From: a virus | Reading direction: 5' to 3' (one strand) | Length of the DNA stretch: 64,000 bases | Virus record (IMG/VR): IMGVR_UViG_3300025141_000031 | Part shown: piece after piece, positions 1-64,000 of the stretch | How the letters are laid out: each line of letters begins with the position of its first letter | Position numbering within the stretch: the first letter of the stretch is position 1 | Program-made: the position numbers and the translations under genes | The notes under the pieces: generated by a model | Database searches by the model: none | What the model was told of the DNA's origin: nothing | Seen by the model: only the letters and a program-made list of their open reading frames with translations

Positions 1-33
1 ATATGGGACTATGTAATTTATACGAAGAGAATC

Positions 34-256
34 TTACCGTCTTCTTCTAGATTGAGCCTTGGCACTTTTGTGAGCTTTTTCATCTGCTTTCTTACGTTCT
101 TTATGAACTCGTTCAATTGCTTTGATATAAAATACACGTAACCAGATAGGCATTGCATATACGTCAGACCAATTGAACCCACCTTTCCCCCAGTAGATAA
201 GATCAAATATCTGTTGGTGCAGAATGGGCCTATAGCTAGGCCCCAGGCCAAAAAAA
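34..256 (-). CDS. T4 gp51-like tail/baseplate assembly chaperone C-terminal frame, probably reached by frameshift from the gp26-like gene
   Basis: LHQQIFDLIYWGKGGFNWSDVYAMPIWLRVFYI resembles the gp51 motif (F.L....YS..E..NM.PWER..Y). No SD-led start; the frame opens across a T7 run at the end of the upstream gene. Confidence 0.6.
226..256 (-). other. Putative programmed frameshift signal (U7 run plus GC-rich hairpin)
   Basis: The minus strand reads AAC TTTTTTT GGCCTG GGGCCTA-GCTA-TAGGCCC: a perfect 7-bp stem 6 nt after the T run. Confidence 0.6.
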
Positions 257-1114
257 GTTGGTGTCAATGGGCAAGTCCATAAAAAACTCTTCTCCCGTAG
301 ATGGATCATCAAAACACAAATTTAAATCTACATCTGGTTGTAATTCTCTCATGTACGTACGTAACGCTCTTGAATCTAATGCTAATAATTCATTTTGAAC
401 GAATTTACGTATTGTCATTTTATCTTCATCTCCATCGATGGATACAATTGAATATGTTAATCTAGTTGATAATGTTGAATCAACACCTCTTGAAAATTTC
501 TTAGCTGCTTTAATTTCAGCTTCAATACTAGGCTCATCACCATGAGTTAAAAATTTGAATTCTACTGTTCTTTTAGCTGCTGGTAATTTAAATGAAAATC
601 TATTTAATCCTTTTGTAAAGATAGAATAATCAATTTCCTTTTCTTTAAGTTCAGCTAAATCGATAACTTCCTTTATTTTTTCGCCTGAAGGTGTATTAAT
701 TTCGCATTGATAATCTTTACCATATCCTAATACTCTTGCTGCAATCATAATAGCATTTTTATCACCTAATAGTAATTCATTATACTTAACTTTCTTTCCT
801 TCGCCATTACTTATTATCAATGATTGGAATAATTTATCTAAAACAACTCCTTGTTTAATATAAGACTGTGTAGTTAGAATATCTTCTTCTTTAGCGGTCA
901 TATACTTCATTTCTACTTTACCTGATTGTAAAGAACTTCCATCTGGATATAATAATCCTCTTGATGGTAAATCAACTACTTCAGTTGGAAACTGATGTTT
1001 CTTTGCTGTTTCGCCTGTATATGCGTCAATTGCTCTTGCTTTTAATTCTTCTGTTGTTGGTGCTTTTGCAATAGTTTGTTTTCCTGGATATTCTTCATTT
1101 ACGTTTTTTGCCAT
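236..1114 (-). CDS. T4 gp26-like baseplate hub / tail assembly chaperone
   Basis: PTEVVDLPSRG...VEMKYMTAKEEDIL and a second FKLP...VEFKFLT repeat, typical of gp26-like proteins; follows the tail tube gene. Confidence 0.7.
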   Translation of the reverse strand: MAKNVNEEYPGKQTIAKAPTTEELKARAIDAYTGETAKKHQFPTEVVDLPSRGLLYPDGSSLQSGKVEMKYMTAKEEDILTTQSYIKQGVVLDKLFQSLIISNGEGKKVKYNELLLGDKNAIMIAARVLGYGKDYQCEINTPSGEKIKEVIDLAELKEKEIDYSIFTKGLNRFSFKLPAAKRTVEFKFLTHGDEPSIEAEIKAAKKFSRGVDSTLSTRLTYSIVSIDGDEDKMTIRKFVQNELLALDSRALRTYMRELQPDVDLNLCFDDPSTGEEFFMDLPIDTNFFWPGA

Positions 1115-1171
1115 AACTTAACCTCTTCCTTTTGTTTAAGAGAATATAATTCTCAATTAATAACATTTAAT

Positions 1172-1179
1172 ATAAATAT
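1172..1179 (-). promoter_or_regulatory. Late-type promoter motif ATATTTAT, representative of 17 intergenic copies (starts 1172, 1753, 3632, 3964, 9252, 13400, 16349, 20359, 22288, 25352, 28138, 35299, 40518, 42320, 44509, 56315, 60338)
   Basis: Invariant 8-mer (usually CATATTTATATT) in short intergenic gaps upstream of mostly structural genes, always in the same orientation. Confidence 0.75.
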
Positions 1180-1189
1180 GCATGAGCCC

Positions 1190-1219
1190 AAAAAAAATCC
1201 CACCGTAAGGTAGGATTCT
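1190..1219 (-). terminator. Intrinsic terminator after the tail tube gene
   Basis: AATCCTACC-TTAC-GGTGGGATT followed by a T run. Confidence 0.8.
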
Positions 1220-1239
1220 TTAATGATCTTAAATCTTAA

Positions 1240-1728
1240 TTAGAATTGAAGGATTGCATAATCATATTTAATTGTTAATTCAATATTAACTGCATCTTCC
1301 GTTGCCCAATCCATATCTCCAAAAGTGGCAGATGAAATAAATGCGCCTTTAATAGTCCATTCTTCAACTTTATCACCTACAGGACCTAAAGTATTAAATA
1401 CTATATCTTTCTTATAGAAATCAGAATAACCATCTCTTCCTGTTACTGATTCGTGATGTAAACGTATCCATTCCATACAAGCTTGAGCTCCTGATGGAAC
1501 TACTGGATCATATAATGTTACTGTTATATCTTGCCATCTAGATTTTCCTTTTAACTTTCTTTCCACATTAATATGGTCTAGAATAAGCTCACCTTGATCA
1601 ATTGATGGTCTTGATGCTGCTTTAACTATATAAGCTGGAATACCTTCTATGTACATTATAAACCTATTTGCTACTTTCGGCTCATATGCGGTATACATTA
1701 TTTCATTTGGACTTAGTAAATCTGCCAT
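1240..1728 (-). CDS. gp19: Tail tube protein (T4 gp19-like)
   Basis: EPKVANRF...WQDITVTLYD...EEWTIKGAF...LTIKYDYA; directly after the sheath gene; SD AAGGAG. Confidence 0.9.
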   Translation of the reverse strand: MADLLSPNEIMYTAYEPKVANRFIMYIEGIPAYIVKAASRPSIDQGELILDHINVERKLKGKSRWQDITVTLYDPVVPSGAQACMEWIRLHHESVTGRDGYSDFYKKDIVFNTLGPVGDKVEEWTIKGAFISSATFGDMDWATEDAVNIELTIKYDYAILQF

Positions 1729-1785
1729 TTTATTTTCTCCTTGTTATTTAATATAAATATACTATTATTAACTTTTAACTACCTT

Positions 1786-3594
1786 CTATTCCGGAAATGC
1801 TGCACCAGTTGGAAGAATATTAAAGTCAATTATAATAAATTCTGCTGTTCTGGTTGGTTGTAAGAATAACTGACCTACCATTTGGTTTCTATCTATTACA
1901 TCCGGTGTATTATTTGTTTCATCCATTACTACTTTAAATGCATACAAACCTTGTCTTTGTTGTACACTTTCTAAATATGGATTAACAATACTTAAGAATC
2001 TATTTCTAGTTTCTGATGTATTTTGTTCAAACACTAAATATCTAGTTGCTGATGCAATAAATTTCTTAGCTGCAATCATCAATCTTCTAACATTTACTCT
2101 ATCTAATGCAGATGCTTTTTTCTGTAATGTTTTTTGTCCAAATGCTACTACTCCACTATTAGGAAAAGTTGCTAATGGATTAACATTTGCATCATATAAA
2201 GAATCTCTATTACCATGAGTTAATTTTCTTTCTGGTTGTATTGCTCTATCAATTCCACCTCTATTTAAACCAGCTGGTGCAAACCATTCAGCTGCAACCT
2301 TATCATTAAATGCATATACACCACCCATTGCAATTGAAGCTGGTACCCAAACATTTTTAGAAGCATAATTATCAGACATTTGAACCCATGGCCAATACAT
2401 TGCAGCATAATTAGTATCTCTTGCAGAAGCTTCTGTAGTTGCATCTGTAATTGTTGAACCAAATCCTACTGGATCAATTATTGTAAAACAATCTCCTCTA
2501 TTTTCACACATCTCAATTGCTGATGCTGCTACAATTGAATGACCTGTAAATGCTGAAATCACACCTGGTAACATTAATAAATTAATATCATATTCGTCTT
2601 GGTTTGCTAACAAGTTAATTGCATCTTCATATGCTGTTTTACCTTCACCTGCTGTTGTCAAGTCATATCCTTGCATATTTGTTGATTCAATCTGTTCATA
2701 AAATTTCTTTGGATGTTGTACAGTTCCATCACTACCTCCACTAAATGTTCCTGAAACTGCTAATGGTAATGAACCAGATAAGCCTGCTGCTACTGTTCCT
2801 GTACCATCATCTCTAATAGCACCATTCTCATCTAAATAATTTAAAGTAGTTCTATTAACAATTACTCTAACTTCTTTAGATTTGTTCATATAAGAACCTG
2901 ATGCTTGGATATAAGGACTAGTAGTACCAGAACCTCTTAAATTAAGTTTTGCATCTCCAATTCTTTTAGATATGAAGTTTGTTGAATTTGGATCTAATGA
3001 TAAGTTGTTCCAAGTCTCAACAATATTTTTTCTTTTAATTGTATCATCACCTTTTCTTAAATATAATGAGAAAGTACCTTTTGAAGTATTAACACTTGCA
3101 ATTTCCCATCTTAAGTTATCTTTCGAACCAGATAATAATCTACAATTTGTACTTATTGAAGTAGCAGCAGTCGATCCTGAACCTGCTGTTGATGCGGCAG
3201 GTAATCCACTATTTAATAGTGCTCCATCAGATAAAGTATACATTGTAAAACAAGCATTACCTAAATCTGCTGCTCCTACTTTAGTATCAGCTCCGCTAAA
3301 TGAACCAGCTAAAACTCTAACAACCGTTAAGGTGTCATGATGTCTTAAATATTCTTCTGCTGCTAATGACGTTAAGTATGAATAGTAATCTAAGTTCTCT
3401 GCGGAACCACTTTCGAACACATCTCCGAATAATTGTCTATATTCAGCAAATGATGTTACCATAGTAGGAACCAGACCAGGTCCTTTAACCGTTGGTCCAA
3501 TTATTGCTGCCCCTATATTTTGTACTCCTGCAGGAAGAAATGATAAGTCTCTTTCTCTAGTAAATACACCGGGTGATACGATTTTTTCAGCCAT
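1786..3594 (-). CDS. gp18: Contractile tail sheath protein (T4 gp18-like)
   Basis: SPGVFTRERD N-terminus; WFAPAGLNRG, DRVNVRRL, FEQN, LQPTRTAEFI motifs. Confidence 0.95.
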   Translation of the reverse strand: MAEKIVSPGVFTRERDLSFLPAGVQNIGAAIIGPTVKGPGLVPTMVTSFAEYRQLFGDVFESGSAENLDYYSYLTSLAAEEYLRHHDTLTVVRVLAGSFSGADTKVGAADLGNACFTMYTLSDGALLNSGLPAASTAGSGSTAATSISTNCRLLSGSKDNLRWEIASVNTSKGTFSLYLRKGDDTIKRKNIVETWNNLSLDPNSTNFISKRIGDAKLNLRGSGTTSPYIQASGSYMNKSKEVRVIVNRTTLNYLDENGAIRDDGTGTVAAGLSGSLPLAVSGTFSGGSDGTVQHPKKFYEQIESTNMQGYDLTTAGEGKTAYEDAINLLANQDEYDINLLMLPGVISAFTGHSIVAASAIEMCENRGDCFTIIDPVGFGSTITDATTEASARDTNYAAMYWPWVQMSDNYASKNVWVPASIAMGGVYAFNDKVAAEWFAPAGLNRGGIDRAIQPERKLTHGNRDSLYDANVNPLATFPNSGVVAFGQKTLQKKASALDRVNVRRLMIAAKKFIASATRYLVFEQNTSETRNRFLSIVNPYLESVQQRQGLYAFKVVMDETNNTPDVIDRNQMVGQLFLQPTRTAEFIIIDFNILPTGAAFPE

Positions 3595-3659
3595 TTATAA
3601 ATCTCCTTAATTATTGTTTCTTTATTTTTTAATAAATATACATTTCCGGCTTCAAACCT

Positions 3660-3935
3660 TTAGTTTGATGGTGAAAAAGTCCCGGAATCTAAATCCAATG
3701 TTCCTCTGCCGTATTTTTCGTTGAATTCTTTAACCAATTCAAGCTCTGTTTTTTGAATATTTGCATATTCCGTATTAAATGTTTTATCTAGTTGATTTAA
3801 TTTTTCCGTCTTTTGATCATGTAAAATTTGTTCTAATTTTAACTCTCCAAAGTTGGCAACTAACTTAGACATTCTTTCTCGTAACTCTTGAACTTTATTT
3901 AGTTCTTCTTCTGTAAACTTTTTTGTTTCTGACAT
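3660..3935 (-). CDS. Small coiled-coil hypothetical protein
   Basis: Helical heptads ending KYGRGTLDLDSGTF; own ATATTTAT motif and SD AAAGGAG. Confidence 0.7.
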   Translation of the reverse strand: MSETKKFTEEELNKVQELRERMSKLVANFGELKLEQILHDQKTEKLNQLDKTFNTEYANIQKTELELVKEFNEKYGRGTLDLDSGTFSPSN

Positions 3936-3996
3936 AACTGTTCTCCTTTTTTTGTTTCCTTATATAAATATGCTTATATTAACTTAAACAACCATC

Positions 3997-4257
3997 CTAA
4001 ACTATCCATCCTAAGGAAACTGCTGCTTTAAGTTTAAATACTACAACTATACCTGGCCAAGGTGCTACTGCTAGGCCTCCTCCTGGAGGATGAAATTTTG
4101 TATTAACTCGTCCTGATAATATATACTGTTGTATCGCTGCTGTCATAACAGCTGCCATATCACCTTCTACTTCTGCGTTAGCTGGTCCTGGTTTTCCTGC
4201 TTGTCTTCTAAAGGCCGCGTATATTCCTAGATTTAATGCTGGTGTATTTAATGACAT
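3997..4257 (-). CDS. Stand-alone copy of an ~85-aa domain shared with the next two genes (putative spike-tip/adaptor)
   Basis: M.LN...L...I..AF..Q..K.GP....V....A.....AI..Y..SG pattern and a PW motif are shared with 4300..5517 and 5529..6629. Confidence 0.65.
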   Translation of the reverse strand: MSLNTPALNLGIYAAFRRQAGKPGPANAEVEGDMAAVMTAAIQQYILSGRVNTKFHPPGGGLAVAPWPGIVVVFKLKAAVSLGWIV

Positions 4258-4299
4258 ATTTGTTCCTTTTTAATTTTATGTTTGTTTTTCATTTTCTAT

Positions 4300-5517
4300 T
4301 TATGCGCCAGCTAAGGTTATTTTTCCATCAGATCCGGCTATGAACTGTTTAGAGTCTCTATTAGTATGCTTAATTGCTCTTTTTGTAGCAGATGAAGTCA
4401 TACCTTTCCCCCAACCTGCATTGGCTCTTGCTGTCACCAAATTAGCAGTGGCTTGATCAGGAAATTGTGGATTTGAGCCTTTATATTCAGGATAAGGGTG
4501 ACTTCTGGATTTCCACCTATTTTGAAGAAATGCTACAGCTGCTGGAGCTGCTACTGCTGGATCATTTAATAAATCAGGATCAGATAATATATCAACTCCT
4601 ATTATTTTCGCATACTTTTCATAAGAATCTCGGAAAGTTATTTGATTAAACCCACGTCCACGGTAGTCGTATCCATCAGATGTACCTTTCCGATTTCCAT
4701 ATTTACCAGCATATACAAGGTTAGCTAATTTTTTATCATCTCCAGAATATTCTTCAGCTAATGCGTTATAATTAAACTTGCCTTGTCCTTTTGGTACAGT
4801 GTTTCCTGTTTTGGAAAATCTACCCCAAACTTCTGCTAATCTACCTTTGGAATAAAACATTTTTTCACTCTTCGGACATAGACTAGACTCTTTTGAGATC
4901 ACTGCGAGTATTGCTATCCTTGCATATGTATTCGTAATACCAAATTTTTCCATTGCATTTTCAAGATGAACTATATTATCTGGAACAACACAAGGTCCTG
5001 TTTTATTCAAATATTTAGATTTTGAAACTTTATTTAAATCTGATTTAGTTACATCATCTGAAGTATCTCCGGAAGTTGTTCCTGTTGTTGTATGTACAGG
5101 CCCTGTTGTACTACTTTGTCCTGGTCCACTCTTATTATGTCTAGTACTACCACTACCTCCGCCTCCGCCTCCGCCACTTGATGGAGGTGGTGGATTTGTA
5201 CCTACTGGTGGAGTAATAGTTATAGCTCCTGATGATACTGGTGATGTAGAACCATCTGTTTCGAAAGATGCAACTCCAATTCCTATAGGGATATAAAATG
5301 TTGCTCTAATTCCTGGCCATGGAAAAGCTGCCATACCTGAAGCTATTCCGCCCCATCCTAAAATAATCCATGCACCCTCTAAATATTCTCGTATTGCATT
5401 TGAAATATCTGATGCCAGTTCAGCTGAAACTCCTCCTTTATATGGACCTGGTTTTGCAGCCTGTTTCAAAAATGCTGTATGTATACGAGCTCGTAATAGT
5501 ATTTTATTTAATGCCAT
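4300..5517 (-). CDS. Adaptor domain + Pro/Gly linker + GH19 lysozyme/chitinase domain
   Basis: ILAVISKES catalytic Glu region; LANLVYAGKYGN...DGYDYRGRGFNQITFRDSY...DPDLL is a GH19 endolysin-type signature. Confidence 0.85.
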   Translation of the reverse strand: MALNKILLRARIHTAFLKQAAKPGPYKGGVSAELASDISNAIREYLEGAWIILGWGGIASGMAAFPWPGIRATFYIPIGIGVASFETDGSTSPVSSGAITITPPVGTNPPPPSSGGGGGGGSGSTRHNKSGPGQSSTTGPVHTTTGTTSGDTSDDVTKSDLNKVSKSKYLNKTGPCVVPDNIVHLENAMEKFGITNTYARIAILAVISKESSLCPKSEKMFYSKGRLAEVWGRFSKTGNTVPKGQGKFNYNALAEEYSGDDKKLANLVYAGKYGNRKGTSDGYDYRGRGFNQITFRDSYEKYAKIIGVDILSDPDLLNDPAVAAPAAVAFLQNRWKSRSHPYPEYKGSNPQFPDQATANLVTARANAGWGKGMTSSATKRAIKHTNRDSKQFIAGSDGKITLAGA

Positions 5518-5528
5518 GATTATTTAAT

Positions 5529-6629
5529 TTACTTTACAGGTTTTGACATAGTTAATTGTTTATCTGCAGGAAACCATTTATTTACTAATTTCATTCTTCT
5601 TTCTTTATGACCTGAACGTTCATTTTGTCCAAATTTGTGAACATAAGCCGTTAGTATTTTTTCAGGGTCCCATTTTAATCTTCTTGCTTGTTTTTTGAAT
5701 CCACCATTTCCATAACTATTAGAAACTCCAACTGCTATTGCTGCATGTCTATTTGTACTCCATCCACCTTCTGAGAATGCTGCCTTTACTGCACTTATTC
5801 TACTACCTTTACCTGCCCGTATTTGTTTTGGATTATTTTTTGGATCGTTTAGCCATTTTTTCATTCCGTTCCACCACCACTTATGAGAAGCTGATCCTGT
5901 ACCATTATCATTTTTTCCTGATGGTGTTGTATTTTTATCATTTAATTTTTCCATGTATTTTGCAGATTTTCCAAATACCTTTTGTGTATCCATATACTTA
6001 TATAAAGTATTTAATCCTCCTTGTGCAAAGTGGAATATTCCTACAGTACCACCATCTAACTTAGTCATATCTGTATAGTCTTTACCTGAACCTCCTACAA
6101 AAGACTTTCCTCCTTCATGTGCTACTACTCCATATATTGCATCTTCCCAAAATTTATCCCAGTCATCTGATGTACCAACAACCTCTGGATCAGGAACAAC
6201 ATAATCTTTATCTATAAAACTTTTTTCTTCTTTATTTCTTTCTGTTTTATTTAATTTTTTATTTTTTCTAGTAGTTCTACTACCACCGCCGCCGCCACCG
6301 CCGCCGCCGCCGCCTCCGCCGCCACCTCCGCCACCGCCACTGGAACTTGGAGGAGGAGTTGGTCCTTCAGGAAATGGTACTGCTGGTGTTGCTCCTGTAA
6401 AAGGAAATGATGGTGGTGGAGGTGCTGTCGCTCCCCATGGAAGTATTACTCCTTTATCTTTATACCATAACATTGCAATTGGACCTGATCGTACATATGT
6501 ATCTATTGCATTTGAGAGGTCTCTTGCGATTTCTCCACAAACTTCAGATTTACCAGGACCTGATTTTACTTCTTGTCTTTTAAATGCTATATATATCATT
6601 GCCTGTAATGCTGCTGAATTTAATGGCAT
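5529..6629 (-). CDS. Adaptor domain + poly-Gly linker + lysozyme-like glycosidase domain
   Basis: VVAHEGG...Y....LDGGTVGIFHF..GGL pattern of the lysozyme superfamily (GH46/VgrG3-C-like). Confidence 0.6.
   Translation of the reverse strand: MPLNSAALQAMIYIAFKRQEVKSGPGKSEVCGEIARDLSNAIDTYVRSGPIAMLWYKDKGVILPWGATAPPPPSFPFTGATPAVPFPEGPTPPPSSSGGGGGGGGGGGGGGGGGGGSRTTRKNKKLNKTERNKEEKSFIDKDYVVPDPEVVGTSDDWDKFWEDAIYGVVAHEGGKSFVGGSGKDYTDMTKLDGGTVGIFHFAQGGLNTLYKYMDTQKVFGKSAKYMEKLNDKNTTPSGKNDNGTGSASHKWWWNGMKKWLNDPKNNPKQIRAGKGSRISAVKAAFSEGGWSTNRHAAIAVGVSNSYGNGGFKKQARRLKWDPEKILTAYVHKFGQNERSGHKERRMKLVNKWFPADKQLTMSKPVK
6282..6338 (-). repeat. GGN trinucleotide run encoding about 19 Gly
   Basis: Mostly GGC codons; a GC-rich island in an AT-rich genome. 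Confidence 0.95.
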
Positions 6630-6632
6630 AAC

Positions 6633-7517
6633 CTAACTCCTATTTTCTATTTCCTTTTCTAAATCTGAAATCAATTGTCTTTCTGATGTAATTGGATTAT
6701 AACCTCCTGGTGGTGGTGTAAAGGTTGCAGGAAATTCATCTGTTGAATGTTCTGAACCAAATTTAATTTGTTTAATTGCATATCTTTTCTGAGCAGAGGA
6801 AACACGTAATTCATCTTCCATTAATAATGTTGCTTTAGTCCTTACTGGTAACGTAGCTTTTATTATTCTATCTTCTCCTGAGTTGTTCATTGTTTCAAAT
6901 GAATAATCGTCTATGTAGGTTGCAAATTTCCAACTTGTGCCCCAAGCAAATCCTCCGGTTGGCATTATCTGTTCTATAATACCATTTAATTGTTCTGTAT
7001 ATGATGTCCATATTAATAATTCATATGTTACTTCAACAAATTCAGGAACGGATGTAATATAAAATTCTTTGGTTGGTTTAGCATTTGTTAATAATCCAAA
7101 TCTATCATATGAATTTGCTTGAGTAAATTTATTTTGTAATATCATTGCATTACCAGAAGGATTTTTATTAACATCTAATTTTTTTAATATATCTCTTTCT
7201 GCAATTGAATTTCTTCGTATACTAATCATTGGTGACATTAACTTTCCTTTGGCATCTCTTAAATAACCATGCTTCTGAACTTGACTCCATTTTTCACCAT
7301 TTGCATACATTACTGGAACGTCTATTACATTATCATCTTCTATTACAGTAGGTTTAATAATATCTCTAATATAAGATATTATTGCATAATCAACATCATA
7401 AATAGTACACGATGGAGTTTTTATAGAGTCAGTATCTCTCCTTACCTCATCAGCGCGATTAAAGCTAGTATCAGGTGAAAATGAACTATACGTTTTATTT
7501 AATTTTAATTTACCCAT
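6633..7517 (-). CDS. Tail terminator / sheath stabiliser (T4 gp15-like)
   Basis: VPVMYANGEKW, PMISIRR, P..V.VTYEL.IWT...EQ...IIEQI; follows the neck genes. Confidence 0.7.
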   Translation of the reverse strand: MGKLKLNKTYSSFSPDTSFNRADEVRRDTDSIKTPSCTIYDVDYAIISYIRDIIKPTVIEDDNVIDVPVMYANGEKWSQVQKHGYLRDAKGKLMSPMISIRRNSIAERDILKKLDVNKNPSGNAMILQNKFTQANSYDRFGLLTNAKPTKEFYITSVPEFVEVTYELLIWTSYTEQLNGIIEQIMPTGGFAWGTSWKFATYIDDYSFETMNNSGEDRIIKATLPVRTKATLLMEDELRVSSAQKRYAIKQIKFGSEHSTDEFPATFTPPPGGYNPITSERQLISDLEKEIENRS

Positions 7518-7520
7518 TTA

Positions 7521-8060
7521 TTATAAATTCCTTGGTAATTGATATTCTTGATTAACTCCACCACTACGAACTTCAATTAAGTTTAATTTATTTCTTTGTG
7601 TTACATGTGCTTCACATATTACCGCGACACTATATCCATGTTCATCTACTTGTCCTCTAACAAATCCTAATAATGTAGCAGGATTTCTTCCTCCAAAATA
7701 TTGTGATGCGCCTACTTTATCTATTTCATAATATTCATTATCCCAATTCAATATATCACCTTCTTCTACTATAATTGTTCTATCAACAAGATAATCTCTT
7801 GAAAATGCAAATATACCAGTCCTAGTAGAATCTAATCCAAAATCTTCTGCAACAATCATTTTATCATCTTTTTGTACTATACATGGAACTACAATTGGAT
7901 TATAATATTTTTTTGCAATTGATTCTCCGTAGATATTTTCTCGTGTTTCATCTAATACTAACTTATATAGTTCAATTTCTGTATCTATGATATTAACTAT
8001 AAGTTCGTTATTAATATGTCTTATAAGACTTGCATCTCTTCCTGAACCAAATAATGCCAT
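7521..8060 (-). CDS. Neck/head closure protein (T4 gp14-like)
   Basis: NIYGE...K.Y, FG.D, EGDI..W...YYEI..V motifs; synteny. Confidence 0.7.
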   Translation of the reverse strand: MALFGSGRDASLIRHINNELIVNIIDTEIELYKLVLDETRENIYGESIAKKYYNPIVVPCIVQKDDKMIVAEDFGLDSTRTGIFAFSRDYLVDRTIIVEEGDILNWDNEYYEIDKVGASQYFGGRNPATLLGFVRGQVDEHGYSVAVICEAHVTQRNKLNLIEVRSGGVNQEYQLPRNL

Positions 8061-8063
8061 AAT

Positions 8064-9227
8064 TTACCCTACATATATTTTAAGTGGTATTTTATTCATT
8101 TGTTGTTGTAACGAATCTGCTTCTGCTTGTTTCCTTTCTAACTGCATTTGTCTTGACATTGAATCAAGAATTTCTTTTAATTCTGTTATAAGAGATTCTT
8201 TTTCTGATTGTCCTGCCGATAATAAATCTGCTCCGTTTAATGTCACTTCCGAATTTGGAATTGGAATTGCAGAATATTTACCTCTAATAAATCCGAGCAT
8301 TTCTTTTGCTAATGCTAAAGTGTATTTTCTTATCCATTGTCTACCTGTTGAATTAACATTTGAATAAACTATATCTTCATATGGAACATTTGAATAATCT
8401 GATATTGTTCCGGTATTTCCTTTTAAAGGATTACTACGATCAGCTTTCTTGATATACTGGAAATATATTTTTGTAAATGCACTACCGTCTGGAATTGGCC
8501 ATACTTGCATTCTATCATTTAATATTTGAAATGAATATGCTGATTTTCTTATTTGATCATTAAATTCAATTCCTTGTAATCGTAATACATCTGCATACGC
8601 TGGCATCATCATAAATGATACTCCAGGAGAATAATTACCCCAACTAAATGAATCTAACATTTGTTGAGATCCTAATCCTGTGCCTATAAATGGATCAAAG
8701 TATCTTGCTATAGCAGGTGGTGCTTCATGATATACTCTTTTCAATTCAATTGAATCTGTTCCAGCTGTACCTGATTCTAATGATACTATAGAACTATCTG
8801 TTAAGTCATATATTTGTTTACTTGATGTAACTGCTAATGAACCAGTATAATATGTTACATTACCTCCACTTCCAGCTTCTGTTCCGTATTCTTCTGCTAA
8901 TTCTATTAATCCACCTAAATTAGATGATACTTTTTGTTGGGTTAAATTACTACCTGTTGAAGCACCGAATAAGTTAACCATATTATCACGAATATTATAT
9001 GTATTAACTTGATTACCATATTCTGTTACAGCTTCTTCAAAGCAAGCAAAGAAATTTATATCCTGTAATTCAATATCAGTTAAAGGATATCCCATTCTCT
9101 TAGCACACCAATTTGCAGTATTATTTGCAGATGATGTAAAAGCATTATCTGTATCGTATAATCCGAATGGGGTACTACCCGCTGAAAATGATGATGACCC
9201 TGGCCAAATAGGAATTTTTACTGCCAT
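8064..9227 (-). CDS. Neck/adaptor protein (T4 gp13-like)
   Basis: MGYP..DIEL; WIRKYTLALAKEMLG.IRGKY..IP.P...VTLNG. Confidence 0.8.
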   Translation of the reverse strand: MAVKIPIWPGSSSFSAGSTPFGLYDTDNAFTSSANNTANWCAKRMGYPLTDIELQDINFFACFEEAVTEYGNQVNTYNIRDNMVNLFGASTGSNLTQQKVSSNLGGLIELAEEYGTEAGSGGNVTYYTGSLAVTSSKQIYDLTDSSIVSLESGTAGTDSIELKRVYHEAPPAIARYFDPFIGTGLGSQQMLDSFSWGNYSPGVSFMMMPAYADVLRLQGIEFNDQIRKSAYSFQILNDRMQVWPIPDGSAFTKIYFQYIKKADRSNPLKGNTGTISDYSNVPYEDIVYSNVNSTGRQWIRKYTLALAKEMLGFIRGKYSAIPIPNSEVTLNGADLLSAGQSEKESLITELKEILDSMSRQMQLERKQAEADSLQQQMNKIPLKIYVG

Positions 9228-9273
9228 AATTTACCTTCTCTCTATTTTAATATAAATATGGAGAAACGAAAGA

Positions 9274-9798
9274 TTAAAGAGATATTTTGCCTGATGTTAA
9301 TTGTATCAAGCCTCTATCTAATGAAGTAGATAATCCTGTATCAGTGATTTCGGAATCATATGATATTACTGCTTGGACATAATCATAATAAATGTCCTCT
9401 CCTGCAGCTATACTATCCATTTTTAATACAGCCTTAAGACTGTTAGCTTGAGATGCAGTCCAATCAAAACCCCATAAATCTTCACCTTCTCCCCATGTTA
9501 ATAATGTAGGACTTCCGGTATTAGTTTCATTACAAGACTTCCAGCTGGTGGTTTCTTCCCCATTCATTATAGCAAATTGCGGCATATTAACACCAGCAGA
9601 ACCATAACCATATGCATATAGTCTTATATCAGTAATAATTGCATCATGTGGAGCATCTAAAGAATCGAAAGCTAATATTATATTTTCTGATGAATCTGTA
9701 ACTGATTCATTATATACTTTATCATCTGCAGCCCATGCAATGGCTGCATTAATCTCATCATTTACTGCTCCTGTTACATATGAAGTAGATGTTGCCAT
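9274..9798 (-). CDS. Beta-rich virion-associated hypothetical protein
   Basis: Acidic beta-sandwich-like sequence (FD...P.DA.ITDI...DLWG..WT...DYVQ.VISY). Confidence 0.55.
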   Translation of the reverse strand: MATSTSYVTGAVNDEINAAIAWAADDKVYNESVTDSSENIILAFDSLDAPHDAIITDIRLYAYGYGSAGVNMPQFAIMNGEETTSWKSCNETNTGSPTLLTWGEGEDLWGFDWTASQANSLKAVLKMDSIAAGEDIYYDYVQAVISYDSEITDTGLSTSLDRGLIQLTSGKISL

Positions 9799-9800
9799 AA

Positions 9801-12314
9801 TTAACTATCAGAACTTACTTCTACAGAAATATTAAAATACACTACTCTACCCCCAGTGTCATCTTTAATCATTGTCATTAATATATCACCAGCATTTACC
9901 TCAACTGTAGTTGTTTCATTGATAGTTTTTAATTTATCATTACCTAAAGCTGTCCATGTAACTTCGTCTATTAATACTGGAGCTACATCATTATTATTAT
10001 CTTCAATTGGCCTTAATCTAACTAAAGCCAGTTTATGTTCTGCAGATGTTCCATTTGTATGAGCCCAACCTACAATTTTTGTAACAGTTCCTGTTCGAGT
10101 TACTATTTGTCCACCAGCAAAAAAGAATGTTCTAACACTCATCGCGGTAGTTATTGTAGCGTTATGATCAGCAGTATGTTCTAATGGTGCTTTGGTATCA
10201 TTCATAGTTTCAGCATACTCATAAACAGTATCAGCTGTGCTTTGATTAAAACCCATAAAATGATAATTTTGTCTATATAAATTATCAGCAACTATTGTTC
10301 CACTTCCGCTTATATTTGAACCTGTTATATTGCCTAAATTTTGTAATGAACTTGATATAGTTCCTGCAGGTGTTAATTCTCCTACTGCATATGTTGTATT
10401 TGTATCTGAAACTGTATTTGTAATTGTTACTGTTCCATCAGCTGTTGTTTCACAAGTAATTCCAGTACCTGCTGTGAACATTAAATCATCACCTTGCGTT
10501 ATGGTAGTTGCGTTACTGTCAGTCGTTGCTGATACTGTAAACCCAGACCCCATGGTGTTTGTATCGTCATAATTATCTGCATGTATTGTACCAACACTAT
10601 TAGTCCAATCTAAATGTTCATTTGCTACAAAATTAGTTGTTGCATCATGATCTATTTGGGCAGAACTACTAATGATATTTGAAGCTTCTACTCTACCAAA
10701 TGAACCTGTACCCGTTGCTATTATATTTCCACTAGCACTTATATCGCCTGATGCTGTTATATCACCTTTTATTCCATTGGTAGTTGATCCATCTGCTACA
10801 TTTAGATTACCCCAAACTTTTAAGGTTCCATGTGGTGTTGAATTTTGTGTTCCATCGGTTGTTGGCCATAAATTAGAACCACTACCTATAGCAACATGAT
10901 CTGTAAAATAGTTTAAGTTTTTATTTGATTTTCTTTGAGATGTCCAAATTTGATTTCCTATTTTATCTTTAATCTTAAATTCTACGTCATCCTGTGCATT
11001 ATTAACTATAATAGAATGAGATGTTAAAGATATATATGAATTTCCATCAATATTTAGATTAATAGTATCATCACCGATTTCCATCCATTCTTGTAAGGCT
11101 GTACCTGTACCATCCAACTTGCTTCTAAAAAATATTGATTCATTATTACTGGAAGGTGTTATTGCTGAACCAGGGGCCATTACTAGCCCAGTTGAATAAA
11201 GCTTTCCACTTGCACTTATATTACCTGATGATGTTATATCTCCAAATAATACATTACTTGAAGTTACTGCAAAACTTCCAGTTTGTGTTTCTAATATATA
11301 AGAACCTGTTGTGGCTAATATTCCTTGTACATCTGAACCACTTGCGAATGAACCTGTTTGAGAATTTACAACAAATGAACCAGTATCTACTTGTAAAACA
11401 TATCCCGATAAATCTTGATCTCCTGTATTAGTACCACTTAAATTAGAACCTCCTATTGTTCCACTTGCACTTATATTTCCTGATGCTGTTATATTACCAC
11501 TTGCACTTATATCATTTGCGTTAATATATCCATTTACATTAAGTCCGGTTGATTTTGTTGTATCACCTTTTAATACATGAAATGAACCTGAATTTGCTGT
11601 AACTTGGTTTGATTGTATTGTTCCACTTGCACTTATATCATTTGATGCTGTTATTGCACCTATAAATGAGGATTGTCCTGTAAGAGTATGTTTGTTTGTT
11701 GATACATTCCCTAATATTGCTCTTCCATCGACTCGTAAATCTCCACCAGCTACATGTAATCTTTTTTGTGGTATAGATGTTCCAATTCCTAATTTATCAG
11801 ACAACAATCTCATTCTTTCAGTACCCGATATTGAGAATATAGTACCTCCACTTGATGGGCCATTAAGATATGTAGTTGTACTTGTTGAACCTAAGGCATG
11901 ACTTGCAAGATCATTTGATCTTCCTAGAGTGGATACAGCACCAATATTTCCTATATTCCATGTATATCCATTACTAGTAATTTTAACGGGACTCCCATTT
12001 CCCCCCTTTAAATGTAAACTACCTGTAAATTTATGTGTATCATTTGTATCATCACCAAATTTGGTTGTTCCTGAGGCTGTTATATTAGTAACTGCTATTG
12101 AAGGTGTTCCGTATAAACTATTTGCATATGAAGATGTTTCTGCATAAGATGATGAAGTCTCATAATTTACTTCAGTAATTGCATATGAAGCAGTCATCTT
12201 TAATGTTGGAACTAACGATCCAGTTCCATCGTATACTACTCCATCGTCACCGACAGTTAATACTCGTTTATAAGTATCCTGAATATTTTGGCCTGTTAAG
12301 TCTGGTAAAGCCAT
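9801..12314 (-). CDS. Fibre/whisker-like virion protein with G(N/D)I(T/S)ASG repeats
   Basis: MALPDLTGQNIQDTYKR N-terminus; many ITASGNISASG and TGSF repeats; ERMRL...LGIGTSIP..RLHV fibre motif. Confidence 0.7.
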   Translation of the reverse strand: MALPDLTGQNIQDTYKRVLTVGDDGVVYDGTGSLVPTLKMTASYAITEVNYETSSSYAETSSYANSLYGTPSIAVTNITASGTTKFGDDTNDTHKFTGSLHLKGGNGSPVKITSNGYTWNIGNIGAVSTLGRSNDLASHALGSTSTTTYLNGPSSGGTIFSISGTERMRLLSDKLGIGTSIPQKRLHVAGGDLRVDGRAILGNVSTNKHTLTGQSSFIGAITASNDISASGTIQSNQVTANSGSFHVLKGDTTKSTGLNVNGYINANDISASGNITASGNISASGTIGGSNLSGTNTGDQDLSGYVLQVDTGSFVVNSQTGSFASGSDVQGILATTGSYILETQTGSFAVTSSNVLFGDITSSGNISASGKLYSTGLVMAPGSAITPSSNNESIFFRSKLDGTGTALQEWMEIGDDTINLNIDGNSYISLTSHSIIVNNAQDDVEFKIKDKIGNQIWTSQRKSNKNLNYFTDHVAIGSGSNLWPTTDGTQNSTPHGTLKVWGNLNVADGSTTNGIKGDITASGDISASGNIIATGTGSFGRVEASNIISSSAQIDHDATTNFVANEHLDWTNSVGTIHADNYDDTNTMGSGFTVSATTDSNATTITQGDDLMFTAGTGITCETTADGTVTITNTVSDTNTTYAVGELTPAGTISSSLQNLGNITGSNISGSGTIVADNLYRQNYHFMGFNQSTADTVYEYAETMNDTKAPLEHTADHNATITTAMSVRTFFFAGGQIVTRTGTVTKIVGWAHTNGTSAEHKLALVRLRPIEDNNNDVAPVLIDEVTWTALGNDKLKTINETTTVEVNAGDILMTMIKDDTGGRVVYFNISVEVSSDS
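11206..11638 (-). repeat. Four identical 16-nt repeats (+ strand ccacttgcacttatat at about 11206, 11461, 11497, 11623)
   Basis: Read directly; they encode ISASG. A one-mismatch copy is at 10729. Confidence 0.85.
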
Positions 12315-12323
12315 TTATAACCC

Positions 12324-12911
12324 CTATTTTGTTTTTGCTAATACGTTCAATACTCCGTTAATAACTTTCGATTTTGACGATTCATTTATTGGTTTGAATT
12401 GAGTATATGTAGCTATAACCTTATTTAATTTATCTTTCTTAATTGAAAGATTTTTTATATTAACATTTTCATGAATTAATAATTTCATTATATTTAATAT
12501 ATGTACTTTTTCTGCTTCCGTAATTGTTGGTTTTCTATGTTGTTTAACTTTTATAACTTGTACTTTTGGTCCTCTTGTTTCTACAATCGGCGTTTTAGTA
12601 GATTGTGATTTTATCTCTACAGTTACCTTTTTACTTGCTTGTACCTCAAATGTAGTTTCCCATGGAGTGAAGAATGTATCTTCTGCAATTACTTCTAATT
12701 TAATATTTCCTTTATTATTTTCATCAATAAGTCCTTTAAGTTTTTTAATCGGAACTTTACATTTTCCATCTGAACTAATAGATCCATTAAACATTAAACT
12801 ATAATCATTAGTTTCTACTACTAATCTTGCATTTGAATTAGAAAGACTTGCTCCTTCTATTTTTATATCACATTCAAATAATTCTGCTTTATCTGTAAAT
12901 AATTTATACAT
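12324..12911 (-). CDS. Hypothetical virion protein (beta N-domain, helical C-domain)
   Basis: Clean ORF with SD GGAG; IVE/ITE/INE motifs. Confidence 0.65.
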   Translation of the reverse strand: MYKLFTDKAELFECDIKIEGASLSNSNARLVVETNDYSLMFNGSISSDGKCKVPIKKLKGLIDENNKGNIKLEVIAEDTFFTPWETTFEVQASKKVTVEIKSQSTKTPIVETRGPKVQVIKVKQHRKPTITEAEKVHILNIMKLLIHENVNIKNLSIKKDKLNKVIATYTQFKPINESSKSKVINGVLNVLAKTK

Positions 12912-12912
12912 T

Positions 12913-13071
12913 TTATTTCTCCATCCAACTATATGGTACTATTTTATTTAATTTCTTTTTACGTTTATCACATCCACAATCTTCACCTATAACTTTTTTT
13001 ACAACTTTTTTGATTCCGGTTGCTTTAGTTATACGTTCAATCGTATCTCCTAAACCTTTATCTTTTTTCAT
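12913..13071 (-). CDS. Small basic CGC-motif protein (52 aa; missed by the ORF track)
   Basis: Translates as MKKDKGLGDTIERITKATGIKKVVKKVIGEDCGCDKRKKKLNKIVPYSWMEK. ATGA overlap with the upstream gene; its 3' end carries the SD of the next gene. Confidence 0.8.
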   Translation of the reverse strand: MKKDKGLGDTIERITKATGIKKVVKKVIGEDCGCDKRKKKLNKIVPYSWMEK

Positions 13072-13394
13072 ACTTGTATATTTTCCACTTGTAATTTAAC
13101 CGATGATTCTTCGATTATAGTTTTTATTTCATTTATATGAACATTAATATTCTTTACTTCTTTAGATTCGTTATAAATTGTTATTCCTTTACGTTTCATA
13201 ATTAATCTAATAAGTTTCTTTTTCTTCTCAGGATCTAATGCTTCTACTGCTGGTTGAACTAATCCTCCTGAAATTGCTACTGCTACTAGTTCTTGAACTA
13301 CAGACCAAGTATACCTATCTGCTGTACTATCAGTTGGGGCTAAATTCCATTTAAAATCTGCATTTTCCCACTTTATTTTATCTCCTAAAGCCAT
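13068..13394 (-). CDS. Hypothetical protein, probably leaderless
   Basis: ATG lies 5 nt after the ATATTTAT motif; no SD. Confidence 0.65.
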   Translation of the reverse strand: MALGDKIKWENADFKWNLAPTDSTADRYTWSVVQELVAVAISGGLVQPAVEALDPEKKKKLIRLIMKRKGITIYNESKEVKNINVHINEIKTIIEESSVKLQVENIQV

Positions 13395-13417
13395 TTAATA
13401 TAAATATGGATAAACGT

Positions 13418-13445
13418 AAGAAAGGTGCCTAAAAAGGCACCCTTC
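13418..13445 (-). terminator. Intrinsic terminator after the major capsid gene
   Basis: GAAGGGTGCCT-TTTT-AGGCACCTTTCTT. Confidence 0.75.
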
Positions 13446-13485
13446 AAACAATAAATCCTAATAAAATTAGTTATTTAACCAATTC

Positions 13486-15159
13486 TTATATAGTATCTAA
13501 TCCATCTACATGAATTTTACCATAGAATTCTGGTCTTACCATTTTCTTAGCATATCTAGTCATTACACCTTTTCTTGGAGTGAATGATGCTGGATCGTAT
13601 ACTAATGGAGTCATGATAAGTGGAATATATGGTGCATAAACTGCTCCAGTTTCAAGGAATTGAGCTCCTCTATATCCCATTAATATAGTATTCTCAGTCA
13701 TATAAGGATTCTTATAAACTTGGAATCTATTATTAATAGCACCAACTTTTTGTACACCCATTGCAAATTGCATTTTGTCACCATCTGTATCAGCTGCATA
13801 TCCTGGGATTGATTCTAGGATAGTTGCTACAGTTGGAGAACATACTAGGAAGTTTGCTCCACCTCTTAAAGTTAATTGGTGAATTTTGTTCGAAACTTTT
13901 TGTACTTTTGTACCTAAAGTTTGGAACCATGTACCTTGGTTGTAAGCTGCAGAATTACCTGCTGTATTAGCGAATACTGTAGTTGCAGAATTGTACTCAT
14001 ATCCTAGTCTTGCAGACCAGTAATCAGTTGTTTGAGCATTTTGCATTAACATATCTAATAATTCTAAATCAATTTCTTGCGAAACGTATTCAGATAACAT
14101 ACTAGTTAATTCAGCTTCAGCATCAATTGAATGATAAGCATTCAAGTCTTGAGCAAATTCTGGAGTCCAGATTGCTTTTAACTTTCTTGTCTTAGCAACA
14201 ATTGCCTCAGATCTCATCTCCAAGTTAATTTCTGGAATATCTAAAGTAGATACACTAGTATTAGTTGGAGCTGAAGTATCTTCAAAGTCACCTCTTGAAG
14301 TATCACCTGGTTGTTTTTGATAAGTAACTACCGCATTCTGAATAGCTGGAGTTGCAGCTGCTGCTTTTACAACAAATGTTACTGTCGGAGTTGTACTAGT
14401 TTCATCATCTACAGTAGTAAACTGTGGATAATAAGTACTAATTCCTGAACCAGAAACTTGATAAGCTCTTACACCATTTGTATCTGCTAAATCTGAAGCT
14501 CCAAATTTCCAAGCAAGAGTTTGAATCTGACCGTGTAATACAGAAGCGGCTGCTAATGATGCAGAAAATTCTGCGTCATGGTTTGTTCCAGCTTCAAATG
14601 TAGTTTGACTAGCATAAGAAGAAGTTACAATGTTAGTTCCAGCAGTACCAGCACCATTTACTAACGTACTAGTTGATGTTTCATTGATAGAATATCCGAA
14701 TCTACCTGCACCATAAAGACCTTCAGTAGCTACTGTGCCACCTTTATTGTCATCTGTTACACCGAATACGGAATCATTTTGTGAATCTTTACCAGAGTTT
14801 GTAGTAAATCCTGGTTGTGCAGTACCATACTTGAAATCTAAGAAGAATACAAGTCCAGATGGTAAGTTCATTGGTTGAACGCTTACAAAATCCTTTGCAG
14901 CGATCTCAGCAAAAATTCTTCTAACTAATGGTAGAGCTACCCCTGACCATTCTTCAGAATTTGCACTAGTTCCAGTTGCGTTAGCTTCTGATACTAATTG
15001 TTTTGCTTGGTTTTCCAATAGAACTGCCATTCCTGACTTTTCATATTCTTTACCTAAACCTTCAAGGAGTCCTGTTCTTTCCCATTTTCTAACTAAACCT
15101 GCAGTAGCAGCTTTTGACTTAGCAACGGAATCATTTGGCATTAATGAATTTATATCCAT
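13486..15159 (-). CDS. gp23: Major capsid protein (T4 gp23-like)
   Basis: LPLVRR...VQPMNLPSGLVF; AKTRKLKA.WTPEFAQDLNAYH.IDAEAEL; YAPYIPL; F.P.KG.MTRY. Confidence 0.97.
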   Translation of the reverse strand: MDINSLMPNDSVAKSKAATAGLVRKWERTGLLEGLGKEYEKSGMAVLLENQAKQLVSEANATGTSANSEEWSGVALPLVRRIFAEIAAKDFVSVQPMNLPSGLVFFLDFKYGTAQPGFTTNSGKDSQNDSVFGVTDDNKGGTVATEGLYGAGRFGYSINETSTSTLVNGAGTAGTNIVTSSYASQTTFEAGTNHDAEFSASLAAASVLHGQIQTLAWKFGASDLADTNGVRAYQVSGSGISTYYPQFTTVDDETSTTPTVTFVVKAAAATPAIQNAVVTYQKQPGDTSRGDFEDTSAPTNTSVSTLDIPEINLEMRSEAIVAKTRKLKAIWTPEFAQDLNAYHSIDAEAELTSMLSEYVSQEIDLELLDMLMQNAQTTDYWSARLGYEYNSATTVFANTAGNSAAYNQGTWFQTLGTKVQKVSNKIHQLTLRGGANFLVCSPTVATILESIPGYAADTDGDKMQFAMGVQKVGAINNRFQVYKNPYMTENTILMGYRGAQFLETGAVYAPYIPLIMTPLVYDPASFTPRKGVMTRYAKKMVRPEFYGKIHVDGLDTI

Positions 15160-15180
15160 TTTTTGTCTCCCTTTTTAATC

Positions 15181-16233
15181 TTAAATAAGTCCAGCTAATT
15201 TCTTAAATCTATTAGCAACCGTAGATCCTTCAGAGATTACTCTTCTGGACGGTCTTGTAGATCTAGAAGCTTTACTTGCATAAGATTCTTTGATTGTTTT
15301 TCTTTTCTTTCCACCATTTAATCTAAATGATTCAGATAATGTAGCAAATACTAATTTAACTTCTCTCAATGTTTGAGCTCTGTCAAAGTTTTCAATTACT
15401 TTCATTTTCTGACTTTCATTTAATGAATGGTTTCTAAATAATTTGTTTGAGAATAATAATTTAGCATTTAAAAGATTTACTTCATTTAATTTAGATTTCA
15501 TAAATCTAATTACTTTATAAGCTTCTTCAAGGTCCTTAGCTGCATCACCGTCATCAACACCTGCTGTGTCGTTTTCTTCTACTGGTGCTGCTTCTTCATC
15601 GCCTTCTTCTTCTCTTAAAGCATTAATAATTTCTTCTAAGTCAACATCCTCACCTTCACCTTCAGCTACAGTTTCTTCTTCGTCGCCTTCAGTTTCAGAT
15701 AATTTGCCTTTGCCTGGATCTTCTTCATCTTTAGCAGTTGCTGGTTTCATTTTGTTGTCTCCAGTTCCTACACCAGTTGAATTAGATTGTTCAGTTACTT
15801 CTTCATCTTCGTCTTCAGTAACTTCTTCTTCTTCTCCTTCAAGCTCTCGTAAGATTGCTTCAAGTTCAAGATCCTCTTCCTCTTCTGCAACCGGTTCTTC
15901 AACTGGTGCTTCTTCAGGTGCTGGGGCAGCCATCATTTCTTCGTCTTCAGTAACTTCTTCCTCACCATATTCGCCTTCGTTTTCTGCTACTGGTTCATCC
16001 ATTGCAGGTTCCTCTACAGGAACTTCTTCTGCTGCTGGTTCATCCATTGGCATCATTTCTTCGTCTTCGGCTACTGGTTCGTCTTCCATTCCTTCTTCTT
16101 CAGATAATTTTGCTGATAACATAGATTGAAGTCTAGGTGTAAATGCTTCTTCTAATGCTAGTTTTGCATTAGCAAGTGCAGTTTCTCGTACGGCTTTCGC
16201 GTCTGCAATTGCTTCTTTCAATAATTTGTTCAT
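15181..16233 (-). CDS. Prohead scaffold/core protein (gp22-like)
   Basis: Very acidic with many (V/L/I)xE motifs; ends RFKKLAGLI; directly upstream of the capsid gene. Confidence 0.8.
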   Translation of the reverse strand: MNKLLKEAIADAKAVRETALANAKLALEEAFTPRLQSMLSAKLSEEEGMEDEPVAEDEEMMPMDEPAAEEVPVEEPAMDEPVAENEGEYGEEEVTEDEEMMAAPAPEEAPVEEPVAEEEEDLELEAILRELEGEEEEVTEDEDEEVTEQSNSTGVGTGDNKMKPATAKDEEDPGKGKLSETEGDEEETVAEGEGEDVDLEEIINALREEEGDEEAAPVEENDTAGVDDGDAAKDLEEAYKVIRFMKSKLNEVNLLNAKLLFSNKLFRNHSLNESQKMKVIENFDRAQTLREVKLVFATLSESFRLNGGKKRKTIKESYASKASRSTRPSRRVISEGSTVANRFKKLAGLI

Positions 16234-16265
16234 TGAATTTCTCCTTTAATAAAATTTTTCGGAAA

Positions 16266-16334
16266 TATAGTTATTAGGAACTATAATGTGAATTGTTTGT
16301 TAATAGTCAGTGACGGTAATATTAGAAATACCGT
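16266..16334 (-). promoter_or_regulatory. Two hairpins with matching YCUAAU loops in the scaffold-capsid leader
   Basis: ACGGTA-TT-TCTAAT-AT-TACCGT (16313-16334) and TATAGTT-CCTAAT-AACTATA (16266-16285), between the late motif and the SD. Confidence 0.5.
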
Positions 16335-16435
16335 ATGTTTAATCATTAATAAATATATAGAATTATATGTAAAAACCCCACACATATAAGAAAAGTTTTT
16401 ATTAAATAAAAAATCGGTTGTAAAGAGAGGTTATT

Positions 16436-16708
16436 CTATTCTTCTTGAGAATTTATTTGCTGAAAATATTTGGCGTTTTCCATTTGTACACGCCTTTTCG
16501 CAGATTTTTTTATGAAATATCTTCTTTCTCTAAGCTCTTGTAAAGTTTCTGCATCTTTAAGGCCTTGTTTCCAAAAACGGATTGCAAATCCTATATCACT
16601 TACGGTTTTAGTTTTGCCATTTTTATCTGTGAATTTAGATGTAACGACTGACGCACCTAATGGTGCACCTGGTATATGTGACTGCCAAATTTTGTGTTTT
16701 TTGTTCAT
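16436..16708 (-). CDS. rpsU: Phage-encoded 30S ribosomal protein bS21
   Basis: DIGFAIRFWKQGLKDAETLQELRERRYFIKKSAKRR matches the bS21 core (I..AL..FK......G...ELR.R..F.KPS..RR); location next to head genes. Confidence 0.8.
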   Translation of the reverse strand: MNKKHKIWQSHIPGAPLGASVVTSKFTDKNGKTKTVSDIGFAIRFWKQGLKDAETLQELRERRYFIKKSAKRRVQMENAKYFQQINSQEE

Positions 16709-16737
16709 GTAATTATTTTATGATTATAACTATTATT

Positions 16738-16768
16738 AATATAAAGAAAATTTTTCAAAGTACCAAAT
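16738..16768 (-). promoter_or_regulatory. 31-nt host-type (class II) promoter upstream of bS21
   Basis: ATTTGGTACTTTGAAAAATTTTCTTTATATT; ungapped match to three other copies. Confidence 0.7.
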
Positions 16769-17323
16769 TTATCTGTACTTTCTTTCTTCTATGTTAATAT
16801 CGGTATTTTTAGCCAATTTAGAGATTTTATTGTGATTCATTTTTTTGAATGCTTTTGCTGATATATTAAGATCTTCTTCTACTTCTTCTTCTTCTTTTAA
16901 AGCTTCATTTATCTTATAATATTTATTCAATGTTCCGCCCATATCTTCATATGCAGATTCTAACCTTTGTTGTAATGTTTGAACTTCATTAGCTGTTTTT
17001 GAAAATACTTTATAAGCTTCTTTTAATTGCTTCATATGACGGGATGTAGTAACATTATCAAACCAATGTTCTGATTCTTGTAATGTAAGAGCTTCAGCTA
17101 CTTTAACTATCTCACCTAATTGTTCTGTAATTTCTCTTAAGGATTCATTTCTATATATAGATTCACCCATTGAATGATAATTACCAACTGCTTCAGTAAA
17201 AGATTTTTTTTGTTCAGATGTAATTCCTGTTTCTTCTTCTTCACCAAAGTTTTCTGATAGATATTTAGATTTTTTCATTATCATTGATAATAATGCATTT
17301 TCGTATTTACTTTTCTTTGCCAT
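16769..17323 (-). CDS. Helical head-associated hypothetical protein
   Basis: In the head cluster; YLSE, INE, LKE motifs. Confidence 0.65.
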   Translation of the reverse strand: MAKKSKYENALLSMIMKKSKYLSENFGEEEETGITSEQKKSFTEAVGNYHSMGESIYRNESLREITEQLGEIVKVAEALTLQESEHWFDNVTTSRHMKQLKEAYKVFSKTANEVQTLQQRLESAYEDMGGTLNKYYKINEALKEEEEVEEDLNISAKAFKKMNHNKISKLAKNTDINIEERKYR

Positions 17324-17730
17324 TATAAGTTCCCTTTTTGTCTTTCTAAATATTTTTGAAGATCTTCTAATCCTTTTTGAGAACTATTAATATATCTAGA
17401 TATTTGTTTTTCAGCTGTTTCATATTGATAATCACCTGTCTCATCAGCTTTCATTTCTATGTTAGTTCCTAATTCTTGATGAAACTCATCTATAGACGTT
17501 AATAATGTATTTATTTGATCTGAGTAATATTCAATATCAAATGGTTCTGGTCCTTCTGGATATTGTCTATCTACTACACCAGCTGCTTGCTTTTCTGCTG
17601 CAGTTCTCATTCTTGGAAAAGCTCGGCTCATTGGAGCTTCTAATAATGAATCTCCTGTCTTTAATGTATTAACTTTTGCAAAAGCTTGTCTACCTTCAAA
17701 TAATCTTTGATATTGTTTTTTTAAGTTCAT
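17323..17730 (-). CDS. Hypothetical protein, putative internal head protein (start revised to 17730)
   Basis: MNLKKQYQRLFEG...SLLEA; the ATG lies just after the upstream stop. Confidence 0.6.
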   Translation of the reverse strand: MNLKKQYQRLFEGRQAFAKVNTLKTGDSLLEAPMSRAFPRMRTAAEKQAAGVVDRQYPEGPEPFDIEYYSDQINTLLTSIDEFHQELGTNIEMKADETGDYQYETAEKQISRYINSSQKGLEDLQKYLERQKGNL

Positions 17731-17731
17731 T

Positions 17732-17998
17732 TTAGTACTCCACTGAGTCAATATATAATGTAGGCTTACCATTAGCCATTCCAAATAAAGATCCTGCTGA
17801 AACTCCTTCTAATCCTAAATTCTTTGCTCCTTCAAATGCAAGTGTATCTTTTGGTCTAGTTACTGAGTATTTAGAAGCATTATTTGCTCCTAAGCCTTCT
17901 AATCCAGTATTCTTTTTTCCTTCTCCAGCTAATACATCTGATTGAGGTGTTGTTTTGGTTGGTCCAAATATTGATTCCATATCTTTTAACATTGCCAT
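17732..17998 (-). CDS. Small protein with an internal duplication
   Basis: DVLAGEGKKNTGLEGL / DTLAFEGAKNLGLEGV; SD AAGGAG. Confidence 0.6.
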   Translation of the reverse strand: MAMLKDMESIFGPTKTTPQSDVLAGEGKKNTGLEGLGANNASKYSVTRPKDTLAFEGAKNLGLEGVSAGSLFGMANGKPTLYIDSVEY

Positions 17999-18000
17999 GA

Positions 18001-18603
18001 TTAAAACTCCTTAATTATATCGGTTATTAATTTATTAACATTTCCATACTTATCTGCCTTAGGATTTTTTCCTTCATTAACTGGCGATAAAAATGCTCCA
18101 TGTGTTGATGGATTAGAAACAAAGTCAAATGCAATTAATTCAAAATCAGGTTGTACTTCTAATGTATTATCTCCTTCGCCCATTACTTCTTTTACTGATC
18201 CCATTCCTCTTGAGCTAATACCTAATCTAATTCCTGATTTGAAAAGTTCTTTTAATATATTACCTGCTGGTGTTCCTAAAACTTCTACAGTACCACATAA
18301 GTCATCACCCTTCCAACTCATACCTAAAACATTATGAGATACATTATTTAAATTCACTACTGATGAATCTGGATGGTCTAATTCTCCTAATGCTCTTTTT
18401 TCTGCAATAAATGAACCTTCATATTTCTTAGCTTCTCTCATTAGAGTTTCTCTAGGATATACTCGTCCATTTTGGTTTTTTGATTCGGCTCTTTGAAGAA
18501 CTCCTGATACAATTAATTTTCCACCATTCTTTGAAAGACTTTCAGTTATTTGTTGAGGAGTTATCTCAAATGTTTGATAATTAACTAATAATTGTTTTTC
18601 CAT
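18001..18603 (-). CDS. gp21: Prohead maturation protease (T4 gp21-like)
   Basis: NQNGRVYP, ALGELDHP, VSH, GISSRGMGS, DFVSNPSTHGA. Confidence 0.95.
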   Translation of the reverse strand: MEKQLLVNYQTFEITPQQITESLSKNGGKLIVSGVLQRAESKNQNGRVYPRETLMREAKKYEGSFIAEKRALGELDHPDSSVVNLNNVSHNVLGMSWKGDDLCGTVEVLGTPAGNILKELFKSGIRLGISSRGMGSVKEVMGEGDNTLEVQPDFELIAFDFVSNPSTHGAFLSPVNEGKNPKADKYGNVNKLITDIIKEF

Positions 18604-18613
18604 TTCTCGACTC

Positions 18614-19141
18614 CTATTGTGATAATTCTTTTAATCGATTTGCAATCCTTGTCATTCTTTCATTTATCTTTGCAAATCTATTTCCGGTTGATTTCCAAAA
18701 ATGGTTTGATTGAACTCCCATTTCTGTCTTTAACCTTAAATTGTTATTTACTATCTTTTCCATTAATCCTAACATTTTATTAACTTCGGCTATTCCTCTG
18801 TTAACTTTTTGTTGTGGTGTTGATGTTGGATCTTTTTTATAGTCTCTATATGATGTTTCATTTATTACACCTGTTTCATGAATCATTGTCATCATTTTTT
18901 TATATAATGAATCTTTTACTAATTCGAAATCAGTTGCAGTAGTTGCATTATCTTTTTGTTTCTTTTTACCTTTCTTATCATCATCATGAAAAGCATATGG
19001 AGTTTTAACAGGTCCTTCACCGCCATCTATATTACCAGTTGCAGTTGCTTCACCTAATTCTTCTTCATTGTGTTCATATCCAATTTCTTCAGAATCTTCC
19101 TCTTCCTTTAAGTATTTTTTAAATTTATCTAGATATTTCAT
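18614..19141 (-). CDS. Hypothetical protein, putative prohead core/internal protein
   Basis: MKYLDKFKKYLKEEE propeptide-like start; LGE-ATATG...KTPYAF. Confidence 0.6.
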   Translation of the reverse strand: MKYLDKFKKYLKEEEDSEEIGYEHNEEELGEATATGNIDGGEGPVKTPYAFHDDDKKGKKKQKDNATTATDFELVKDSLYKKMMTMIHETGVINETSYRDYKKDPTSTPQQKVNRGIAEVNKMLGLMEKIVNNNLRLKTEMGVQSNHFWKSTGNRFAKINERMTRIANRLKELSQ

Positions 19142-19145
19142 TATT

Positions 19146-19457
19146 CTACTTTCTTAATAAATAAATTGTTGCACTCGATGCAGCGGTTATTTTAGAAACT
19201 GATATATCATATACTACACCTGCTGTTAAATTAGTGGCTGCTATAGAACCTCCACCAGGTTGATGTAATACTGCACTACCATGAGTCTTAACAATTACCG
19301 CATTCCATCTTTGATCATTAGAACCGGTATAATCAGTTTGGCCATCTGCAACCGTTGTAGATGCAAATGCTGAAAAGTTTCCTTTTGTATTATATTGGCT
19401 TCCTGAATCTTGGTAAGTTGCAAACCAGGTTTCTTTTTGTGATGGATTAGCACTCAT
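19146..19457 (-). CDS. Small beta-rich virion protein (decoration-like)
   Basis: Ser/Thr/Gly-rich beta strands with SGS/TGS motifs; SD GGAG. Confidence 0.55.
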   Translation of the reverse strand: MSANPSQKETWFATYQDSGSQYNTKGNFSAFASTTVADGQTDYTGSNDQRWNAVIVKTHGSAVLHQPGGGSIAATNLTAGVVYDISVSKITAASSATIYLLRK

Positions 19458-20329
19458 TATTTAGTCTCCACATTTTTAAGTTCTTTAATCAATTCATAAT
19501 AACGTAACATAGTCAATACATCTTTATCTTTAACTGAAGGTGCATTACCTATTTTTGTTAACATACTATTTACTTCATTTAACTTAATTTTAACTATTTT
19601 GGAACCAACTCTTATAGCTGATCGTTTTAGTTCTTTTTGGATAACTGGAATTTCTTTTTGGATAAATTCTTTTAATGCAACTGTATTTGTTACATTATTA
19701 ATATATTCACGTAGTATATTCTTTTGACGTTGATTAAGACCATTATATTTATCATTAAATTTATCAATTAACATTTTATATGATAATAATCTTACATCTT
19801 TAGGTTGAACTGCGTAATGATCTTTTACAACAGTACCTTCCTTTTTCTTAATAGGATTAGCTATCGTATTTCTTAATACATGTTCTACCAATGTTGCTTT
19901 TGATCTTACTATTTGAGCTGGATTATCAACTTCTGCATATTCAAATAATTTATATGCTGCCGCCATTATATTATAATTTGATACTCTAGCTTTAAAGAAA
20001 TTATCAACTATAAATTGATCGTTAATTTCTTTAATAAGATTATATTTTTGTCTACGTAATATGTTTAAGTTTAAAGATTTACGAGCAGTAATACATGCTT
20101 GTAAAAACTTTTGCGCAGAAGTTTCTGTTTTGAACTCCTCTTCTTGGAGTGTTCTATATAATTGTAGTTCTTTTCCTAGTTCAGTTCCTGATTTGAAATG
20201 CTTTTTTATGATAGGTAAGGCTCTTGTTTTACGTCCATGCATTGTATCAGCCGCAACTTGTCTTACTAGCATCTCGAAAAGAATACCTGTATTTTTAAAC
20301 TTTGAATGCTTAATTTTTTTCATTGACAT
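19457..20329 (-). CDS. Helical head-cluster protein
   Basis: KHSKFKNTGILFE.LVRQ N-terminus; directly after the portal gene with its own late motif. Confidence 0.7.
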   Translation of the reverse strand: MSMKKIKHSKFKNTGILFEMLVRQVAADTMHGRKTRALPIIKKHFKSGTELGKELQLYRTLQEEEFKTETSAQKFLQACITARKSLNLNILRRQKYNLIKEINDQFIVDNFFKARVSNYNIMAAAYKLFEYAEVDNPAQIVRSKATLVEHVLRNTIANPIKKKEGTVVKDHYAVQPKDVRLLSYKMLIDKFNDKYNGLNQRQKNILREYINNVTNTVALKEFIQKEIPVIQKELKRSAIRVGSKIVKIKLNEVNSMLTKIGNAPSVKDKDVLTMLRYYELIKELKNVETK

Positions 20330-20384
20330 ACTGTCCCGTTTGTTCGCTTTATTTTTAAATAAATATAGAGTAATTAAAGTTTCA

Positions 20385-22271
20385 CTACGCTTTTTCTTCT
20401 TGAATCAGTACATCTTCATCTAACATTGTTCCTTTATCTGGGTCTTCTTTTTTCTTTGAAAGACTTTCGGTTAGAACTTTTGATGACTTTTGTTTCTGAG
20501 ATAAGAATGATGCAAAGGCTTTTGCTTCTGTGCTTAGTGGAGAACCTCCTCTGTACTTATGTTGTAATGGTGATTTATCAGGCGTACCAGATTTTGATAT
20601 CTCTTTATCTCCTAATGCGTCTCTACCGTAGTCTGATTTTGATCGGCCCCAAGCTCCATATTCTTTTGGACGACCAGGACCTGCTACTGGATTATCAGCT
20701 CCTTCATCTTGTTGTCCTGGAATTTCCAGATCTCCTTGCATATGCATTGCAGCTATATCATGAGGTGTTCCAAAGGACTGATTTGTCTTTTGTGGGTCGT
20801 TTCCTTCTGATTTAATCTGTTCTTTTCTGAATTCTTCTTTGAGATCTTCTATTACTTGCAATTGTTCTTCCTTCCATTCATTATGACTCATTCCAAATAC
20901 ATTTTCATAAACATATTTCTCAGAGAACATTCCTGATTCTTTGAAGTTTGAAACTAATCCTAACTTCTCATTTAACAATTCTACTTTTTGTTTTTCATAA
21001 ACAATTGATGGATTAGTTAATTGTAATTCAAAGTTAATTAAATCTGCATCTGTGTATCCTTGTGTATATAAATGTACGATTGCAATCTTAGTTAATTCAG
21101 ATGTAAATATCTTTTGTATTCTTTCTATTGTTCTTGCAAATCTAATATCTTCTGCAGCTAATGTTGCTTTACCTTCAACACCTTCATCATACCCTAAAAA
21201 TGCTTTTGGAATTCTTAAAGCAGCATGCATTTTATTTCTTAAATATTCAATATCTTCTACATGGCCTTCATTACTAGTACCAGGTAAAGATTCAATATTA
21301 GTTCCTGATTCACCACCTCTTACTGGTAAGTAATAATCTTCTAACATATTTTGTAGATTAAATTTAAGATTATAATCACCAGTTGTTTCATCCATATAAG
21401 GAACTTTTTTCATTTTGTTCATTATTTGTTGCATATGCGAATCAACTTCACCTGGTGGTATATTTCCTACATCTATTTTAAATATTCTTCTTTCAGGAGC
21501 TCGCATGATACGATGTAATAACATTGCATCTTCCATTAACATTAATTGTTTAAATATTTTCCTTGCACCTTCACACATTGATTTACCGTACGGTAAAAAG
21601 TTTGTGTCTGACAACAATCTAAAATGTGCTATTTCAAATGGGTCGTATTCTGTTTGAGAATTTCCACCAACGCCTCCTACATTACTCATTCCTTCATGAT
21701 AAAATTTAACAGCATATGGATTTTTTTCATCAAACATTTCTTCACGTCTCATTTCATATGCAGATAATGGAACTACATTTACAATACCAATTTCTTCATC
21801 AATATCTAAATGTAAATAAAAATCTCCGTACTTACATGCATTTCTTATCCATGGCCATAAATTATATTCAATATTTAATACATCATAGAATAAATTTCTT
21901 AAGATCTTTCTTATATTATCATCTTGTGATTTAATTGTAAGCGTATCTCCATCTGCATCTTTTACTGTAGATTCATCTGCGTATATATCTAATGCAGAAG
22001 AAATAATTGGGTCCATATCCATACCTTCATAATCTGTATAAAGTTCAACTCTGTTTTGATGGTAATTTGCTGTATTATTATATGTGCTCCAGCCTGGATT
22101 TCTTGTATGTATTCCTGAGAACCTGTCGATATATTTTGTTTGCTTCATGTTCCCAAGCGATTGTAACTTATTTGAATCTACAACTTGTAGTCTCTTCTTA
22201 CCAATTCTACGAACTATTACGTTTGTTGAAAAGAGCCTTCTTAGTCTAGATCTTAATGATTTGTTTGCCAT
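20385..22271 (-). CDS. gp20: Portal protein (T4 gp20-like)
   Basis: LMEDAMLLHRIMRAPERRIFKIDVGN; LEDYYLPVRGG; DIEYL...L.IPK; EDIRF.R.I.R.Q. Confidence 0.97.
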   Translation of the reverse strand: MANKSLRSRLRRLFSTNVIVRRIGKKRLQVVDSNKLQSLGNMKQTKYIDRFSGIHTRNPGWSTYNNTANYHQNRVELYTDYEGMDMDPIISSALDIYADESTVKDADGDTLTIKSQDDNIRKILRNLFYDVLNIEYNLWPWIRNACKYGDFYLHLDIDEEIGIVNVVPLSAYEMRREEMFDEKNPYAVKFYHEGMSNVGGVGGNSQTEYDPFEIAHFRLLSDTNFLPYGKSMCEGARKIFKQLMLMEDAMLLHRIMRAPERRIFKIDVGNIPPGEVDSHMQQIMNKMKKVPYMDETTGDYNLKFNLQNMLEDYYLPVRGGESGTNIESLPGTSNEGHVEDIEYLRNKMHAALRIPKAFLGYDEGVEGKATLAAEDIRFARTIERIQKIFTSELTKIAIVHLYTQGYTDADLINFELQLTNPSIVYEKQKVELLNEKLGLVSNFKESGMFSEKYVYENVFGMSHNEWKEEQLQVIEDLKEEFRKEQIKSEGNDPQKTNQSFGTPHDIAAMHMQGDLEIPGQQDEGADNPVAGPGRPKEYGAWGRSKSDYGRDALGDKEISKSGTPDKSPLQHKYRGGSPLSTEAKAFASFLSQKQKSSKVLTESLSKKKEDPDKGTMLDEDVLIQEEKA

Positions 22272-22302
22272 AATATTCTACTTTTATATAAATATGTTTG
22301 TA

Positions 22303-23886
22303 TTATAAAAGCCAGGTTAAATCGTCGTTGTCTTTGTCTCCGGAGTTCCAATCCCAACCTGTACCTTTTAAATCTGTTTTGGTTGTATATAATCCTGCGT
22401 CTGTTTTTCCTATACCTCCTAATGATTTTCTATTTAAATCCATTCCTTGTTGTTGTAATCTTAACGCAGTATCTCGCATCCATAATCCTGTTGCAAATGA
22501 TATTACTAAATCATCGTTATATCCTCTAGAAGCTTCTGCTCTATGTCCTAACCAAATAAATGTAAATAATTCATCTATTAATCGTTTACTATGTACTATT
22601 GGAGTTTTATCTCTAAAATATGTTTCTAGTTTAGATATTACTAATGGACGTGTTCTAGATGTCATTGAAAATCCAGGAACTTTTTGTGATTTTTTCTTTA
22701 AATCATAATTTTTCTTTAAGTGTATCTCTTCATCCAAGTATCCGTCTTGTTTATAAGAATAGTATATATTTGGATATCCTTTATCTAACGCTACTTGTAT
22801 TGATGCCCATCCTATATTAGCATTTTCAACTACTAGTAACGCATTATTATATTCTGTAGCAACTGCTATTAACATATTACCATATTCGGTAGTTCCTATC
22901 TTACCTTTATATTCTGCAACTTGTTTACATTGTTCTGTATCAAATACGTGAAATGCGGAATAATCTGTTGAATCTCCTCTTGCGACATCAGCTACTACCA
23001 TATAATTCTTTGAGTAATTTGGATATTCCCAAATCCAGTAATTACCATCAAATCCTCTTTTTTCTATTGGTTCTTTTACATATGTTTGTTCATACCATTG
23101 TAATATCTCACCATCTACTACTGTATGACCTGAACTAATAAAATCGCAATCACATTCTTGCGCTGCCATTTTTTCACCTAATAATTCTGTTTGTTTAGCT
23201 CTCCATTTATCATCTCTATCTGGATGTACTGTCCAATGAAGTTTTATATTATTAAATTCTCCGCCAGCGGTTGCTTCTACCCATTGTTTATGGAACCAAT
23301 TTCCAACACCATTAGGAGTTGATAATGCAATACAATCACCACCTGTTGCTAGTGTTTGTTGAGCGGCTGTCCAAATTTCATCAATTTTATCAATAAATGC
23401 TGCTTCATCAAATATCAATAATGATAAGGCCTCAGATCTACCCGCATCACCTTTAGATGATATAGCTTTAACCTGTGAACCATTTGTTAATCTTAATGAT
23501 AATTTGTTATCTTCTAATACTGAACCACTTAACCATTTAGGTAAATTTTCATGCATTACTCTAACTTTAGTTACAAGATTTTTTGCAACATCTTGTTTAG
23601 TTGCAATAACCAAAGCATTAAAATCAGAATGGAATAACATTTTCCATAAAGTATACCCAGCTGTTAATGTTGAAATACCTAACTGTCTAGATTTAAGAAT
23701 AATGTTATATCTATTTTGTGATATCTGTGTTAATGAATCTTCTTGGAATGGGTATAAATTAAAGTATATCTTTCCTTGAGTTGGATGTTGAATTATACAG
23801 TATTTACGCATAAAGTGTATAGGATCTTGTACACACTTCTTATATTCATCGTGTATGATTTCTTTTAATGTTTTCTTAACTGACAT
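22303..23886 (-). CDS. terL: Terminase large subunit (T4 gp17-like)
   Basis: LKSRQLGIST Walker A, IFDEAAF Walker B, STPNG, ADVARG..DYS, DDLV nuclease motifs. Confidence 0.97.
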   Translation of the reverse strand: MSVKKTLKEIIHDEYKKCVQDPIHFMRKYCIIQHPTQGKIYFNLYPFQEDSLTQISQNRYNIILKSRQLGISTLTAGYTLWKMLFHSDFNALVIATKQDVAKNLVTKVRVMHENLPKWLSGSVLEDNKLSLRLTNGSQVKAISSKGDAGRSEALSLLIFDEAAFIDKIDEIWTAAQQTLATGGDCIALSTPNGVGNWFHKQWVEATAGGEFNNIKLHWTVHPDRDDKWRAKQTELLGEKMAAQECDCDFISSGHTVVDGEILQWYEQTYVKEPIEKRGFDGNYWIWEYPNYSKNYMVVADVARGDSTDYSAFHVFDTEQCKQVAEYKGKIGTTEYGNMLIAVATEYNNALLVVENANIGWASIQVALDKGYPNIYYSYKQDGYLDEEIHLKKNYDLKKKSQKVPGFSMTSRTRPLVISKLETYFRDKTPIVHSKRLIDELFTFIWLGHRAEASRGYNDDLVISFATGLWMRDTALRLQQQGMDLNRKSLGGIGKTDAGLYTTKTDLKGTGWDWNSGDKDNDDLTWLL

Positions 23887-23896
23887 ATTTTTATTT

Positions 23897-23927
23897 AATA
23901 TAAAGAAATTTTTGCAGAAAACCTAAT
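23897..23927 (-). promoter_or_regulatory. 31-nt class II promoter upstream of terL
   Basis: ATTAGGTTTTCTGCAAAAATTTCTTTATATT, 10 nt before the ATG. Confidence 0.7.
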
Positions 23928-23936
23928 AAAATACAA

Positions 23937-24353
23937 TTACTTTTTGTTTTTGGTATCTGGGGCTTTGACACGTTTTTCCATCGTTCTACCACCAAAATAA
24001 GCACCTATTACTGTAATAAGAACTAATTGTAATAAATCGGTCCATTTTTCTTCTACTACAAATTTAATTGTTCCGGCATCAATGAATATCATTAATACTG
24101 TAGATATAACTAAGAATGCTAATGTTAATGGTCTAATGTTCTTAGATAACCATGAGTCAGAGTTCATATCTGCTTGCCATCTAGAAGTTATTTCTTTTTC
24201 CATTTGGGTCTCATAGTTAGCTATTAATTCTTTAACCTTCTGTTCAGCAGCTAGCTTTTCTTCTTTAGAAGTATGTAAATCATCTATAACTCCACCTACT
24301 CCTTTAACCAATTCTGTAGCTCCGCCACTAAATATGTTTGTTAATATACTCAT
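23937..24353 (-). CDS. Holin (GTA/3TM holin-like)
   Basis: TSKEEK...RWQADM.SDSWLSKNIRPL, two hydrophobic helices, YFGGRT.EK. Confidence 0.75.
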   Translation of the reverse strand: MSILTNIFSGGATELVKGVGGVIDDLHTSKEEKLAAEQKVKELIANYETQMEKEITSRWQADMNSDSWLSKNIRPLTLAFLVISTVLMIFIDAGTIKFVVEEKWTDLLQLVLITVIGAYFGGRTMEKRVKAPDTKNKK

Positions 24354-25009
24354 AACTGTTCTCCTCTTTTAAGTCCGTTTAAAACGTTTTGTTTATAAAT
24401 ATTATACTCTTTCATTATAGTTTCATTGAATTCTTTATCAGACATTGCCTCTTCAAATGTTTCTATATCTCCATCAGCATTTTGTACATTCTTTAATTTT
24501 TGGGTTAACATTTTTCTTAATCCTTCTACATCACCATCTGCATCCTTAAAAAATGATTTTGCATTATCTAACATCTTTTGCTTACAATATACATCCCATG
24601 CTTCTTTATCATTTCTTAATTTAGTTTCAAATGTTACAACACAATCAAAACATTGTTTATGAGTTACCCAAAATTTCTTATTAAGGTTTGATTCTTTTTC
24701 GGACATGTTTTGTCCACATTCTGGACAATTATTTGGCATGGATAATTCTTTTTGTAGTTTACGTACCAAATATCCTGCTTCGGATTCTCTAGATTTGAAT
24801 CCATCGTGTTGAGTTACTCTTGTTCTTGTGCCAGATACTAAATCTGTTTCTATCCAAACTTTAGGTTTATCATTTTCATCTATCTCGATGATATCATCTT
24901 TATTTACTTTGGTTTTTGTATTTCCGTAGTAATGTGATTGTCGAGTTTGAGTTTTATGCGTACCTGACAACATATCTTGGATGGCCTTGACATTCTTTAG
25001 TTTGCTCAT
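24350..25009 (-). CDS. Zn-finger hypothetical protein
   Basis: CPECG...CFDC. Confidence 0.65.
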   Translation of the reverse strand: MSKLKNVKAIQDMLSGTHKTQTRQSHYYGNTKTKVNKDDIIEIDENDKPKVWIETDLVSGTRTRVTQHDGFKSRESEAGYLVRKLQKELSMPNNCPECGQNMSEKESNLNKKFWVTHKQCFDCVVTFETKLRNDKEAWDVYCKQKMLDNAKSFFKDADGDVEGLRKMLTQKLKNVQNADGDIETFEEAMSDKEFNETIMKEYNIYKQNVLNGLKRGEQL

Positions 25010-25027
25010 ATGTATAACCTTATTTAA

Positions 25028-25330
25028 TTAAACTTCTCTATCACCGCCTGTTTGTGCAGAACGTTTCATTCTTGCAAGTTGGCTTCTTAATTGTGATACC
25101 TTATTAACAGGTAATCCGACTAAATCAGCAAATTTTGCAATTGCTTGAGCTTTTTCAATATCCGTTTTTAACATATTTAGAAATCTAGATAATCCCTTTC
25201 TTTCCATATATTGAAAGATTCTAGATACTTTTTGACGCTCGCTTCCACCTAGTCCTGAACCATATGGCCCTTCTTTGAGCATTTTACGGATTTCTTTTCT
25301 TATCGCTTCTCGTAATAAATCTTCTTTCAT
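25028..25330 (-). CDS. Putative internal head protein
   Basis: LLREAIRKEIRKMLKE propeptide-like N-terminus; late motif and SD. Confidence 0.6.
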   Translation of the reverse strand: MKEDLLREAIRKEIRKMLKEGPYGSGLGGSERQKVSRIFQYMERKGLSRFLNMLKTDIEKAQAIAKFADLVGLPVNKVSQLRSQLARMKRSAQTGGDREV

Positions 25331-25360
25331 TGTTTTTCCCTTATTTTTTATATAAATATG

Positions 25361-27844
25361 CTACTTATCGCTTAGTCCGCCAATTCCAAGTAATTGATTG
25401 ATTGGAGCAAATAAACCTGTTAATTTATATGTTTTACCTTTATATACAAATACAATTCCTTCTGAAGGTACTAACTTTTCAAAACCTCCAAGGTCTTCTA
25501 TTCGCTTTAATTCGAATTTTAATTTCTCAAGTGACGCTAGGTCCTTAGATTTCTGGATGACTTTAATTTTTGTAGCTATTCTTCGTCTAATGTCATTTGT
25601 TGCATCTGTTGGAACTACTGATAAATAATCTGAAATATTATGCATAATTTCTACTCCTAACTCTAAAAATATCTTTTCGAAATTATATACATTATGTTTA
25701 TTTTGTTTTTGAAAATCTTGTTTATCAAACTCTTTTACCATTTTTAATATTTCTGGATCTGGAATGGTTTTTGTATTCATTCTAAATGATTTATCAAAAT
25801 ATGCCCATCTTTTCAACATTCCAAGTTTTATATCTTCTGTTGCATATGGAATTGCTTGTTCAATTTTTCCTTGCCACCATCTTTCATGCCACATTACTAA
25901 TTCATCGGAATCTTTTAATTGGAACTGGCTTTGTAATAAATTTACCTTATCAATAAAATATTTTTCTTTCTTTTCAAAATTAGGTAGTTTGCCAACTGTT
26001 AATATTTTTGGTGGTATAATTTCAAATTGTTTTTGTATATGAGCATTTACACTAGCAATTAATTTTTGTAGCAATGGAGCATATTCAGGGTATGAATCTA
26101 CTTTCGTTGCTAATTCTAAATTATATTCATCTACTCCATGAAATTGTATATAAGCTTTTGGACCGTACATTATAACGTTTTTAGTACCTGGATAAATGAT
26201 TTCTATGTTTAAGAATCTAGATCCGTTTTGGAATACTTCATTTAATTTATTTCTTGGTATTCTTAATAACGCCTTTTCTAAATCTTGCATTGCGAACGAA
26301 AAAGCTTTTTCTATTTCACCTCTGCCAGCAAATTTCATTTTAACTGCATTGATATCCATTGGATTCTTAATAGTAGTTTTATTTCTTGCTGCTCCAACTT
26401 TTCCATCTTTGAATGTAATAGCTAATGCTTGTCCATCTGTTTTTTCTTGTACTCCAGATTCAAGATTTAATTTTCCTTCTAAAGACAATCTTATCATTTG
26501 TTTCATATCACCAAATGTAATATCCCTATCATCAAATGGATGATTCATATGACCTGCTGCTCCTCCTTCAGTTAATAACTGAATAGCTAATGATTCTCCT
26601 AATGTTTTAGGTTTTGGTTCTTGTGGAATAATTCTCATTCTCATAGACGATCTACCATTAATTAATAAGTCACCTTTTTCGTTCCAGCTTATTGTTTTTA
26701 CAACTACTTTCTTATTCTTAAATCTTCCCATTAATACAGTATCACCTATATTAATCGGTAAATTAATATCTTCTTTTAATGTTGTTGGTTTCATTACTTC
26801 TCCTTTACTAGACTCAATCGAATCTTCTGCTCCTAGAAAATCTAGAAATTTATATCCTACTGAATTAGCTATTTTTGTAATATACTTTTTCCATATTTTA
26901 TATGCAGGATTTCCTTTATAATCTTTCATATAATCAGTACCTGCAGGATCTCCTCCTTTAACACCTGTTGGAAAATATGATACTGTTAATGGCGGACCGT
27001 CTGGAAATTTTGTATTATGTATTTCAAGTGGATTATCTTTTAATATATAATTAACTACATAATATCCCAATCGTTTGGCCATTTCATCATTTTTCTTTCT
27101 ATATGTAGCTTGATTACCATAAAAATATCTTGGTCCGTCATCTACATCTGCTTTACCTTGTGCACTAGCCGAACTTGCTTCTGTTAAATAATCTTTTATG
27201 TTTATTGTAGTTAAAAATTCTTCTATTTGTTCTGATAATTTTTGTTTTACTAGATTGAATATTTTTGGGTCGAACCAACCAAATATTTCTTTAAATGTAT
27301 TTTGATCTCCTGTAGCTAATGCTGCTCTTATAGTTGTTCCCGACATCTCCCCAAATCCTTTAACCTTAAGGCTAATATGCGGTGATATAACGAAGTATCC
27401 ATGCTTACCATAACCAAGTAAATTACTTTTAGACTTTGAATATTCTTGGAAGTATCCAGGAGTACCATCTTTCTTTATTGTCTTTAATCTTCCTGCATCT
27501 TTTTTCCCATATACAAATACTACTGCAGTGGTTTCTGGGTCATATTTTTTTAATATATTTTCTGGTGCATATACATTTTTTTCCTGAACTATATTTTTAA
27601 TACCGTGTTTAAGTATGATACTTCGTTTCTCACGAAAATTAAATGGAGATTGAGGTGGATCTACTTTATTAGATGTAGCTATATATGTATTGGTTTTACC
27701 AAATTGGTTTGCAAGCCAATCATATACTTCTGCATGATGTTTACCCATTGGTTGAAATCTACCTGGATATATTGCCACTACTGTTTTGATAGGAGAATTT
27801 GCTTCTGCTATTAAATCTTCTACTATTTGTTCACCTAAATTCAT
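25361..27844 (-). CDS. Multidomain protein: HIGH-type nucleotidyltransferase + middle domains + ATP-dependent ligase-like (KxDG) domain
   Basis: YPGRFQPMGKHH and MSGTTIR in the N-domain; GHMNHPFD, EKTDG, EII, EGIVF, YKLTG in the C-domain. Confidence 0.7.
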   Translation of the reverse strand: MNLGEQIVEDLIAEANSPIKTVVAIYPGRFQPMGKHHAEVYDWLANQFGKTNTYIATSNKVDPPQSPFNFREKRSIILKHGIKNIVQEKNVYAPENILKKYDPETTAVVFVYGKKDAGRLKTIKKDGTPGYFQEYSKSKSNLLGYGKHGYFVISPHISLKVKGFGEMSGTTIRAALATGDQNTFKEIFGWFDPKIFNLVKQKLSEQIEEFLTTINIKDYLTEASSASAQGKADVDDGPRYFYGNQATYRKKNDEMAKRLGYYVVNYILKDNPLEIHNTKFPDGPPLTVSYFPTGVKGGDPAGTDYMKDYKGNPAYKIWKKYITKIANSVGYKFLDFLGAEDSIESSKGEVMKPTTLKEDINLPINIGDTVLMGRFKNKKVVVKTISWNEKGDLLINGRSSMRMRIIPQEPKPKTLGESLAIQLLTEGGAAGHMNHPFDDRDITFGDMKQMIRLSLEGKLNLESGVQEKTDGQALAITFKDGKVGAARNKTTIKNPMDINAVKMKFAGRGEIEKAFSFAMQDLEKALLRIPRNKLNEVFQNGSRFLNIEIIYPGTKNVIMYGPKAYIQFHGVDEYNLELATKVDSYPEYAPLLQKLIASVNAHIQKQFEIIPPKILTVGKLPNFEKKEKYFIDKVNLLQSQFQLKDSDELVMWHERWWQGKIEQAIPYATEDIKLGMLKRWAYFDKSFRMNTKTIPDPEILKMVKEFDKQDFQKQNKHNVYNFEKIFLELGVEIMHNISDYLSVVPTDATNDIRRRIATKIKVIQKSKDLASLEKLKFELKRIEDLGGFEKLVPSEGIVFVYKGKTYKLTGLFAPINQLLGIGGLSDK

Positions 27845-28119
27845 TTTGCTAACATTATATCTAATCGATTTTTATTACCACCATAAAAACTATCAACAGT
27901 TGAATTATCATCTAAATTTTGTAAATGAAACCAAGGGGTTCCATAAAAAGAGCCAGTTGGTGTACTTTCCCACCCTATGCCAGGATTAGGGTTTCTTACT
28001 AATGTAACCTCTTCAAATTGCCAATTATTTGAAGCAGCGGATGCAGAAGGATATGTTCCTAAATCATCACAAGGAGGGCATTTTTCTTCTGTATATACTG
28101 TTAATTTATAATTACTCAT
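27841..28119 (-). CDS. Thioredoxin/glutaredoxin-like protein
   Basis: YTEEKCPPC active site and GTP cis-Pro loop. Confidence 0.7.
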   Translation of the reverse strand: MSNYKLTVYTEEKCPPCDDLGTYPSASAASNNWQFEEVTLVRNPNPGIGWESTPTGSFYGTPWFHLQNLDDNSTVDSFYGGNKNRLDIMLAK

Positions 28120-28144
28120 ATTTTATTTTTCTTTTATATAAATA

Positions 28145-28420
28145 TCATACTATTGGTAATGAACCAGTCGTTACTGATGACCAAGTTGGTTCTACTAACC
28201 AACTACCATCATCATTGCAATATTTTGATGAACTAGCTACACATTTAAATATTGATACATCATCTAATATATTTTCATATTCTATATTACAATATACCAA
28301 ATTATCAATTCCACAAGAACTTGTTGAATGAAAAGATGCTGTGAAATTTGGACTTGTATTTACTGCATTAGTTATATTACTAATATCACTTCCACTTACT
28401 ATAAATCTATTTATTACCAT
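28145..28420 (-). CDS. Small Cys/Ser-rich fibre-associated protein
   Basis: Clean ORF in the fibre operon; SGS/TGS motifs. Confidence 0.5.
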   Translation of the reverse strand: MVINRFIVSGSDISNITNAVNTSPNFTASFHSTSSCGIDNLVYCNIEYENILDDVSIFKCVASSSKYCNDDGSWLVEPTWSSVTTGSLPIV

Positions 28421-28429
28421 AATTTTTCT

Positions 28430-29332
28430 TTACGTTGCATATGTACCAAAATTAAATTGATCTAAATTATCTGAGTTTCCATCTACTGTCAATGATTCTT
28501 GCATTCCAACATTTACAGGATGCAATGTCACTCTATCAATATAAACTTTACTACCATTTGAACCATCCCATCGACCGTCATCATTATCTAATCGTATAGT
28601 CATTAAAGTGTTAACAGTTTGATTATCGAATGTAAAACACATATCATATTTTGTCCAAGAAGTTGTCATTGTATTTTGAGCAGAATAATATGTGGCTCCT
28701 GTTGAAGGAGATCCTAAAGAAGAATTTGTAGCATCACCTCCACTATATCCAGAGAAATTATAGACATAATTAGGACTGTCAAAGGCAACACTAAAAATAA
28801 ATACGCTTTGTCTAACAGTTCCAGTATTTGAAGGTGCTGAGTTTGATTTTCTTGCATACCAACTGCAATACCAAGTGGCACCTGGATGAGTTAGACTAAT
28901 GATATGTCCATTAGTTATAGGTAAATTATGATAATGTGATGTATAAACTTCACCTGATGTTCTTCCATTTGTTATTTGGATTACACGTCCTGAGGTTCCT
29001 ACTGTACTAGATGCATCACCTTCATCTTTTCTTCTTAAAGATGTTAGGCCTGAACCATAAGACTTATTTTTTACTTCTGTATCATTTGTAGAACTATATG
29101 ATGGGTCTTTAAATGGTACTGTTTCGGTAGTTCCAAAATATGTAATTCTAGGTGCATACCCTTCAGCATCATCATAATTATAATCTGTAGAACCTCCATA
29201 ATCAGTATAGCCTGCAGCTGCATAAACTTTGCCGCCACAAATAGGCATATAACTACATAAAGTATTAAATATTCCTCTTCCTAAAGTTTTATGAGCTCCT
29301 CTGGCTGCTGTTTGATTTGGTGGAAATGGCAT
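28430..29332 (-). CDS. Carbohydrate-binding-module-like fibre accessory protein
   Basis: WYCSWYARKS...MTTSWTKY...F......IRLD.......VYIDRV CBM-like strand pattern. Confidence 0.55.
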   Translation of the reverse strand: MPFPPNQTAARGAHKTLGRGIFNTLCSYMPICGGKVYAAAGYTDYGGSTDYNYDDAEGYAPRITYFGTTETVPFKDPSYSSTNDTEVKNKSYGSGLTSLRRKDEGDASSTVGTSGRVIQITNGRTSGEVYTSHYHNLPITNGHIISLTHPGATWYCSWYARKSNSAPSNTGTVRQSVFIFSVAFDSPNYVYNFSGYSGGDATNSSLGSPSTGATYYSAQNTMTTSWTKYDMCFTFDNQTVNTLMTIRLDNDDGRWDGSNGSKVYIDRVTLHPVNVGMQESLTVDGNSDNLDQFNFGTYAT

Positions 29333-32300
29333 TATTTATTCTCTAATTTTTTAATTCTTGTTTCTAACTCTTCAATTGTATCTTGTTGTTCTTTAATACC
29401 TTCTATTAATAATGGAACTATTTTTTCATAATTAACTGCTAAGTATCCAGAACCACTTCTTTCCGTAACAGCTTCAGGTAATACTGTTTGTACTTCTTGG
29501 GCAATAACTCCTATGTCATGTTTTTGGCCTTTTGGTTGTCCAACCCATCCTCTTGTCCATCCTGGACCTTTTTCATTCCAATCAAATGATACTCCACGTA
29601 ATTGTTTTATTTTATTAATAGGGTCATCAATAATAAGAATATTATCTTTCTGTCTTTTATCAGAACTAAAAAAGGCTACTACATCAGCATTAGATTGTAT
29701 TTCCCCATCAGTAAATACCTTTCCTTGTACACCATAGAATGCATAAGAATCATCATCCGAAACATCTGCTACATATGCTGCTGTAATTTGTGGGGTTCCT
29801 GGACATACATCCATGTTTGCTTCTGCAAATACAGCTGCCATATATGGTCTAGAAGCTACACCAGCACCACATTTATCCATCCCAGTTATACCACCTGTAC
29901 CCCATGCAGTATTTGCATTAGATGCACCATTACCAATACCAAAGTATCCTGCTACTCTATTTGAACCTAAATCACAATCATTTGCTTCTACATATAATGG
30001 TGCTGCATCGGCTGAATTACCAAAATCAGATGTTTCTACAATACGTAATGTTCCATCTGTCATTAACATTCCTGGGTGAGTTGATATTAAATCATCATCT
30101 AATGTTATACATTTTTCTCCTGATGAATTAAAAAATGACATACTTGCTTCAGTACCATTTAATTCAATTCTTTGATTTGTCGAACCTCCAAATATTGCAA
30201 CACCATCATCTAATCTCAGATTAGATCCTGCAGTTGTTCCCCAGTTAGTAGATTGAATATTACCTGTTTGTATTCTACCACCTTCGATAATAGTTGAACC
30301 AGGCGCGGTTCCTGCAGGTGTTAAGTATAATCCTTGAACTTCTTCATCTGTTAAGGTCTTACCTGCATATACTCTTATTTCATCTATTGAACCTGTAAAG
30401 TATGTTCCTGCGGTATCAAATGTATGTGAATTACCTTGTATAATGGAAAGATTGCCATCATCGGTAAGAGCTCCAATTGCTGACAAACCACCATGAGCAA
30501 GTGTGGTATTATCAGTCATTGTATGAGATTTCTGTTTAAGGACTGAATTTAAATATAAACTTGCTGTTGGTGTAGTGTTTGTTGGTCTATTTAAAGTTCC
30601 GACAACATGATACCATTCGCCTGAATCAATACTCGCCGACATTAAACAATCTTCATCGGCTGCATTTGCTCCAGCTAGATATGTTCTAAAATAAACATTA
30701 CTTGCAGATACCCAAAGCGCTACACCAGATGAATCTCCACCTTGCTCATATATTACTTGTGGTGAGTTGTAAGAAACATCATCACATTTGAACCATGAAG
30801 ACCATGAACCAGATTCAATGTTTATAGTACTAGAACCATCATGATACCAAGTATTGTCATGAGTTACATATGTATTGTTACCAGATTCTAATTTAAGAGA
30901 ATATTGTGTTATTGCATTACTACCCGATCCATGAGAGCCAGCTGGGTTACTAATTGTCCAGGCTCCTGTAATGTCTTCTCCGCCAACGGAATAATTTGCT
31001 TGGTTAAGAACAGTACTACCTGTACTATTAGCAAAATTTAAATGAAGAACTAAATTGTCATTAGGTGGATTTTTTGGTAAACTTGATACTTCTATCTTTC
31101 CTTTGAAGTATCCATTTCCAGTATATAAACCAAATCCTGTAACTCCATCTGAGAATGATGAATCTGTTATTCCTGATAAGTCTCCTATTTGTGCTTGTAA
31201 ATTTAAATCATATAATCCAGAACCAGTACGTTCCACAATTTGCATGTATGGCGTATATGGGTCATTTGGATTTGCATTTAATCTAATATATCCAGTACCA
31301 ATCTTTCCTGTTGATACAATTACTTGTGAACCTGTATATGATTGAGCTGCGAACGGAGAATCTCCTAATGAACCGGATGGTCCATGAGTTGGAGACCCAT
31401 CATAATTTAAACTTCTTGTTACAAATAAATAACCACCATAGTCGGTATCACTTGATGCATCAAATCTAGATGCGGATTGAACCTTTACATACTCTGTAGT
31501 AAATCCTGTTGATGATATTTTTTTAAGTGATAATATTTCTCCGTATGCAAATCCAGATACATTTTGTATTGACATTGTAGTATCTGTTGCTGCATGATGT
31601 GCTCCTGGATGTAATGCTGATCCAGTTAATACTGATGAATTTGCAACGTATAATTGTCCACCTACTGCATTAACTGTTTCCTTTTCAAATACGGCTGTTG
31701 ATAGTGTTCCTCTTATTCTTGCATTCTCAACTTCTAACATACCTCCTGATACTGCAGTTAATCTAAATCCTGAACCTGCTAGGTTCGAAACAAAACCATC
31801 AGATTCAACAGTTCCGTCTTTACGAAGAATCATATTACCACCTTGAAGTTTAGTATCATCAAATGACCATCCTGCTATTTCTTGTCGTTCTGTTGATAGT
31901 TCAAATATTCTATCTCCTGCAGTGCTCCACCCTTTAATACCCCATTCATTAGAAGTATTAGTTTGGCCGATTGCAAGCATTACATTATCCCTATCATTGT
32001 CACCTATATTATTCTTACCATCACCAGAATCTCCATGAATTGTTATCAATTGATAATCAGCATCTATACTAATACCGAATTTATCTGTAGTGGCGGTTGT
32101 GAAAGAATATAAACGTTTGTCGGTAAAATTCCAACTTGCAATTTTATTAGTATCTCCAAATCGGAATATATTATTACCTCCTTCCGTTCCTTTAATACCC
32201 CAATTAGTACCATCAGTATGATATATTTGTACACGATTATTATCATCTTCTCTAATTTCAATATTTTGGGTAGATGGATCTGCATTAAGGATAATACCTT

Positions 32301-35265
32301 TATCAGAAGCGTTAAGTCTTTGAAGTTTATCGCCAACTATTTCCCAATTTGCAATTTTACCTGCACTTGCAGTCATTGCTCCAGCAGTATCAACTTGGAA
32401 CCCGGAAGCTGATATATGATATCCGCTATTACCAGATGAATCTAAAATAACTGTATTATTACTTGATGATAATGTATTAGTTCCTATTCCCCATCCTCCA
32501 ATAGTACCACCAGCTTCTGCAGTAATAGTACCTTGCATTATCACGTCACCACTTGTATCTAAATGGAAATTACTAGATGTAATTGCAATTGTTCCATCTC
32601 CTGAGCCAGATATAAAACTAGAGTCACTACCTAAAAAGAATTTTTGAGTTCGGATATCCAGTTCCGCTGGATTTGTCCTAAATCTAAAATAACTTGCAGA
32701 ATCTTGTACTAATTCTAATCCTACTCCGCCATTATCATAATCATCAGTAACACCTTCTAATACTGAACCGCTCCAGAACATGAATCCTGAACCACTTCCT
32801 GCAGATGCTGATGTAAATCCTGTATATCCTATTGAACGCATATATGCTGAATTCACACCCGCTAATTCTACTCCTGAGCCGACTGTGTTTCCTACAAAAA
32901 CTGAACCTGTAATAAGATTTCCTTCTCCAGAAATATAAGTATTATCTCCATCAAAAATTGCTCCTTGAGCAAATGGTTCACATTCCGCTGGTGCACCTTG
33001 GTAATCTAAAAATTGGAATTTAAATGCCAACGGTGCATTCATAGCATCTGTTGGTATTCTAATATTCATTTCTGTATGGTTAGGTGAAAATCCAGTTTCT
33101 ATGTTCGCATTTAACTGTATATTCTTTATATAAGCTTTACCTTTACGAACAACAAATATAGGTTTATATCTATCCGTATAGAATGGAACAAATTGTACTT
33201 GACTCCAAACTGCTTGTCCTCCTGTATTAAATTCAACCGAACCTAAATAATTTCCGTATTCTGAATTAGTTAGTTGATGGGCAGCTCCTTGTTCTGTATA
33301 TGGAGCTCCTATGATAGCACCAAAATATTCTTTTGTATCATGAATTTTTGAACCTGACATATATACATCAACACGAGCTCCCATTGGAGAAGCTCCTTGG
33401 GCTTCCATAGATGATGTTTGCTCGGCTTTTGTAAAGAATGATAAATTATATTCTGTATTAGCATATAATGTAGGTTTATAGGTATCACTTAAAGACCATT
33501 TAACATGAGACGAATTTTGATTTTGAGACGTAAATACATCTGTACTTTCTAATAATACTGATTCTCCTAGGTAATCATTGTTCCATGTTTGTGAGCCGTA
33601 AGCAACTTCCCAATACGTATCAATATCTTCTTGACTATTCAACGCTCCCATTGGTTTGTCAATAACTCCCATTTGTAAATCAGCTGAGTTAGATGCTGTA
33701 TCTGATAATACTTCTTTCATTTCTAAAATAGTATTTCCTACATCAGTATAATCTCCTGGAGCTCCCATCAGTTTATATAATGTTTTAACTGAATATACAT
33801 CTCCTGTTGATGGCTCAATATTAGCTAATCTAATATTTGCAAAGGACATTGAATTTTCTGTGTCTTGTGACATTTGTGGAACCCAATAACTCATTGTAAA
33901 TGCAGATGCACCAAAATCAACAACATGGTGGCCGAACTCTTCACTATTACGACCTGCTAAGAAATCAAATGCTGGATGTAATCTACATGTTGTTGAATTT
34001 TCTATGTCAACAATTGTTCCAATATATGTTGCATCAGTTGATCTATTACTATTAGAGCCGGCTGTATTTCCTGAATTTGTTGATGTTGCATGAACAACTT
34101 GGCCTGAACCATTAATCCAATGATCTGTTTCAGCTGTAATCTGTGGATTGTTTATAATTACTGTTGCTCCTAGATGCTGACTACCACTTAATGATAAGCC
34201 TGCAAAAGTAGCTACTGTCGTATCTGGTGGATTATATACAATCGTTGATACTGTAGTAACGTTATTTTGTGGTGTTGATACACTTGATTGTGCATCTCTG
34301 ATTGATGGAGCCATTGTAATTGATGTGGTTCCACCTGGGCCATTATTACCTACATTAACAGTTGCAATCGCAACTTTTGCAGGAGTTAAGTTTGTTGTTG
34401 ATTTTACCTGTGCTACAGTTGAATTATTTGGTGTTCCTGACACTGCTGGAGATTTGGCTAAAGTAGATGGCATCGCAATTGCTATCTTGGCAATTCCTTG
34501 TGATTTTGAAGGTGTTTTTGATGAAAATGATGCTTCTGGAATAGTATTGCTAGGGTTCTGTGCTTGGGGCCATATTGTTTTGGTGACTGCAGCTGCTATA
34601 GATTCTATTGTTGGAGTCGTAATATTAGTTGTTACTGTTGAATATCCACCTGCTGGACCGGTTCCTGAAATAGATAATCCATTTTCTGATGCTGATCCTG
34701 ATATTACTTTAAAGAATGTTGGTAAATCTGTTATCTCTGAAAATGTTTTTACTTGTTCTTCAATTGTTATTTCTGGTTCTTGTAAGAAAAGAATTTCAGA
34801 ATTGTTACGTCTATTTGGTGCAACTCTAGAAGTCCTAGTCCATAATACGTTAGGTAGATCTACCCAATTATCACTCATGACATCTCTACTAAACGGAAAT
34901 TGATCATTAGTTTCTGGATCGTATAGAGCTCTTCCTGCTAAATAGAAAGTACATTTACCTACTGGAGTATCTGGATATATCCATATTGATATTGTACGTA
35001 CTCCATCTTTTTCTAAATAGTTTAATACTTCGAAGTAAATCGGGTCGCCATTGTAATCTAATATTTCTATATGGACCTTTGAATCGTCAACTAATGTATC
35101 AGGATCACCTCTAAATTTAAATACATTCTTTCCTGCTGTTAATGTTGTAGGAAATTCCTTTATCTCAAAAAAGTCTTGTGATAATGGTTCTCTATCAATT
35201 ACATCATATCTGATATTCGCGTTTTCCGCTAATCCTATATAGGAGGCCTCTCTTTTGATTGCCAT
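29332..35265 (-). CDS. Long tail fibre with LamG-like domain and C-terminal intramolecular chaperone (peptidase S74)
   Basis: GGTIGGW/GKIANW repeats; WYHVVGT...FTGSIDEIRVY LamG; FSSDKRQKDNI...GVIAQEV...VNYEKIVPLLIEGIKE. Confidence 0.85.
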   Translation of the reverse strand: MAIKREASYIGLAENANIRYDVIDREPLSQDFFEIKEFPTTLTAGKNVFKFRGDPDTLVDDSKVHIEILDYNGDPIYFEVLNYLEKDGVRTISIWIYPDTPVGKCTFYLAGRALYDPETNDQFPFSRDVMSDNWVDLPNVLWTRTSRVAPNRRNNSEILFLQEPEITIEEQVKTFSEITDLPTFFKVISGSASENGLSISGTGPAGGYSTVTTNITTPTIESIAAAVTKTIWPQAQNPSNTIPEASFSSKTPSKSQGIAKIAIAMPSTLAKSPAVSGTPNNSTVAQVKSTTNLTPAKVAIATVNVGNNGPGGTTSITMAPSIRDAQSSVSTPQNNVTTVSTIVYNPPDTTVATFAGLSLSGSQHLGATVIINNPQITAETDHWINGSGQVVHATSTNSGNTAGSNSNRSTDATYIGTIVDIENSTTCRLHPAFDFLAGRNSEEFGHHVVDFGASAFTMSYWVPQMSQDTENSMSFANIRLANIEPSTGDVYSVKTLYKLMGAPGDYTDVGNTILEMKEVLSDTASNSADLQMGVIDKPMGALNSQEDIDTYWEVAYGSQTWNNDYLGESVLLESTDVFTSQNQNSSHVKWSLSDTYKPTLYANTEYNLSFFTKAEQTSSMEAQGASPMGARVDVYMSGSKIHDTKEYFGAIIGAPYTEQGAAHQLTNSEYGNYLGSVEFNTGGQAVWSQVQFVPFYTDRYKPIFVVRKGKAYIKNIQLNANIETGFSPNHTEMNIRIPTDAMNAPLAFKFQFLDYQGAPAECEPFAQGAIFDGDNTYISGEGNLITGSVFVGNTVGSGVELAGVNSAYMRSIGYTGFTSASAGSGSGFMFWSGSVLEGVTDDYDNGGVGLELVQDSASYFRFRTNPAELDIRTQKFFLGSDSSFISGSGDGTIAITSSNFHLDTSGDVIMQGTITAEAGGTIGGWGIGTNTLSSSNNTVILDSSGNSGYHISASGFQVDTAGAMTASAGKIANWEIVGDKLQRLNASDKGIILNADPSTQNIEIREDDNNRVQIYHTDGTNWGIKGTEGGNNIFRFGDTNKIASWNFTDKRLYSFTTATTDKFGISIDADYQLITIHGDSGDGKNNIGDNDRDNVMLAIGQTNTSNEWGIKGWSTAGDRIFELSTERQEIAGWSFDDTKLQGGNMILRKDGTVESDGFVSNLAGSGFRLTAVSGGMLEVENARIRGTLSTAVFEKETVNAVGGQLYVANSSVLTGSALHPGAHHAATDTTMSIQNVSGFAYGEILSLKKISSTGFTTEYVKVQSASRFDASSDTDYGGYLFVTRSLNYDGSPTHGPSGSLGDSPFAAQSYTGSQVIVSTGKIGTGYIRLNANPNDPYTPYMQIVERTGSGLYDLNLQAQIGDLSGITDSSFSDGVTGFGLYTGNGYFKGKIEVSSLPKNPPNDNLVLHLNFANSTGSTVLNQANYSVGGEDITGAWTISNPAGSHGSGSNAITQYSLKLESGNNTYVTHDNTWYHDGSSTINIESGSWSSWFKCDDVSYNSPQVIYEQGGDSSGVALWVSASNVYFRTYLAGANAADEDCLMSASIDSGEWYHVVGTLNRPTNTTPTASLYLNSVLKQKSHTMTDNTTLAHGGLSAIGALTDDGNLSIIQGNSHTFDTAGTYFTGSIDEIRVYAGKTLTDEEVQGLYLTPAGTAPGSTIIEGGRIQTGNIQSTNWGTTAGSNLRLDDGVAIFGGSTNQRIELNGTEASMSFFNSSGEKCITLDDDLISTHPGMLMTDGTLRIVETSDFGNSADAAPLYVEANDCDLGSNRVAGYFGIGNGASNANTAWGTGGITGMDKCGAGVASRPYMAAVFAEANMDVCPGTPQITAAYVADVSDDDSYAFYGVQGKVFTDGEIQSNADVVAFFSSDKRQKDNILIIDDPINKIKQLRGVSFDWNEKGPGWTRGWVGQPKGQKHDIGVIAQEVQTVLPEAVTERSGSGYLAVNYEKIVPLLIEGIKEQQDTIEELETRIKKLENK

Positions 35266-35315
35266 GAATTTCCCTCGTACTTACCTATTTATTTTAATAT
35301 AAATATGGTTAACTC

Positions 35316-38300
35316 TTAATTATAGGAGATTTTGGAGTAGCCGTTTGTCTTCTTAATTTCAACTAATTTCTCCACGATATCTCTCATAGCATCAATATGA
35401 GATATACATAATAAAAATCCAAATTGTGATTTCAGATAATCAAATAACATATACATTGAATTAAGATTATCTGAATCTAATACTCCGAATCCTTCATCTA
35501 TTGCTAAGAAGTTAGGCCTTGGAAGATTTGATACATTTATTAAAGAAGTTCTAATAGCTAATGAAGATATAAATTTCTCCATTCCGGAAGTTAATTCTAA
35601 TGGCCAATAATTATCATCATCATAAACGATAAATGCATTAATATTTTTGCCATCTGTATGTAATACCATGGTAAATTCAACAATCTGATTTAATATATTA
35701 TTTATTTCGGATTCTATTTGTGGTAAAGCTTTTGAAATTAAATGGTATGGAACTCCGTTTCGTTGAACCGCTTTTTGATAATATTCAAACCCTTTATATT
35801 GTTGTTCTAAATCTTTTAATCTATTAATACCATCATTAGCATCTTGTTTAGACTTCTCCGCCATTTTTAATTTTCCTGATAGTGATAATAATTTTGTATC
35901 TAAATGTCCTAATTCTGTATTAACAACTGTTATCTCATCTCTGATTTCGTTTATTTCAGAATTTTTAATTTTATTATATTCTAGGTTATCTTTTTGTTTT
36001 TCAGATTTTTTTAGTTTAATTCTCTCAGCCTTAATATCATTATTAGTTTTTTCGATATTCCAATCTGTAGTTATTAATTCATGTTCTTGTGCAATTAATG
36101 TTCCATTATTTATTCCTAACGAATGTTTTATATCTAATAATCTCTGTAATTGTTCGTTTGGTTTTTCTATTTGTTCTAATCCTGTTATTCGTCTTCCTAT
36201 ATCATCAATATCAAACATTATTTGTTGTTCTTCATCAATTAATTTAGGTAAGAAATCTGCTATCTGTTTTGTTTCTTGTAACCAAGGATTTGCCATACAA
36301 AAACTACAATTTTCATCCCATTCATGTTTATCTAATTTAGATACCATTTTTTGAGCATGTTGAATTTTTAGTTGTTTTACTTTAAGATCATTTTTTAATT
36401 TAATTAAATCTGATTTATAATTTTTTAATTCTAATATTTGGTCTTTAATAAAATCCTCATCTACATTATTTATTTTCTGCTCCGTTTCTTTAATTAATTT
36501 TTTCTGTTCTTTAATTAATTCTTTTTGTCGGCCTCTTTCCAATCTTAAATTTCCTAAAGAATCATTCAATTGAGTTATTTCGAATTTGATATCATTTGGT
36601 TCTGATAATGTATCGTCTACTTTCTTTAATTCTTTTGTCATAGTAAAAATGATATCATTAAGATTTGTTTTCATTTCTTCATGTTCATGCTTATCAACTT
36701 TCATTTGTTCATATGAACCAGTATGTTGAATTATTATTTCATTTGCATTTACTAAATCTGTTGAAAAATCTTTTCTTTTATATTCTCTAATTAAAGCTGC
36801 TGTTTCTCTAATTTCTTCATGTCCAACTAAATATTGTTGTTCAAATATATCAATATCTAAAAATTGTGATAATAAGTCTTTTCTTTCTCTTTGAGTTTTA
36901 TCGATAAATCCTGTATTATTATTTTGTAACGACAATGCGGTTAATACAAAATCTTCATATGAACCTAAATATTGTCTTATACTTTTATTTGTAGAATCTC
37001 TTTGGTCTCCATTTAGATTTTCTTTATCTCCATCTTTATCAACTCTCCAGAAATTTACGTCAACTTTAACATGTCCTCTATTATTTTTCTTTCCTAGTCG
37101 TTCGATAAAATAATTATACTTTCCTAATTCAAATTCAAATTTACATGCAAACTGAGATTTTTTATTATTTAATACATGAGCTGCTTTTTTAGTTCTAGAA
37201 CATCTATCAAAGCAACAGAATGCTAATGCATCTAACAATGTTGACTTGCCAGAAGCATTTGGAGCAAATAATCCATAACTCCCAACCATATTTGTGAAAT
37301 CCATTTCATTATCTTCTCCGTAACTAAACATATTAGAAAATTCAAATTTCTTTGGTTGCCATGTTATATTTCTTGTTAATGTATTTGCTGGCAACTTGGA
37401 GTGTACTGTTCTGTTAATATGTCTTACTGTATCTAATAATTCATCATCGAGTGCATATTCGTCTGTAAGGTATTCTGTAATAACTTTATTTTGCCATTCT
37501 ACATCTCGTACATTACCAAAATTAATTTTATTTTGTGCATCTGTTGTATTTAATGCATTTATTTTTTGAATTGAAATATCTTGTACTTTATACTTTGATT
37601 TTATTTTTGCAATGATTTGTTTTAATGTACCAGAATCAGTATCTTTTACTTTTAATCTTAATCTTGGTTTTTTTGGAACTTTTAAATTTGGATTAATGAT
37701 TTTTCCATTATCAATCTCATATGTATAATAACCAAAATCATTTACGATTTCTACAAATTCAGATTTTTTAGTTGCTAAATCCCATACTAATATTCCATGT
37801 CCTAATTTTTCTCCATGATTTTGTTGAATTAAAGATCCTGGATATGCTATGGTTTTTTCAATATCTAAATATTGTAGCTTATGAATATCACCTAACAATG
37901 TTAAATCATGTCCTATAAATATATCAGTCGTAACATGTGTATTACTTAAAGTAAATCCTGCATCTGTTGATGCGTTATGAACCGATCCATGATGAAGAGC
38001 AATCTTATAATTACCATCAAAATCTTTAGCTTTTATATATTTTATCGGCTTTTCATCCACCGCCATTACGTTAAAGTGTACACCTTGGATATCGTATACA
38101 CCGTTGTCTTTAAGATAGTGTAAGTTCTTATGTTTGATAGCTTTAACAATAGGACTTAAGGCGTCAAGTCTATAGTTATTATTTAGGTTACAGTCATGGT
38201 TTCCTAAAATTACTATTGTAGGTAATAAGTCTGCTAAATTAGTAAAAAATTCTGAGGTTAAGTCTACTAGTTCTGGTGACATATCTGTTTTTGCGTGTAC

Positions 38301-38447
38301 TATATCTCCTGCAACATAAATTAAATCATTTTCGGTTTTAGTCTTTTTAATATAAGAATATAATTTTCTAAATACTTGTCTATATTCTTTATGTCGTTTT
38401 ACATTTCTTATATGTACATCTGCTATGTGATATATTTTATTTATCAT
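35316..38447 (-). CDS. Fused SbcD(Mre11)-SbcC(Rad50) recombination nuclease (T4 gp47+gp46-like); start revised to 38447
   Basis: ADVH, GDIVH, GNHD, GDIH phosphoesterase; APNASGKST Walker A; CSFC hook; TSGMEK; IDEGFGVLD; ATGA overlap with primase. Confidence 0.9.
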   Translation of the reverse strand: MINKIYHIADVHIRNVKRHKEYRQVFRKLYSYIKKTKTENDLIYVAGDIVHAKTDMSPELVDLTSEFFTNLADLLPTIVILGNHDCNLNNNYRLDALSPIVKAIKHKNLHYLKDNGVYDIQGVHFNVMAVDEKPIKYIKAKDFDGNYKIALHHGSVHNASTDAGFTLSNTHVTTDIFIGHDLTLLGDIHKLQYLDIEKTIAYPGSLIQQNHGEKLGHGILVWDLATKKSEFVEIVNDFGYYTYEIDNGKIINPNLKVPKKPRLRLKVKDTDSGTLKQIIAKIKSKYKVQDISIQKINALNTTDAQNKINFGNVRDVEWQNKVITEYLTDEYALDDELLDTVRHINRTVHSKLPANTLTRNITWQPKKFEFSNMFSYGEDNEMDFTNMVGSYGLFAPNASGKSTLLDALAFCCFDRCSRTKKAAHVLNNKKSQFACKFEFELGKYNYFIERLGKKNNRGHVKVDVNFWRVDKDGDKENLNGDQRDSTNKSIRQYLGSYEDFVLTALSLQNNNTGFIDKTQRERKDLLSQFLDIDIFEQQYLVGHEEIRETAALIREYKRKDFSTDLVNANEIIIQHTGSYEQMKVDKHEHEEMKTNLNDIIFTMTKELKKVDDTLSEPNDIKFEITQLNDSLGNLRLERGRQKELIKEQKKLIKETEQKINNVDEDFIKDQILELKNYKSDLIKLKNDLKVKQLKIQHAQKMVSKLDKHEWDENCSFCMANPWLQETKQIADFLPKLIDEEQQIMFDIDDIGRRITGLEQIEKPNEQLQRLLDIKHSLGINNGTLIAQEHELITTDWNIEKTNNDIKAERIKLKKSEKQKDNLEYNKIKNSEINEIRDEITVVNTELGHLDTKLLSLSGKLKMAEKSKQDANDGINRLKDLEQQYKGFEYYQKAVQRNGVPYHLISKALPQIESEINNILNQIVEFTMVLHTDGKNINAFIVYDDDNYWPLELTSGMEKFISSLAIRTSLINVSNLPRPNFLAIDEGFGVLDSDNLNSMYMLFDYLKSQFGFLLCISHIDAMRDIVEKLVEIKKTNGYSKISYN

Positions 38448-39367
38448 ATTCCCATTATCCTTTGTTCTATCAACCATTCTGACGTCATTTTTTTTGTTCC
38501 TGCTAATATATTATTGATTTTTCCGAATCCAATTTCGCTTGGGTCTGATTCTTTTAGGTCTACAAAGTATACTTCTACTCCATTTGCCATAAAATATTCT
38601 GCTGTTTCTATTGCTTGTTTTCTTGCATCCTGATCAAGACATATATAAATTGTCTTTACATTATTTTCTATTATTCTATGTTTTAATTGGTCTGGAATTG
38701 TTTTACCAAATAATGGTATTGCATTTCGTCTGATTGCAATTGCGTCAAAAACTCCTTCTACTAAACATACTGGATAGTTCCAGTTTATATGTAATTCAAA
38801 TCCTACTATATCTTTTGATACTTGTGGATTTTTATGTTTCCATACATCATCTTCATAATAAGCTCTTCCGACAAAATAATTTAAAACTCCATTTGCATCA
38901 TAACTTGGAATAATTATTTTTCCAGAATATAATCCTTTCCTACAATATCCAATTCTATATTTTAGAATATCATATATTGTAATACCTCGTTTTTTAAGAT
39001 AATAAATAGCATTTCTATATTCTGGTGATGATTTATCTAATTTCCATAACGGTCTAAATTCAGCTGGGAGTTCTACTGCTTTTGTATTGGTTGTAGTTAT
39101 TTTTGGTTTATATTCTGTTTCTTCTATAAACTCAAATAATTTAGAAATCTTATGTCTTTCAACATTCAATTTCTTAAATAATGTGATTATCTTTCTACCT
39201 GCTGCGTTACATACCCAACAATGCCAATGTTGAGATAATATATTAACTTCTAACTTTTTCTTGTTATGGTGGCAAAATGGACAATGAAATGCTACATTGC
39301 CTTTATTAGTAGATCTACCCTTACCAAGAACAGTTTCTATTAATGATAGTAATTTAAAATTCGTCAT
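38444..39367 (-). CDS. DNA primase (Zn finger + TOPRIM)
   Basis: CPFC...HCWVC; LVEGVFDAI; CLDQDA; DPSE. Confidence 0.9.
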   Translation of the reverse strand: MTNFKLLSLIETVLGKGRSTNKGNVAFHCPFCHHNKKKLEVNILSQHWHCWVCNAAGRKIITLFKKLNVERHKISKLFEFIEETEYKPKITTTNTKAVELPAEFRPLWKLDKSSPEYRNAIYYLKKRGITIYDILKYRIGYCRKGLYSGKIIIPSYDANGVLNYFVGRAYYEDDVWKHKNPQVSKDIVGFELHINWNYPVCLVEGVFDAIAIRRNAIPLFGKTIPDQLKHRIIENNVKTIYICLDQDARKQAIETAEYFMANGVEVYFVDLKESDPSEIGFGKINNILAGTKKMTSEWLIEQRIMGI

Positions 39368-39374
39368 GTATTAA

Positions 39375-39405
39375 AATATAAAGAAAACTTTTCAAATAAC
39401 CTAAT
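39375..39405 (-). promoter_or_regulatory. 31-nt class II promoter upstream of primase
   Basis: ATTAGGTTATTTGAAAAGTTTTCTTTATATT, 7 nt before the ATG. Confidence 0.7.
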
Positions 39406-39815
39406 TATTTTTCAGAAAACCATTCTTGTGGTATTGTCTTTTCTGCCCATGGAATTCCATGTTTATCACAGTAAGATCCATATGTAGTTTTTGAACCTTT
39501 TCTAATTTTAGTTTTACCTGACATAAATACTATTCTTATATCTAATTCTGGATGTTGTTTTTTAATAAGTAAATGTTTTTTTCTATCTTCTGCTACCCAT
39601 CTACCTTTTGTTTCAACTAAAATTCCATTTGGTAATGTAAAATCAATTGTATAAGTATGTTTAGTTTCTGGTTTGATATATGGTATTACTGTTGTTTCAT
39701 ATTCAAACTTAACTTTATTTTCTTTTAGTTGTTCCGAAACTTTATGTTCAAATCCGCTTCGATAACCATGCTTAATTGCATTTCTACGCAATTTACTTTT
39801 ACTTCTCCATGCCAT
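39405..39815 (-). CDS. T7 endonuclease I-like Holliday junction resolvase (start revised to 39815)
   Basis: YRSGFE...YE...YTIDF.LPNGI.VETKGRW..EDRKKHL..K.QHPELDIR.VF. Confidence 0.9.
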   Translation of the reverse strand: MAWRSKSKLRRNAIKHGYRSGFEHKVSEQLKENKVKFEYETTVIPYIKPETKHTYTIDFTLPNGILVETKGRWVAEDRKKHLLIKKQHPELDIRIVFMSGKTKIRKGSKTTYGSYCDKHGIPWAEKTIPQEWFSEK

Positions 39816-39816
39816 A

Positions 39817-40485
39817 TTAATGATACCCATTTAATAATTCTAGTAGATCATCTATTGCATCATGACGATGACTATCTACTAATACTGTTTTATATACATA
39901 TTTTGAATTGGTTAATTTAGCCATATCATGATATGCAGACCAATTTTTATCTTTCAAATCAATTTGATATGAGTCTCCACAAAATATCATTTTTGAATCT
40001 TTACCTAATCTACCAATAGCCATTGCTAATTGACTTCTAGTTAAGTTTTGAAATTCATCTACTATAACAATTGAATTATCAAATGTTCTACCCCTGAAGT
40101 GTGCTAATGATACTAATTCTATTGATTCGTCTTTTTCCATTTTATCCAATATTGTAGGTTTATTATAAACCTTTCTCATATTAGATCTAATCGGAACTAA
40201 CCATGGTTCCATTTTTTCTCTTTCAGAACCTGGAAGGAATCCATTATCTTCGGTTGAAATAGTAGGTCTTGTAATGATAATTTTATTAATCTGTTTTTTG
40301 AAAAACTGATCTAATGCTACTTGTACGGCTAGTAATGTTTTACCTGAACCTGCTTTTCCTACTATAAAATTAAATGGATGTTTTAAAATTTCTGTTTTAG
40401 ATTTTTTTTGTTCTGGTGAAAGTGATAATGAAAACCGTACAGCTCCTTTTGGTGGACTCTTTACCATATTATCTTTAATTGCCAT
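39817..40485 (-). CDS. phoH: PhoH-family ATPase
   Basis: GKAGSGKT, ITRP, GFLPG..EKM.PW, RGRTF, DEFQN, GD..QIDL, HRH. Confidence 0.95.
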   Translation of the reverse strand: MAIKDNMVKSPPKGAVRFSLSLSPEQKKSKTEILKHPFNFIVGKAGSGKTLLAVQVALDQFFKKQINKIIITRPTISTEDNGFLPGSEREKMEPWLVPIRSNMRKVYNKPTILDKMEKDESIELVSLAHFRGRTFDNSIVIVDEFQNLTRSQLAMAIGRLGKDSKMIFCGDSYQIDLKDKNWSAYHDMAKLTNSKYVYKTVLVDSHRHDAIDDLLELLNGYH

Positions 40486-40525
40486 CTGTAAACTCCTTTA
40501 TGTTAAAACTATTTAATATAAATAT

Positions 40526-42283
40526 CTAGTAGTCCCATCTAATCAGGAAATTCATATCAATATCTTCCCGTTTTTGTATTGGTCTTGCTAGTTTTGCAAC
40601 TGCTAATAATCTTGCTCTATCATCATATAATCCAACTGTGGTAATATATGGTTTAAATCCACTACCTGTGAATTGTGGCATTATTAATTCGCTTTTTAAT
40701 TTTCTTAATGTTGGATTCATACTAACATTACAATCACTTGCTGGAACTTTACAAAGTACTTCATTTTCATAAATTGTTCTTGAAGATTTGTGTTCTAGGG
40801 ACCATACATTTTGTAATGCATAATAATATTTTGGTAAAGGACTTGATACTACAACTTGTCCAGTTCTATAAAATACATTTCCTGCAACTGATGTTTGGTA
40901 CGCACTACTACTATAGTAATGATTGTTAGCTAAAGATTCTATTGAACCAGATTCTAAATATGTATCATAAATTCGTATTTCATCTAAGCTTCCTGATAAA
41001 GTTGTATTTGTATTTCCTGATGAATCTAAGGCTCCAAATACTAAATGAGATGGATTCATTACACTAACATTTGTATCTGCATGATATCTATCAGTTACAC
41101 TATTATCTTTAACTCCATCAATCCAAATACCTAAATCTGATCCTGATTTTTGACATACAATATGGTGCCAATTTTGATTATCTGCTACGGCTGATGAGGC
41201 GGTAATAAATGTACTTGATGTTACTTCGAGAGTAGAAGAACCATCACTTCTACGTAATAATAATTTACCTGCATCATATCTTGGATGTGAATGATTTGTT
41301 ATAGTTATATCATAAGGAAATCTGTTACGTAAATTTTGTGTATCTGTAAGTTTTGTTGTTCTTTTATATCTACTGGTTCTTATAATTTCTGTTTCAACTC
41401 CTCGCTTAGAAATTATATTTTGTGTTGTTATTTTAGATGATGAAAATGCTTGATGTGCTGGAATATTACACCAAAATGAGATTGAAAATTCTTCATCGTT
41501 TCTAAAATTAAATTTTGGATTATTTGGTGTTAACACATATGCTGCTGAACCTGAATTCCATCTTGCGGATATTCCTGAACCTGTTATATATGTTCCTGTT
41601 GTTGGAATACCTCTTCGATATTCTACATTATAAGCTTTTGAAAATATAGCATTTTTTTCATTTACTAATTGTGGAAATAAAGCCTTATCTACATCGCCAC
41701 TTACTGCTCCAGAACCTATTTTACCAAAATTTAATTCAAAATGACGAAATTCATCATTGAATCCCCAATATGCAACTAAGTTCTTTTTAGGTGCAAAACT
41801 AGCTGAATCTATTTTTGGGTCTCGTAAATTACCATATTTATCATCATATAAATCAAATTTATCATAAGTAAGCGAACCTGTATTCGAAAGTTTAACTGAT
41901 CTACGTTTAATATTTTCTCCATGCTGGACATATGGTATTGCAATTACACTACAAGAATAAAATAAATTTTTCTCTGTATATCGTGGATTGTAATGTTCGA
42001 ATGTATTCATAGGCTGATGTTTATTTTCAGGTCTATAGAACATATGGTTTAATGCTTTCCATGTCGGGGTTTGGTATGTCCCATCAGAATTCTTTATATT
42101 GTCCGCGGATAAATTTGAAGCACTTATTGGAGTTGTTTGTACATTATGAATTCCATGACGTACGGTATAATAATTTGCTTGCCAAGATGAATTATTGGTT
42201 TTGAATGTTGTATTCGCTTCAAATGGCGTATTTGAAACATCATCTGCATTAATTGGTCTGAAAACTACTGCCCTGGAAGCCAT
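40526..42283 (-). CDS. Baseplate/fibre-attachment protein with LamG domain
   Basis: FSISFW...WHHIV...GSLDEIRIY; C-terminal PYITTVGLYDD...LLAVAKL..PI.K. Confidence 0.7.
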   Translation of the reverse strand: MASRAVVFRPINADDVSNTPFEANTTFKTNNSSWQANYYTVRHGIHNVQTTPISASNLSADNIKNSDGTYQTPTWKALNHMFYRPENKHQPMNTFEHYNPRYTEKNLFYSCSVIAIPYVQHGENIKRRSVKLSNTGSLTYDKFDLYDDKYGNLRDPKIDSASFAPKKNLVAYWGFNDEFRHFELNFGKIGSGAVSGDVDKALFPQLVNEKNAIFSKAYNVEYRRGIPTTGTYITGSGISARWNSGSAAYVLTPNNPKFNFRNDEEFSISFWCNIPAHQAFSSSKITTQNIISKRGVETEIIRTSRYKRTTKLTDTQNLRNRFPYDITITNHSHPRYDAGKLLLRRSDGSSTLEVTSSTFITASSAVADNQNWHHIVCQKSGSDLGIWIDGVKDNSVTDRYHADTNVSVMNPSHLVFGALDSSGNTNTTLSGSLDEIRIYDTYLESGSIESLANNHYYSSSAYQTSVAGNVFYRTGQVVVSSPLPKYYYALQNVWSLEHKSSRTIYENEVLCKVPASDCNVSMNPTLRKLKSELIMPQFTGSGFKPYITTVGLYDDRARLLAVAKLARPIQKREDIDMNFLIRWDY

Positions 42284-42302
42284 TTATATCCCCTTTATCG
42301 TT

Positions 42303-42334
42303 AAAACTCTCTTATACTTATAAATATAAGAGAG
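42303..42334 (-). terminator. Perfect 10-bp hairpin (terminator-like) overlapping a late promoter motif
   Basis: CTCTCTTATA-TTTATAAG-TATAAGAGAG-TTTT; ATATTTAT spans the arm/loop junction. Confidence 0.55.
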
Positions 42335-42369
42335 CTCTAAATATGATGAATTATAACGATTAGAATCTA

Positions 42370-43791
42370 TTAGAAGTCTAATTTTACTTTAATTAATGCC
42401 TCTCTTGTAAATGATTTCAATAAAGGTTTACTTAATTTCGCACAAGCTAATAATTCTCTTCTATCATTATACATACCAATAGTAGTTATATATACTTTAG
42501 GATCTCCGATAAACGAATTTTGTTTAAATCTACCATTTGATCCGGTAATAAATGTTGGATTATTTGAGAAGTTATATTCTGCATTAGTTGCTCTTACAAA
42601 ATAATGAGTTGATGTTATCTTTTCTGATGATCTTGCTTGGAAGCCTAATTTATCACCAGAATCATCAATTAAGTATGCACCTGAATGAGACATTGCAGTA
42701 TATAATTTAAATGAATTATCACCAGCTACTTCTGAACCTGATACTGTATTAAATGATGCTGATAAATTCATTCCACTACCACCTATTGCAATAATTCCTA
42801 AATCTGGATATATTAGTCCATAATGAATTGGATTATCTTGTTGGTACACTCCTTGTTCAATTGAACCAGAAACCATATTATATCTTCTTCCGAAATGTCC
42901 TCTTCTAACTGAGATTGCAGAAGTTATTTTTGAATCATCAATTAATCTAATGTGAGGACAAAGTGCTGATCCTAATAATGGACGAACACCATCAGCTGAT
43001 GATGTATTTGAATTATTACCTTGGTTTGCTCCTGCCGCAAATTTAGATCCTGATAGTTCAGCTAAACATACTTCAACGTTTCCTTCATCTAATCTTTCTC
43101 TCATTAATGCTCTATTAACATTAATAAAATACATATCATCTTCATCTGTACCATTAACGGTAAATTTTTTATCGTCTGGTTCTAAACATAATAATCTATA
43201 TTGAGAATAAATAGCTCTTGCTGGTGTATCATTAACTTGTCCTCCTTCATCTGCAGAACCTGAACCATTAACATGGCCCCAAGCAACACTAAACATTGCA
43301 GATGATGTTATATCTTGAAGTACTCCATTACTAGTATTATTATCTCCATTCCAAACTTCGTAATAATATCTTTTTTGAGTTGAAGTCATTCTAGATGATG
43401 TATGGAATGTAAGTTGATTACCTATATTGTTTGGAAATAATCCTCTAGTTACTATTTCTTGCTGATTTGGGATAACATCAGTATCAAGATCAAATTCCGT
43501 AAAGATTCGTCCGTTTCGTGCAGCTAATCTCGCTCTTTCTCTTTGAGCAATTAATTGATTTGCAATTTGTCTTGCTCTTCTTTCTATTTCGATATTTCTT
43601 ATCTTAGCCGCATTAGCTATATCTCTTACACTATCAGATTGTAAGACTGGCGAAGTTCTACCTGGTCGAGACCTCATTGGACTAGCTACCCTAGATCTTG
43701 GACTTCTGGCTTTAAATCGGCCACCCCAACCTCCTCTCGCGATCATGGAAGAACCGTTATAACTTGATTTGTTTCTTTTTAATGATGTCAT
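42370..43791 (-). CDS. Baseplate/fibre-attachment protein with C-terminus paralogous to 40526..42283
   Basis: VYITTIGMYND..ELLA.AKLSKPL.K; Arg-rich N-terminal extension. Confidence 0.7.
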   Translation of the reverse strand: MTSLKRNKSSYNGSSMIARGGWGGRFKARSPRSRVASPMRSRPGRTSPVLQSDSVRDIANAAKIRNIEIERRARQIANQLIAQRERARLAARNGRIFTEFDLDTDVIPNQQEIVTRGLFPNNIGNQLTFHTSSRMTSTQKRYYYEVWNGDNNTSNGVLQDITSSAMFSVAWGHVNGSGSADEGGQVNDTPARAIYSQYRLLCLEPDDKKFTVNGTDEDDMYFINVNRALMRERLDEGNVEVCLAELSGSKFAAGANQGNNSNTSSADGVRPLLGSALCPHIRLIDDSKITSAISVRRGHFGRRYNMVSGSIEQGVYQQDNPIHYGLIYPDLGIIAIGGSGMNLSASFNTVSGSEVAGDNSFKLYTAMSHSGAYLIDDSGDKLGFQARSSEKITSTHYFVRATNAEYNFSNNPTFITGSNGRFKQNSFIGDPKVYITTIGMYNDRRELLACAKLSKPLLKSFTREALIKVKLDF

Positions 43792-43810
43792 AATTTATTA
43801 TCCCTATTTA

Positions 43811-44485
43811 TTACATAGCCTCTAAAGCTACTCCTGGTGTTGTTTCTAATTCTTGTTTTTCTATTGTCAAGTTAATAGTAACACTACCACCTGTTTCATT
43901 ACCAACAACTGTTATAGTTGCTGTTTTATCTTCGACTGGTTGAGCTTTTGCTATAATTTCAAATGACAATCCTTGTACCGTTACTGTTTGAGCTGCTTCG
44001 TTATCACCAATAAATGCTGGTACTGTTGCTCCTGCTCCTGACCTACCTGTTCCTCTAGTTACTCTTATGTAGGCTGCATCTGAATCAGATAAAATTGCTG
44101 TATAGCCAAATGTTTGGTTTCCTCTATTAAAGTTTCTAGTATACGGTCTAATTGAAGCTGTACCACCACTTGATAATGTAATATTTTTATTCTGTACAGA
44201 AATTACAGGGATTCTAGTTGATCTAGATGGTAATGTAACTAACTTATATTTCATCATCTGTGTTTCGTCTGGTAATGCTTCTATTACCGGCATGTTCTCA
44301 ATTACAACACCATAATATGCTGTTCCAAGCGGATGATCTGGGTTCCATAAATCGTAATCTATTTCATCATCTGCAAGCGAAAATTGTGTTATTTTAAATT
44401 CGTCACGGCCCCTTGCTAATAATTGACGTCCTTTTTTTGTCAATATTGCGTCCACCGTAATTGAACTGTTATCTAAATATCCCAT
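43811..44485 (-). CDS. Baseplate/tail-collar-like protein
   Basis: DAILTKKGRQLLA....ITQFSLADDEIDY. Confidence 0.65.
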   Translation of the reverse strand: MGYLDNSSITVDAILTKKGRQLLARGRDEFKITQFSLADDEIDYDLWNPDHPLGTAYYGVVIENMPVIEALPDETQMMKYKLVTLPSRSTRIPVISVQNKNITLSSGGTASIRPYTRNFNRGNQTFGYTAILSDSDAAYIRVTRGTGRSGAGATVPAFIGDNEAAQTVTVQGLSFEIIAKAQPVEDKTATITVVGNETGGSVTINLTIEKQELETTPGVALEAM

Positions 44486-44540
44486 AGTTAATTCCTCTTT
44501 ATTTTTAAATAAATATGTTTATAGGTAAAAAGTATACCAT

Positions 44541-47500
44541 TTATACAACATCTAAATTAGCGCCATCTGGTAAATCTTTCTTATATACTAAACTATATCT
44601 GTTTCTTATTGTTACTTTTACTACTTCTTCGCCATTTATATCGTCTGTTGATGGTACATTAATTGCTGGGGCTGTTAATTTTGAACCTTCATAATAAGAT
44701 GAGTCGGCTGGATCATCTCTATAATCTGCTGGTTGTAATGAATGGCTTGTTGCCCATTGTCCTAAATCTGTTAATGGTGCAAACCCATTGCTCCTTATTC
44801 TTCTTGTCATAGTTTCACGACCTCTTCTTTGTTGTGTATCTATATCTCTTTCTGCTCTTAAATGTGGATACTTATTTAAGTATCGAATATCTTGAGTAGT
44901 TAATTTTTTATTCCATGCCCTTACTTGTCCAATACTTCCAGAGAATCCTAAAGTTCTTGTACCGGATACATATCCTGAGCCTATTGCTTCAAAACCAAAA
45001 GATCCTGAATTTACTGGATCACTTCCAATTGCCTTACTTGAAGTTCCTAAACTTATTCCGTTTTGCCAAAATTCCATAACTGCATTAGATGGTTCTCTTC
45101 CATCATATGTAATTACAAAATGATTTAGATCTGTTCTATCATTTAGGCTTGATGTTATTATTTTTTTTGGTGATGACCAATAATCGGCTGATAAGGCTCT
45201 TACTTGTAATGGACCTGCAGATGAAAGTGCAAAATATGGTTGAGAAGTAGCAGTAAACATTGATGGATTATTATCTTCTGCAGAAGTAGCGGTATCATTA
45301 TCTGCTCCCATAAATATACTACCTGTGCCATGGAACCCTGCCGCCTCTTTCATAAGCCATGATAATGTCCAACGTTCTTTATATCCATAATCACCACCTA
45401 ATCTTAAGTTAGGTATTTGTACATATTCTTTTCCTCTTTTATCTACTGATTGCGATAAAGAACAACTAATTACTAATAAGTTTCCTGTAAATCTATTATG
45501 AGTTACTGATTCATATTGTGGTGATGCAATTGGAAGAGGATTACCTGTACTACTATTAGCGGTATCTCCTGCTAATACTTTTGAATGCGAAATACTATGT
45601 GCATAATTGGTAGTTAAATCTAAAAATTTACCATTTGCCTTTCTTACATTTAATGGATAATGTCTAGCAGCTGCATCGGCTGGTCCGTAATGAAAAACTT
45701 TCTTTTGGAATGTCGCTGATTTTCTTTGTTCATATATATGAGAACCAGTAGGTGAATATTCTAATGAATGTTTTGATGACGTTATCCAAGTTGAACCTGA
45801 AAGTACAACTCCTACATGTTTATAAACAGCTCCTGGATAACCATTTTGAATTCTAAATAAATCTATTCCTGGATCTGGTGCATCATTAGATCCTGAATGT
45901 GGCATTCGTAATACAAGTATATGGTCGGCTGACATAGAACCTGTTGTTATATTTATTGAGGAAGTTAAACTTCCAGACATGTCAGATGTAAGATTTATAA
46001 TATTTCCAGGTATAGAACTTGTATAGGTCAGATGTTCAGCATCAGCTGTCCATTTATTATCAATTGAAGCTGTATAATGCATTGGTTCTCCATGCACAGG
46101 TTCCGTTACACCAATTGAAGCTGTATAATGTAATGGTTCCATTAATGGATCTGGAAATGGATCTGGTATAGTATCTTCCCAATGTAATTCTTCTCTTGAT
46201 GGTTGAGCTTCGACCATTACTTTTGATCTTTCTAATACACTTGGTTCAATAATTAATCCTACATCAGCATTTGTTCTTACCGGGATTAATTGTTTCACTT
46301 GTGTAAAGAATGAGAAATCAAATAATGCAAAAATTCTTATATATGCATTTAAATCATTATCATTATCATACTTTTTCCAGTATTGGTATGCAAAGTTTTT
46401 ATATCTAGGATATTCATCTTTATATTGATCTTCTGCAGAGCCAAAATAATCATCTAATGCAGTTCCACCTATTTGATTATATATATCTTTATTAATCATG
46501 TCTTGAGGTGAAAAGAATATTCCTAATTTATTTGAATCAGTAGATGCTATATCATATTCACTAACTTCACCACGCGTTTCATGATCTAATGGATGAACTA
46601 ATTTATTATCTTCTATTCTTATTTTTGCAGATTTAAGATTTTTTCCTCCAATACTTGGTCCATGTATATAATATGTCTCATCTACACGTTCATAATGATC
46701 ATTATTTACTGTATCAGCTGGAGTTAAAAATCCTGATGCTGTTGCATATGTATCTCCTGAATCAGAACCACTTGGATCTGAAAAATCTAATATTGCTTGG
46801 TTAGGATGACTTGATGATATAAATAATGTTTTAGTATGATCATATCCAATCTGATTAGTTCCGAGTGGATAATGTCTTACTAATGTATCAAATGATGATG
46901 ATGGTGATAAACTTGATACATATGATTTTGGATTCAATGTATGTTTATCAAATGCACTTTGTCCGAGATCTTCTAACCATTCTCTATATTCTTGCATTGA
47001 ACCAGAGAATGTTCCACAACCTGGTTGTGTATTTGGTGATGGTATTGAAACGTCATTACCATGTAATGCTCGGTTTAAATATTCATTACATTTATGTTGA
47101 TTTCCATTTGAATATGATCCTGTATTTCCTCCTAGGTGTGATCCTCTTGATTCATTAGAAGTAGCCCATGCATTAAAATGTTCTGGAAATATTGGTGTTA
47201 AACTTAAACTGGCTGAATGTACTATTTGTCCAGTTACATAATCTGATGCTTGTTGTACTTGTACATGGTATGTTGTATTTAAGTTTGCTGCATTATTATA
47301 TATTCCAGAATCTGAACCGGTTGCTTGCCAATACCATCTTAAATTCCAAAAATTTCCATCATATATTGGAACCCAATCCGATGACGCACTCATTGGAGTT
47401 GTATTAGCCATCGATCGACCGTGTATTAAATGTACTCTACCGTAATTACCACTTCCAGAATATGAACCTGTATGTTCAATTGCAAGGTGTGACATTATTC

Positions 47501-50390
47501 TATGATCTCCACTTGTATGGTATGCTGTTGAGAATAATAACATACTTGACGTTATTGCAGGTTTGAATCTAAATTCTCTTGTTTGTTCAGGTATATCTGC
47601 ACCTTCAGTTAGATATGGTTTTATATATCCCCAATTACCAATTGTGGTATTATAATAATCTGCTGGCCAGACTAATGATGAATGTCCTCCTGACCCACTA
47701 GCGAATTCTAATGCATATGTAAATTGATCATATATTCCTGCGGGTTCTGTTTTGGCCATTTTTGGTCCACCATATTCTCTTATACTTAATAAAGATTCTG
47801 GAATACCATAACATGATAATAAAGCTTTAACTGATCTAGATGTTCCTTTTGTTTTAAGTAAGTAAGGTAAATTATTAACTACCCTTCTCCATACTTGATG
47901 AGTCAATCCTTCTTTTGGTTCTGCATATACTGTCGCTGATGATTGAGTAACGTAATTAGTTACATTTGTATATAACTCAGATATTTCATCTGCAGATAGT
48001 AATCTGTTATAAACTCTAAACTCATCTAATGAGCCTACAAAATTACTCGTTGGAGTTCCAGAATTATCTTCATCTCTTGCTCCAATAATAGGTTTTGGAT
48101 AATCACCTGTTTGTTCTGGTCCTATATCATGTGATGAACTAACACTAATATCTGTAGTGTCTACTAGTACTCCATCAAAGTATGATGTCATGTTTGCAGA
48201 TCTATCTACATTAAATAAAATATGATGCCAACCATTTGAGTTACCATTAGTCGATGCTCCTTCTACTGTATCAATATCTAGATATGACGATGATACTGCT
48301 CGGTTATATGATGAAGTTGCATGACCTAGTGTTATACCATGGTACCCTCCCGAACCTGAGTAGTATTGGTTCAAATGGATTCCAGCATTTTTATGTGATT
48401 TAACTACAAAACCACTTCCTGCAGCGGTAGTTCCATACGAACCACTTGATGCGTCAAAGATAATTCCTTCTGTTACTCCATTTCCTCCTTGAGTAACATC
48501 TTTAACCCAAAAGGAAACTGCATAATCTTTATTACTGTAATCGATTACCGTATTATATTTTAAATAATTCGAACCATCAAAATATGCTCCATGGCCATGT
48601 TTACCTTTTACAAATGTTGGTTGACTATAATCTTCTAATAAATTAAGATTACCACTATAATCTATAAAATTCTTTCTTGCAAAATCAGGACGTCCTTCAT
48701 CGAATGGAACATATAAATGTAAATCTTTTATTGATCTTTCATTTATCTTTCCATATTCTCCCTCTTCATTTGTACCTAATAAATATTCAAATAATCTTTC
48801 AGATTGATTTCCATTTACTAAATGCCATCCTAATCCTTTTGCTGCATCATATAATAAGTCTTTTGATAATCCGTGAGCGTAATGTTCATCTCTATTCCAT
48901 ACATCTGTTTGATGTTTAATATATGACCACATGATATCATAATGGTGACCTATCATATTAACAAAGATTTCAAACTCTGAGTTTTGTGCATCATCTCTAA
49001 TATGTTCTGGAACTGTTTTTATTAAAGCATTTGAATTATGTACATCCCATAATGATGCTGATGCATGTATTCCTTCATACCATGCTATAGCTTGAGAAGA
49101 TGTTGTATGACATAATGTATATTGATTTTTAATAACTGGTTTACCTGTGGTAGATACTCCATATCCTTCTTTTGGCCAAGTATCAATATGGAATGTATCA
49201 TGAAAAATATTTGAACCAGATACACCATGTGTATAATGTGATCCAGAAATTAAATTTTCATAATACAAATATTTTTCAAATCCATCAAATCCACCAATTA
49301 CATTATCTTTATATTTTCTATATAATACTTTATTAGCATTTACTTCTGATGACTCTGATATATTATTTAATGTTCCGACTTGAGCATCATAATATTCAAT
49401 CAATCCAACCTTATATTTAAAGTTTGCAATTCTTTCTGCTCCAGAACTATAATTAACAAAATTTTGAAATCCTGAATAATCAATACCTAAATGAGATCCT
49501 GCTAATGATCCACTGAATACTTTATCTATTATTTGTTGTGATGTAGATAAAGAACTTCCTAATAATTCGTTCCAATTTTGAAAATTAGTTTCAACAATTT
49601 TTCCATATTTTACATCCGTTTCAAAGTTTGGTCCTTTTAACGTCCTACTTGGAGCTACAACTGGTCTTTTGTATAAAACAACATTATCTGTATATGGTTG
49701 TCTAACTTGTTGAACTATCCAGAATCTTCTTTTTTCTCTTACATCTAAAGGTAATGGTTGATATAACTTAACATATAATTCTTCCATTCCTTGAAGGTAT
49801 ACATAATTAACGAATTGGTACAGTTCGTTACGACCAAAATTCATGAATAATAAGTTTCTAAATCCACTTTCTCCGCATAATTCTTGACGTCTGGTGTGGA
49901 ACATCATTAACTGTTCTTTGGTAGTTACCTCAGGTACATCTAAGGTTGTTGTAGATTTTAATTTTTGATTTATAACATCATTACCAATTTTAATTAATAG
50001 TTCTGTCCTATCTGGTGAGATCTGTTTAATATATAAGTTTGGGTTATTATCATTTCCAATGAGTGTCCTATGAAAGTTTAGAACTAATTTATATGAACCT
50101 TGATTAATTCCTAGATCTTCAAAATTCTTAGCAACATCAAATTGTATGAAACTATCTTCTGTTGCAAAATGTTTCCAATGATCTGCTTCATGATCACTAG
50201 TAGTATAACTTCCTAATATATTATATACATGTAATTCTATAACTTCGTCTAAGGCTGGGTCATCAAATTTCGTTATTTCAACGAGTTCGTGATTAATGAT
50301 ATCCGCGTCTACAGCTCGAAGTTGCATTGCATCAAGTGGTTTACTTGATTTTATTATGTTATCGCTATTTAAATATTGATCTAATGACAT
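44541..50390 (-). CDS. Large baseplate wedge-like protein with LamG domains
   Basis: F.NMIGHHYD..W.YI; NNLPYLLKTKGT.RS...L..CYGIP...L.IREYGG; LamG motifs WHHI, GSLDEFRVYNR.L. Confidence 0.7.
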   Translation of the reverse strand: MSLDQYLNSDNIIKSSKPLDAMQLRAVDADIINHELVEITKFDDPALDEVIELHVYNILGSYTTSDHEADHWKHFATEDSFIQFDVAKNFEDLGINQGSYKLVLNFHRTLIGNDNNPNLYIKQISPDRTELLIKIGNDVINQKLKSTTTLDVPEVTTKEQLMMFHTRRQELCGESGFRNLLFMNFGRNELYQFVNYVYLQGMEELYVKLYQPLPLDVREKRRFWIVQQVRQPYTDNVVLYKRPVVAPSRTLKGPNFETDVKYGKIVETNFQNWNELLGSSLSTSQQIIDKVFSGSLAGSHLGIDYSGFQNFVNYSSGAERIANFKYKVGLIEYYDAQVGTLNNISESSEVNANKVLYRKYKDNVIGGFDGFEKYLYYENLISGSHYTHGVSGSNIFHDTFHIDTWPKEGYGVSTTGKPVIKNQYTLCHTTSSQAIAWYEGIHASASLWDVHNSNALIKTVPEHIRDDAQNSEFEIFVNMIGHHYDIMWSYIKHQTDVWNRDEHYAHGLSKDLLYDAAKGLGWHLVNGNQSERLFEYLLGTNEEGEYGKINERSIKDLHLYVPFDEGRPDFARKNFIDYSGNLNLLEDYSQPTFVKGKHGHGAYFDGSNYLKYNTVIDYSNKDYAVSFWVKDVTQGGNGVTEGIIFDASSGSYGTTAAGSGFVVKSHKNAGIHLNQYYSGSGGYHGITLGHATSSYNRAVSSSYLDIDTVEGASTNGNSNGWHHILFNVDRSANMTSYFDGVLVDTTDISVSSSHDIGPEQTGDYPKPIIGARDEDNSGTPTSNFVGSLDEFRVYNRLLSADEISELYTNVTNYVTQSSATVYAEPKEGLTHQVWRRVVNNLPYLLKTKGTSRSVKALLSCYGIPESLLSIREYGGPKMAKTEPAGIYDQFTYALEFASGSGGHSSLVWPADYYNTTIGNWGYIKPYLTEGADIPEQTREFRFKPAITSSMLLFSTAYHTSGDHRIMSHLAIEHTGSYSGSGNYGRVHLIHGRSMANTTPMSASSDWVPIYDGNFWNLRWYWQATGSDSGIYNNAANLNTTYHVQVQQASDYVTGQIVHSASLSLTPIFPEHFNAWATSNESRGSHLGGNTGSYSNGNQHKCNEYLNRALHGNDVSIPSPNTQPGCGTFSGSMQEYREWLEDLGQSAFDKHTLNPKSYVSSLSPSSSFDTLVRHYPLGTNQIGYDHTKTLFISSSHPNQAILDFSDPSGSDSGDTYATASGFLTPADTVNNDHYERVDETYYIHGPSIGGKNLKSAKIRIEDNKLVHPLDHETRGEVSEYDIASTDSNKLGIFFSPQDMINKDIYNQIGGTALDDYFGSAEDQYKDEYPRYKNFAYQYWKKYDNDNDLNAYIRIFALFDFSFFTQVKQLIPVRTNADVGLIIEPSVLERSKVMVEAQPSREELHWEDTIPDPFPDPLMEPLHYTASIGVTEPVHGEPMHYTASIDNKWTADAEHLTYTSSIPGNIINLTSDMSGSLTSSINITTGSMSADHILVLRMPHSGSNDAPDPGIDLFRIQNGYPGAVYKHVGVVLSGSTWITSSKHSLEYSPTGSHIYEQRKSATFQKKVFHYGPADAAARHYPLNVRKANGKFLDLTTNYAHSISHSKVLAGDTANSSTGNPLPIASPQYESVTHNRFTGNLLVISCSLSQSVDKRGKEYVQIPNLRLGGDYGYKERWTLSWLMKEAAGFHGTGSIFMGADNDTATSAEDNNPSMFTATSQPYFALSSAGPLQVRALSADYWSSPKKIITSSLNDRTDLNHFVITYDGREPSNAVMEFWQNGISLGTSSKAIGSDPVNSGSFGFEAIGSGYVSGTRTLGFSGSIGQVRAWNKKLTTQDIRYLNKYPHLRAERDIDTQQRRGRETMTRRIRSNGFAPLTDLGQWATSHSLQPADYRDDPADSSYYEGSKLTAPAINVPSTDDINGEEVVKVTIRNRYSLVYKKDLPDGANLDVV

Positions 50391-50400
50391 TTAATCCTTT

Positions 50401-52197
50401 CTATCCACCGAAGCCTCTATCAAATAATTTATTATACGGTGCTAAATGTGGTTTATTATAATAATCACCTTCACCTATATACTCTTTATACATTGGAGTT
50501 CCCATCCAACCACCACCAGTACTTATTCCTAACTCACCGTTATTATGAAGGCTTACTACAATTCTGGAAATATCGTCGTTTTTCTTTCCAGAAAAGTTTT
50601 TTGTTTTAGGTCCTATATATGTTTTTGCGTCAAAATCAGAATCATCTTTATTAACAAGATCATATACTGTAGCTTTCATTCCTTCTGGAACTTTTATATA
50701 TGATGCATCATTGTTTGGCCACTGTCTTACTTCTGTATATCCAGGAGGAACTATAATAGTTCCTTTTGCAACATATTTTCCTGGTCTTAGCTTGACGTTC
50801 CATCCTTTTCCGTTATGATGTTGTGCAAGTGTTATGATTTGGTCATCATGATCAATTCTATCTTTAAAAGCTTTCATTGTTGATGGATATCCTAATTGTG
50901 AAAGATTATTCCAATCCATAACTGTATAAGAATTATCATGATATCCTGACCAGTTATTACCATCTTCTGTTTCAAGAAATGGTAAATTATGTTTTAATGT
51001 ATAATTTCTGAAACTATCATTACCACATTTCATCATTTCTCCTCTTACAACCATAAAGAAACCAATATGGTCTCCATTAAGATATCCACGTATTAATTTA
51101 CCTTCCCATTCTTTTGTTAATACTTCTGTTCCTGTAGGAGTATATATTTGTGGTTTTAAAGCTGGTTTGTTTGTATCAGATGGGTGATATTCTGTCCATC
51201 TATGTCTGATATCTGGTAAGAATTCAATATCTATCTCCACATTATTTAGATATGCAGGTTGTATAATATCTCCTGGTTCGTATTCTGTACCATTGTATTC
51301 GATCGAGTTTGTATTATAAATAAACCCGTCTTTTTGTTGACTACCCCATTCAATTTCTTCACCCACATCGGAGTTCACTAATGAACTAATTGTTTTAATT
51401 TCGTTAATTTCTGCAGATGGTACAATGTCTACATTATTGTAATTCATATCTCTATCTACCATGAATACTTCAAGATTTCTTCCATCTTTTGTATTTGTTA
51501 ATCCTATTATTGCTTTGTCCTGATTTACTACTGAATGACCACTTGTAGTCATTACTGCATTGTCAGTAATTGTATTGGTTGAAATTCCGTTATAAAATCT
51601 ATATCTTACTCCTTTCCAAACCATCCATATTATTCCACCTACTCCAGATAAATCACCTGCGGCGTTTATTTCTGTTAATAATTTTGGCTCTTCTCCATGC
51701 TCCTCAGAAGCTGTTTTTACTTCTTCTTCGTCAGAATCATCATCTACAGTTTCATTAAGGTCAATTACTTCTATTTGCGGATTAGCTATTACAGGTCCTG
51801 ATGACACTGTTATGTTTGGTGTCGGTAATATTGTATTATGATCGTATCCTTGAAGAAAATGACCAAAATCTACATCGACTGCATCCATAAATGAATCTGT
51901 TTCATATTTAATTGTTTCTAATCGAACTTTTACTGGAAAATTTTCTTTAGGAGTTTCTTCATGATATTCAAGTAGTCCTGTAGGAGTACGTCTTGGGATT
52001 CCTTCTATTAATCTAATATCATCATTTGTTTTTGCAATTGTTCCATCAGGCTTTATTAAATCTCCTTGATTTTGAATTGTAGGAGTTGATTCTATAGATC
52101 GATTTAATCCATTGATTTTTTTATTCAAACGTTTGAATATATGTTCATCGGTTGCAATCCGTACATCAACTGCTGATTTTACAGGTAAATTTGCCAT
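50401..52197 (-). CDS. Virion protein with a C-terminal beta/gamma-crystallin-like domain
   Basis: NNDASYIKVPEGMKATVY...NDDISRIVV. Confidence 0.55.
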   Translation of the reverse strand: MANLPVKSAVDVRIATDEHIFKRLNKKINGLNRSIESTPTIQNQGDLIKPDGTIAKTNDDIRLIEGIPRRTPTGLLEYHEETPKENFPVKVRLETIKYETDSFMDAVDVDFGHFLQGYDHNTILPTPNITVSSGPVIANPQIEVIDLNETVDDDSDEEEVKTASEEHGEEPKLLTEINAAGDLSGVGGIIWMVWKGVRYRFYNGISTNTITDNAVMTTSGHSVVNQDKAIIGLTNTKDGRNLEVFMVDRDMNYNNVDIVPSAEINEIKTISSLVNSDVGEEIEWGSQQKDGFIYNTNSIEYNGTEYEPGDIIQPAYLNNVEIDIEFLPDIRHRWTEYHPSDTNKPALKPQIYTPTGTEVLTKEWEGKLIRGYLNGDHIGFFMVVRGEMMKCGNDSFRNYTLKHNLPFLETEDGNNWSGYHDNSYTVMDWNNLSQLGYPSTMKAFKDRIDHDDQIITLAQHHNGKGWNVKLRPGKYVAKGTIIVPPGYTEVRQWPNNDASYIKVPEGMKATVYDLVNKDDSDFDAKTYIGPKTKNFSGKKNDDISRIVVSLHNNGELGISTGGGWMGTPMYKEYIGEGDYYNKPHLAPYNKLFDRGFGG

Positions 52198-52198
52198 A

Positions 52199-53329
52199 TT
52201 ATCTTACCACTTTAAAGTAATAACCATTATCGAAATATTTTATTTCGCTATCACTATATTTTGATCTAATCTTAAATTTATAATATCGTTCTGGGCTTAA
52301 TGCATTCATCCAGTAATTAAAATAACTTCCATTTGCATCATCACTAATCTTTGTATATACATCATCATAATCTAATAATGTTTCTCCTGTTACTGCATCA
52401 CATACCGCATAAGAACTGGTTTTTGTCAATCTTGAATCTGTAGTATAAAACGATGCAGTTGTATATGTTTTAGTTGGATATTTTGATCTTGCACCCAATC
52501 GAAATTTCACTCTTGAACCTTCTGGATATTTCTCTTCTATATTTTTAAAGTATACAATTGGTCCTCCGTTATTTGTTTGATGTACAATATCTGTTGTACC
52601 GGTTAAGGTATAATCATTCCAAACTACTTCTAATTTAGGAGCATATACTGTATGAGTATCTTTTGAAAAGAATTTTAAATTTAAACTATTACTATCTCCA
52701 ACCTCTGTGGAATACTGTTGTTTTAATATAAATCCGTAATTTGGTATCGTTCCAGCTAACCATTTATTAACTATATCTGTTACATCCATTCTTACATCTG
52801 GTGATTGGTAGTCAAATGATTGTGATGCCTCATACCCAGAACCTGTTATCCATGTTCCTCCTCCTAATGGTTGCTGTACTCCTATTTGTCCTATACTATG
52901 AGCTGATCCAGTATTCCAAGCAGTTTGATCATCATAATTATCACTAAAACGCCATGATGCTCCATTACGCGTTTCTGGAATATCTGCGTAATTCCCAGTT
53001 CCATTACTCCATGATTCAGATACTGGGTATGCATATAATGTATACGTTATTGGTAAATCGGTTGAATAAATATGTTTTAAATTTAAATAAAATTTACGAT
53101 CTGTAGATCCAATATTTCCATTATGAATAGATTGAGATAAATCTGTAAATTGTGTTCCTGCAAAATCTAATAATATACGAGTATTATATGTTCCAACCTG
53201 CCATTGGTCATCTAACTTTGAACCAGATGTAGTTTTTACTAATTCTAATATCTGGTCTATACCTGTATTACGATATTCCTTTCTTTCATATATCGTTGCA
53301 TCTCTTTCTATGTATATTTGATGTTGCAT
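52199..53329 (-). CDS. DNRLRE-like beta-sandwich baseplate protein
   Basis: DATIYE...N.G; RILLDF; W.NG; DVTDIV..W; NYGF.LK; F.S.D....PKL.V.W. Confidence 0.6.
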   Translation of the reverse strand: MQHQIYIERDATIYERKEYRNTGIDQILELVKTTSGSKLDDQWQVGTYNTRILLDFAGTQFTDLSQSIHNGNIGSTDRKFYLNLKHIYSTDLPITYTLYAYPVSESWSNGTGNYADIPETRNGASWRFSDNYDDQTAWNTGSAHSIGQIGVQQPLGGGTWITGSGYEASQSFDYQSPDVRMDVTDIVNKWLAGTIPNYGFILKQQYSTEVGDSNSLNLKFFSKDTHTVYAPKLEVVWNDYTLTGTTDIVHQTNNGGPIVYFKNIEEKYPEGSRVKFRLGARSKYPTKTYTTASFYTTDSRLTKTSSYAVCDAVTGETLLDYDDVYTKISDDANGSYFNYWMNALSPERYYKFKIRSKYSDSEIKYFDNGYYFKVVR

Positions 53330-53340
53330 ATTCTAATCCC

Positions 53341-55221
53341 TTATAATCCTACAACTCGACCTTTAATATCTGAATTAGGATATCTAACTTCAAATATACA
53401 AGGATCTAATGATGGATAAATTATATTATTTAATGTTGCTGCTTTCATATCATAAACGTTTCCAGAATATCCCGAATTTGTATCATAATTATTAATGATG
53501 TCTACGTCTGCTACTGTTTGTACTCCTTCTACATTATCTAAACTACTATATACATCTGAAATTATTATTGGTCCATTAATTTGCATATTATCGATATGTA
53601 GTAATTCCTTTAATCTACTTACACATTTTAAAACTACTTCAGATGCATTATAATTTGGTTTTGGTATTACTTCAAATTCAATTCCAATGTTTATGATAAA
53701 CGCATCTTTAATATTAATTGCATCTGTCATTAATCTAAATTGTCCCAGATATGTTTGTACATTTTGTTTAAGTGCATCATTTAATGGGACTACTTGTTTT
53801 CTAGCATTATATCCCATACAATATATATTCATTGCTAAAGGATTTGGAATTTTAGCTTCAGGATTTGTTGAATCAACTTGTTCATCTTGTATAATATATG
53901 CCTTTGCTATAGACCCAAATTTTGCTGGCATTGTATAACATCTTAGAATATAATCTTCTCTTGTAACTGCTCTATTTTGTGCTGCAAATGTTCCTAACGT
54001 TTTCTGACGGACAACTTCTATTGGTTCAATTGATGCTCCACCTTTCGATGGAAATGGATTATTAATAGCAACAGATGCCTTTGCTTGTTTTAATAATGAT
54101 GCATCTAAATTAACAGTTTGGTTTGCATAACTCACTATTCCAAGTTCGTTTATTGAATTTGCAGGCACATTATCTAATAACCCCTTTCCTCTTGAGTACC
54201 GAACAGTTAAAGTAGTTTGTGATGGTGCTTGTCCATATGTACTTGAATATAAAAAGTTTGCAGGATCTACAGATAAATCAACTTCACGCTTAAATCCTCT
54301 CAATCCTAGGCCTACATTTTCTGGGTTTGGTATTAAATCTCTATCATGTTCTTCTGATATTCCAGCTCCGAATTGTAATTCTAATTTATTATCGGCTCTA
54401 AATCTAGTTATAAATCGTTTAGCCGTTCTTTTTAATTTTAAGATATAAGGTACACTACTATTATAACTCGATAGTTCAGGGTCATTGTATTCTATATTTC
54501 GTACTGAGTCTTGAATTGTATCTTGTGCTAGATATGGTACTTCATACCAGCTATTTCCTGCTTCGTCTACAACATCAATTATTTCTATAATATCTGTATC
54601 TGGTAATACTAGTTTATCGTAAATTTTTGGCTCATTAAATTCGTAATCATGTTGAACTATTTGTCCTGAAACTGCTTGTACTTGTTTTTTAAGTAAATAG
54701 TATGTTGGAGTTCCAGTTGCTTCATCGACTTGATATACAGTTGTTGTCCTTGTATTTATTCCTGAACCTGTATGATTAAAATCTACTGGCATTAATGATC
54801 TAAACTCAATACCTGTAGTTGATTTTGCAACCATTCCTGCTTCTAATGATAATGCATATTTCATATCTGGTTTTGCATTTATTCCTGTACCAATTGCTGG
54901 AACTGTTTGATATACATCTAATTGTACGAGTGATGATATTAAATTTTTAGGTTTATATCCCATGGAGTTTGCAATTGCATTTATATTAGGTCTTTCCTCT
55001 GCATATGCTAATAACGATTCTTTAAGATTACTATCAGTATAATATGATAAAACATCTCCTACGTAAGATGACATTTCCATAAACATCATACCAGGTGAAG
55101 TTTCATTGAAATCGTTATATGTTCCAGGAAAATAATTTTTAGTAAAGTTAATTAGATTTTGCCTAAACTCACCAAAATCCTTACTTAAATATTTTACGTC
55201 CTTTTTTATTATATCTGCCAT
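53341..55221 (-). CDS. Baseplate wedge protein (T4 gp6-like)
   Basis: KDF...R.NL...YNDFNETSPGMMF.E..SYVGDVLSYY.D; LQFG.G; AQNRAVT.EDY. Confidence 0.85.
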   Translation of the reverse strand: MADIIKKDVKYLSKDFGEFRQNLINFTKNYFPGTYNDFNETSPGMMFMEMSSYVGDVLSYYTDSNLKESLLAYAEERPNINAIANSMGYKPKNLISSLVQLDVYQTVPAIGTGINAKPDMKYALSLEAGMVAKSTTGIEFRSLMPVDFNHTGSGINTRTTTVYQVDEATGTPTYYLLKKQVQAVSGQIVQHDYEFNEPKIYDKLVLPDTDIIEIIDVVDEAGNSWYEVPYLAQDTIQDSVRNIEYNDPELSSYNSSVPYILKLKRTAKRFITRFRADNKLELQFGAGISEEHDRDLIPNPENVGLGLRGFKREVDLSVDPANFLYSSTYGQAPSQTTLTVRYSRGKGLLDNVPANSINELGIVSYANQTVNLDASLLKQAKASVAINNPFPSKGGASIEPIEVVRQKTLGTFAAQNRAVTREDYILRCYTMPAKFGSIAKAYIIQDEQVDSTNPEAKIPNPLAMNIYCMGYNARKQVVPLNDALKQNVQTYLGQFRLMTDAINIKDAFIINIGIEFEVIPKPNYNASEVVLKCVSRLKELLHIDNMQINGPIIISDVYSSLDNVEGVQTVADVDIINNYDTNSGYSGNVYDMKAATLNNIIYPSLDPCIFEVRYPNSDIKGRVVGL

Positions 55222-55233
55222 ATTCTAATTCCT

Positions 55234-55818
55234 TTAATATGATGTGGTAGTATTACCATCTGTCATTATTGTTATTATTTGATTAGCTCCTTGATCTGTT
55301 ACTCGAAATGTTAATTTAATAAATAATGTATTTGTTAAATTCTTATTTTCGTCACGATTATCTATATTAATATTTTGTATTTTAATATATGGTAACCAAT
55401 ATTTAATTGCATCTTGTATTTCTCTATTTAAATTTACTATTAACTCTGGTGAATTAGGTTCGAATACTCTATCCTTAATTCGTACTCCAAATGTTGGTTG
55501 TAACATTCTTTCACCAGGATATGTTAATAATAAATTCTTTAAATTAGTTAAAGCTTGTTCTGTAGTAGTATATGATACTGGAAATTTACCTATTTGCCTT
55601 TCTGATTTTTCATTTGACTCTATAGATCCTGAAACTGCTAGATATGTAGCTGAACCTAAATCTGTATCATCCTTTTCTATACTAGAGCCATTAAATGGCA
55701 ACATAACACCTATAGCCGTATCTTCTTCTTGATCTTTCGGAATGTACGGGTATATCGGTCTACCACCACCTTTTGAGTAAGCAGTTTGTCGAGTTTGGTT
55801 ATAAATTAAACTTGGCAT
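55234..55818 (-). CDS. Baseplate wedge / sheath initiator (T4 gp25-like)
   Basis: NLKNLLLTYPGERMLQPTFG....VFE...I..WLPYI. Confidence 0.85.
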   Translation of the reverse strand: MPSLIYNQTRQTAYSKGGGRPIYPYIPKDQEEDTAIGVMLPFNGSSIEKDDTDLGSATYLAVSGSIESNEKSERQIGKFPVSYTTTEQALTNLKNLLLTYPGERMLQPTFGVRIKDRVFEPNSPELIVNLNREIQDAIKYWLPYIKIQNINIDNRDENKNLTNTLFIKLTFRVTDQGANQIITIMTDGNTTTSY

Positions 55819-56291
55819 TATTTAGTTCCCATTTTCCCATTTTTCTTGTCTATAGCTTTTATTAAATGACTATAGTCCTTATTGAGTGCATTTTGAACAG
55901 CTTCTAATTGAGGAGTTGCAGCCTTTACAGCCTCACCATTAATTCCTGTCATTGGTGTATTTGGTGCAACCATTCCAGCTGTCCTTGTAGGACCCATTTG
56001 TGGATAATCTTCCATCATACTAGTTGGTGGTCCATCTATTATTGATGCAAAATCACCACTAATAGCCGTTTCATTTAATAAATCATTTAACATTTCATTC
56101 TTAGCAAATTTCTTTTTCTTCGCATATGGACGATTTGGCATTGGATTTTCTGCAATATCTGAAAGATTTATGCCATGATTAATAACCGTTCTATCCGAAA
56201 TCTTGTTTTCATTTAAAGCTTGTTTTACAGCTTTACCGACTTCTTCTCGTATAACTTTTCGTAATATTTTTACAAAACTCTTTGTATCCAT
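55818..56291 (-). CDS. Hypothetical virion protein (start revised to 56291)
   Basis: SD GGAG 6 nt before the ATG; LRKVIREEV...ALNE propeptide-like start. Confidence 0.6.
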   Translation of the reverse strand: MDTKSFVKILRKVIREEVGKAVKQALNENKISDRTVINHGINLSDIAENPMPNRPYAKKKKFAKNEMLNDLLNETAISGDFASIIDGPPTSMMEDYPQMGPTRTAGMVAPNTPMTGINGEAVKAATPQLEAVQNALNKDYSHLIKAIDKKNGKMGTK

Positions 56292-56347
56292 AGTTTTCTC
56301 CAATTTATTTTAATATAAATATGAAGGTATTAGAATTATGGGAGTTC

Positions 56348-57607
56348 TTATAGGGTATAATTCTGAGGGCTTTTAAATTGAGGAATAGCTGCTTTTACTG
56401 GGTCCAATGATGCTGCATTAACAGCATATCCTGTAGGTCCACCTGCATTTGTATATGTTAGATGTTGTATGGTCCAAATTAAAGATTCACACCATGAACC
56501 TAATTCGTGTCCTAATACCAATGGTTCGGTCGATCCGAGACCTAAATATATATTAGGTGTGTTTACTGTAAAATGGTATCCTGCATCAACACCTACTGCT
56601 TGTAACGATGATAGACCTATATGAGTTCCAGCTGATATTAAAACAGCATCTGATCGTGCATTAAATAATAATCTATCTGATGTTATAACTACTTGTGGTG
56701 CATCATAATCTCCGGAACCTTGGACTGGTCCTATTTCGGGTGGTTTATCTTCTTCAACTTTTGCGGCTGGATCTGCAAAAGATCCTGTTGGTGCATCGCC
56801 TCCATATATTAATGGATCATATCCGGCCGATCCAGTCCCTGCTGCCAAGTTAGTTGCTCCTTGTAATATCCCAAGTGCAAATGGAAATAATGATAATGCA
56901 GCTGCAACCATTGCTGCGAAATTAGTTCCTTCAGTTAGATCTGTTTTTGCATTATCTCCAATTTGCTCGGCTATTTGTTGTTGTCCTTCAATTGCTGCAT
57001 TTCCTTCCTCAGTACCATCATTCCAATTATTAGGACTGTTTACCATAAATATATTTCCTACCATATCAGGTGGAATATTAACTGGTGGATATATTAATGG
57101 ATCTGCTAATATAATATTTGTAAGTGTTGGGTCATTAAAATCTACTGCATTTGCTCCATCTCCCATAGCTATTACACAATTGACATAGTCTCTATCTTTT
57201 GCATCTGTACAACAACCACATAAGTCAATATGTTTTCTGTGATTAAAACCATTTTCTTTAAATGTATCCGTAGCATTTGCAGTCATCATCTCTACAGACT
57301 GTCTTGAACTTGGTCCTATTACTATAATCCAATCATATTGATTAATATCTCCACGAGTAATTGCGTATTTAATTTGATCCATTGCAAAATGCTGGCCGTG
57401 CCATATTTCATCATCTTTATATTGCATGTTTGTAATTGATGGTGGAGGAATTACCCATAATACACCACGTGGCTCTCTGTTAATTTTTGGAAACAGATAA
57501 ACATTTTCCTGATCCCATTCTCCTGCTGGAATTAAAGTTATTGTTTCGTCACGGACATTATTTTCTTCTCTATATCCTGTTCCTGTATCGTATAATCTGT
57601 TTGTCAT
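56348..57607 (-). CDS. Central spike C-terminal module with an extra N-terminal alpha/beta domain
   Basis: QVVITSDRLLFNARSDAVLISA..HIGLSS...NIYLG...EPLVLG beta-helix-like end. Confidence 0.55.
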   Translation of the reverse strand: MTNRLYDTGTGYREENNVRDETITLIPAGEWDQENVYLFPKINREPRGVLWVIPPPSITNMQYKDDEIWHGQHFAMDQIKYAITRGDINQYDWIIVIGPSSRQSVEMMTANATDTFKENGFNHRKHIDLCGCCTDAKDRDYVNCVIAMGDGANAVDFNDPTLTNIILADPLIYPPVNIPPDMVGNIFMVNSPNNWNDGTEEGNAAIEGQQQIAEQIGDNAKTDLTEGTNFAAMVAAALSLFPFALGILQGATNLAAGTGSAGYDPLIYGGDAPTGSFADPAAKVEEDKPPEIGPVQGSGDYDAPQVVITSDRLLFNARSDAVLISAGTHIGLSSLQAVGVDAGYHFTVNTPNIYLGLGSTEPLVLGHELGSWCESLIWTIQHLTYTNAGGPTGYAVNAASLDPVKAAIPQFKSPQNYTL

Positions 57608-57622
57608 TCTGCTGTCTCCATT

Positions 57623-59950
57623 TTAGGATGATTTCCAAGGACCTAATTTTCCTGCTAAATATGCTCTGTCTAATCCATGCCAAGTAGAATGTCCTTGTTT
57701 TATTTTTGAAAATGGTCCTCTTTTAGCATATTTTAAATTATATTCAAAATGCCATTCTTCTGATGAAACGGCTCTTACAAATCCGTATTTGCAAGAATTA
57801 GCTATCAACCATGCATATACGCCAGTTTTAGATGATCTAGATGTAGTTATTCGTTTCCCATTTACTATTTTATGCCTGGTATAACTAAGATCGAGTGCAG
57901 TTCCATTTTGATGTCTACTTTGTCCTGGTATTGCAACCCATGGGTCAAATTTATCAAACCTTGCTGTCCATAATGCATTTGTTCTATCTTTCATATCTAA
58001 TTTCCTCCATGCTTTAGGAATTGCACAATTCTTACGTATAGGTACTTGTCCTCCAGCTATCTTTTTTCCTGTCTCGTGATGGTTGAGTTGCCAAAGACCG
58101 CGATATGCACTATTAATTTTTAAACTAATGTCATCTTTCCTTGCAGCTGCTATTAGTTGTAATGTAGGTCCACAGAGATATTCTCTGACAGCTTGGCCTT
58201 GTATTAATCTAATTCTATCATGACCCATTACTTTCCCATAATTTTTCTGACCCTTTTCAGTTTGAAAATATGGAAATGTACCTGGTATTAATTCTAATTC
58301 TTCAACATTATCTGGTAGTGGGTCTAGTGGTGGAGCTTCTACGATTGGTCCTGAAGGAGAACACTCGTTTGATGGAAATATATTTCCATTGGAATCTGAT
58401 CGCGCACCTACCGGCCCGTCAGGGTTTCCAGCTGGTCCGTCCATTGGATAATTCAATGCATCAAATACTGTACTAGCTAATTGTAACTGTATTTTTTGTC
58501 CTGAACAAACATATATTGAAGCTTTATCTCCATTAATATCTTCTACAATAAAATCATTGTCTGAATTGTTCATTGCTGGTGATTGTCCTGCACGTAATAT
58601 ATTAATTGGTCCACCTGGACCTGCCATTCCTATTTCCCAACTAGGTTGTTTAAGATATTGAGTTTTATCTTTTGGATCTAAAGCTGAACCGAATCTTAAA
58701 CTTTGGCCAAACCTGCCTTGTAGTAGTGTATCACCTTCATATGGTTGTAAATTACATAATTGATCAAACTCAGCAAAGTCTTGGCCTAATGCAAAATTAG
58801 GTGTACCTAATCCTCCTTGTTTTCCAGTAGAATTACCACTTGTATTACTGTTGTTTCCTGTACCATCATTATCTGGTTTATCTCCGTATTCATTGTACTG
58901 TGATGGGTTTTTCTTCCATTTTTCGTATTCTTCTCCAAATCCTAATTCATGAGGTTTTAATGCATATAATCCTCCTCCTGTTTTCATAAAATCTTTATCT
59001 TCTACTTCACCTTCTGTACCCCCTGTATTATAATACTTAGACCAAGAATATTTTCCATCTTTTAAAGCAGTGAGTTCAAGGTATCCTGTATTTGTGTCAT
59101 GATCAAACATCTTATCAGATTCCATAAACTCTCCTGTGAATCCACCTTTTGTCAGTTCCTCCTTTTTTTCATCAATCTTATCTAGAATAGGTTGTATATC
59201 TTCAGATTCATTAATAGCGGTTCTTGCACCTCCTGCTCGTCTTAGAGTTTCTCCTGCATCCATTAGGACATACAGGTCCAGAATTTGTTGTTCTTTTTCC
59301 ATAAACCAGTGTATCCACTGATTTGGTAATACTGATGGATCTTTATCTTTTAAAAATTCTTCAGTTCTAGAAGCATCATTTGGGTCATAGGTTTCAGTTC
59401 CTGTAGTTCCTGGATTACCTGAAGTTGCGTCTCTATATTCCTGGAACATTTGTTTGGTCGTACCATCTGACTTTATTTTATTATTTCCTAAAATGTCGCT
59501 TACATTTTGTCCTGGTGCTGCATTTAAATGAACACTTCCTTGTAATCCTAACGGGTTTAGATAATACCAGCTTAGATCATATGCCATTCCTGTATGTTTT
59601 TCTCCTGTATTGGTATTAGGAGCTGCTGGTCCCATTTCTGGACCCGTTCCTTGGAATACAACTACATGTTCTCCTTGTAATGGAGGTCGACTAAAATTAT
59701 GATCTGCAGGATATGCTACAACAGTTTTTCCTCCACCTCCTGATACAGACGCTTGATTTGCACCAAGCATTATTTCTATTTCACCTCGGTATTGACTTTT
59801 TGCAGCATGTGCTTCACCAGTTGCTTTCGCTTTATCAGTAGGAGGCATGCCAGACTCTTTACGATTTTTTTCTGAACGTGATTTTTGGTTGAATGCGTTA
59901 GCAATACTTATTACTTCACCAAATCCCCATGTAACTCCTTGTGCGCTCAT
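57623..59950 (-). CDS. Central spike N-terminal module (gp5-like) fused to a peptidase M15 (VanY-like) domain
   Basis: RPPLQGEHV, LQPYEGDTLLQGRFGQSLRFGS; SAYR...PGQSRHQNGTALD...EEWHFEY zinc motifs. Confidence 0.75.
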   Translation of the reverse strand: MSAQGVTWGFGEVISIANAFNQKSRSEKNRKESGMPPTDKAKATGEAHAAKSQYRGEIEIMLGANQASVSGGGGKTVVAYPADHNFSRPPLQGEHVVVFQGTGPEMGPAAPNTNTGEKHTGMAYDLSWYYLNPLGLQGSVHLNAAPGQNVSDILGNNKIKSDGTTKQMFQEYRDATSGNPGTTGTETYDPNDASRTEEFLKDKDPSVLPNQWIHWFMEKEQQILDLYVLMDAGETLRRAGGARTAINESEDIQPILDKIDEKKEELTKGGFTGEFMESDKMFDHDTNTGYLELTALKDGKYSWSKYYNTGGTEGEVEDKDFMKTGGGLYALKPHELGFGEEYEKWKKNPSQYNEYGDKPDNDGTGNNSNTSGNSTGKQGGLGTPNFALGQDFAEFDQLCNLQPYEGDTLLQGRFGQSLRFGSALDPKDKTQYLKQPSWEIGMAGPGGPINILRAGQSPAMNNSDNDFIVEDINGDKASIYVCSGQKIQLQLASTVFDALNYPMDGPAGNPDGPVGARSDSNGNIFPSNECSPSGPIVEAPPLDPLPDNVEELELIPGTFPYFQTEKGQKNYGKVMGHDRIRLIQGQAVREYLCGPTLQLIAAARKDDISLKINSAYRGLWQLNHHETGKKIAGGQVPIRKNCAIPKAWRKLDMKDRTNALWTARFDKFDPWVAIPGQSRHQNGTALDLSYTRHKIVNGKRITTSRSSKTGVYAWLIANSCKYGFVRAVSSEEWHFEYNLKYAKRGPFSKIKQGHSTWHGLDRAYLAGKLGPWKSS

Positions 59951-60321
59951 TAATTACCTCCTAATTTAATTTCATCCTGTTCTTTATGGATAGCATCTAA
60001 TTCTTCTTGTGCTGTTTGTAATAATCTGTTTTTCTCTGCTTCTGACATTCCGAAGTCCTCGCCGGTGGAAGTTGCTGAACCTACTAATCGTTGAACCACT
60101 GCTGCTAGTTTAACTAAATGTTCATCATTTTTAACTGATACATCTAGGTATTCTTTTATTAATGGAACAATAACGGTTGCATCACCGAGATTTTTTATTA
60201 ACGGCTGTAATTCTTGAATTAATGTATTTATTTGTCTATCTTTCTTTTTAGAATTATGATAGATATCTTTCATTAAATCAGAAAATGTAGTCCCTTTGAA
60301 TAATTCAAATTCTTCATGCAT
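59950..60321 (-). CDS. Helical hypothetical protein
   Basis: Late motif and SD; P.IKEYLDV.VKNDEHLVKLA. Confidence 0.65.
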   Translation of the reverse strand: MHEEFELFKGTTFSDLMKDIYHNSKKKDRQINTLIQELQPLIKNLGDATVIVPLIKEYLDVSVKNDEHLVKLAAVVQRLVGSATSTGEDFGMSEAEKNRLLQTAQEELDAIHKEQDEIKLGGN

Positions 60322-60351
60322 AATTTATCCCTTTAAAATAAATATGTACAA

Positions 60352-61188
60352 CTATGATTTATGAGTGCCTATGTACCCCCTCTTTGAATAGTTTTCATAC
60401 ATTGTAGCATAATGTGTTTTCATTATATTAACAACTTTGGTAATATTCTGGGTTTTCAGGCCTGTTCTTTCTCTTATAAGTATATAAAGCGCTTTTTTAT
60501 TAAAGTTTTCGATATTATCTCTAATACGAAATAATTCTAATAATGTATCTGCTACAATAATATCTCTTTTATTAGTAAAGATTTCATTCATATGATCTGT
60601 ATAATAATCAACGAATTGATTAGTGAAATCTGTAAGTCCTTCTTGGTAATCTGAATATGATGTTTCTACTCCTAAATCTCTTCGGTCGTCTATAACTGTT
60701 ATATCTGCACGTGCTTTCATCTTAGCATAATTAGCATTGTTTGCTATGATTAGATAATTTTTAGCTACTATACTAAAGTATGAAAAGGCTTTACCTTTAC
60801 CTAAAACATATTTATGTATTTTTTCATTTAAGAATGCAACTGTTTCACATTTAACATCTATATATGGTACATCAAAATAATAAAATTTAAATGTATGAAT
60901 AATATTTTCGGCTAACTTATCAAACGCATAATGTATATGTTCTCTATATATTTTATTACGCTTCATATGATCTGGTTCGGTATTATATGCTACAATTGCC
61001 AGATCTGTTCTATAAGTGAAATATTGTTTCTTGGTAGGCTTCCGGCCTCTTTTAGCTTTTTTTGGTAATAAAGATTCTGCTTCAATTCGTTCGTCGTCTT
61101 CTTTAAGCCATATATAAAATTTATCTACCGGTGATTGTCCTACTATGTATTCTTCTGATTTTTCTTCTTGATCTTCTTGGTCATGCAT
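60352..61188 (-). CDS. Late sigma factor (T4 gp55-like)
   Basis: YFT....AI..YN...KLAENII..FKFY...KAFSYFSIVAKNYLI resembles the gp55 region-2 motif (PFAYFTQI). Confidence 0.65.
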   Translation of the reverse strand: MHDQEDQEEKSEEYIVGQSPVDKFYIWLKEDDERIEAESLLPKKAKRGRKPTKKQYFTYRTDLAIVAYNTEPDHMKRNKIYREHIHYAFDKLAENIIHTFKFYYFDVPYIDVKCETVAFLNEKIHKYVLGKGKAFSYFSIVAKNYLIIANNANYAKMKARADITVIDDRRDLGVETSYSDYQEGLTDFTNQFVDYYTDHMNEIFTNKRDIIVADTLLELFRIRDNIENFNKKALYILIRERTGLKTQNITKVVNIMKTHYATMYENYSKRGYIGTHKS

Positions 61189-61475
61189 TAATTAACTCCA
61201 CGATTTAGGTCATCCATAACTTCTTTAATAAGTTTAAAAGATGTGCCTACTTCGTCTGATGCTTCGAATGCTCCTAATCTATCTGCATTTCTTATTTCAG
61301 AGTTGGCTGAATTTATTTTTGTTTTTAATCCGTCAAAGAAATTATAATGATTAAGATTAGAATTTTCTAACTCATCTATATAATCTGCTTGTTCTTCTTG
61401 TTTTCGTAACTGGTTTATATTAACATATAATGATATTGCTAATGCTATCCCTAATATAATAATTGTTGTTATCAT
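61188..61475 (-). CDS. Membrane-anchored coiled-coil protein
   Basis: N-terminal hydrophobic helix; GAFEASDEVG..F. Confidence 0.65.
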   Translation of the reverse strand: MITTIIILGIALAISLYVNINQLRKQEEQADYIDELENSNLNHYNFFDGLKTKINSANSEIRNADRLGAFEASDEVGTSFKLIKEVMDDLNRGVN

Positions 61476-62293
61476 TTGTTATCTCCTTTGTTATCTCCTT
61501 TGTTATCTCCAAATAAGTCATCAAACATTTTCATTGCCGCTCCAGCTTCACCATTTGATGCTACTTTTCCTAATTTTTTAAAATTAGGTTTTGATGATTT
61601 AGATGGACGGTTAAAAGACTTAATTGCATTTACTGTTGCTGTTTTTGTTTTTGCCCACATTTCATATTCAATTCTTGCGGCCATATGATCTGCTTGATGC
61701 ATTACATATCCTAAATTAGTTTTTAGTTTTGAATCAGCTGTTCTTGACATGTAATAAGGTTTATTAGCTTCATCATATAATCCATCAGTTAATTTAATAC
61801 CTAACATTTCATTCCAAGATATTTCAATTTTATAATGTTGTAATAACCAAATTGATAAATCATTTACTAATGTAAATTGGTTATTAGGATTAACTTTATA
61901 TACCTTCCCCATATTCTTTCTATGCCATTCTGAATCATTTGGAATATATGTTTCATTGCCTTCTCCAGGAAATCCCATTTTACCTATATCATGATTTAAT
62001 GCTACAAAGATTAATTCTTGTCTTGTATACCCTGACATATCTGCTCCCATTTCAGTCCAAAGATCGTATACCTTTTTTGCACATTCAATTACTCTTAAAA
62101 CATGATCTACATATCCGCCTTCAAATGCATTATGATAATGATCGATACTTGAAGCTGGTTGTAATGACATTCTTTCTTCTAGGTCTGTATACATTGCTAG
62201 AAGCTTTGATCTTCTTTCTCCTTGAAAGTTTTTGTTAATAACCTCTATTAGGTCTTCCCAATTTTGTACTATTTGTTCTGCTGTTAATTTCAT
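61472..62293 (-). CDS. HD-domain phosphohydrolase
   Basis: H.AFEGG...HVL; ALNHDIGK; HQAD. Confidence 0.85.
   Translation of the reverse strand: MKLTAEQIVQNWEDLIEVINKNFQGERRSKLLAMYTDLEERMSLQPASSIDHYHNAFEGGYVDHVLRVIECAKKVYDLWTEMGADMSGYTRQELIFVALNHDIGKMGFPGEGNETYIPNDSEWHRKNMGKVYKVNPNNQFTLVNDLSIWLLQHYKIEISWNEMLGIKLTDGLYDEANKPYYMSRTADSKLKTNLGYVMHQADHMAARIEYEMWAKTKTATVNAIKSFNRPSKSSKPNFKKLGKVASNGEAGAAMKMFDDLFGDNKGDNKGDNK
61475..61510 (-). repeat. 3 x 12-bp tandem repeat GGAGATAACAAA
   Basis: Read directly; encodes GDNK x3 and supplies the SD and the A of the next ATG. Confidence 0.95.
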
Positions 62294-62303
62294 ATTATTT
62301 ATT

Positions 62304-62939
62304 TTATATTATTTGATCTACTACACCTAAATCTAATGCTTGTTCAGAAGATAAATACATATCTGTTCTCATTTGATCTTTCCACCAAATAGCATCCTTT
62401 TTTGTTTTTTCTGCTAATAAATTATATACATCTTGTTCTACTTGTTTAACAAAATCTACTGTTGCTGTAACATCTCCTAATTTACCTGATATCATTGATG
62501 AGGCTTGATGAAACATTATAGTTGAATTTTTACTTACCATTCTAGTTCCAGTACCACATGTTAATATTACGGATGCGGCTGAAAAGGCTTTGCCTCTACA
62601 TATTGTATTTACTCTTACATCTAATGATTTTATATAATCTATGATACCCATCATTTCATGAATGTCGCCACCTGGGCTATTTATCATTAAATTAATAGGT
62701 GCTGTTGGTTCTCCTGTATATTCTTTTGATTGTCTATATTTTAATATACGTCTAATTCTAATCATTAAATCAAATAGTGTATGACCTTCTATTTCATCAT
62801 TGAGATAAATAACAGAATCATCTAATTCGATTTGATTAGCTAATATCTCATTTAGTTCTGTATATGGAGAATTTTCTGGCAATGTTACTTGTTCGGTGGC
62901 TGGTTGTGGCCTTGGTCTTTCATCATAAATATTACTCAT
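62304..62939 (-). CDS. clpP: ClpP-like protease
   Basis: INSPGG, GKAFSAAS (Ser), IMFHQ (His), RTDMYLS (Asp), G.VDQI. Confidence 0.9.
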   Translation of the reverse strand: MSNIYDERPRPQPATEQVTLPENSPYTELNEILANQIELDDSVIYLNDEIEGHTLFDLMIRIRRILKYRQSKEYTGEPTAPINLMINSPGGDIHEMMGIIDYIKSLDVRVNTICRGKAFSAASVILTCGTGTRMVSKNSTIMFHQASSMISGKLGDVTATVDFVKQVEQDVYNLLAEKTKKDAIWWKDQMRTDMYLSSEQALDLGVVDQII

Positions 62940-62945
62940 ATGTAT

Positions 62946-62976
62946 AATATAATAAATTTTTTTCAGAATAACAAAT
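62946..62976 (-). promoter_or_regulatory. 31-nt class II promoter upstream of clpP
   Basis: ATTTGTTATTCTGAAAAAAATTTATTATATT, 6 nt before the ATG. Confidence 0.7.
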
Positions 62977-62980
62977 TATG

Positions 62981-63502
62981 TTACAGCTTTTTTAATTGTC
63001 TTTCTAATTTTCTCATTTTAACACCTCCTGCCCTAATATCTTTTTTAAACTTAGCAGTTTTTAGATTTCCTCTAACCATAACAATTTGGTTCATAATTGC
63101 AACTCGTAATTCATCCTTTTCACGTTTGGTTAATTTTTTCTTTTCAGGTTTAGGTTCGGTTGGTTTTAATGTACCTTTTAATTTAGGTTGTTCTTTACCT
63201 TTATGAAATACATTACCTTCTTTATCAACAAATTCTTTCATGAATTGCCATCCTCGTAACCTACCAGAAGATTTATATCCTCCTTTTATATCCGGAGGTC
63301 CTACTGTTTTGTTAACACATTTATAACATAGTACTGCTGTTGCATCTGGTCCTATTTCTGAATACTCATTACATCTTGGATGTTTTGATAAAATTTGCCA
63401 GCCCCAATATGATTTATCTTCAATACTGTTTCTACATATCATATATGTGATACCATCACGCTTTCGTGTTTTAAAATTATTCGTAATTTTTTTCTTTGCC
63501 AT
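62981..63502 (-). CDS. Basic hypothetical protein with a Cys cluster
   Basis: C...C...CYKC; RGWQFMKEFVDKEGNVFHKGKEQP. Confidence 0.65.
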   Translation of the reverse strand: MAKKKITNNFKTRKRDGITYMICRNSIEDKSYWGWQILSKHPRCNEYSEIGPDATAVLCYKCVNKTVGPPDIKGGYKSSGRLRGWQFMKEFVDKEGNVFHKGKEQPKLKGTLKPTEPKPEKKKLTKREKDELRVAIMNQIVMVRGNLKTAKFKKDIRAGGVKMRKLERQLKKL

Positions 63503-63503
63503 T

Positions 63504-64000
63504 TTATAAATTTTTAGTTTTTGCTGGACTAGGTATTCTTCCTTGTCCGGTTTTTTCTTTTGTATCTACTCCTGGGGTTGCTGAAAATTTCTTTTCTTTG
63601 TAAATATCTTCTTTTGGAATTTCAAGAACTTTATGTCCTCCTGTTTGGTCTATCTGGATTACCTTTTCCTTTTCCTTTTCTTCTTCTTCCATTACTTCAA
63701 TTACTGTATCAAGCCCTTTTGCAAATTGTTTACCTTCATTAACTTCTTCCATTTGTTTTTCTGTTGGTTCGACGGTCACTTCTATTTCTCCGCCATCAAT
63801 TGTAATCTCTTTTGGTTTTCTTATTTGTGCAAACGCCATATTGGCTGCTACTACAAGTGCAATTGCTAAAGGATCAAATACAAATATAATTAAAAGTAAA
63901 AAATAATTAACAACCTTATCCATTGGCCATCCAGTTGTCTTTGCTAAATATTTAAGGGGTCCTAATTCTCTTTGGTCTTCATTTGATATTTCTTTATCTA
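63504..64000 (-). CDS. Membrane protein, 5' end truncated by the window edge
   Basis: The frame stays open to 64000 (…ELGPLKYLAKTTGWPMDKVVNYFLLLIIFVFDPLAIAL). Confidence 0.7.
   Translation of the reverse strand, partial: DKEISNEDQRELGPLKYLAKTTGWPMDKVVNYFLLLIIFVFDPLAIALVVAANMAFAQIRKPKEITIDGGEIEVTVEPTEKQMEEVNEGKQFAKGLDTVIEVMEEEEKEKEKVIQIDQTGGHKVLEIPKEDIYKEKKFSATPGVDTKEKTGQGRIPSPAKTKNL

Follow-up and report, generated by a model that had tools for sequence, protein, structure and literature searches.

The proteins encoded in this DNA, which belongs to an uncultured aquatic T4-like phage and was analyzed as a window of 64,000 nucleotides, carry the tripeptide [S/T]-G-S over and over again, which raises the question of what this tripeptide is for. 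A preliminary description of the window had proposed that a dedicated enzyme decorates the outer virion at this site. Our analysis supports a real motif that operates at the protein level. It is best explained as a short linear motif under selection: [S/T]-G-S, and to a lesser degree [S/T]-A-S, is placed in loops and at strand ends of those virion proteins of the ‘Far-T4’ clade of phages that face outward. Its most likely role would be to mark a serine as an acceptor for O-glycosylation, a reading that is plausible but unproven. The proteins that carry the motif in the window are as follows, with observed numbers of sites set against those expected.

1786..3594, minus strand: tail sheath, 5 sites against 0.7
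8064..9227, minus strand: 387-aa neck or head-tail adaptor-like protein, 2 sites against 0.55
9801..12314, minus strand: 837-aa fibre-like protein, 12 sites against 2.8
13486..15159, minus strand: gp23-type major capsid protein, 1 site, at residue 236
19146..19457, minus strand: 103-aa protein with no role assigned, 2 sites against 0.27, both kept in the relative G002
28145..28420, minus strand: 91-aa protein adjoining the long fibre gene, 2 sites against 0.17
29332..35265, minus strand: 1977-aa tail fibre with a C-terminal Peptidase_S74 chaperone domain, 16 sites against 4.0
40526..42283, minus strand: 585-aa LamG-domain baseplate or fibre protein, 7 sites against 0.6
42370..43791, minus strand: 473-aa baseplate-region protein, 5 sites against 0.7
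44541..50390, minus strand: 1949-aa baseplate wedge-type protein with LamG domains, 20 sites against 2.7
52199..53329, minus strand: 376-aa baseplate-region protein, 3 sites against 0.5
53341..55818, minus strand: gp6-like (626 aa) and gp25-like (194 aa) wedge proteins, 1 site each
56348..57607, minus strand: 419-aa protein with no role assigned, 2 sites against 0.21, neither kept in G002

Altogether the window contains 85 [ST]GS sites, whereas 21.1 are expected from the composition of each protein (P ~1e-25). SGS (48 observed, 11.0 expected) and TGS (37 and 10.1) rank first and second among the 8,000 tripeptides. The first position accepts S or T only, the second prefers G over A, and the third is almost strictly S; the related [ST]AS tripeptides, also remarked on earlier, are likewise raised (39 against 17.1). 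The six main hand counts of the preliminary description (20, 16, 12, 7, 5 and 5) proved exact on recount, and its minor occurrences hold as well, with two sites in the neck protein, one each in the capsid, gp6-like and gp25-like proteins, and two in each of the two proteins of ~100 aa. Its chance level of about 2 per 2000 aa was set too low, the value for these S/T/G-rich proteins being 2.7-4.0 per ~2,000 aa. It also erred in finding no site in SbcCD, since SbcD and SbcC are fused in the 1053-aa protein, which has one TGS, and the primase label had to be moved to the 307-aa protein, which is of the DnaG type; in the 827-aa protein that had been called a primase, a cytidylyltransferase-like N-terminus alone was recognised.

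The simplest account of such numbers would be an artefact of Ser/Thr/Gly-rich composition or of low-complexity linkers in the fibre proteins. The motif-rich proteins are indeed S/T/G-rich, and Pelagibacter phage HTVC008M demonstrates that this composition can lift SGS together with its permutations. In the window, however, permutations of the same composition are 3 to 7 times rarer (SSG 15 and GSS 7, against 48 for SGS), and those of TGS (37) also fall behind it, with 11 each for TSG and GTS, 15 for GST, 16 for STG and 21 for SGT. The enrichment noted earlier persists against shuffled sequences: per-protein shuffles and local shuffles in blocks down to 6 residues, the latter giving 29 +/- 5 sites, leave a 3- to 4-fold excess (z ~11). 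The excess is also confined to the true reading frame. Taken together, the permutation, block-shuffle and reading-frame controls rule out a composition artefact, to which we would now give hardly any credence. A DNA-level word is ruled out by the mixture of TCN and AGY serine codons at the sites and by the absence of enrichment in the other frames.

The statement that the motif is not one domain repeat stands as well. The flanks of the sites resemble each other no more than those of random positions do, which rejects a single propagated repeat except where sites belong to one domain signature or to a handful of neighbouring fibre units; in the 837-aa fibre-like protein, TGS[FY] units lie close together at residues 311-345. 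The signature in question, [ST]GS[IL]DE[IV]R, is that of the Laminin_G_3 domain (PF13385), the sites falling inside PF13385 matches at their conserved G-x-[IL]-D-E-[IV]-R position. It takes forms such as SGSLDEIRIY, TGSIDEIRVY and SGSIGQVRAW, but it explains only 3-4 of the 85 sites (residue 430 of the 585-aa protein, which is kept in the relatives G002-G005, residue 1624 of the fibre, residue 1817 of the wedge protein and perhaps its residue 1129). The remaining ~81 sites have unrelated flanks.

The proposed restriction to the outer virion is borne out in the window, where the outer virion proteins have 74 sites against 15.4 expected and the inner or non-virion proteins 3 against 3.5. In the proteins of the tail, baseplate, fibres and neck that face outward, the motif exceeds chance 4- to 8-fold, both in this phage and in the whole clade, and the tail tube has no site at all. 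The motif-poor portal, scaffold, SbcCD and tape-measure-like proteins are generally helix-rich, and for this reason the contrast between outer and inner proteins is partly confounded with that between beta and alpha content.

The same contrast is seen within the sheath, a member of PF04984/PF17482 whose predicted structure is similar to solved sheaths, with Z values of 21-25. All five of its sites lie at residues 62-275, ahead of the conserved core, which is the portion similar to residues 444-653 of T4 gp18. Across 121 homologues, the N-terminal part has 580 sites against 105.8 expected, and the conserved core has none against 10.9. The variable sheath domains, as we assume from gp18, face outward. 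Sites 62 and 232 are invariant in all 121 homologues, and a further 22 rare motif columns represent lineage-specific gains. The family of the 473-aa protein averages 5.9 sites against 0.72 expected, mostly in fixed columns, of which 177, 351 and 416 have the motif in at least 98% of 120 homologues; a Foldseek search with the model of this protein returned no match. All 10 sites that were mapped on the AF2 models of these two proteins are placed in loops or at strand ends.

In general, conservation of the [ST]GS sites is about double that of other xGx tripeptides, and S and T replace one another at the first position. For example, 14 of the 18 sites of the wedge protein that can be aligned to G002 are still [ST]GS there, site 128 of the neck protein is kept in four relatives, and the capsid site is kept in G002, G003 and Flavobacterium phage immuto. 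The window and G002 also have about 30 private sites each. The motif excess is common to the Far-T4 clade, including immuto, Mel-JY01, RM378 and the IMG/VR kin G002-G005, and spans very different GC contents and hosts; aquatic metagenomes contain thousands of homologues of the clade. The observed and expected counts for immuto are 61/16.1 and 47/16.6 in structural genes versus 3/7.5 and 6/6.9 in non-structural genes. The sheath, wedge and fibres of T4 (12,542 aa) have no excess (6/6.6 and 2/6.6), which rules out a generic property of T4-type virion folds, and HTVC008M has no ordered excess, which rules out a generic property of low-GC marine myophages. The suggestion that sister clades use a different tripeptide found no support in these two phages, neither of which shows such an ordered tripeptide.

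If an enzyme reads the motif, its gene should be sought elsewhere in the genome, since the window, as had been stated, encodes no glycosyltransferase over its whole length. The rest of the genome could be read in relatives only, and there all seven examined clade genomes that are complete or at least 90% complete encode a conserved GT4-like pair, a GT2 and variable sugar genes. The adjacent pair and the GT2 are syntenic in immuto, Mel-JY01, G003, G004, G005, G007, G008, G013 and G018, and RM378 has a distant homologue of the pair. All four records that are at least 90% complete have the pair, and the records without it are all fragments. In the clade relatives, both enzymes have the C-terminal Rossmann domain with E-x7-E of retaining GT4/GT-B glycosyltransferases (invariant E320/E328 and E294/E302). 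Their profile matches include B736L, TreT and other GT4 structures, and the match to PF00534 (Glycos_transf_1-type) exceeds the cut-off in p013 of RM378 but falls short of it in G003. The pair is restricted to the Far-T4 clade among 50,697 GenBank phage records, and the best 80 IMG/VR matches are all at least 49% identical and all look like clade members. Because the motif and the enzymes are both clade traits, their co-occurrence amounts to a single, phylogenetically confounded evolutionary event. GT1 is split in two in both G005 and Mel-JY01, but since these differ in motif strength, the split is uninformative on the link. The earlier interpretation is partly supported: the motif and its outer restriction hold, and relatives encode an enzyme pair.

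As for expression, the T4 late promoter TATAAATA is not in use in the clade. A late-type promoter box, ATATTTAT/TATTTATA, heads many structural genes, and an exact match to it precedes the enzyme pair in only one of four relatives. In favour of the glycosylation reading, the DNA of immuto is reported to contain three canonical nucleosides and fdPreQ1, and no sugar-modified base is described for it (PMC10516641).

The main rival to glycosylation is a structural or folding motif, that is, a preferred tight turn or strand cap in beta-rich outer virion proteins. Such an element would carry no covalent modification and would be conserved for the stability that it gives to loops or assembly interfaces. 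The modelled positions at strand ends and loops would suit it, as would the hydrophobic residues enriched at positions -1, +1 and +2 (0.42-0.44 versus 0.31), the invariance of many sites over ~120 homologues, the sites within the LamG signature, and an outer/inner contrast that is partly one of beta and alpha. When a site is lost, moreover, the glycine stays in about half of the cases; the tripeptide then becomes one of turn type, for instance NGD or DGE, the neighbours being N, D or K, the classic turn residues. On the other hand, the homologous folds of T4 lack an excess and HTVC008M lacks an ordered one, and the generic turn-formers NGS, DGS, SGN, SGD, GGS and AGS stay close to their expected counts in the window. 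A strict serine at the third position with S or T at the first, in some 20 unrelated contexts, exceeds what turn geometry needs; the variable loops of the sheath keep gaining sites, and its core has none. On balance, we consider a purely structural role rather unlikely. The tripeptide may also be recognised for a purpose other than glycosylation, either as the site of another serine modification (phosphorylation, acylation, ADP-ribosylation, phosphoglycerol or similar) or as a place where a decoration protein, a chaperone or an environmental ligand binds non-covalently. The distributional evidence serves this alternative equally, because none of it specifies a chemistry, and the glycosylation islands of the clade also carry methyltransferases and aminotransferases. 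However, no kinase, ADP-ribosyltransferase or acyltransferase of the clade core was found among the annotated ORFs, and glycosyltransferases are the only conserved modifying enzymes identified, so that we regard this alternative as improbable.

We return to glycosylation. On this reading, soluble phage-encoded glycosyltransferases of the GT4 type would modify proteins of the tail, baseplate, fibres and neck while these fold or assemble, or once they are folded, in the cytoplasm of the host. The glycan would be extended by the other glycosyltransferases of the phage glycosylation island, which vary, and by its sugar-nucleotide enzymes, and the end product would be a sugar coat outside the tail apparatus. 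Apart from the confounding by kinship, several points speak against this reading: cytoplasmic phage proteins show no significant avoidance of the motif (29 sites versus 38.3 expected, P = 0.07), the retained glycines and the invariance of several sites would also be expected of a structural turn, the late-type promoter box precedes the enzyme pair in only one of four relatives, and the enzymes could instead modify host glycans. Taken as a whole, an O-glycosylation acceptor signal for the phage GT4 enzymes is the best explanation, and we hold it with a confidence that falls just short of an even chance. More tentative by a shade is the full proposal of a virion-wide O-glycosylation code, in which a true sequon is read by the soluble GT4 pair which, together with the variable island, covers the entire tail apparatus with glycan. 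We infer the modification itself, the modified residue, the link between enzyme and motif, and the role, which may be shielding, stability or adhesion. The literature on immuto, RM378 and Mel-JY01 yielded no glycan mass spectrometry or staining data on virions, and we found no solved structure of a clade member.

Should the motif prove to signal glycosylation, no sequon would have been defined before it for the virions of phages, and a virion-wide O-glycosylation code would be without a known precedent in phages of Gram-negative bacteria. Sugar coats would then be a core trait of Far-T4 phages, which rank among the most abundant aquatic phage clades, rather than an actinophage curiosity. With its sheath, baseplate and fibres coated, a particle could differ in how it adsorbs, how stable it is, how readily it sticks to marine polymers and how host defences recognise it, with consequences for host-range prediction and phage ecology. 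As the clade has cultured members, namely Flavobacterium phage immuto, Rhodothermus phage RM378 and Mel-JY01, the question is directly testable. Even without modification, a tripeptide that is specific to one clade and labels the outward side of its virion proteins is a useful annotation signal, and it would remain an unexplained structural regularity.

Several known systems invite comparison. The general O-glycosylation system of Bacteroidota uses the sequon D-[S/T]-[A/I/L/V/M/T] and acts on exported proteins. The proposed system would likewise be based on a three-residue Ser/Thr sequon, and Bacteroidota is the phylum of the host of immuto, the one Flavobacterium-hosted cultured member of the clade; Rhodothermus, the host of RM378, was formerly classed in Bacteroidota. 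Unlike those exported proteins, virions assemble in the cytoplasm, and the motif is distinct from the Bacteroidota sequon, as had been noted, the latter not being enriched in 17 outer virion proteins (37 versus 43.0). GtfA/GtfB is a two-protein O-GlcNAc transferase of serine-rich-repeat adhesins in which GtfB is non-catalytic. The phage enzymes would resemble it as an adjacent GT-B pair of similar sizes that acts in the cytoplasm, with a serine in an S-x-S-type sequence as the putative target. In contrast to GtfA/GtfB, both phage proteins keep E-x7-E, and the targets would be isolated tripeptides in folded domains rather than long serine-rich repeats. The analogy is without sequence support, as sequence and profile searches with the pair gave no GtfA/GtfB chain among PDB matches at E <= 1.

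In chloroviruses, cytosolic glycosyltransferases encoded by the virus glycosylate the capsid, mostly through N-linkage to the major capsid protein at sites that are atypical; the N-glycosylation sequon is not enriched here. As in chlorovirus PBCV NY-2A, the virus would supply its own soluble set of glycosyltransferases, and chlorovirus B736L (PDB 3oy2) is the nearest solved structure for both enzymes of the pair (E = 6e-16 and 4.5e-4), with a similarity that is limited to the C-terminal Rossmann half. The closest parallel in phages is that of mycobacteriophage virions, in which, according to a citing account, phage-encoded glycosyltransferases glycosylate the C-termini of capsid and tail-tube subunits (Freeman et al. 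2023, Cell Host Microbe, cited in PMC12619734). As far as that account goes, the two systems would share soluble phage enzymes that coat virion proteins with glycan in the host cytoplasm. They would differ in that the present one has glycosyltransferases of an unrelated lineage and a proposed defined tripeptide, and that just 1 of its 85 sites lies in the last 30 residues of a protein, with none in the tube and one in the capsid. Judged against the same account, the would-be targets in the Far-T4 clade are instead the sheath, baseplate, fibres and neck, in phages of a Gram-negative host.

The Ser/Thr-Gly-Ser tripeptide ([ST]GS) is strongly over-represented in the proteins of the window, and we confirmed this excess as real. 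With expected numbers calculated for each protein from its own composition, 85 copies were found against 21.1 expected (P about 1e-25); the manual counts of the preliminary description, which had proposed an O-glycosylation sequon on the outer virion surface, proved exact. Over-representation among all 8,000 tripeptides is greatest for SGS (48 vs 11.0), followed by TGS (37 vs 10.1), and AGS, GGS, NGS, DGS, SGA and TGA occur close to their expected counts. The signal depends on residue order and not on composition: the permutations SSG and GSS number 15 and 7 against 48 for SGS, the five permutations of TGS number 11-21 against 37, and shuffling in six-residue blocks leaves 29 +/- 5 copies (z about 11). 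Position 1 is Ser or Thr only, Gly is favored over Ala at position 2 ([ST]AS, 39 vs 17.1), and position 3 is Ser, [ST]GT being just 1.8-fold enriched. The motif serines use a mixture of TCN and AGY codons, and the enrichment appears in the true reading frame only, the other five being at or near expectation and one below it. The 16 flanking residues are no more similar among sites than among random positions of the same proteins, except at 3-4 sites that form part of a LamG signature ([ST]GS[IL]DE[IV]R) and at a few close-set TGS[FY] units of the 837-aa fibre.

The substantial ORFs of the window all run on the minus strand and make up the module of structural genes of a T4-like myophage (~32% G+C).

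Features of the window (the first six lines are from family searches)
Window, minus strand: tail tube and sheath
Window, minus strand: gp23-type capsid protein, portal, TerL and prohead protease
Window, minus strand: gp6-like and gp25-like wedge proteins
Window, minus strand: LamG domains in the 585-aa and 1949-aa proteins
Window, minus strand: interspersed non-structural genes (PhoH and an endonuclease, besides the SbcD-SbcC, primase, ClpP, VanY-domain and GH19 lysin-like proteins of the lines below)
29332-35265, minus strand: 1977-aa fibre with a C-terminal Peptidase_S74 chaperone domain
4300-5517 and 5529-6629, minus strand: two Gly-rich proteins (12-15% Gly; a run of Gly in one) between the sheath and neck genes
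25361-27844, minus strand: clade-conserved 827-aa protein with a cytidylyltransferase-like N-terminus (PHROG only, no Pfam match)
35316-38477, minus strand: fused SbcD (Metallophos)-SbcC (AAA_23/SMC), a single 1053-aa protein
38444-39367, minus strand: DnaG-type primase, next after the SbcD-SbcC fusion and overlapping it by 34 nt
57623-59950, minus strand: 775-aa VanY-domain protein (D-Ala-D-Ala carboxypeptidase) that also matches tape-measure proteins weakly
62304-62939, minus strand: ClpP-family protease, upstream of the baseplate module

The VanY-domain protein may be a tail-associated cell-wall hydrolase. The first Gly-rich protein carries a GH19/endolysin-like domain, and no full-length homologue of either Gly-rich protein was found, even in the closest relative (G002). 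Flavobacterium phage immuto has a 907-aa gene, placed similarly to that of the 827-aa protein and annotated as NadR/NMN adenylyltransferase; blastp of the 827-aa protein gave no immuto match.

We sorted the window proteins by annotation into 17 outer virion proteins (sheath, neck, capsid, fibres, wedge, and peripheral baseplate) and 15 inner-virion or non-virion proteins (hub, tube, scaffold, protease, portal, TerL, SbcCD, primase, and others). The proposed bias toward external proteins was borne out, with 74 sites vs 15.4 expected in the outer group and 3 vs 3.5 in the other. Within the sheath family (121 homologues), 580 sites (105.8 expected) precede the conserved Pfam core, in the N-terminal part, and none (10.9 expected) lies in the core itself. 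Solved sheaths, T4 gp18 among them, match the sheath model (pLDDT 72.5) at Z 21-25. The motif-free core is the segment with sequence similarity to gp18 residues 444-653; in gp18 this segment makes up the inner layer and the variable domains are turned outward. On the predicted AF2 models of the sheath and of a 473-aa baseplate-region protein, all ten sites fall in loops or at strand ends.

The phage was placed in the "Far-T4" clade (Roux et al. 2015, PMC4360716), whose cultured members are immuto, Microcystis phage Mel-JY01, and Rhodothermus phage RM378, and the ordered excess was found throughout this clade. In immuto, the structural region has SGS 61/16.1 and TGS 47/16.6 (observed/expected), and the non-structural genes 3/7.5 and 6/6.9. 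The respective values are 63/22.3 and 42/15.6 in Mel-JY01, 28/10.4 and 24/8.3 in the thermophile RM378 (42% G+C), and 619/211 and 516/180 in 80 capsid-neighbourhood loci; pooled structural homologues of the clade have 402 motifs vs 112.9 expected. In four IMG/VR relatives (G002-G005), only the genome parts encoding tail, baseplate, and fibres show the excess. No excess was observed in 27 virion proteins (12,542 aa) of the outgroup T4 (SGS 6/6.6, TGS 2/6.6), and the ordered motif was absent from the marine, low-GC Pelagibacter phage HTVC008M, where the rise in SGS (28/11) reflects Ser/Gly-rich composition, since SSG (24) and GSS (19) are also raised and TGS is at expectation (13/13.8). The top tripeptides of the whole G004 genome (L103-L111) are collagen-like (GPQ, PQG, TGP, PKG; 95 vs 11 expected), pointing to a putative large collagen-repeat fibre protein; Mel-JY01 encodes a prolyl 4-hydroxylase.

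Where window sites align to orthologues, retention of [ST]GS is about double the exact retention of other G-centred tripeptides (68% vs 49% in G002, 54% vs 28% in the relative G003, and 46% vs 21% in immuto). In aligned orthologues, Ser and Thr commonly exchange at position 1, position 3 almost never becomes Thr, and lost sites become [ST]AS, [ST]SS, or turn-like NGD, DGE, and HGN. The window and G002 (72% identity) each have about 30 private sites. The 473-aa family (120 homologues) carries 5.9 +/- 0.8 sites vs 0.72 expected, mainly in fixed columns, and the sheath family (about 120 homologues) 4.8 +/- 1.5 vs 0.74, in two invariant and 22 rare columns. Fixed columns and turnover together show that selection maintains specific positions and also favors the gain of sites in variable loops.

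No ORF of the window matched a glycosyltransferase family, as the preliminary description had stated. The search of the remaining genome that it had proposed was made in relatives, where two adjacent GT-B genes, encoding about 485 and 440 aa, form a syntenic core with a small GT2 gene after them. The core occurs in immuto, Mel-JY01, and seven IMG/VR relatives (G003, G004, G005, G007, G008, G013, G018), with a distant homologue in RM378, and the islands that contain it also encode additional glycosyltransferases, as well as aminotransferases, an epimerase, and methyltransferases. It is present in all four records at least 90% complete, and the records lacking it are fragments. Both GT-B proteins have an invariant E-x7-E and chlorovirus glycosyltransferase B736L as best match. 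By LC-MS, immuto DNA contains three canonical nucleosides and fdPreQ1 (PMC10516641), which argues against DNA glycosylation as the function of the island. The peptide LPKL[KR]K is found at the N-terminus of the first GT-B protein and the C-terminus of the second (1-2 copies) in G003 (pair at L100:16443-19216) and G004, and in G005 solely at the latter; it is on no other ORF of these three genomes, and the exact form is absent from immuto, Mel-JY01, and RM378. It may be a docking peptide common to both enzymes. In two separate lineages (G005, 62678-64209; Mel-JY01, 83441-84932) the first GT-B gene is broken into two ORFs, one for each Rossmann half (N- and C-terminal), and Mel-JY01 has strong motif enrichment despite the split.

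Of the 57 window ORFs, 16 have the sense-strand word ATATTTAT/TATTTATA at 13-48 nt upstream; they are mostly structural genes, including sheath, tube, portal, and fibre (the word lies, for example, before 1240-1728, 1786-3594, 8064-9227, 20385-22271, 29332-35265, and 40526-42283, minus strand). In all clade genomes the coding strand carries this word about twice as often as expected, and it is a candidate late promoter of the clade, which does not use the T4 late promoter word TATAAATA. The box precedes the GT-B pair in just one of four relatives.

A glycosylation sequon is the best single explanation of [ST]GS, although we hold it tentatively, at a little short of an even chance. Among 50,697 GenBank phage records the first GT-B protein occurs in the Far-T4 clade only, and its best 80 IMG/VR matches are all at least 49% identical; motif and enzymes are thus two traits of one clade and a single data point for their association. 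This confounding leaves the sequon unproven, as do the non-significant avoidance of [ST]GS in cytoplasmic proteins of these phages (29 vs 38.3, P = 0.07), the box at one of four enzyme pairs, a literature search that found no virion modification in the clade and no S-G-S-type sequon, and the absence of solved structures from the clade. A conserved turn or loop motif, purely structural and unmodified, would account for the position of sites in loops, their hydrophobic flanks, and the Gly kept where sites are lost. We consider this main rival rather unlikely, and it does not easily explain the clade specificity within homologous folds, the strict hydroxyl pattern in about 20 unrelated contexts, or the ongoing gain of sites in variable loops. 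Another modification or a docking role for the tripeptide is quite improbable. The sequon hypothesis is open to direct testing on the cultured members of the clade and, if true, would represent a variation on phage virion glycosylation relative to published knowledge.

What the first reader, a model, noticed from the sequence alone, without database searches (positions are those of the whole stretch)
3997..6629. Three tandem paralogous adaptor domains loading different cell-wall hydrolases (effector-cargo-like module)
Seen: three consecutive genes begin with the same ~85-aa domain (M.LN...L...I..AF..Q..K.GP...V....A.....AI..Y). One copy is bare, one carries a GH19 domain and one a different lysozyme-like domain. 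Both cargos hang on the same PPP-SS-polyG-S..TR.NK linker. The trio sits between the tail terminator and sheath genes. Known: T6SS PAAR/VgrG proteins carry swappable C-terminal effectors. Inference: these are spike-tip or tail adaptors, possibly a heterotrimer, that load modular peptidoglycan hydrolases onto the virion.
Basis: partly seen in the sequence, partly recalled or inferred. Interest (0 to 1): 0.8.

Follow-up and report, generated by a model that had tools for sequence, protein, structure and literature searches.

The report
Shared docking domain on phage wall-degrading enzymes
An uncultured marine T4-like phage has three neighbouring tail-operon genes that start with the same small domain, two of which carry different cell-wall-cutting enzymes on flexible tethers; related phages swap these enzymes, so this is probably a plug-in system for mounting enzymes on the tail, though nobody has shown the proteins are in the virion.

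Summary
Three consecutive minus-strand genes (366, 405 and 86 aa) share an N-terminal domain (pairwise BLASTP E about 1e-13 to 1e-14). One copy is bare. One carries a GH19 muramidase-type domain with both catalytic Glu. One carries a lysozyme-like domain with no Pfam or PHROG family (AF2 model; Z 11.6 to GH46 chitosanase). Both cargos hang on the same PPP-SS-polyGly-S-TR-NK tether.

New findings:
- In eight distinct related marine loci (window included; ten recovered, two pairs being the same contig) the bare copy is always present and always last, between the gp15-like gene and a conserved 91-aa gene. The number of cargo-bearing paralogs is 0, 1 or 2.
- Three cargo types occur on two N-domain types, in five of six combinations, which indicates shuffling at the tether.
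- The domain belongs to an uncharacterised viral family (phrog_5576), mostly free 61-100 aa proteins.
- In four Winoviridae-like (pro)phage loci the family gene lies directly after the central spike gene.
- Single-chain 2x and 3x repeat forms exist, and a 3x form has a confident compact Atlas model.

Best reading (0.5): a small oligomerising tail or spike-associated subunit whose paralogs tether envelope hydrolases to the virion. Virion presence is not shown. A role as soluble multimeric endolysins remains open, because an orphan holin and no other endolysin were seen in the window.

The parts
5529..6629 (-). Paralog 1 (366 aa, P0001). It has a short N-domain (aa 1-70, 6420-6629), a Pro-rich/poly-Gly tether (aa 71-137, 6219-6419) and a lysozyme-like domain with no sequence family (aa 138-366, 5532-6218) whose invariant Glu lies in AHE172GG.
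4300..5517 (-). Paralog 2 (405 aa, P0002). It has a full N-domain (aa 1-85, 5263-5517), a Ser/Thr/Pro/Gly tether (aa 86-180, 4978-5262) and a GH19 domain (4303-4977) with Glu210 and Glu218. It has no Shine-Dalgarno sequence and starts 11 nt after the stop of paralog 1.
3997..4257 (-). Paralog 3 (86 aa, P0003), the bare N-domain. This is the copy that is conserved in every relative of the lineage.
6282..6338 (-). Run of 19 Gly codons (GGC/GGT/GGA) inside the tether of paralog 1. The matching run of 7 Gly codons in paralog 2 lies at 5155-5175.
   Evidence: read directly from the sequence
6633..7517 (-). gp15-like tail sheath stabiliser/terminator (294 aa). Its stop lies 3 nt before the start of paralog 1.
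   Evidence: borderline scores; 71-79% identical orthologs flank the locus in all relatives
3660..3935 (-). Conserved 91-aa coiled-coil-like protein between the trio and the sheath gene. It is also present directly upstream of the sheath gene in phages immuto and Mel-JY01, which lack the N-domain gene.
1786..3594 (-). Tail sheath (602 aa).

Best explanation
The roughly 85-aa domain (two helices followed by Gly-rich strands) is a small, self-associating accessory subunit of the contractile tail, probably associated with the central spike or hub. The bare 86-aa protein is the basic building block. The two larger paralogs keep the same domain so that they co-assemble with it, and each then holds a soluble envelope-degrading enzyme on a 70-95-residue flexible Pro/Ser/Gly tether. 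The enzymes (a GH19 muramidase-type domain and a new lysozyme-like domain) would therefore travel on the virion and help local wall digestion at infection, alongside the VanY/M15-like peptidase already built into a baseplate protein.

Shown: paralogy, domain architecture, intact catalytic residues, the shared tether, co-location with tail genes, cargo swapping among relatives, and the spike-adjacent position of distant homologs.

Inferred: oligomerisation, co-assembly, virion location and action at entry.
For: 1. The bare copy is retained in all eight distinct loci of the lineage, always last before the 91-aa gene, including the four with no cargo paralog. The domain therefore has a function of its own.
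2. Cargo-bearing copies number 0, 1 or 2. The same alpha/beta cargo (57% identity over 173 aa) sits on the short N-type in L011/L014 and on the full N-type in L015. GH19 sits on the full type in the window and on the short type in P0050.
3. The genes are packed into the late tail operon with gaps of 3, 11, 42 and 61 nt and no terminator between them.
4. A profile search of 1.84 billion proteins found 39 relatives, mostly free 71-100 aa proteins. Twelve of 28 hit phrog_5576.
5. In L002, L003, L004 and L020 the gene order is DUF6046, GPD-like hub, spike-like protein, then the family gene, with abutting or overlapping stops and starts.
6. The spike assignment rests on lotta gp43 matching PDB spike proteins 4ru3, 8eon and 9b45 (E 0.004-0.011).
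7. The loci with the family gene have a short 176-195 aa spike. Lotta and FPSV, with 265-277 aa spikes, lack the family gene.
8. 2x and 3x tandem-repeat single-chain forms exist. The 3x form P0028 has an Atlas model with pTM 0.80, and its structural neighbours are all viral.
9. There is no TM segment: maximum KD19 is 0.56-1.69, against 1.87-2.41 for the TM anchors of free homologs of the cargo.
Against: No proteomic or structural evidence places any family member in a virion.

The N-domain model has moderate confidence only (pLDDT 68) and matches nothing informative.

The nearest isolates, immuto and Mel-JY01, lack the family, so it is not a core tail part.

In this phage the genes lie about 50 kb from the baseplate spike genes.

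The baseplate already carries a VanY-like peptidase.

A probable holin (23937-24353, PF11351 at 22.8 bits, below the 24.8 cut-off) has no adjacent endolysin, and no other lysin was seen among the ORFs I scanned. These two enzymes could therefore be the endolysins.

Free homologs of the 366-aa protein's cargo are TM-anchored, as exported endolysins are.
Confidence: 0.5

Rival explanations
1. The two large proteins are the phage's holin-dependent soluble endolysins. The N-domain would be an oligomerisation or cell-wall-binding module, and the bare copy would supply extra binding subunits. Precedents are PlyC (PlyCA plus eight PlyCB) and endolysins that co-assemble with free binding domains (Lys170, CD27L).
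For: GH19 and the second domain belong to classes used as endolysins (phrog_181; TM-anchored and M23-fused homologs). A probable holin lies next to terL without an endolysin, and no other lysin was found among the window ORFs I tested. Neither protein has a signal peptide or TM segment, as expected of canonical cytoplasmic endolysins.
Against: Four relatives keep only the bare domain at this locus, and Winoviridae-like (pro)phages keep it in the baseplate operon beside the spike, not in a lysis cassette. A binding subunit without an enzyme is hard to explain. One cargo type looks like a serine alpha/beta hydrolase rather than a muramidase; this is read by eye from an AFSGG motif, with no family hit. 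Only 64 kb of a roughly 140-kb genome could be inspected, so another endolysin may exist.
Confidence: 0.25
2. The N-domain is a packaging tag that loads the enzymes into the tail-tube lumen or the head for ejection, like eCIS/PVC payload leaders or the T4 capsid-targeting sequence. The bare copy would be a plug or a competitor.
For: The genes lie between the tail terminator and sheath genes.
Against: The trio does not start with that leader (MIKLKQLLTE); this is read directly. The domain is a folded 60-85 aa unit that also exists as free, 2x and 3x proteins, unlike short disordered leaders. The conserved bare copy has no payload.
Confidence: 0.1
3. The locus is an accessory (moron-like) insertion unrelated to the virion. 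For example, the N-domain could be a latch that keeps the hydrolases inactive, or a protein acting on the host envelope during infection.
For: The family is missing from immuto and Mel-JY01, which otherwise share the gp15-like gene, the 91-aa gene and the sheath gene in this order.
Against: The locus is retained in all eight distinct loci of the lineage, it is tightly coupled to tail genes, and distant homologs lie in a baseplate context.
Confidence: 0.1

Closest known systems
T6SS 'evolved' VgrG and PAAR proteins with C-terminal effector domains (for example V. cholerae VgrG3 with its peptidoglycan-hydrolase domain, PDB 4noo/4nso)
   Same: A structural docking module of a contractile injection machine is fused through a linker to interchangeable wall-degrading cargos. 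The cargo of the 366-aa protein shares the chitosanase/lysozyme-like fold class with the VgrG3 C-domain (Z 7.5, 167 residues aligned).
   Different: The docking domain has no sequence or predicted-fold similarity to PAAR or VgrG. It is a helical hairpin plus strands, not a beta cone or gp5/gp27 fold. Attachment to a spike is not shown. A free cargo-less paralog is always encoded alongside.
Virion-associated peptidoglycan hydrolases of phages (T4 gp5 lysozyme domain, phiKZ gp181, Tal proteins of lactococcal phages)
   Same: Muralytic domains are encoded inside the tail gene cluster and are presumed to act at entry. The domain families are shared with endolysins.
   Different: In those phages the enzyme is a domain of a large, recognisable structural protein (spike, tape measure, Tal). 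Here it hangs on an 85-aa domain of unknown place, in two paralogs plus a bare copy, and it varies in number between close relatives.
Two-form tail subunits that co-assemble with and without an extra C-terminal domain (SPP1 gp17.1 and gp17.1*, lambda gpG/gpGT); from my own knowledge
   Same: The idea is the same: a bare subunit and a longer version with the same assembly domain enter one structure, so that an extra domain is displayed at sub-stoichiometric levels.
   Different: Those pairs come from one gene by frameshifting and add non-enzymatic domains. Here separate diverged paralogs (34-39% identity) carry enzymes.
Multimeric endolysin PlyC (PlyCA plus eight 72-aa PlyCB subunits) and endolysins with free binding-domain subunits (Lys170, CD27L/CTP1L); from my own knowledge
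   Same: A small separately made subunit occurs together with catalytic chains, which suggests hetero-oligomers.
   Different: Those are lysis-cassette enzymes of Gram-positive hosts, and their small subunit binds cell wall. No similarity to them was tested or seen. Here the small subunit persists without any enzyme and sits in tail or baseplate operons.
GH19 phage endolysins (PDB 8p8e KTN6 gp46, 4ok7 SPN1S, 9ms6 PWe1)
   Same: The C-domain of the 405-aa protein aligns over about 150 residues (E 2e-16 to 7e-12), and both catalytic Glu positions are kept.
   Different: Those are free 210-220 aa enzymes. This one has about 180 extra N-terminal residues (N-domain plus tether).

Membership tests
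Glycoside hydrolase family 19 (cargo of the 405-aa protein) | Match to PF00182 above the gathering score | tested here: met
   26.0 bits against a 25.5 cut-off, over a partial region 276-331. Supported by phrog_181 at E 2.5e-27 and PDB GH19 endolysins at E 2e-16.
Glycoside hydrolase family 19 (cargo of the 405-aa protein) | Two catalytic glutamates, E-x7/8-E, at the start of the domain | tested here: met
   Glu210 (SKESS) and Glu218 (PKSEK) align with the Glu of 'VES' and 'VEN' in 8p8e.
Lysozyme-like superfamily (GH46/GH24/GH23-type fold; cargo of the 366-aa protein) | Two-lobed helical lysozyme fold | tested here: met
   AF2 model with pLDDT 73 and pTM 0.75. VIA-align gives Z 11.6 (189 residues, rmsd 3.9) to GH46 chitosanase 7c6d, then 4olt at 11.1, 1qgi at 9.7, GH80 at 7.9, VgrG3 C-domain at 7.5, SagA at 7.2 and GH24 at 7.1. 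Nearly all of the top 22 rows are lysozyme-like enzymes. Foldseek alone was weak, with best E 0.35.
Lysozyme-like superfamily (cargo of the 366-aa protein) | Conserved catalytic acid on the first helix | tested here: inconclusive
   A Glu (AHE172GG) is invariant in 16 homologs, but I did not superpose it on a known catalytic Glu. The loop after it (model residues 35-57) has low confidence.
GH46 chitosanase family proper | Sequence-level membership | tested here: inconclusive
   No Pfam, PHROG, NCBIfam or PDB sequence hit to the domain. Identity in the structural alignment is 12-15%.
PAAR spike-tip proteins | PAAR-motif beta cone (Pfam PAAR_motif family) | tested here: not met
   No PAAR hit for the three proteins or for 28 family members. 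The predicted structure is two helices (5-20, 28-47) plus two strands.
SAR / signal-anchor endolysins | N-terminal transmembrane or SAR helix | tested here: not met
   Maximum 19-residue Kyte-Doolittle mean is 0.56 (366-aa) and 1.21 (405-aa), neither at the N-terminus. Free homologs P0004 and P0010 have N-terminal anchors at 1.87 and 2.41.
T4-type capsid-targeting-sequence cargo | Short N-terminal leader shared with other head-loaded proteins of the same phage | tested here: not met
   The trio starts MPLN/MALN/MSLN, not with the MIKLKQLLTE leader reported for this genome. That other locus lies outside my window and I did not re-check it.
Virion-associated peptidoglycan hydrolase | Protein physically present in the mature virion | not testable with these tools
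   No cultured phage in the 50,697-record collection carries the family, so no proteome exists to consult.
phrog_5576 (uncharacterised phage protein family) | HMM match | tested here: inconclusive
   12 of 28 small family members match (best E 1.5e-6). The window's three proteins do not match directly. They are linked to those members through the profile search.

The most novel reading that the evidence does not exclude
The 85-aa domain defines a previously unrecognised class of contractile-tail tip or hub subunit. It would be unrelated to PAAR and would assemble as three (or six) copies, encoded as one gene, as 2x/3x repeat chains, or as paralog sets. In a marine T4-like lineage it would have become a plug-and-play socket. 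Paralogs would co-assemble with the bare subunit and display exchangeable envelope-degrading enzymes on long tethers, with new combinations arising by recombination in the poly-Gly/Pro linker.
Probability: 0.3. Interest if true: 0.75.

Novelty: new variant of a known kind. Interest (0 to 1): 0.6.

Why it matters
If the domain really docks enzymes onto the tail, it shows that phages use the same approach as T6SS spikes (one socket, many effectors) but with an unrelated, much smaller module. It would give a natural handle for attaching chosen enzymes to phage tails. It would also assign a role to an uncharacterised viral protein family (phrog_5576 and its 2x/3x repeat relatives).

It also points to a lysozyme-like family common in marine metagenomes that no sequence library recognises.

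If instead these are multimeric endolysins, they would be a rare example of that design in phages of Gram-negative marine bacteria.

Tried and rejected
- **PAAR-like identity:** rejected. There is no motif and the predicted fold is helical.
- **Membrane anchor, SAR or holin role for the N-domain:** rejected on hydropathy.
- **Capsid-targeting leader:** the sequence differs.
- **Fold identification of the N-domain:** Foldseek against PDB gave best E 3.3. VIA-align wide gave only generic helical hairpins (Z up to 6.4). BFVD returned only uncharacterised 61-93 aa phage proteins, best E 0.022. A profile search against PDB sequences found nothing.
- **Homology between the alpha/beta cargo (P0020/P0021) and the N-terminal half of baseplate protein P0056:** not supported by BLASTP (E 0.5-0.9).
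- **Tree of N-domains to prove slot-wise orthology:** unresolved, with 58 columns and no well-supported split between slots. Only best-identity pairs suggest orthology (slot 1 to slot 1 at 59%, slot 2 to slot 2 at 50%).
- **Family members in cultured phages:** none found. Immuto and Mel-JY01 are negative.
- **Genomic context of the 2x/3x repeat forms:** none found. Cluster look-up gave no names.
- **Tool limits:** The rest of the genome could therefore not be searched for another endolysin.
- **Literature:** three searches found nothing on this family.
Full report
**Anatomy**

The minus strand carries three consecutive ORFs:
- 6629..5529, 366 aa, P0001
- 5517..4300, 405 aa, P0002
- 4257..3997, 86 aa, P0003

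They follow a gp15-like sheath-stabiliser gene (6633-7517). Its family scores are borderline: PF16724 at 24.9 bits against a 25 cut-off, and phrog_227 at E 6e-4. Downstream lie a 91-aa gene, the sheath gene (1786-3594), the tube gene and a T4-type hub gene. The gaps are 3, 11, 42 and 61 nt, and no terminator-like site lies between the genes. The window belongs to an uncultured T4-like myovirus with about 32% G+C. Its sheath is 52% identical to that of Flavobacterium phage immuto.

**The repeat is real**

- The three N-termini align with 18 invariant positions: M1 L3 N4 L8 I12 A15 F16 Q19 K22 G24 P25 V30 A35 A41 I42 Y45 P64 W65.
- Pairwise BLASTP E-values are 1e-13 to 1e-14, and scores lie 17-19 sd above shuffles.
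- A six-frame profile scan finds no further copy in the window.
- P0002 and P0003 share about 85 residues. P0001 keeps only the first 60-70 and then runs into the tether.
- The tethers are homologous: PPPSSS-G19-SRTTRKNK in P0001 and PPPPSS-G7-SGSTRHNK in P0002.

**Cargos**

*P0002.* It carries a GH19 domain:
- PF00182 matches just above threshold, phrog_181 'endolysin' matches at E 2.5e-27, and PDB GH19 endolysins match at E 2e-16 to 7e-12.
- Both catalytic Glu are aligned.

*P0001.* Its C-domain matches nothing in Pfam, PHROGs, NCBIfam or PDB by sequence.
- It has 15 homologs in marine metagenomes. Most are 210-240 aa proteins, and the sequences read have an N-terminal TM anchor. Two are 507-510 aa fusions behind a Peptidase_M23 domain.
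- An AF2 model built on these homologs (pLDDT 73, pTM 0.75) is lysozyme-like. VIA-align gives Z 11.6 to GH46 chitosanase, 7.9 to GH80, 7.5 to the VgrG3 peptidoglycan-hydrolase domain and 7.1 to GH24. Lytic transglycosylases and phage lysozymes follow.
- A Glu in AHEGG is invariant.
- 'A different lysozyme-like domain' is therefore right, and it is a family that sequence libraries do not recognise.

**Comparative genomics of the locus**

Ten related loci were recovered from IMG/VR and marine metagenomes. Their flanking genes are 70-85% identical to the window's. L018 is the same contig as L013, and L019 the same as L012, so with the window there are eight distinct loci. All of them read gp15-like, then [x], then a bare 85-95 aa copy. 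In the seven that extend far enough, the 91-aa gene and the sheath gene follow.

| Locus | Content of x |
|---|---|
| L012/L019, L013/L018, L016, L017 | empty |
| L011, L014 | one fusion, 297/299 aa: short N-domain plus an unassigned alpha/beta-looking domain |
| L015 | two fusions: 359 aa with the P0001-type lysozyme-like domain (78% identity), and 336 aa with a full N-domain plus the alpha/beta domain |
| Window | P0001 and P0002 |

- The alpha/beta cargo of L011 (short N) and of L015 (full N) is 57% identical over 173 residues.
- A metagenomic protein, P0050, joins the short N-type and a P0001-like linker to a GH19 domain.
- Five of the six possible combinations of N-type and cargo are therefore seen. 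The bare copy is the constant element and the enzymes are exchangeable accessories.
- Immuto and Microcystis phage Mel-JY01 have the 91-aa gene directly before the sheath gene but no member of the family. The module is a lineage-specific addition to the tail operon.

**The wider family**

A profile of the three N-domains, searched against 1.84 billion representative proteins, found 39 proteins at E <= 1e-3.
- Most are free proteins of 71-100 aa. Twelve of 28 match phrog_5576, a family of unknown function.
- Six are tandem repeats of the domain in one chain. P0027, P0048 and P0055 have 2 copies; P0025, P0028 and P0042 have 3.
- One hit, P0047, is a repetitive fibre and is probably spurious.
- The ESM Atlas holds a confident model of the 3x protein P0028 (pTM 0.80). 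Its structural neighbours are viral clusters of 201-208 aa (TM 0.9) and of 453 aa. Three domain copies can therefore pack into one compact body, but two-copy chains exist too.
- My AF2 model of the single domain (pLDDT 68) shows helices at 5-20 and 28-47 and two strands. It has no informative structural match.

**Context of distant members**

Four loci (L002, L003, L004 and L020) come from (pro)phages of about 37 kb and one 167-kb contig. They are related to the Winoviridae myoviruses of Flavobacteriia. In each, the 61-76 aa family gene directly follows the gene after the GPD-like hub.
- That preceding gene (176-195 aa) is 36-40% identical in its first roughly 110 residues to lotta gp43 and FPSV-S1 p265. 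Lotta gp43 matches solved central spikes 4ru3, 8eon and 9b45 at E 0.004-0.011.
- Phages with the long spike (265-277 aa, with beta-helix-like repeats) have no family gene. The loci with the family gene have a short spike with a helical C-terminus.
- This is the only evidence that links the family to the spike. It is association by position, not proof.

**Arguments against the virion reading**

- The phage already has a baseplate protein (57623-59950) with a VanY-like peptidase at its C-terminus (PDB 6a6a/5zhf, E 0.0013).
- A probable three-TM-type holin (23937-24353; PF11351 at 22.8 bits against a 24.8 cut-off) lies next to terL with no endolysin beside it.
- No other lysin appeared among the ORFs I could scan.
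- P0001 and P0002 have no export signal. They could therefore simply be holin-released endolysins, with the N-domain serving oligomerisation or wall binding.
- Against that reading, the bare domain persists where no enzyme partner is encoded nearby, and it sits in baseplate operons elsewhere.
- I could not inspect the other roughly 75 kb of the genome.

**Verdict**

- Modular carriage of interchangeable hydrolases is well supported.
- A tail or spike location and a trimeric assembly are plausible but unproven.
- The T6SS comparison is an analogy of design, not a family relationship.

I put 0.5 on a virion-mounted enzyme-docking subunit, 0.25 on multimeric soluble endolysins, 0.1 on a lumen or head loading tag and 0.1 on an unrelated accessory function.

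Three literature searches found no description of this family.

Noticed in passing
window 57623-59950 (-): A 775-aa baseplate protein has a gp5-like N-terminal stretch (read by eye) and a C-terminal VanY/M15-type D-Ala-D-Ala carboxypeptidase region (residues 667-737; PDB 6a6a/5zhf/5hnm, E 0.0013). It is probably the built-in tail lysin of this lineage; immuto annotates a 'carboxypeptidase' in its own tail-gene cluster.
   Followed up: partly
window 23937-24353 (-): A 138-aa protein with two C-terminal hydrophobic helices matches PF11351 (GTA_holin_3TM) weakly (E 1.4e-4, 22.8 bits against a 24.8 cut-off). It lies directly upstream of a terminase-large-subunit-like gene (22303-23886, assigned by eye) and has no endolysin next to it.
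   Followed up: partly
window 5532-6218 (-) and proteins P0004-P0018: The C-domain of the 366-aa protein defines a lysozyme-like family that Pfam, PHROGs and NCBIfam do not recognise. It is widespread in Tara and other marine metagenomes, as TM-anchored proteins of about 230 aa and as fusions of about 510 aa behind a Peptidase_M23 domain.
   Followed up: partly
window 6282-6338 and 5155-5175 (-): The poly-Gly tracts are encoded by runs of GGC/GGT/GGA in a genome of about 32% G+C. Tract length differs between the paralogs (19 and 7 Gly) and in relatives (about 8-12). They may be slippage-prone or a recombination site for cargo exchange.
   Followed up: no
window 18001-18603 (-) and 62304-62939 (-): There are two different head-protease-like genes in one window: a T4 gp21-type Peptidase_S77 (E 8.7e-25) and a second 'head maturation protease' (phrog_94, E 4.6e-38).
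   Followed up: no
window 3660-3935 (-); L001 8584-8859; L021 6656-6970: A 91-105 aa coiled-coil-like protein ending in a conserved Gly/Thr/Asp-rich motif (YGRGTLDLDSGTFSP in the window) lies directly upstream of the sheath gene in this phage, in Flavobacterium phage immuto and in Microcystis phage Mel-JY01. It has no family assignment.
   Followed up: partly
L003 7468-7998, L002 7469-7999, L020 3411-3998, compared with L008 8013-8846: Winoviridae-like central spikes come in a long form (265-277 aa with beta-helix-like repeats) and a short form (176-195 aa with a helical C-terminus). Only the short-form loci encode the small family protein right after the spike gene.
   Followed up: partly
proteins P0020, P0021; L011 2537-3427; L015 3140-4147: The third cargo type is about 170 aa with an AFSGG motif, a later LIDP and a C-terminal His. 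By eye this looks like a serine alpha/beta-hydrolase triad. There is no Pfam, NCBIfam or PDB sequence hit.
   Followed up: partly
L001 8122-8538 (Flavobacterium phage immuto gp043): The 138-aa protein annotated 'lysozyme' at the equivalent site in immuto is highly acidic and does not look like a lysozyme by eye. The annotation may be wrong.
   Followed up: no
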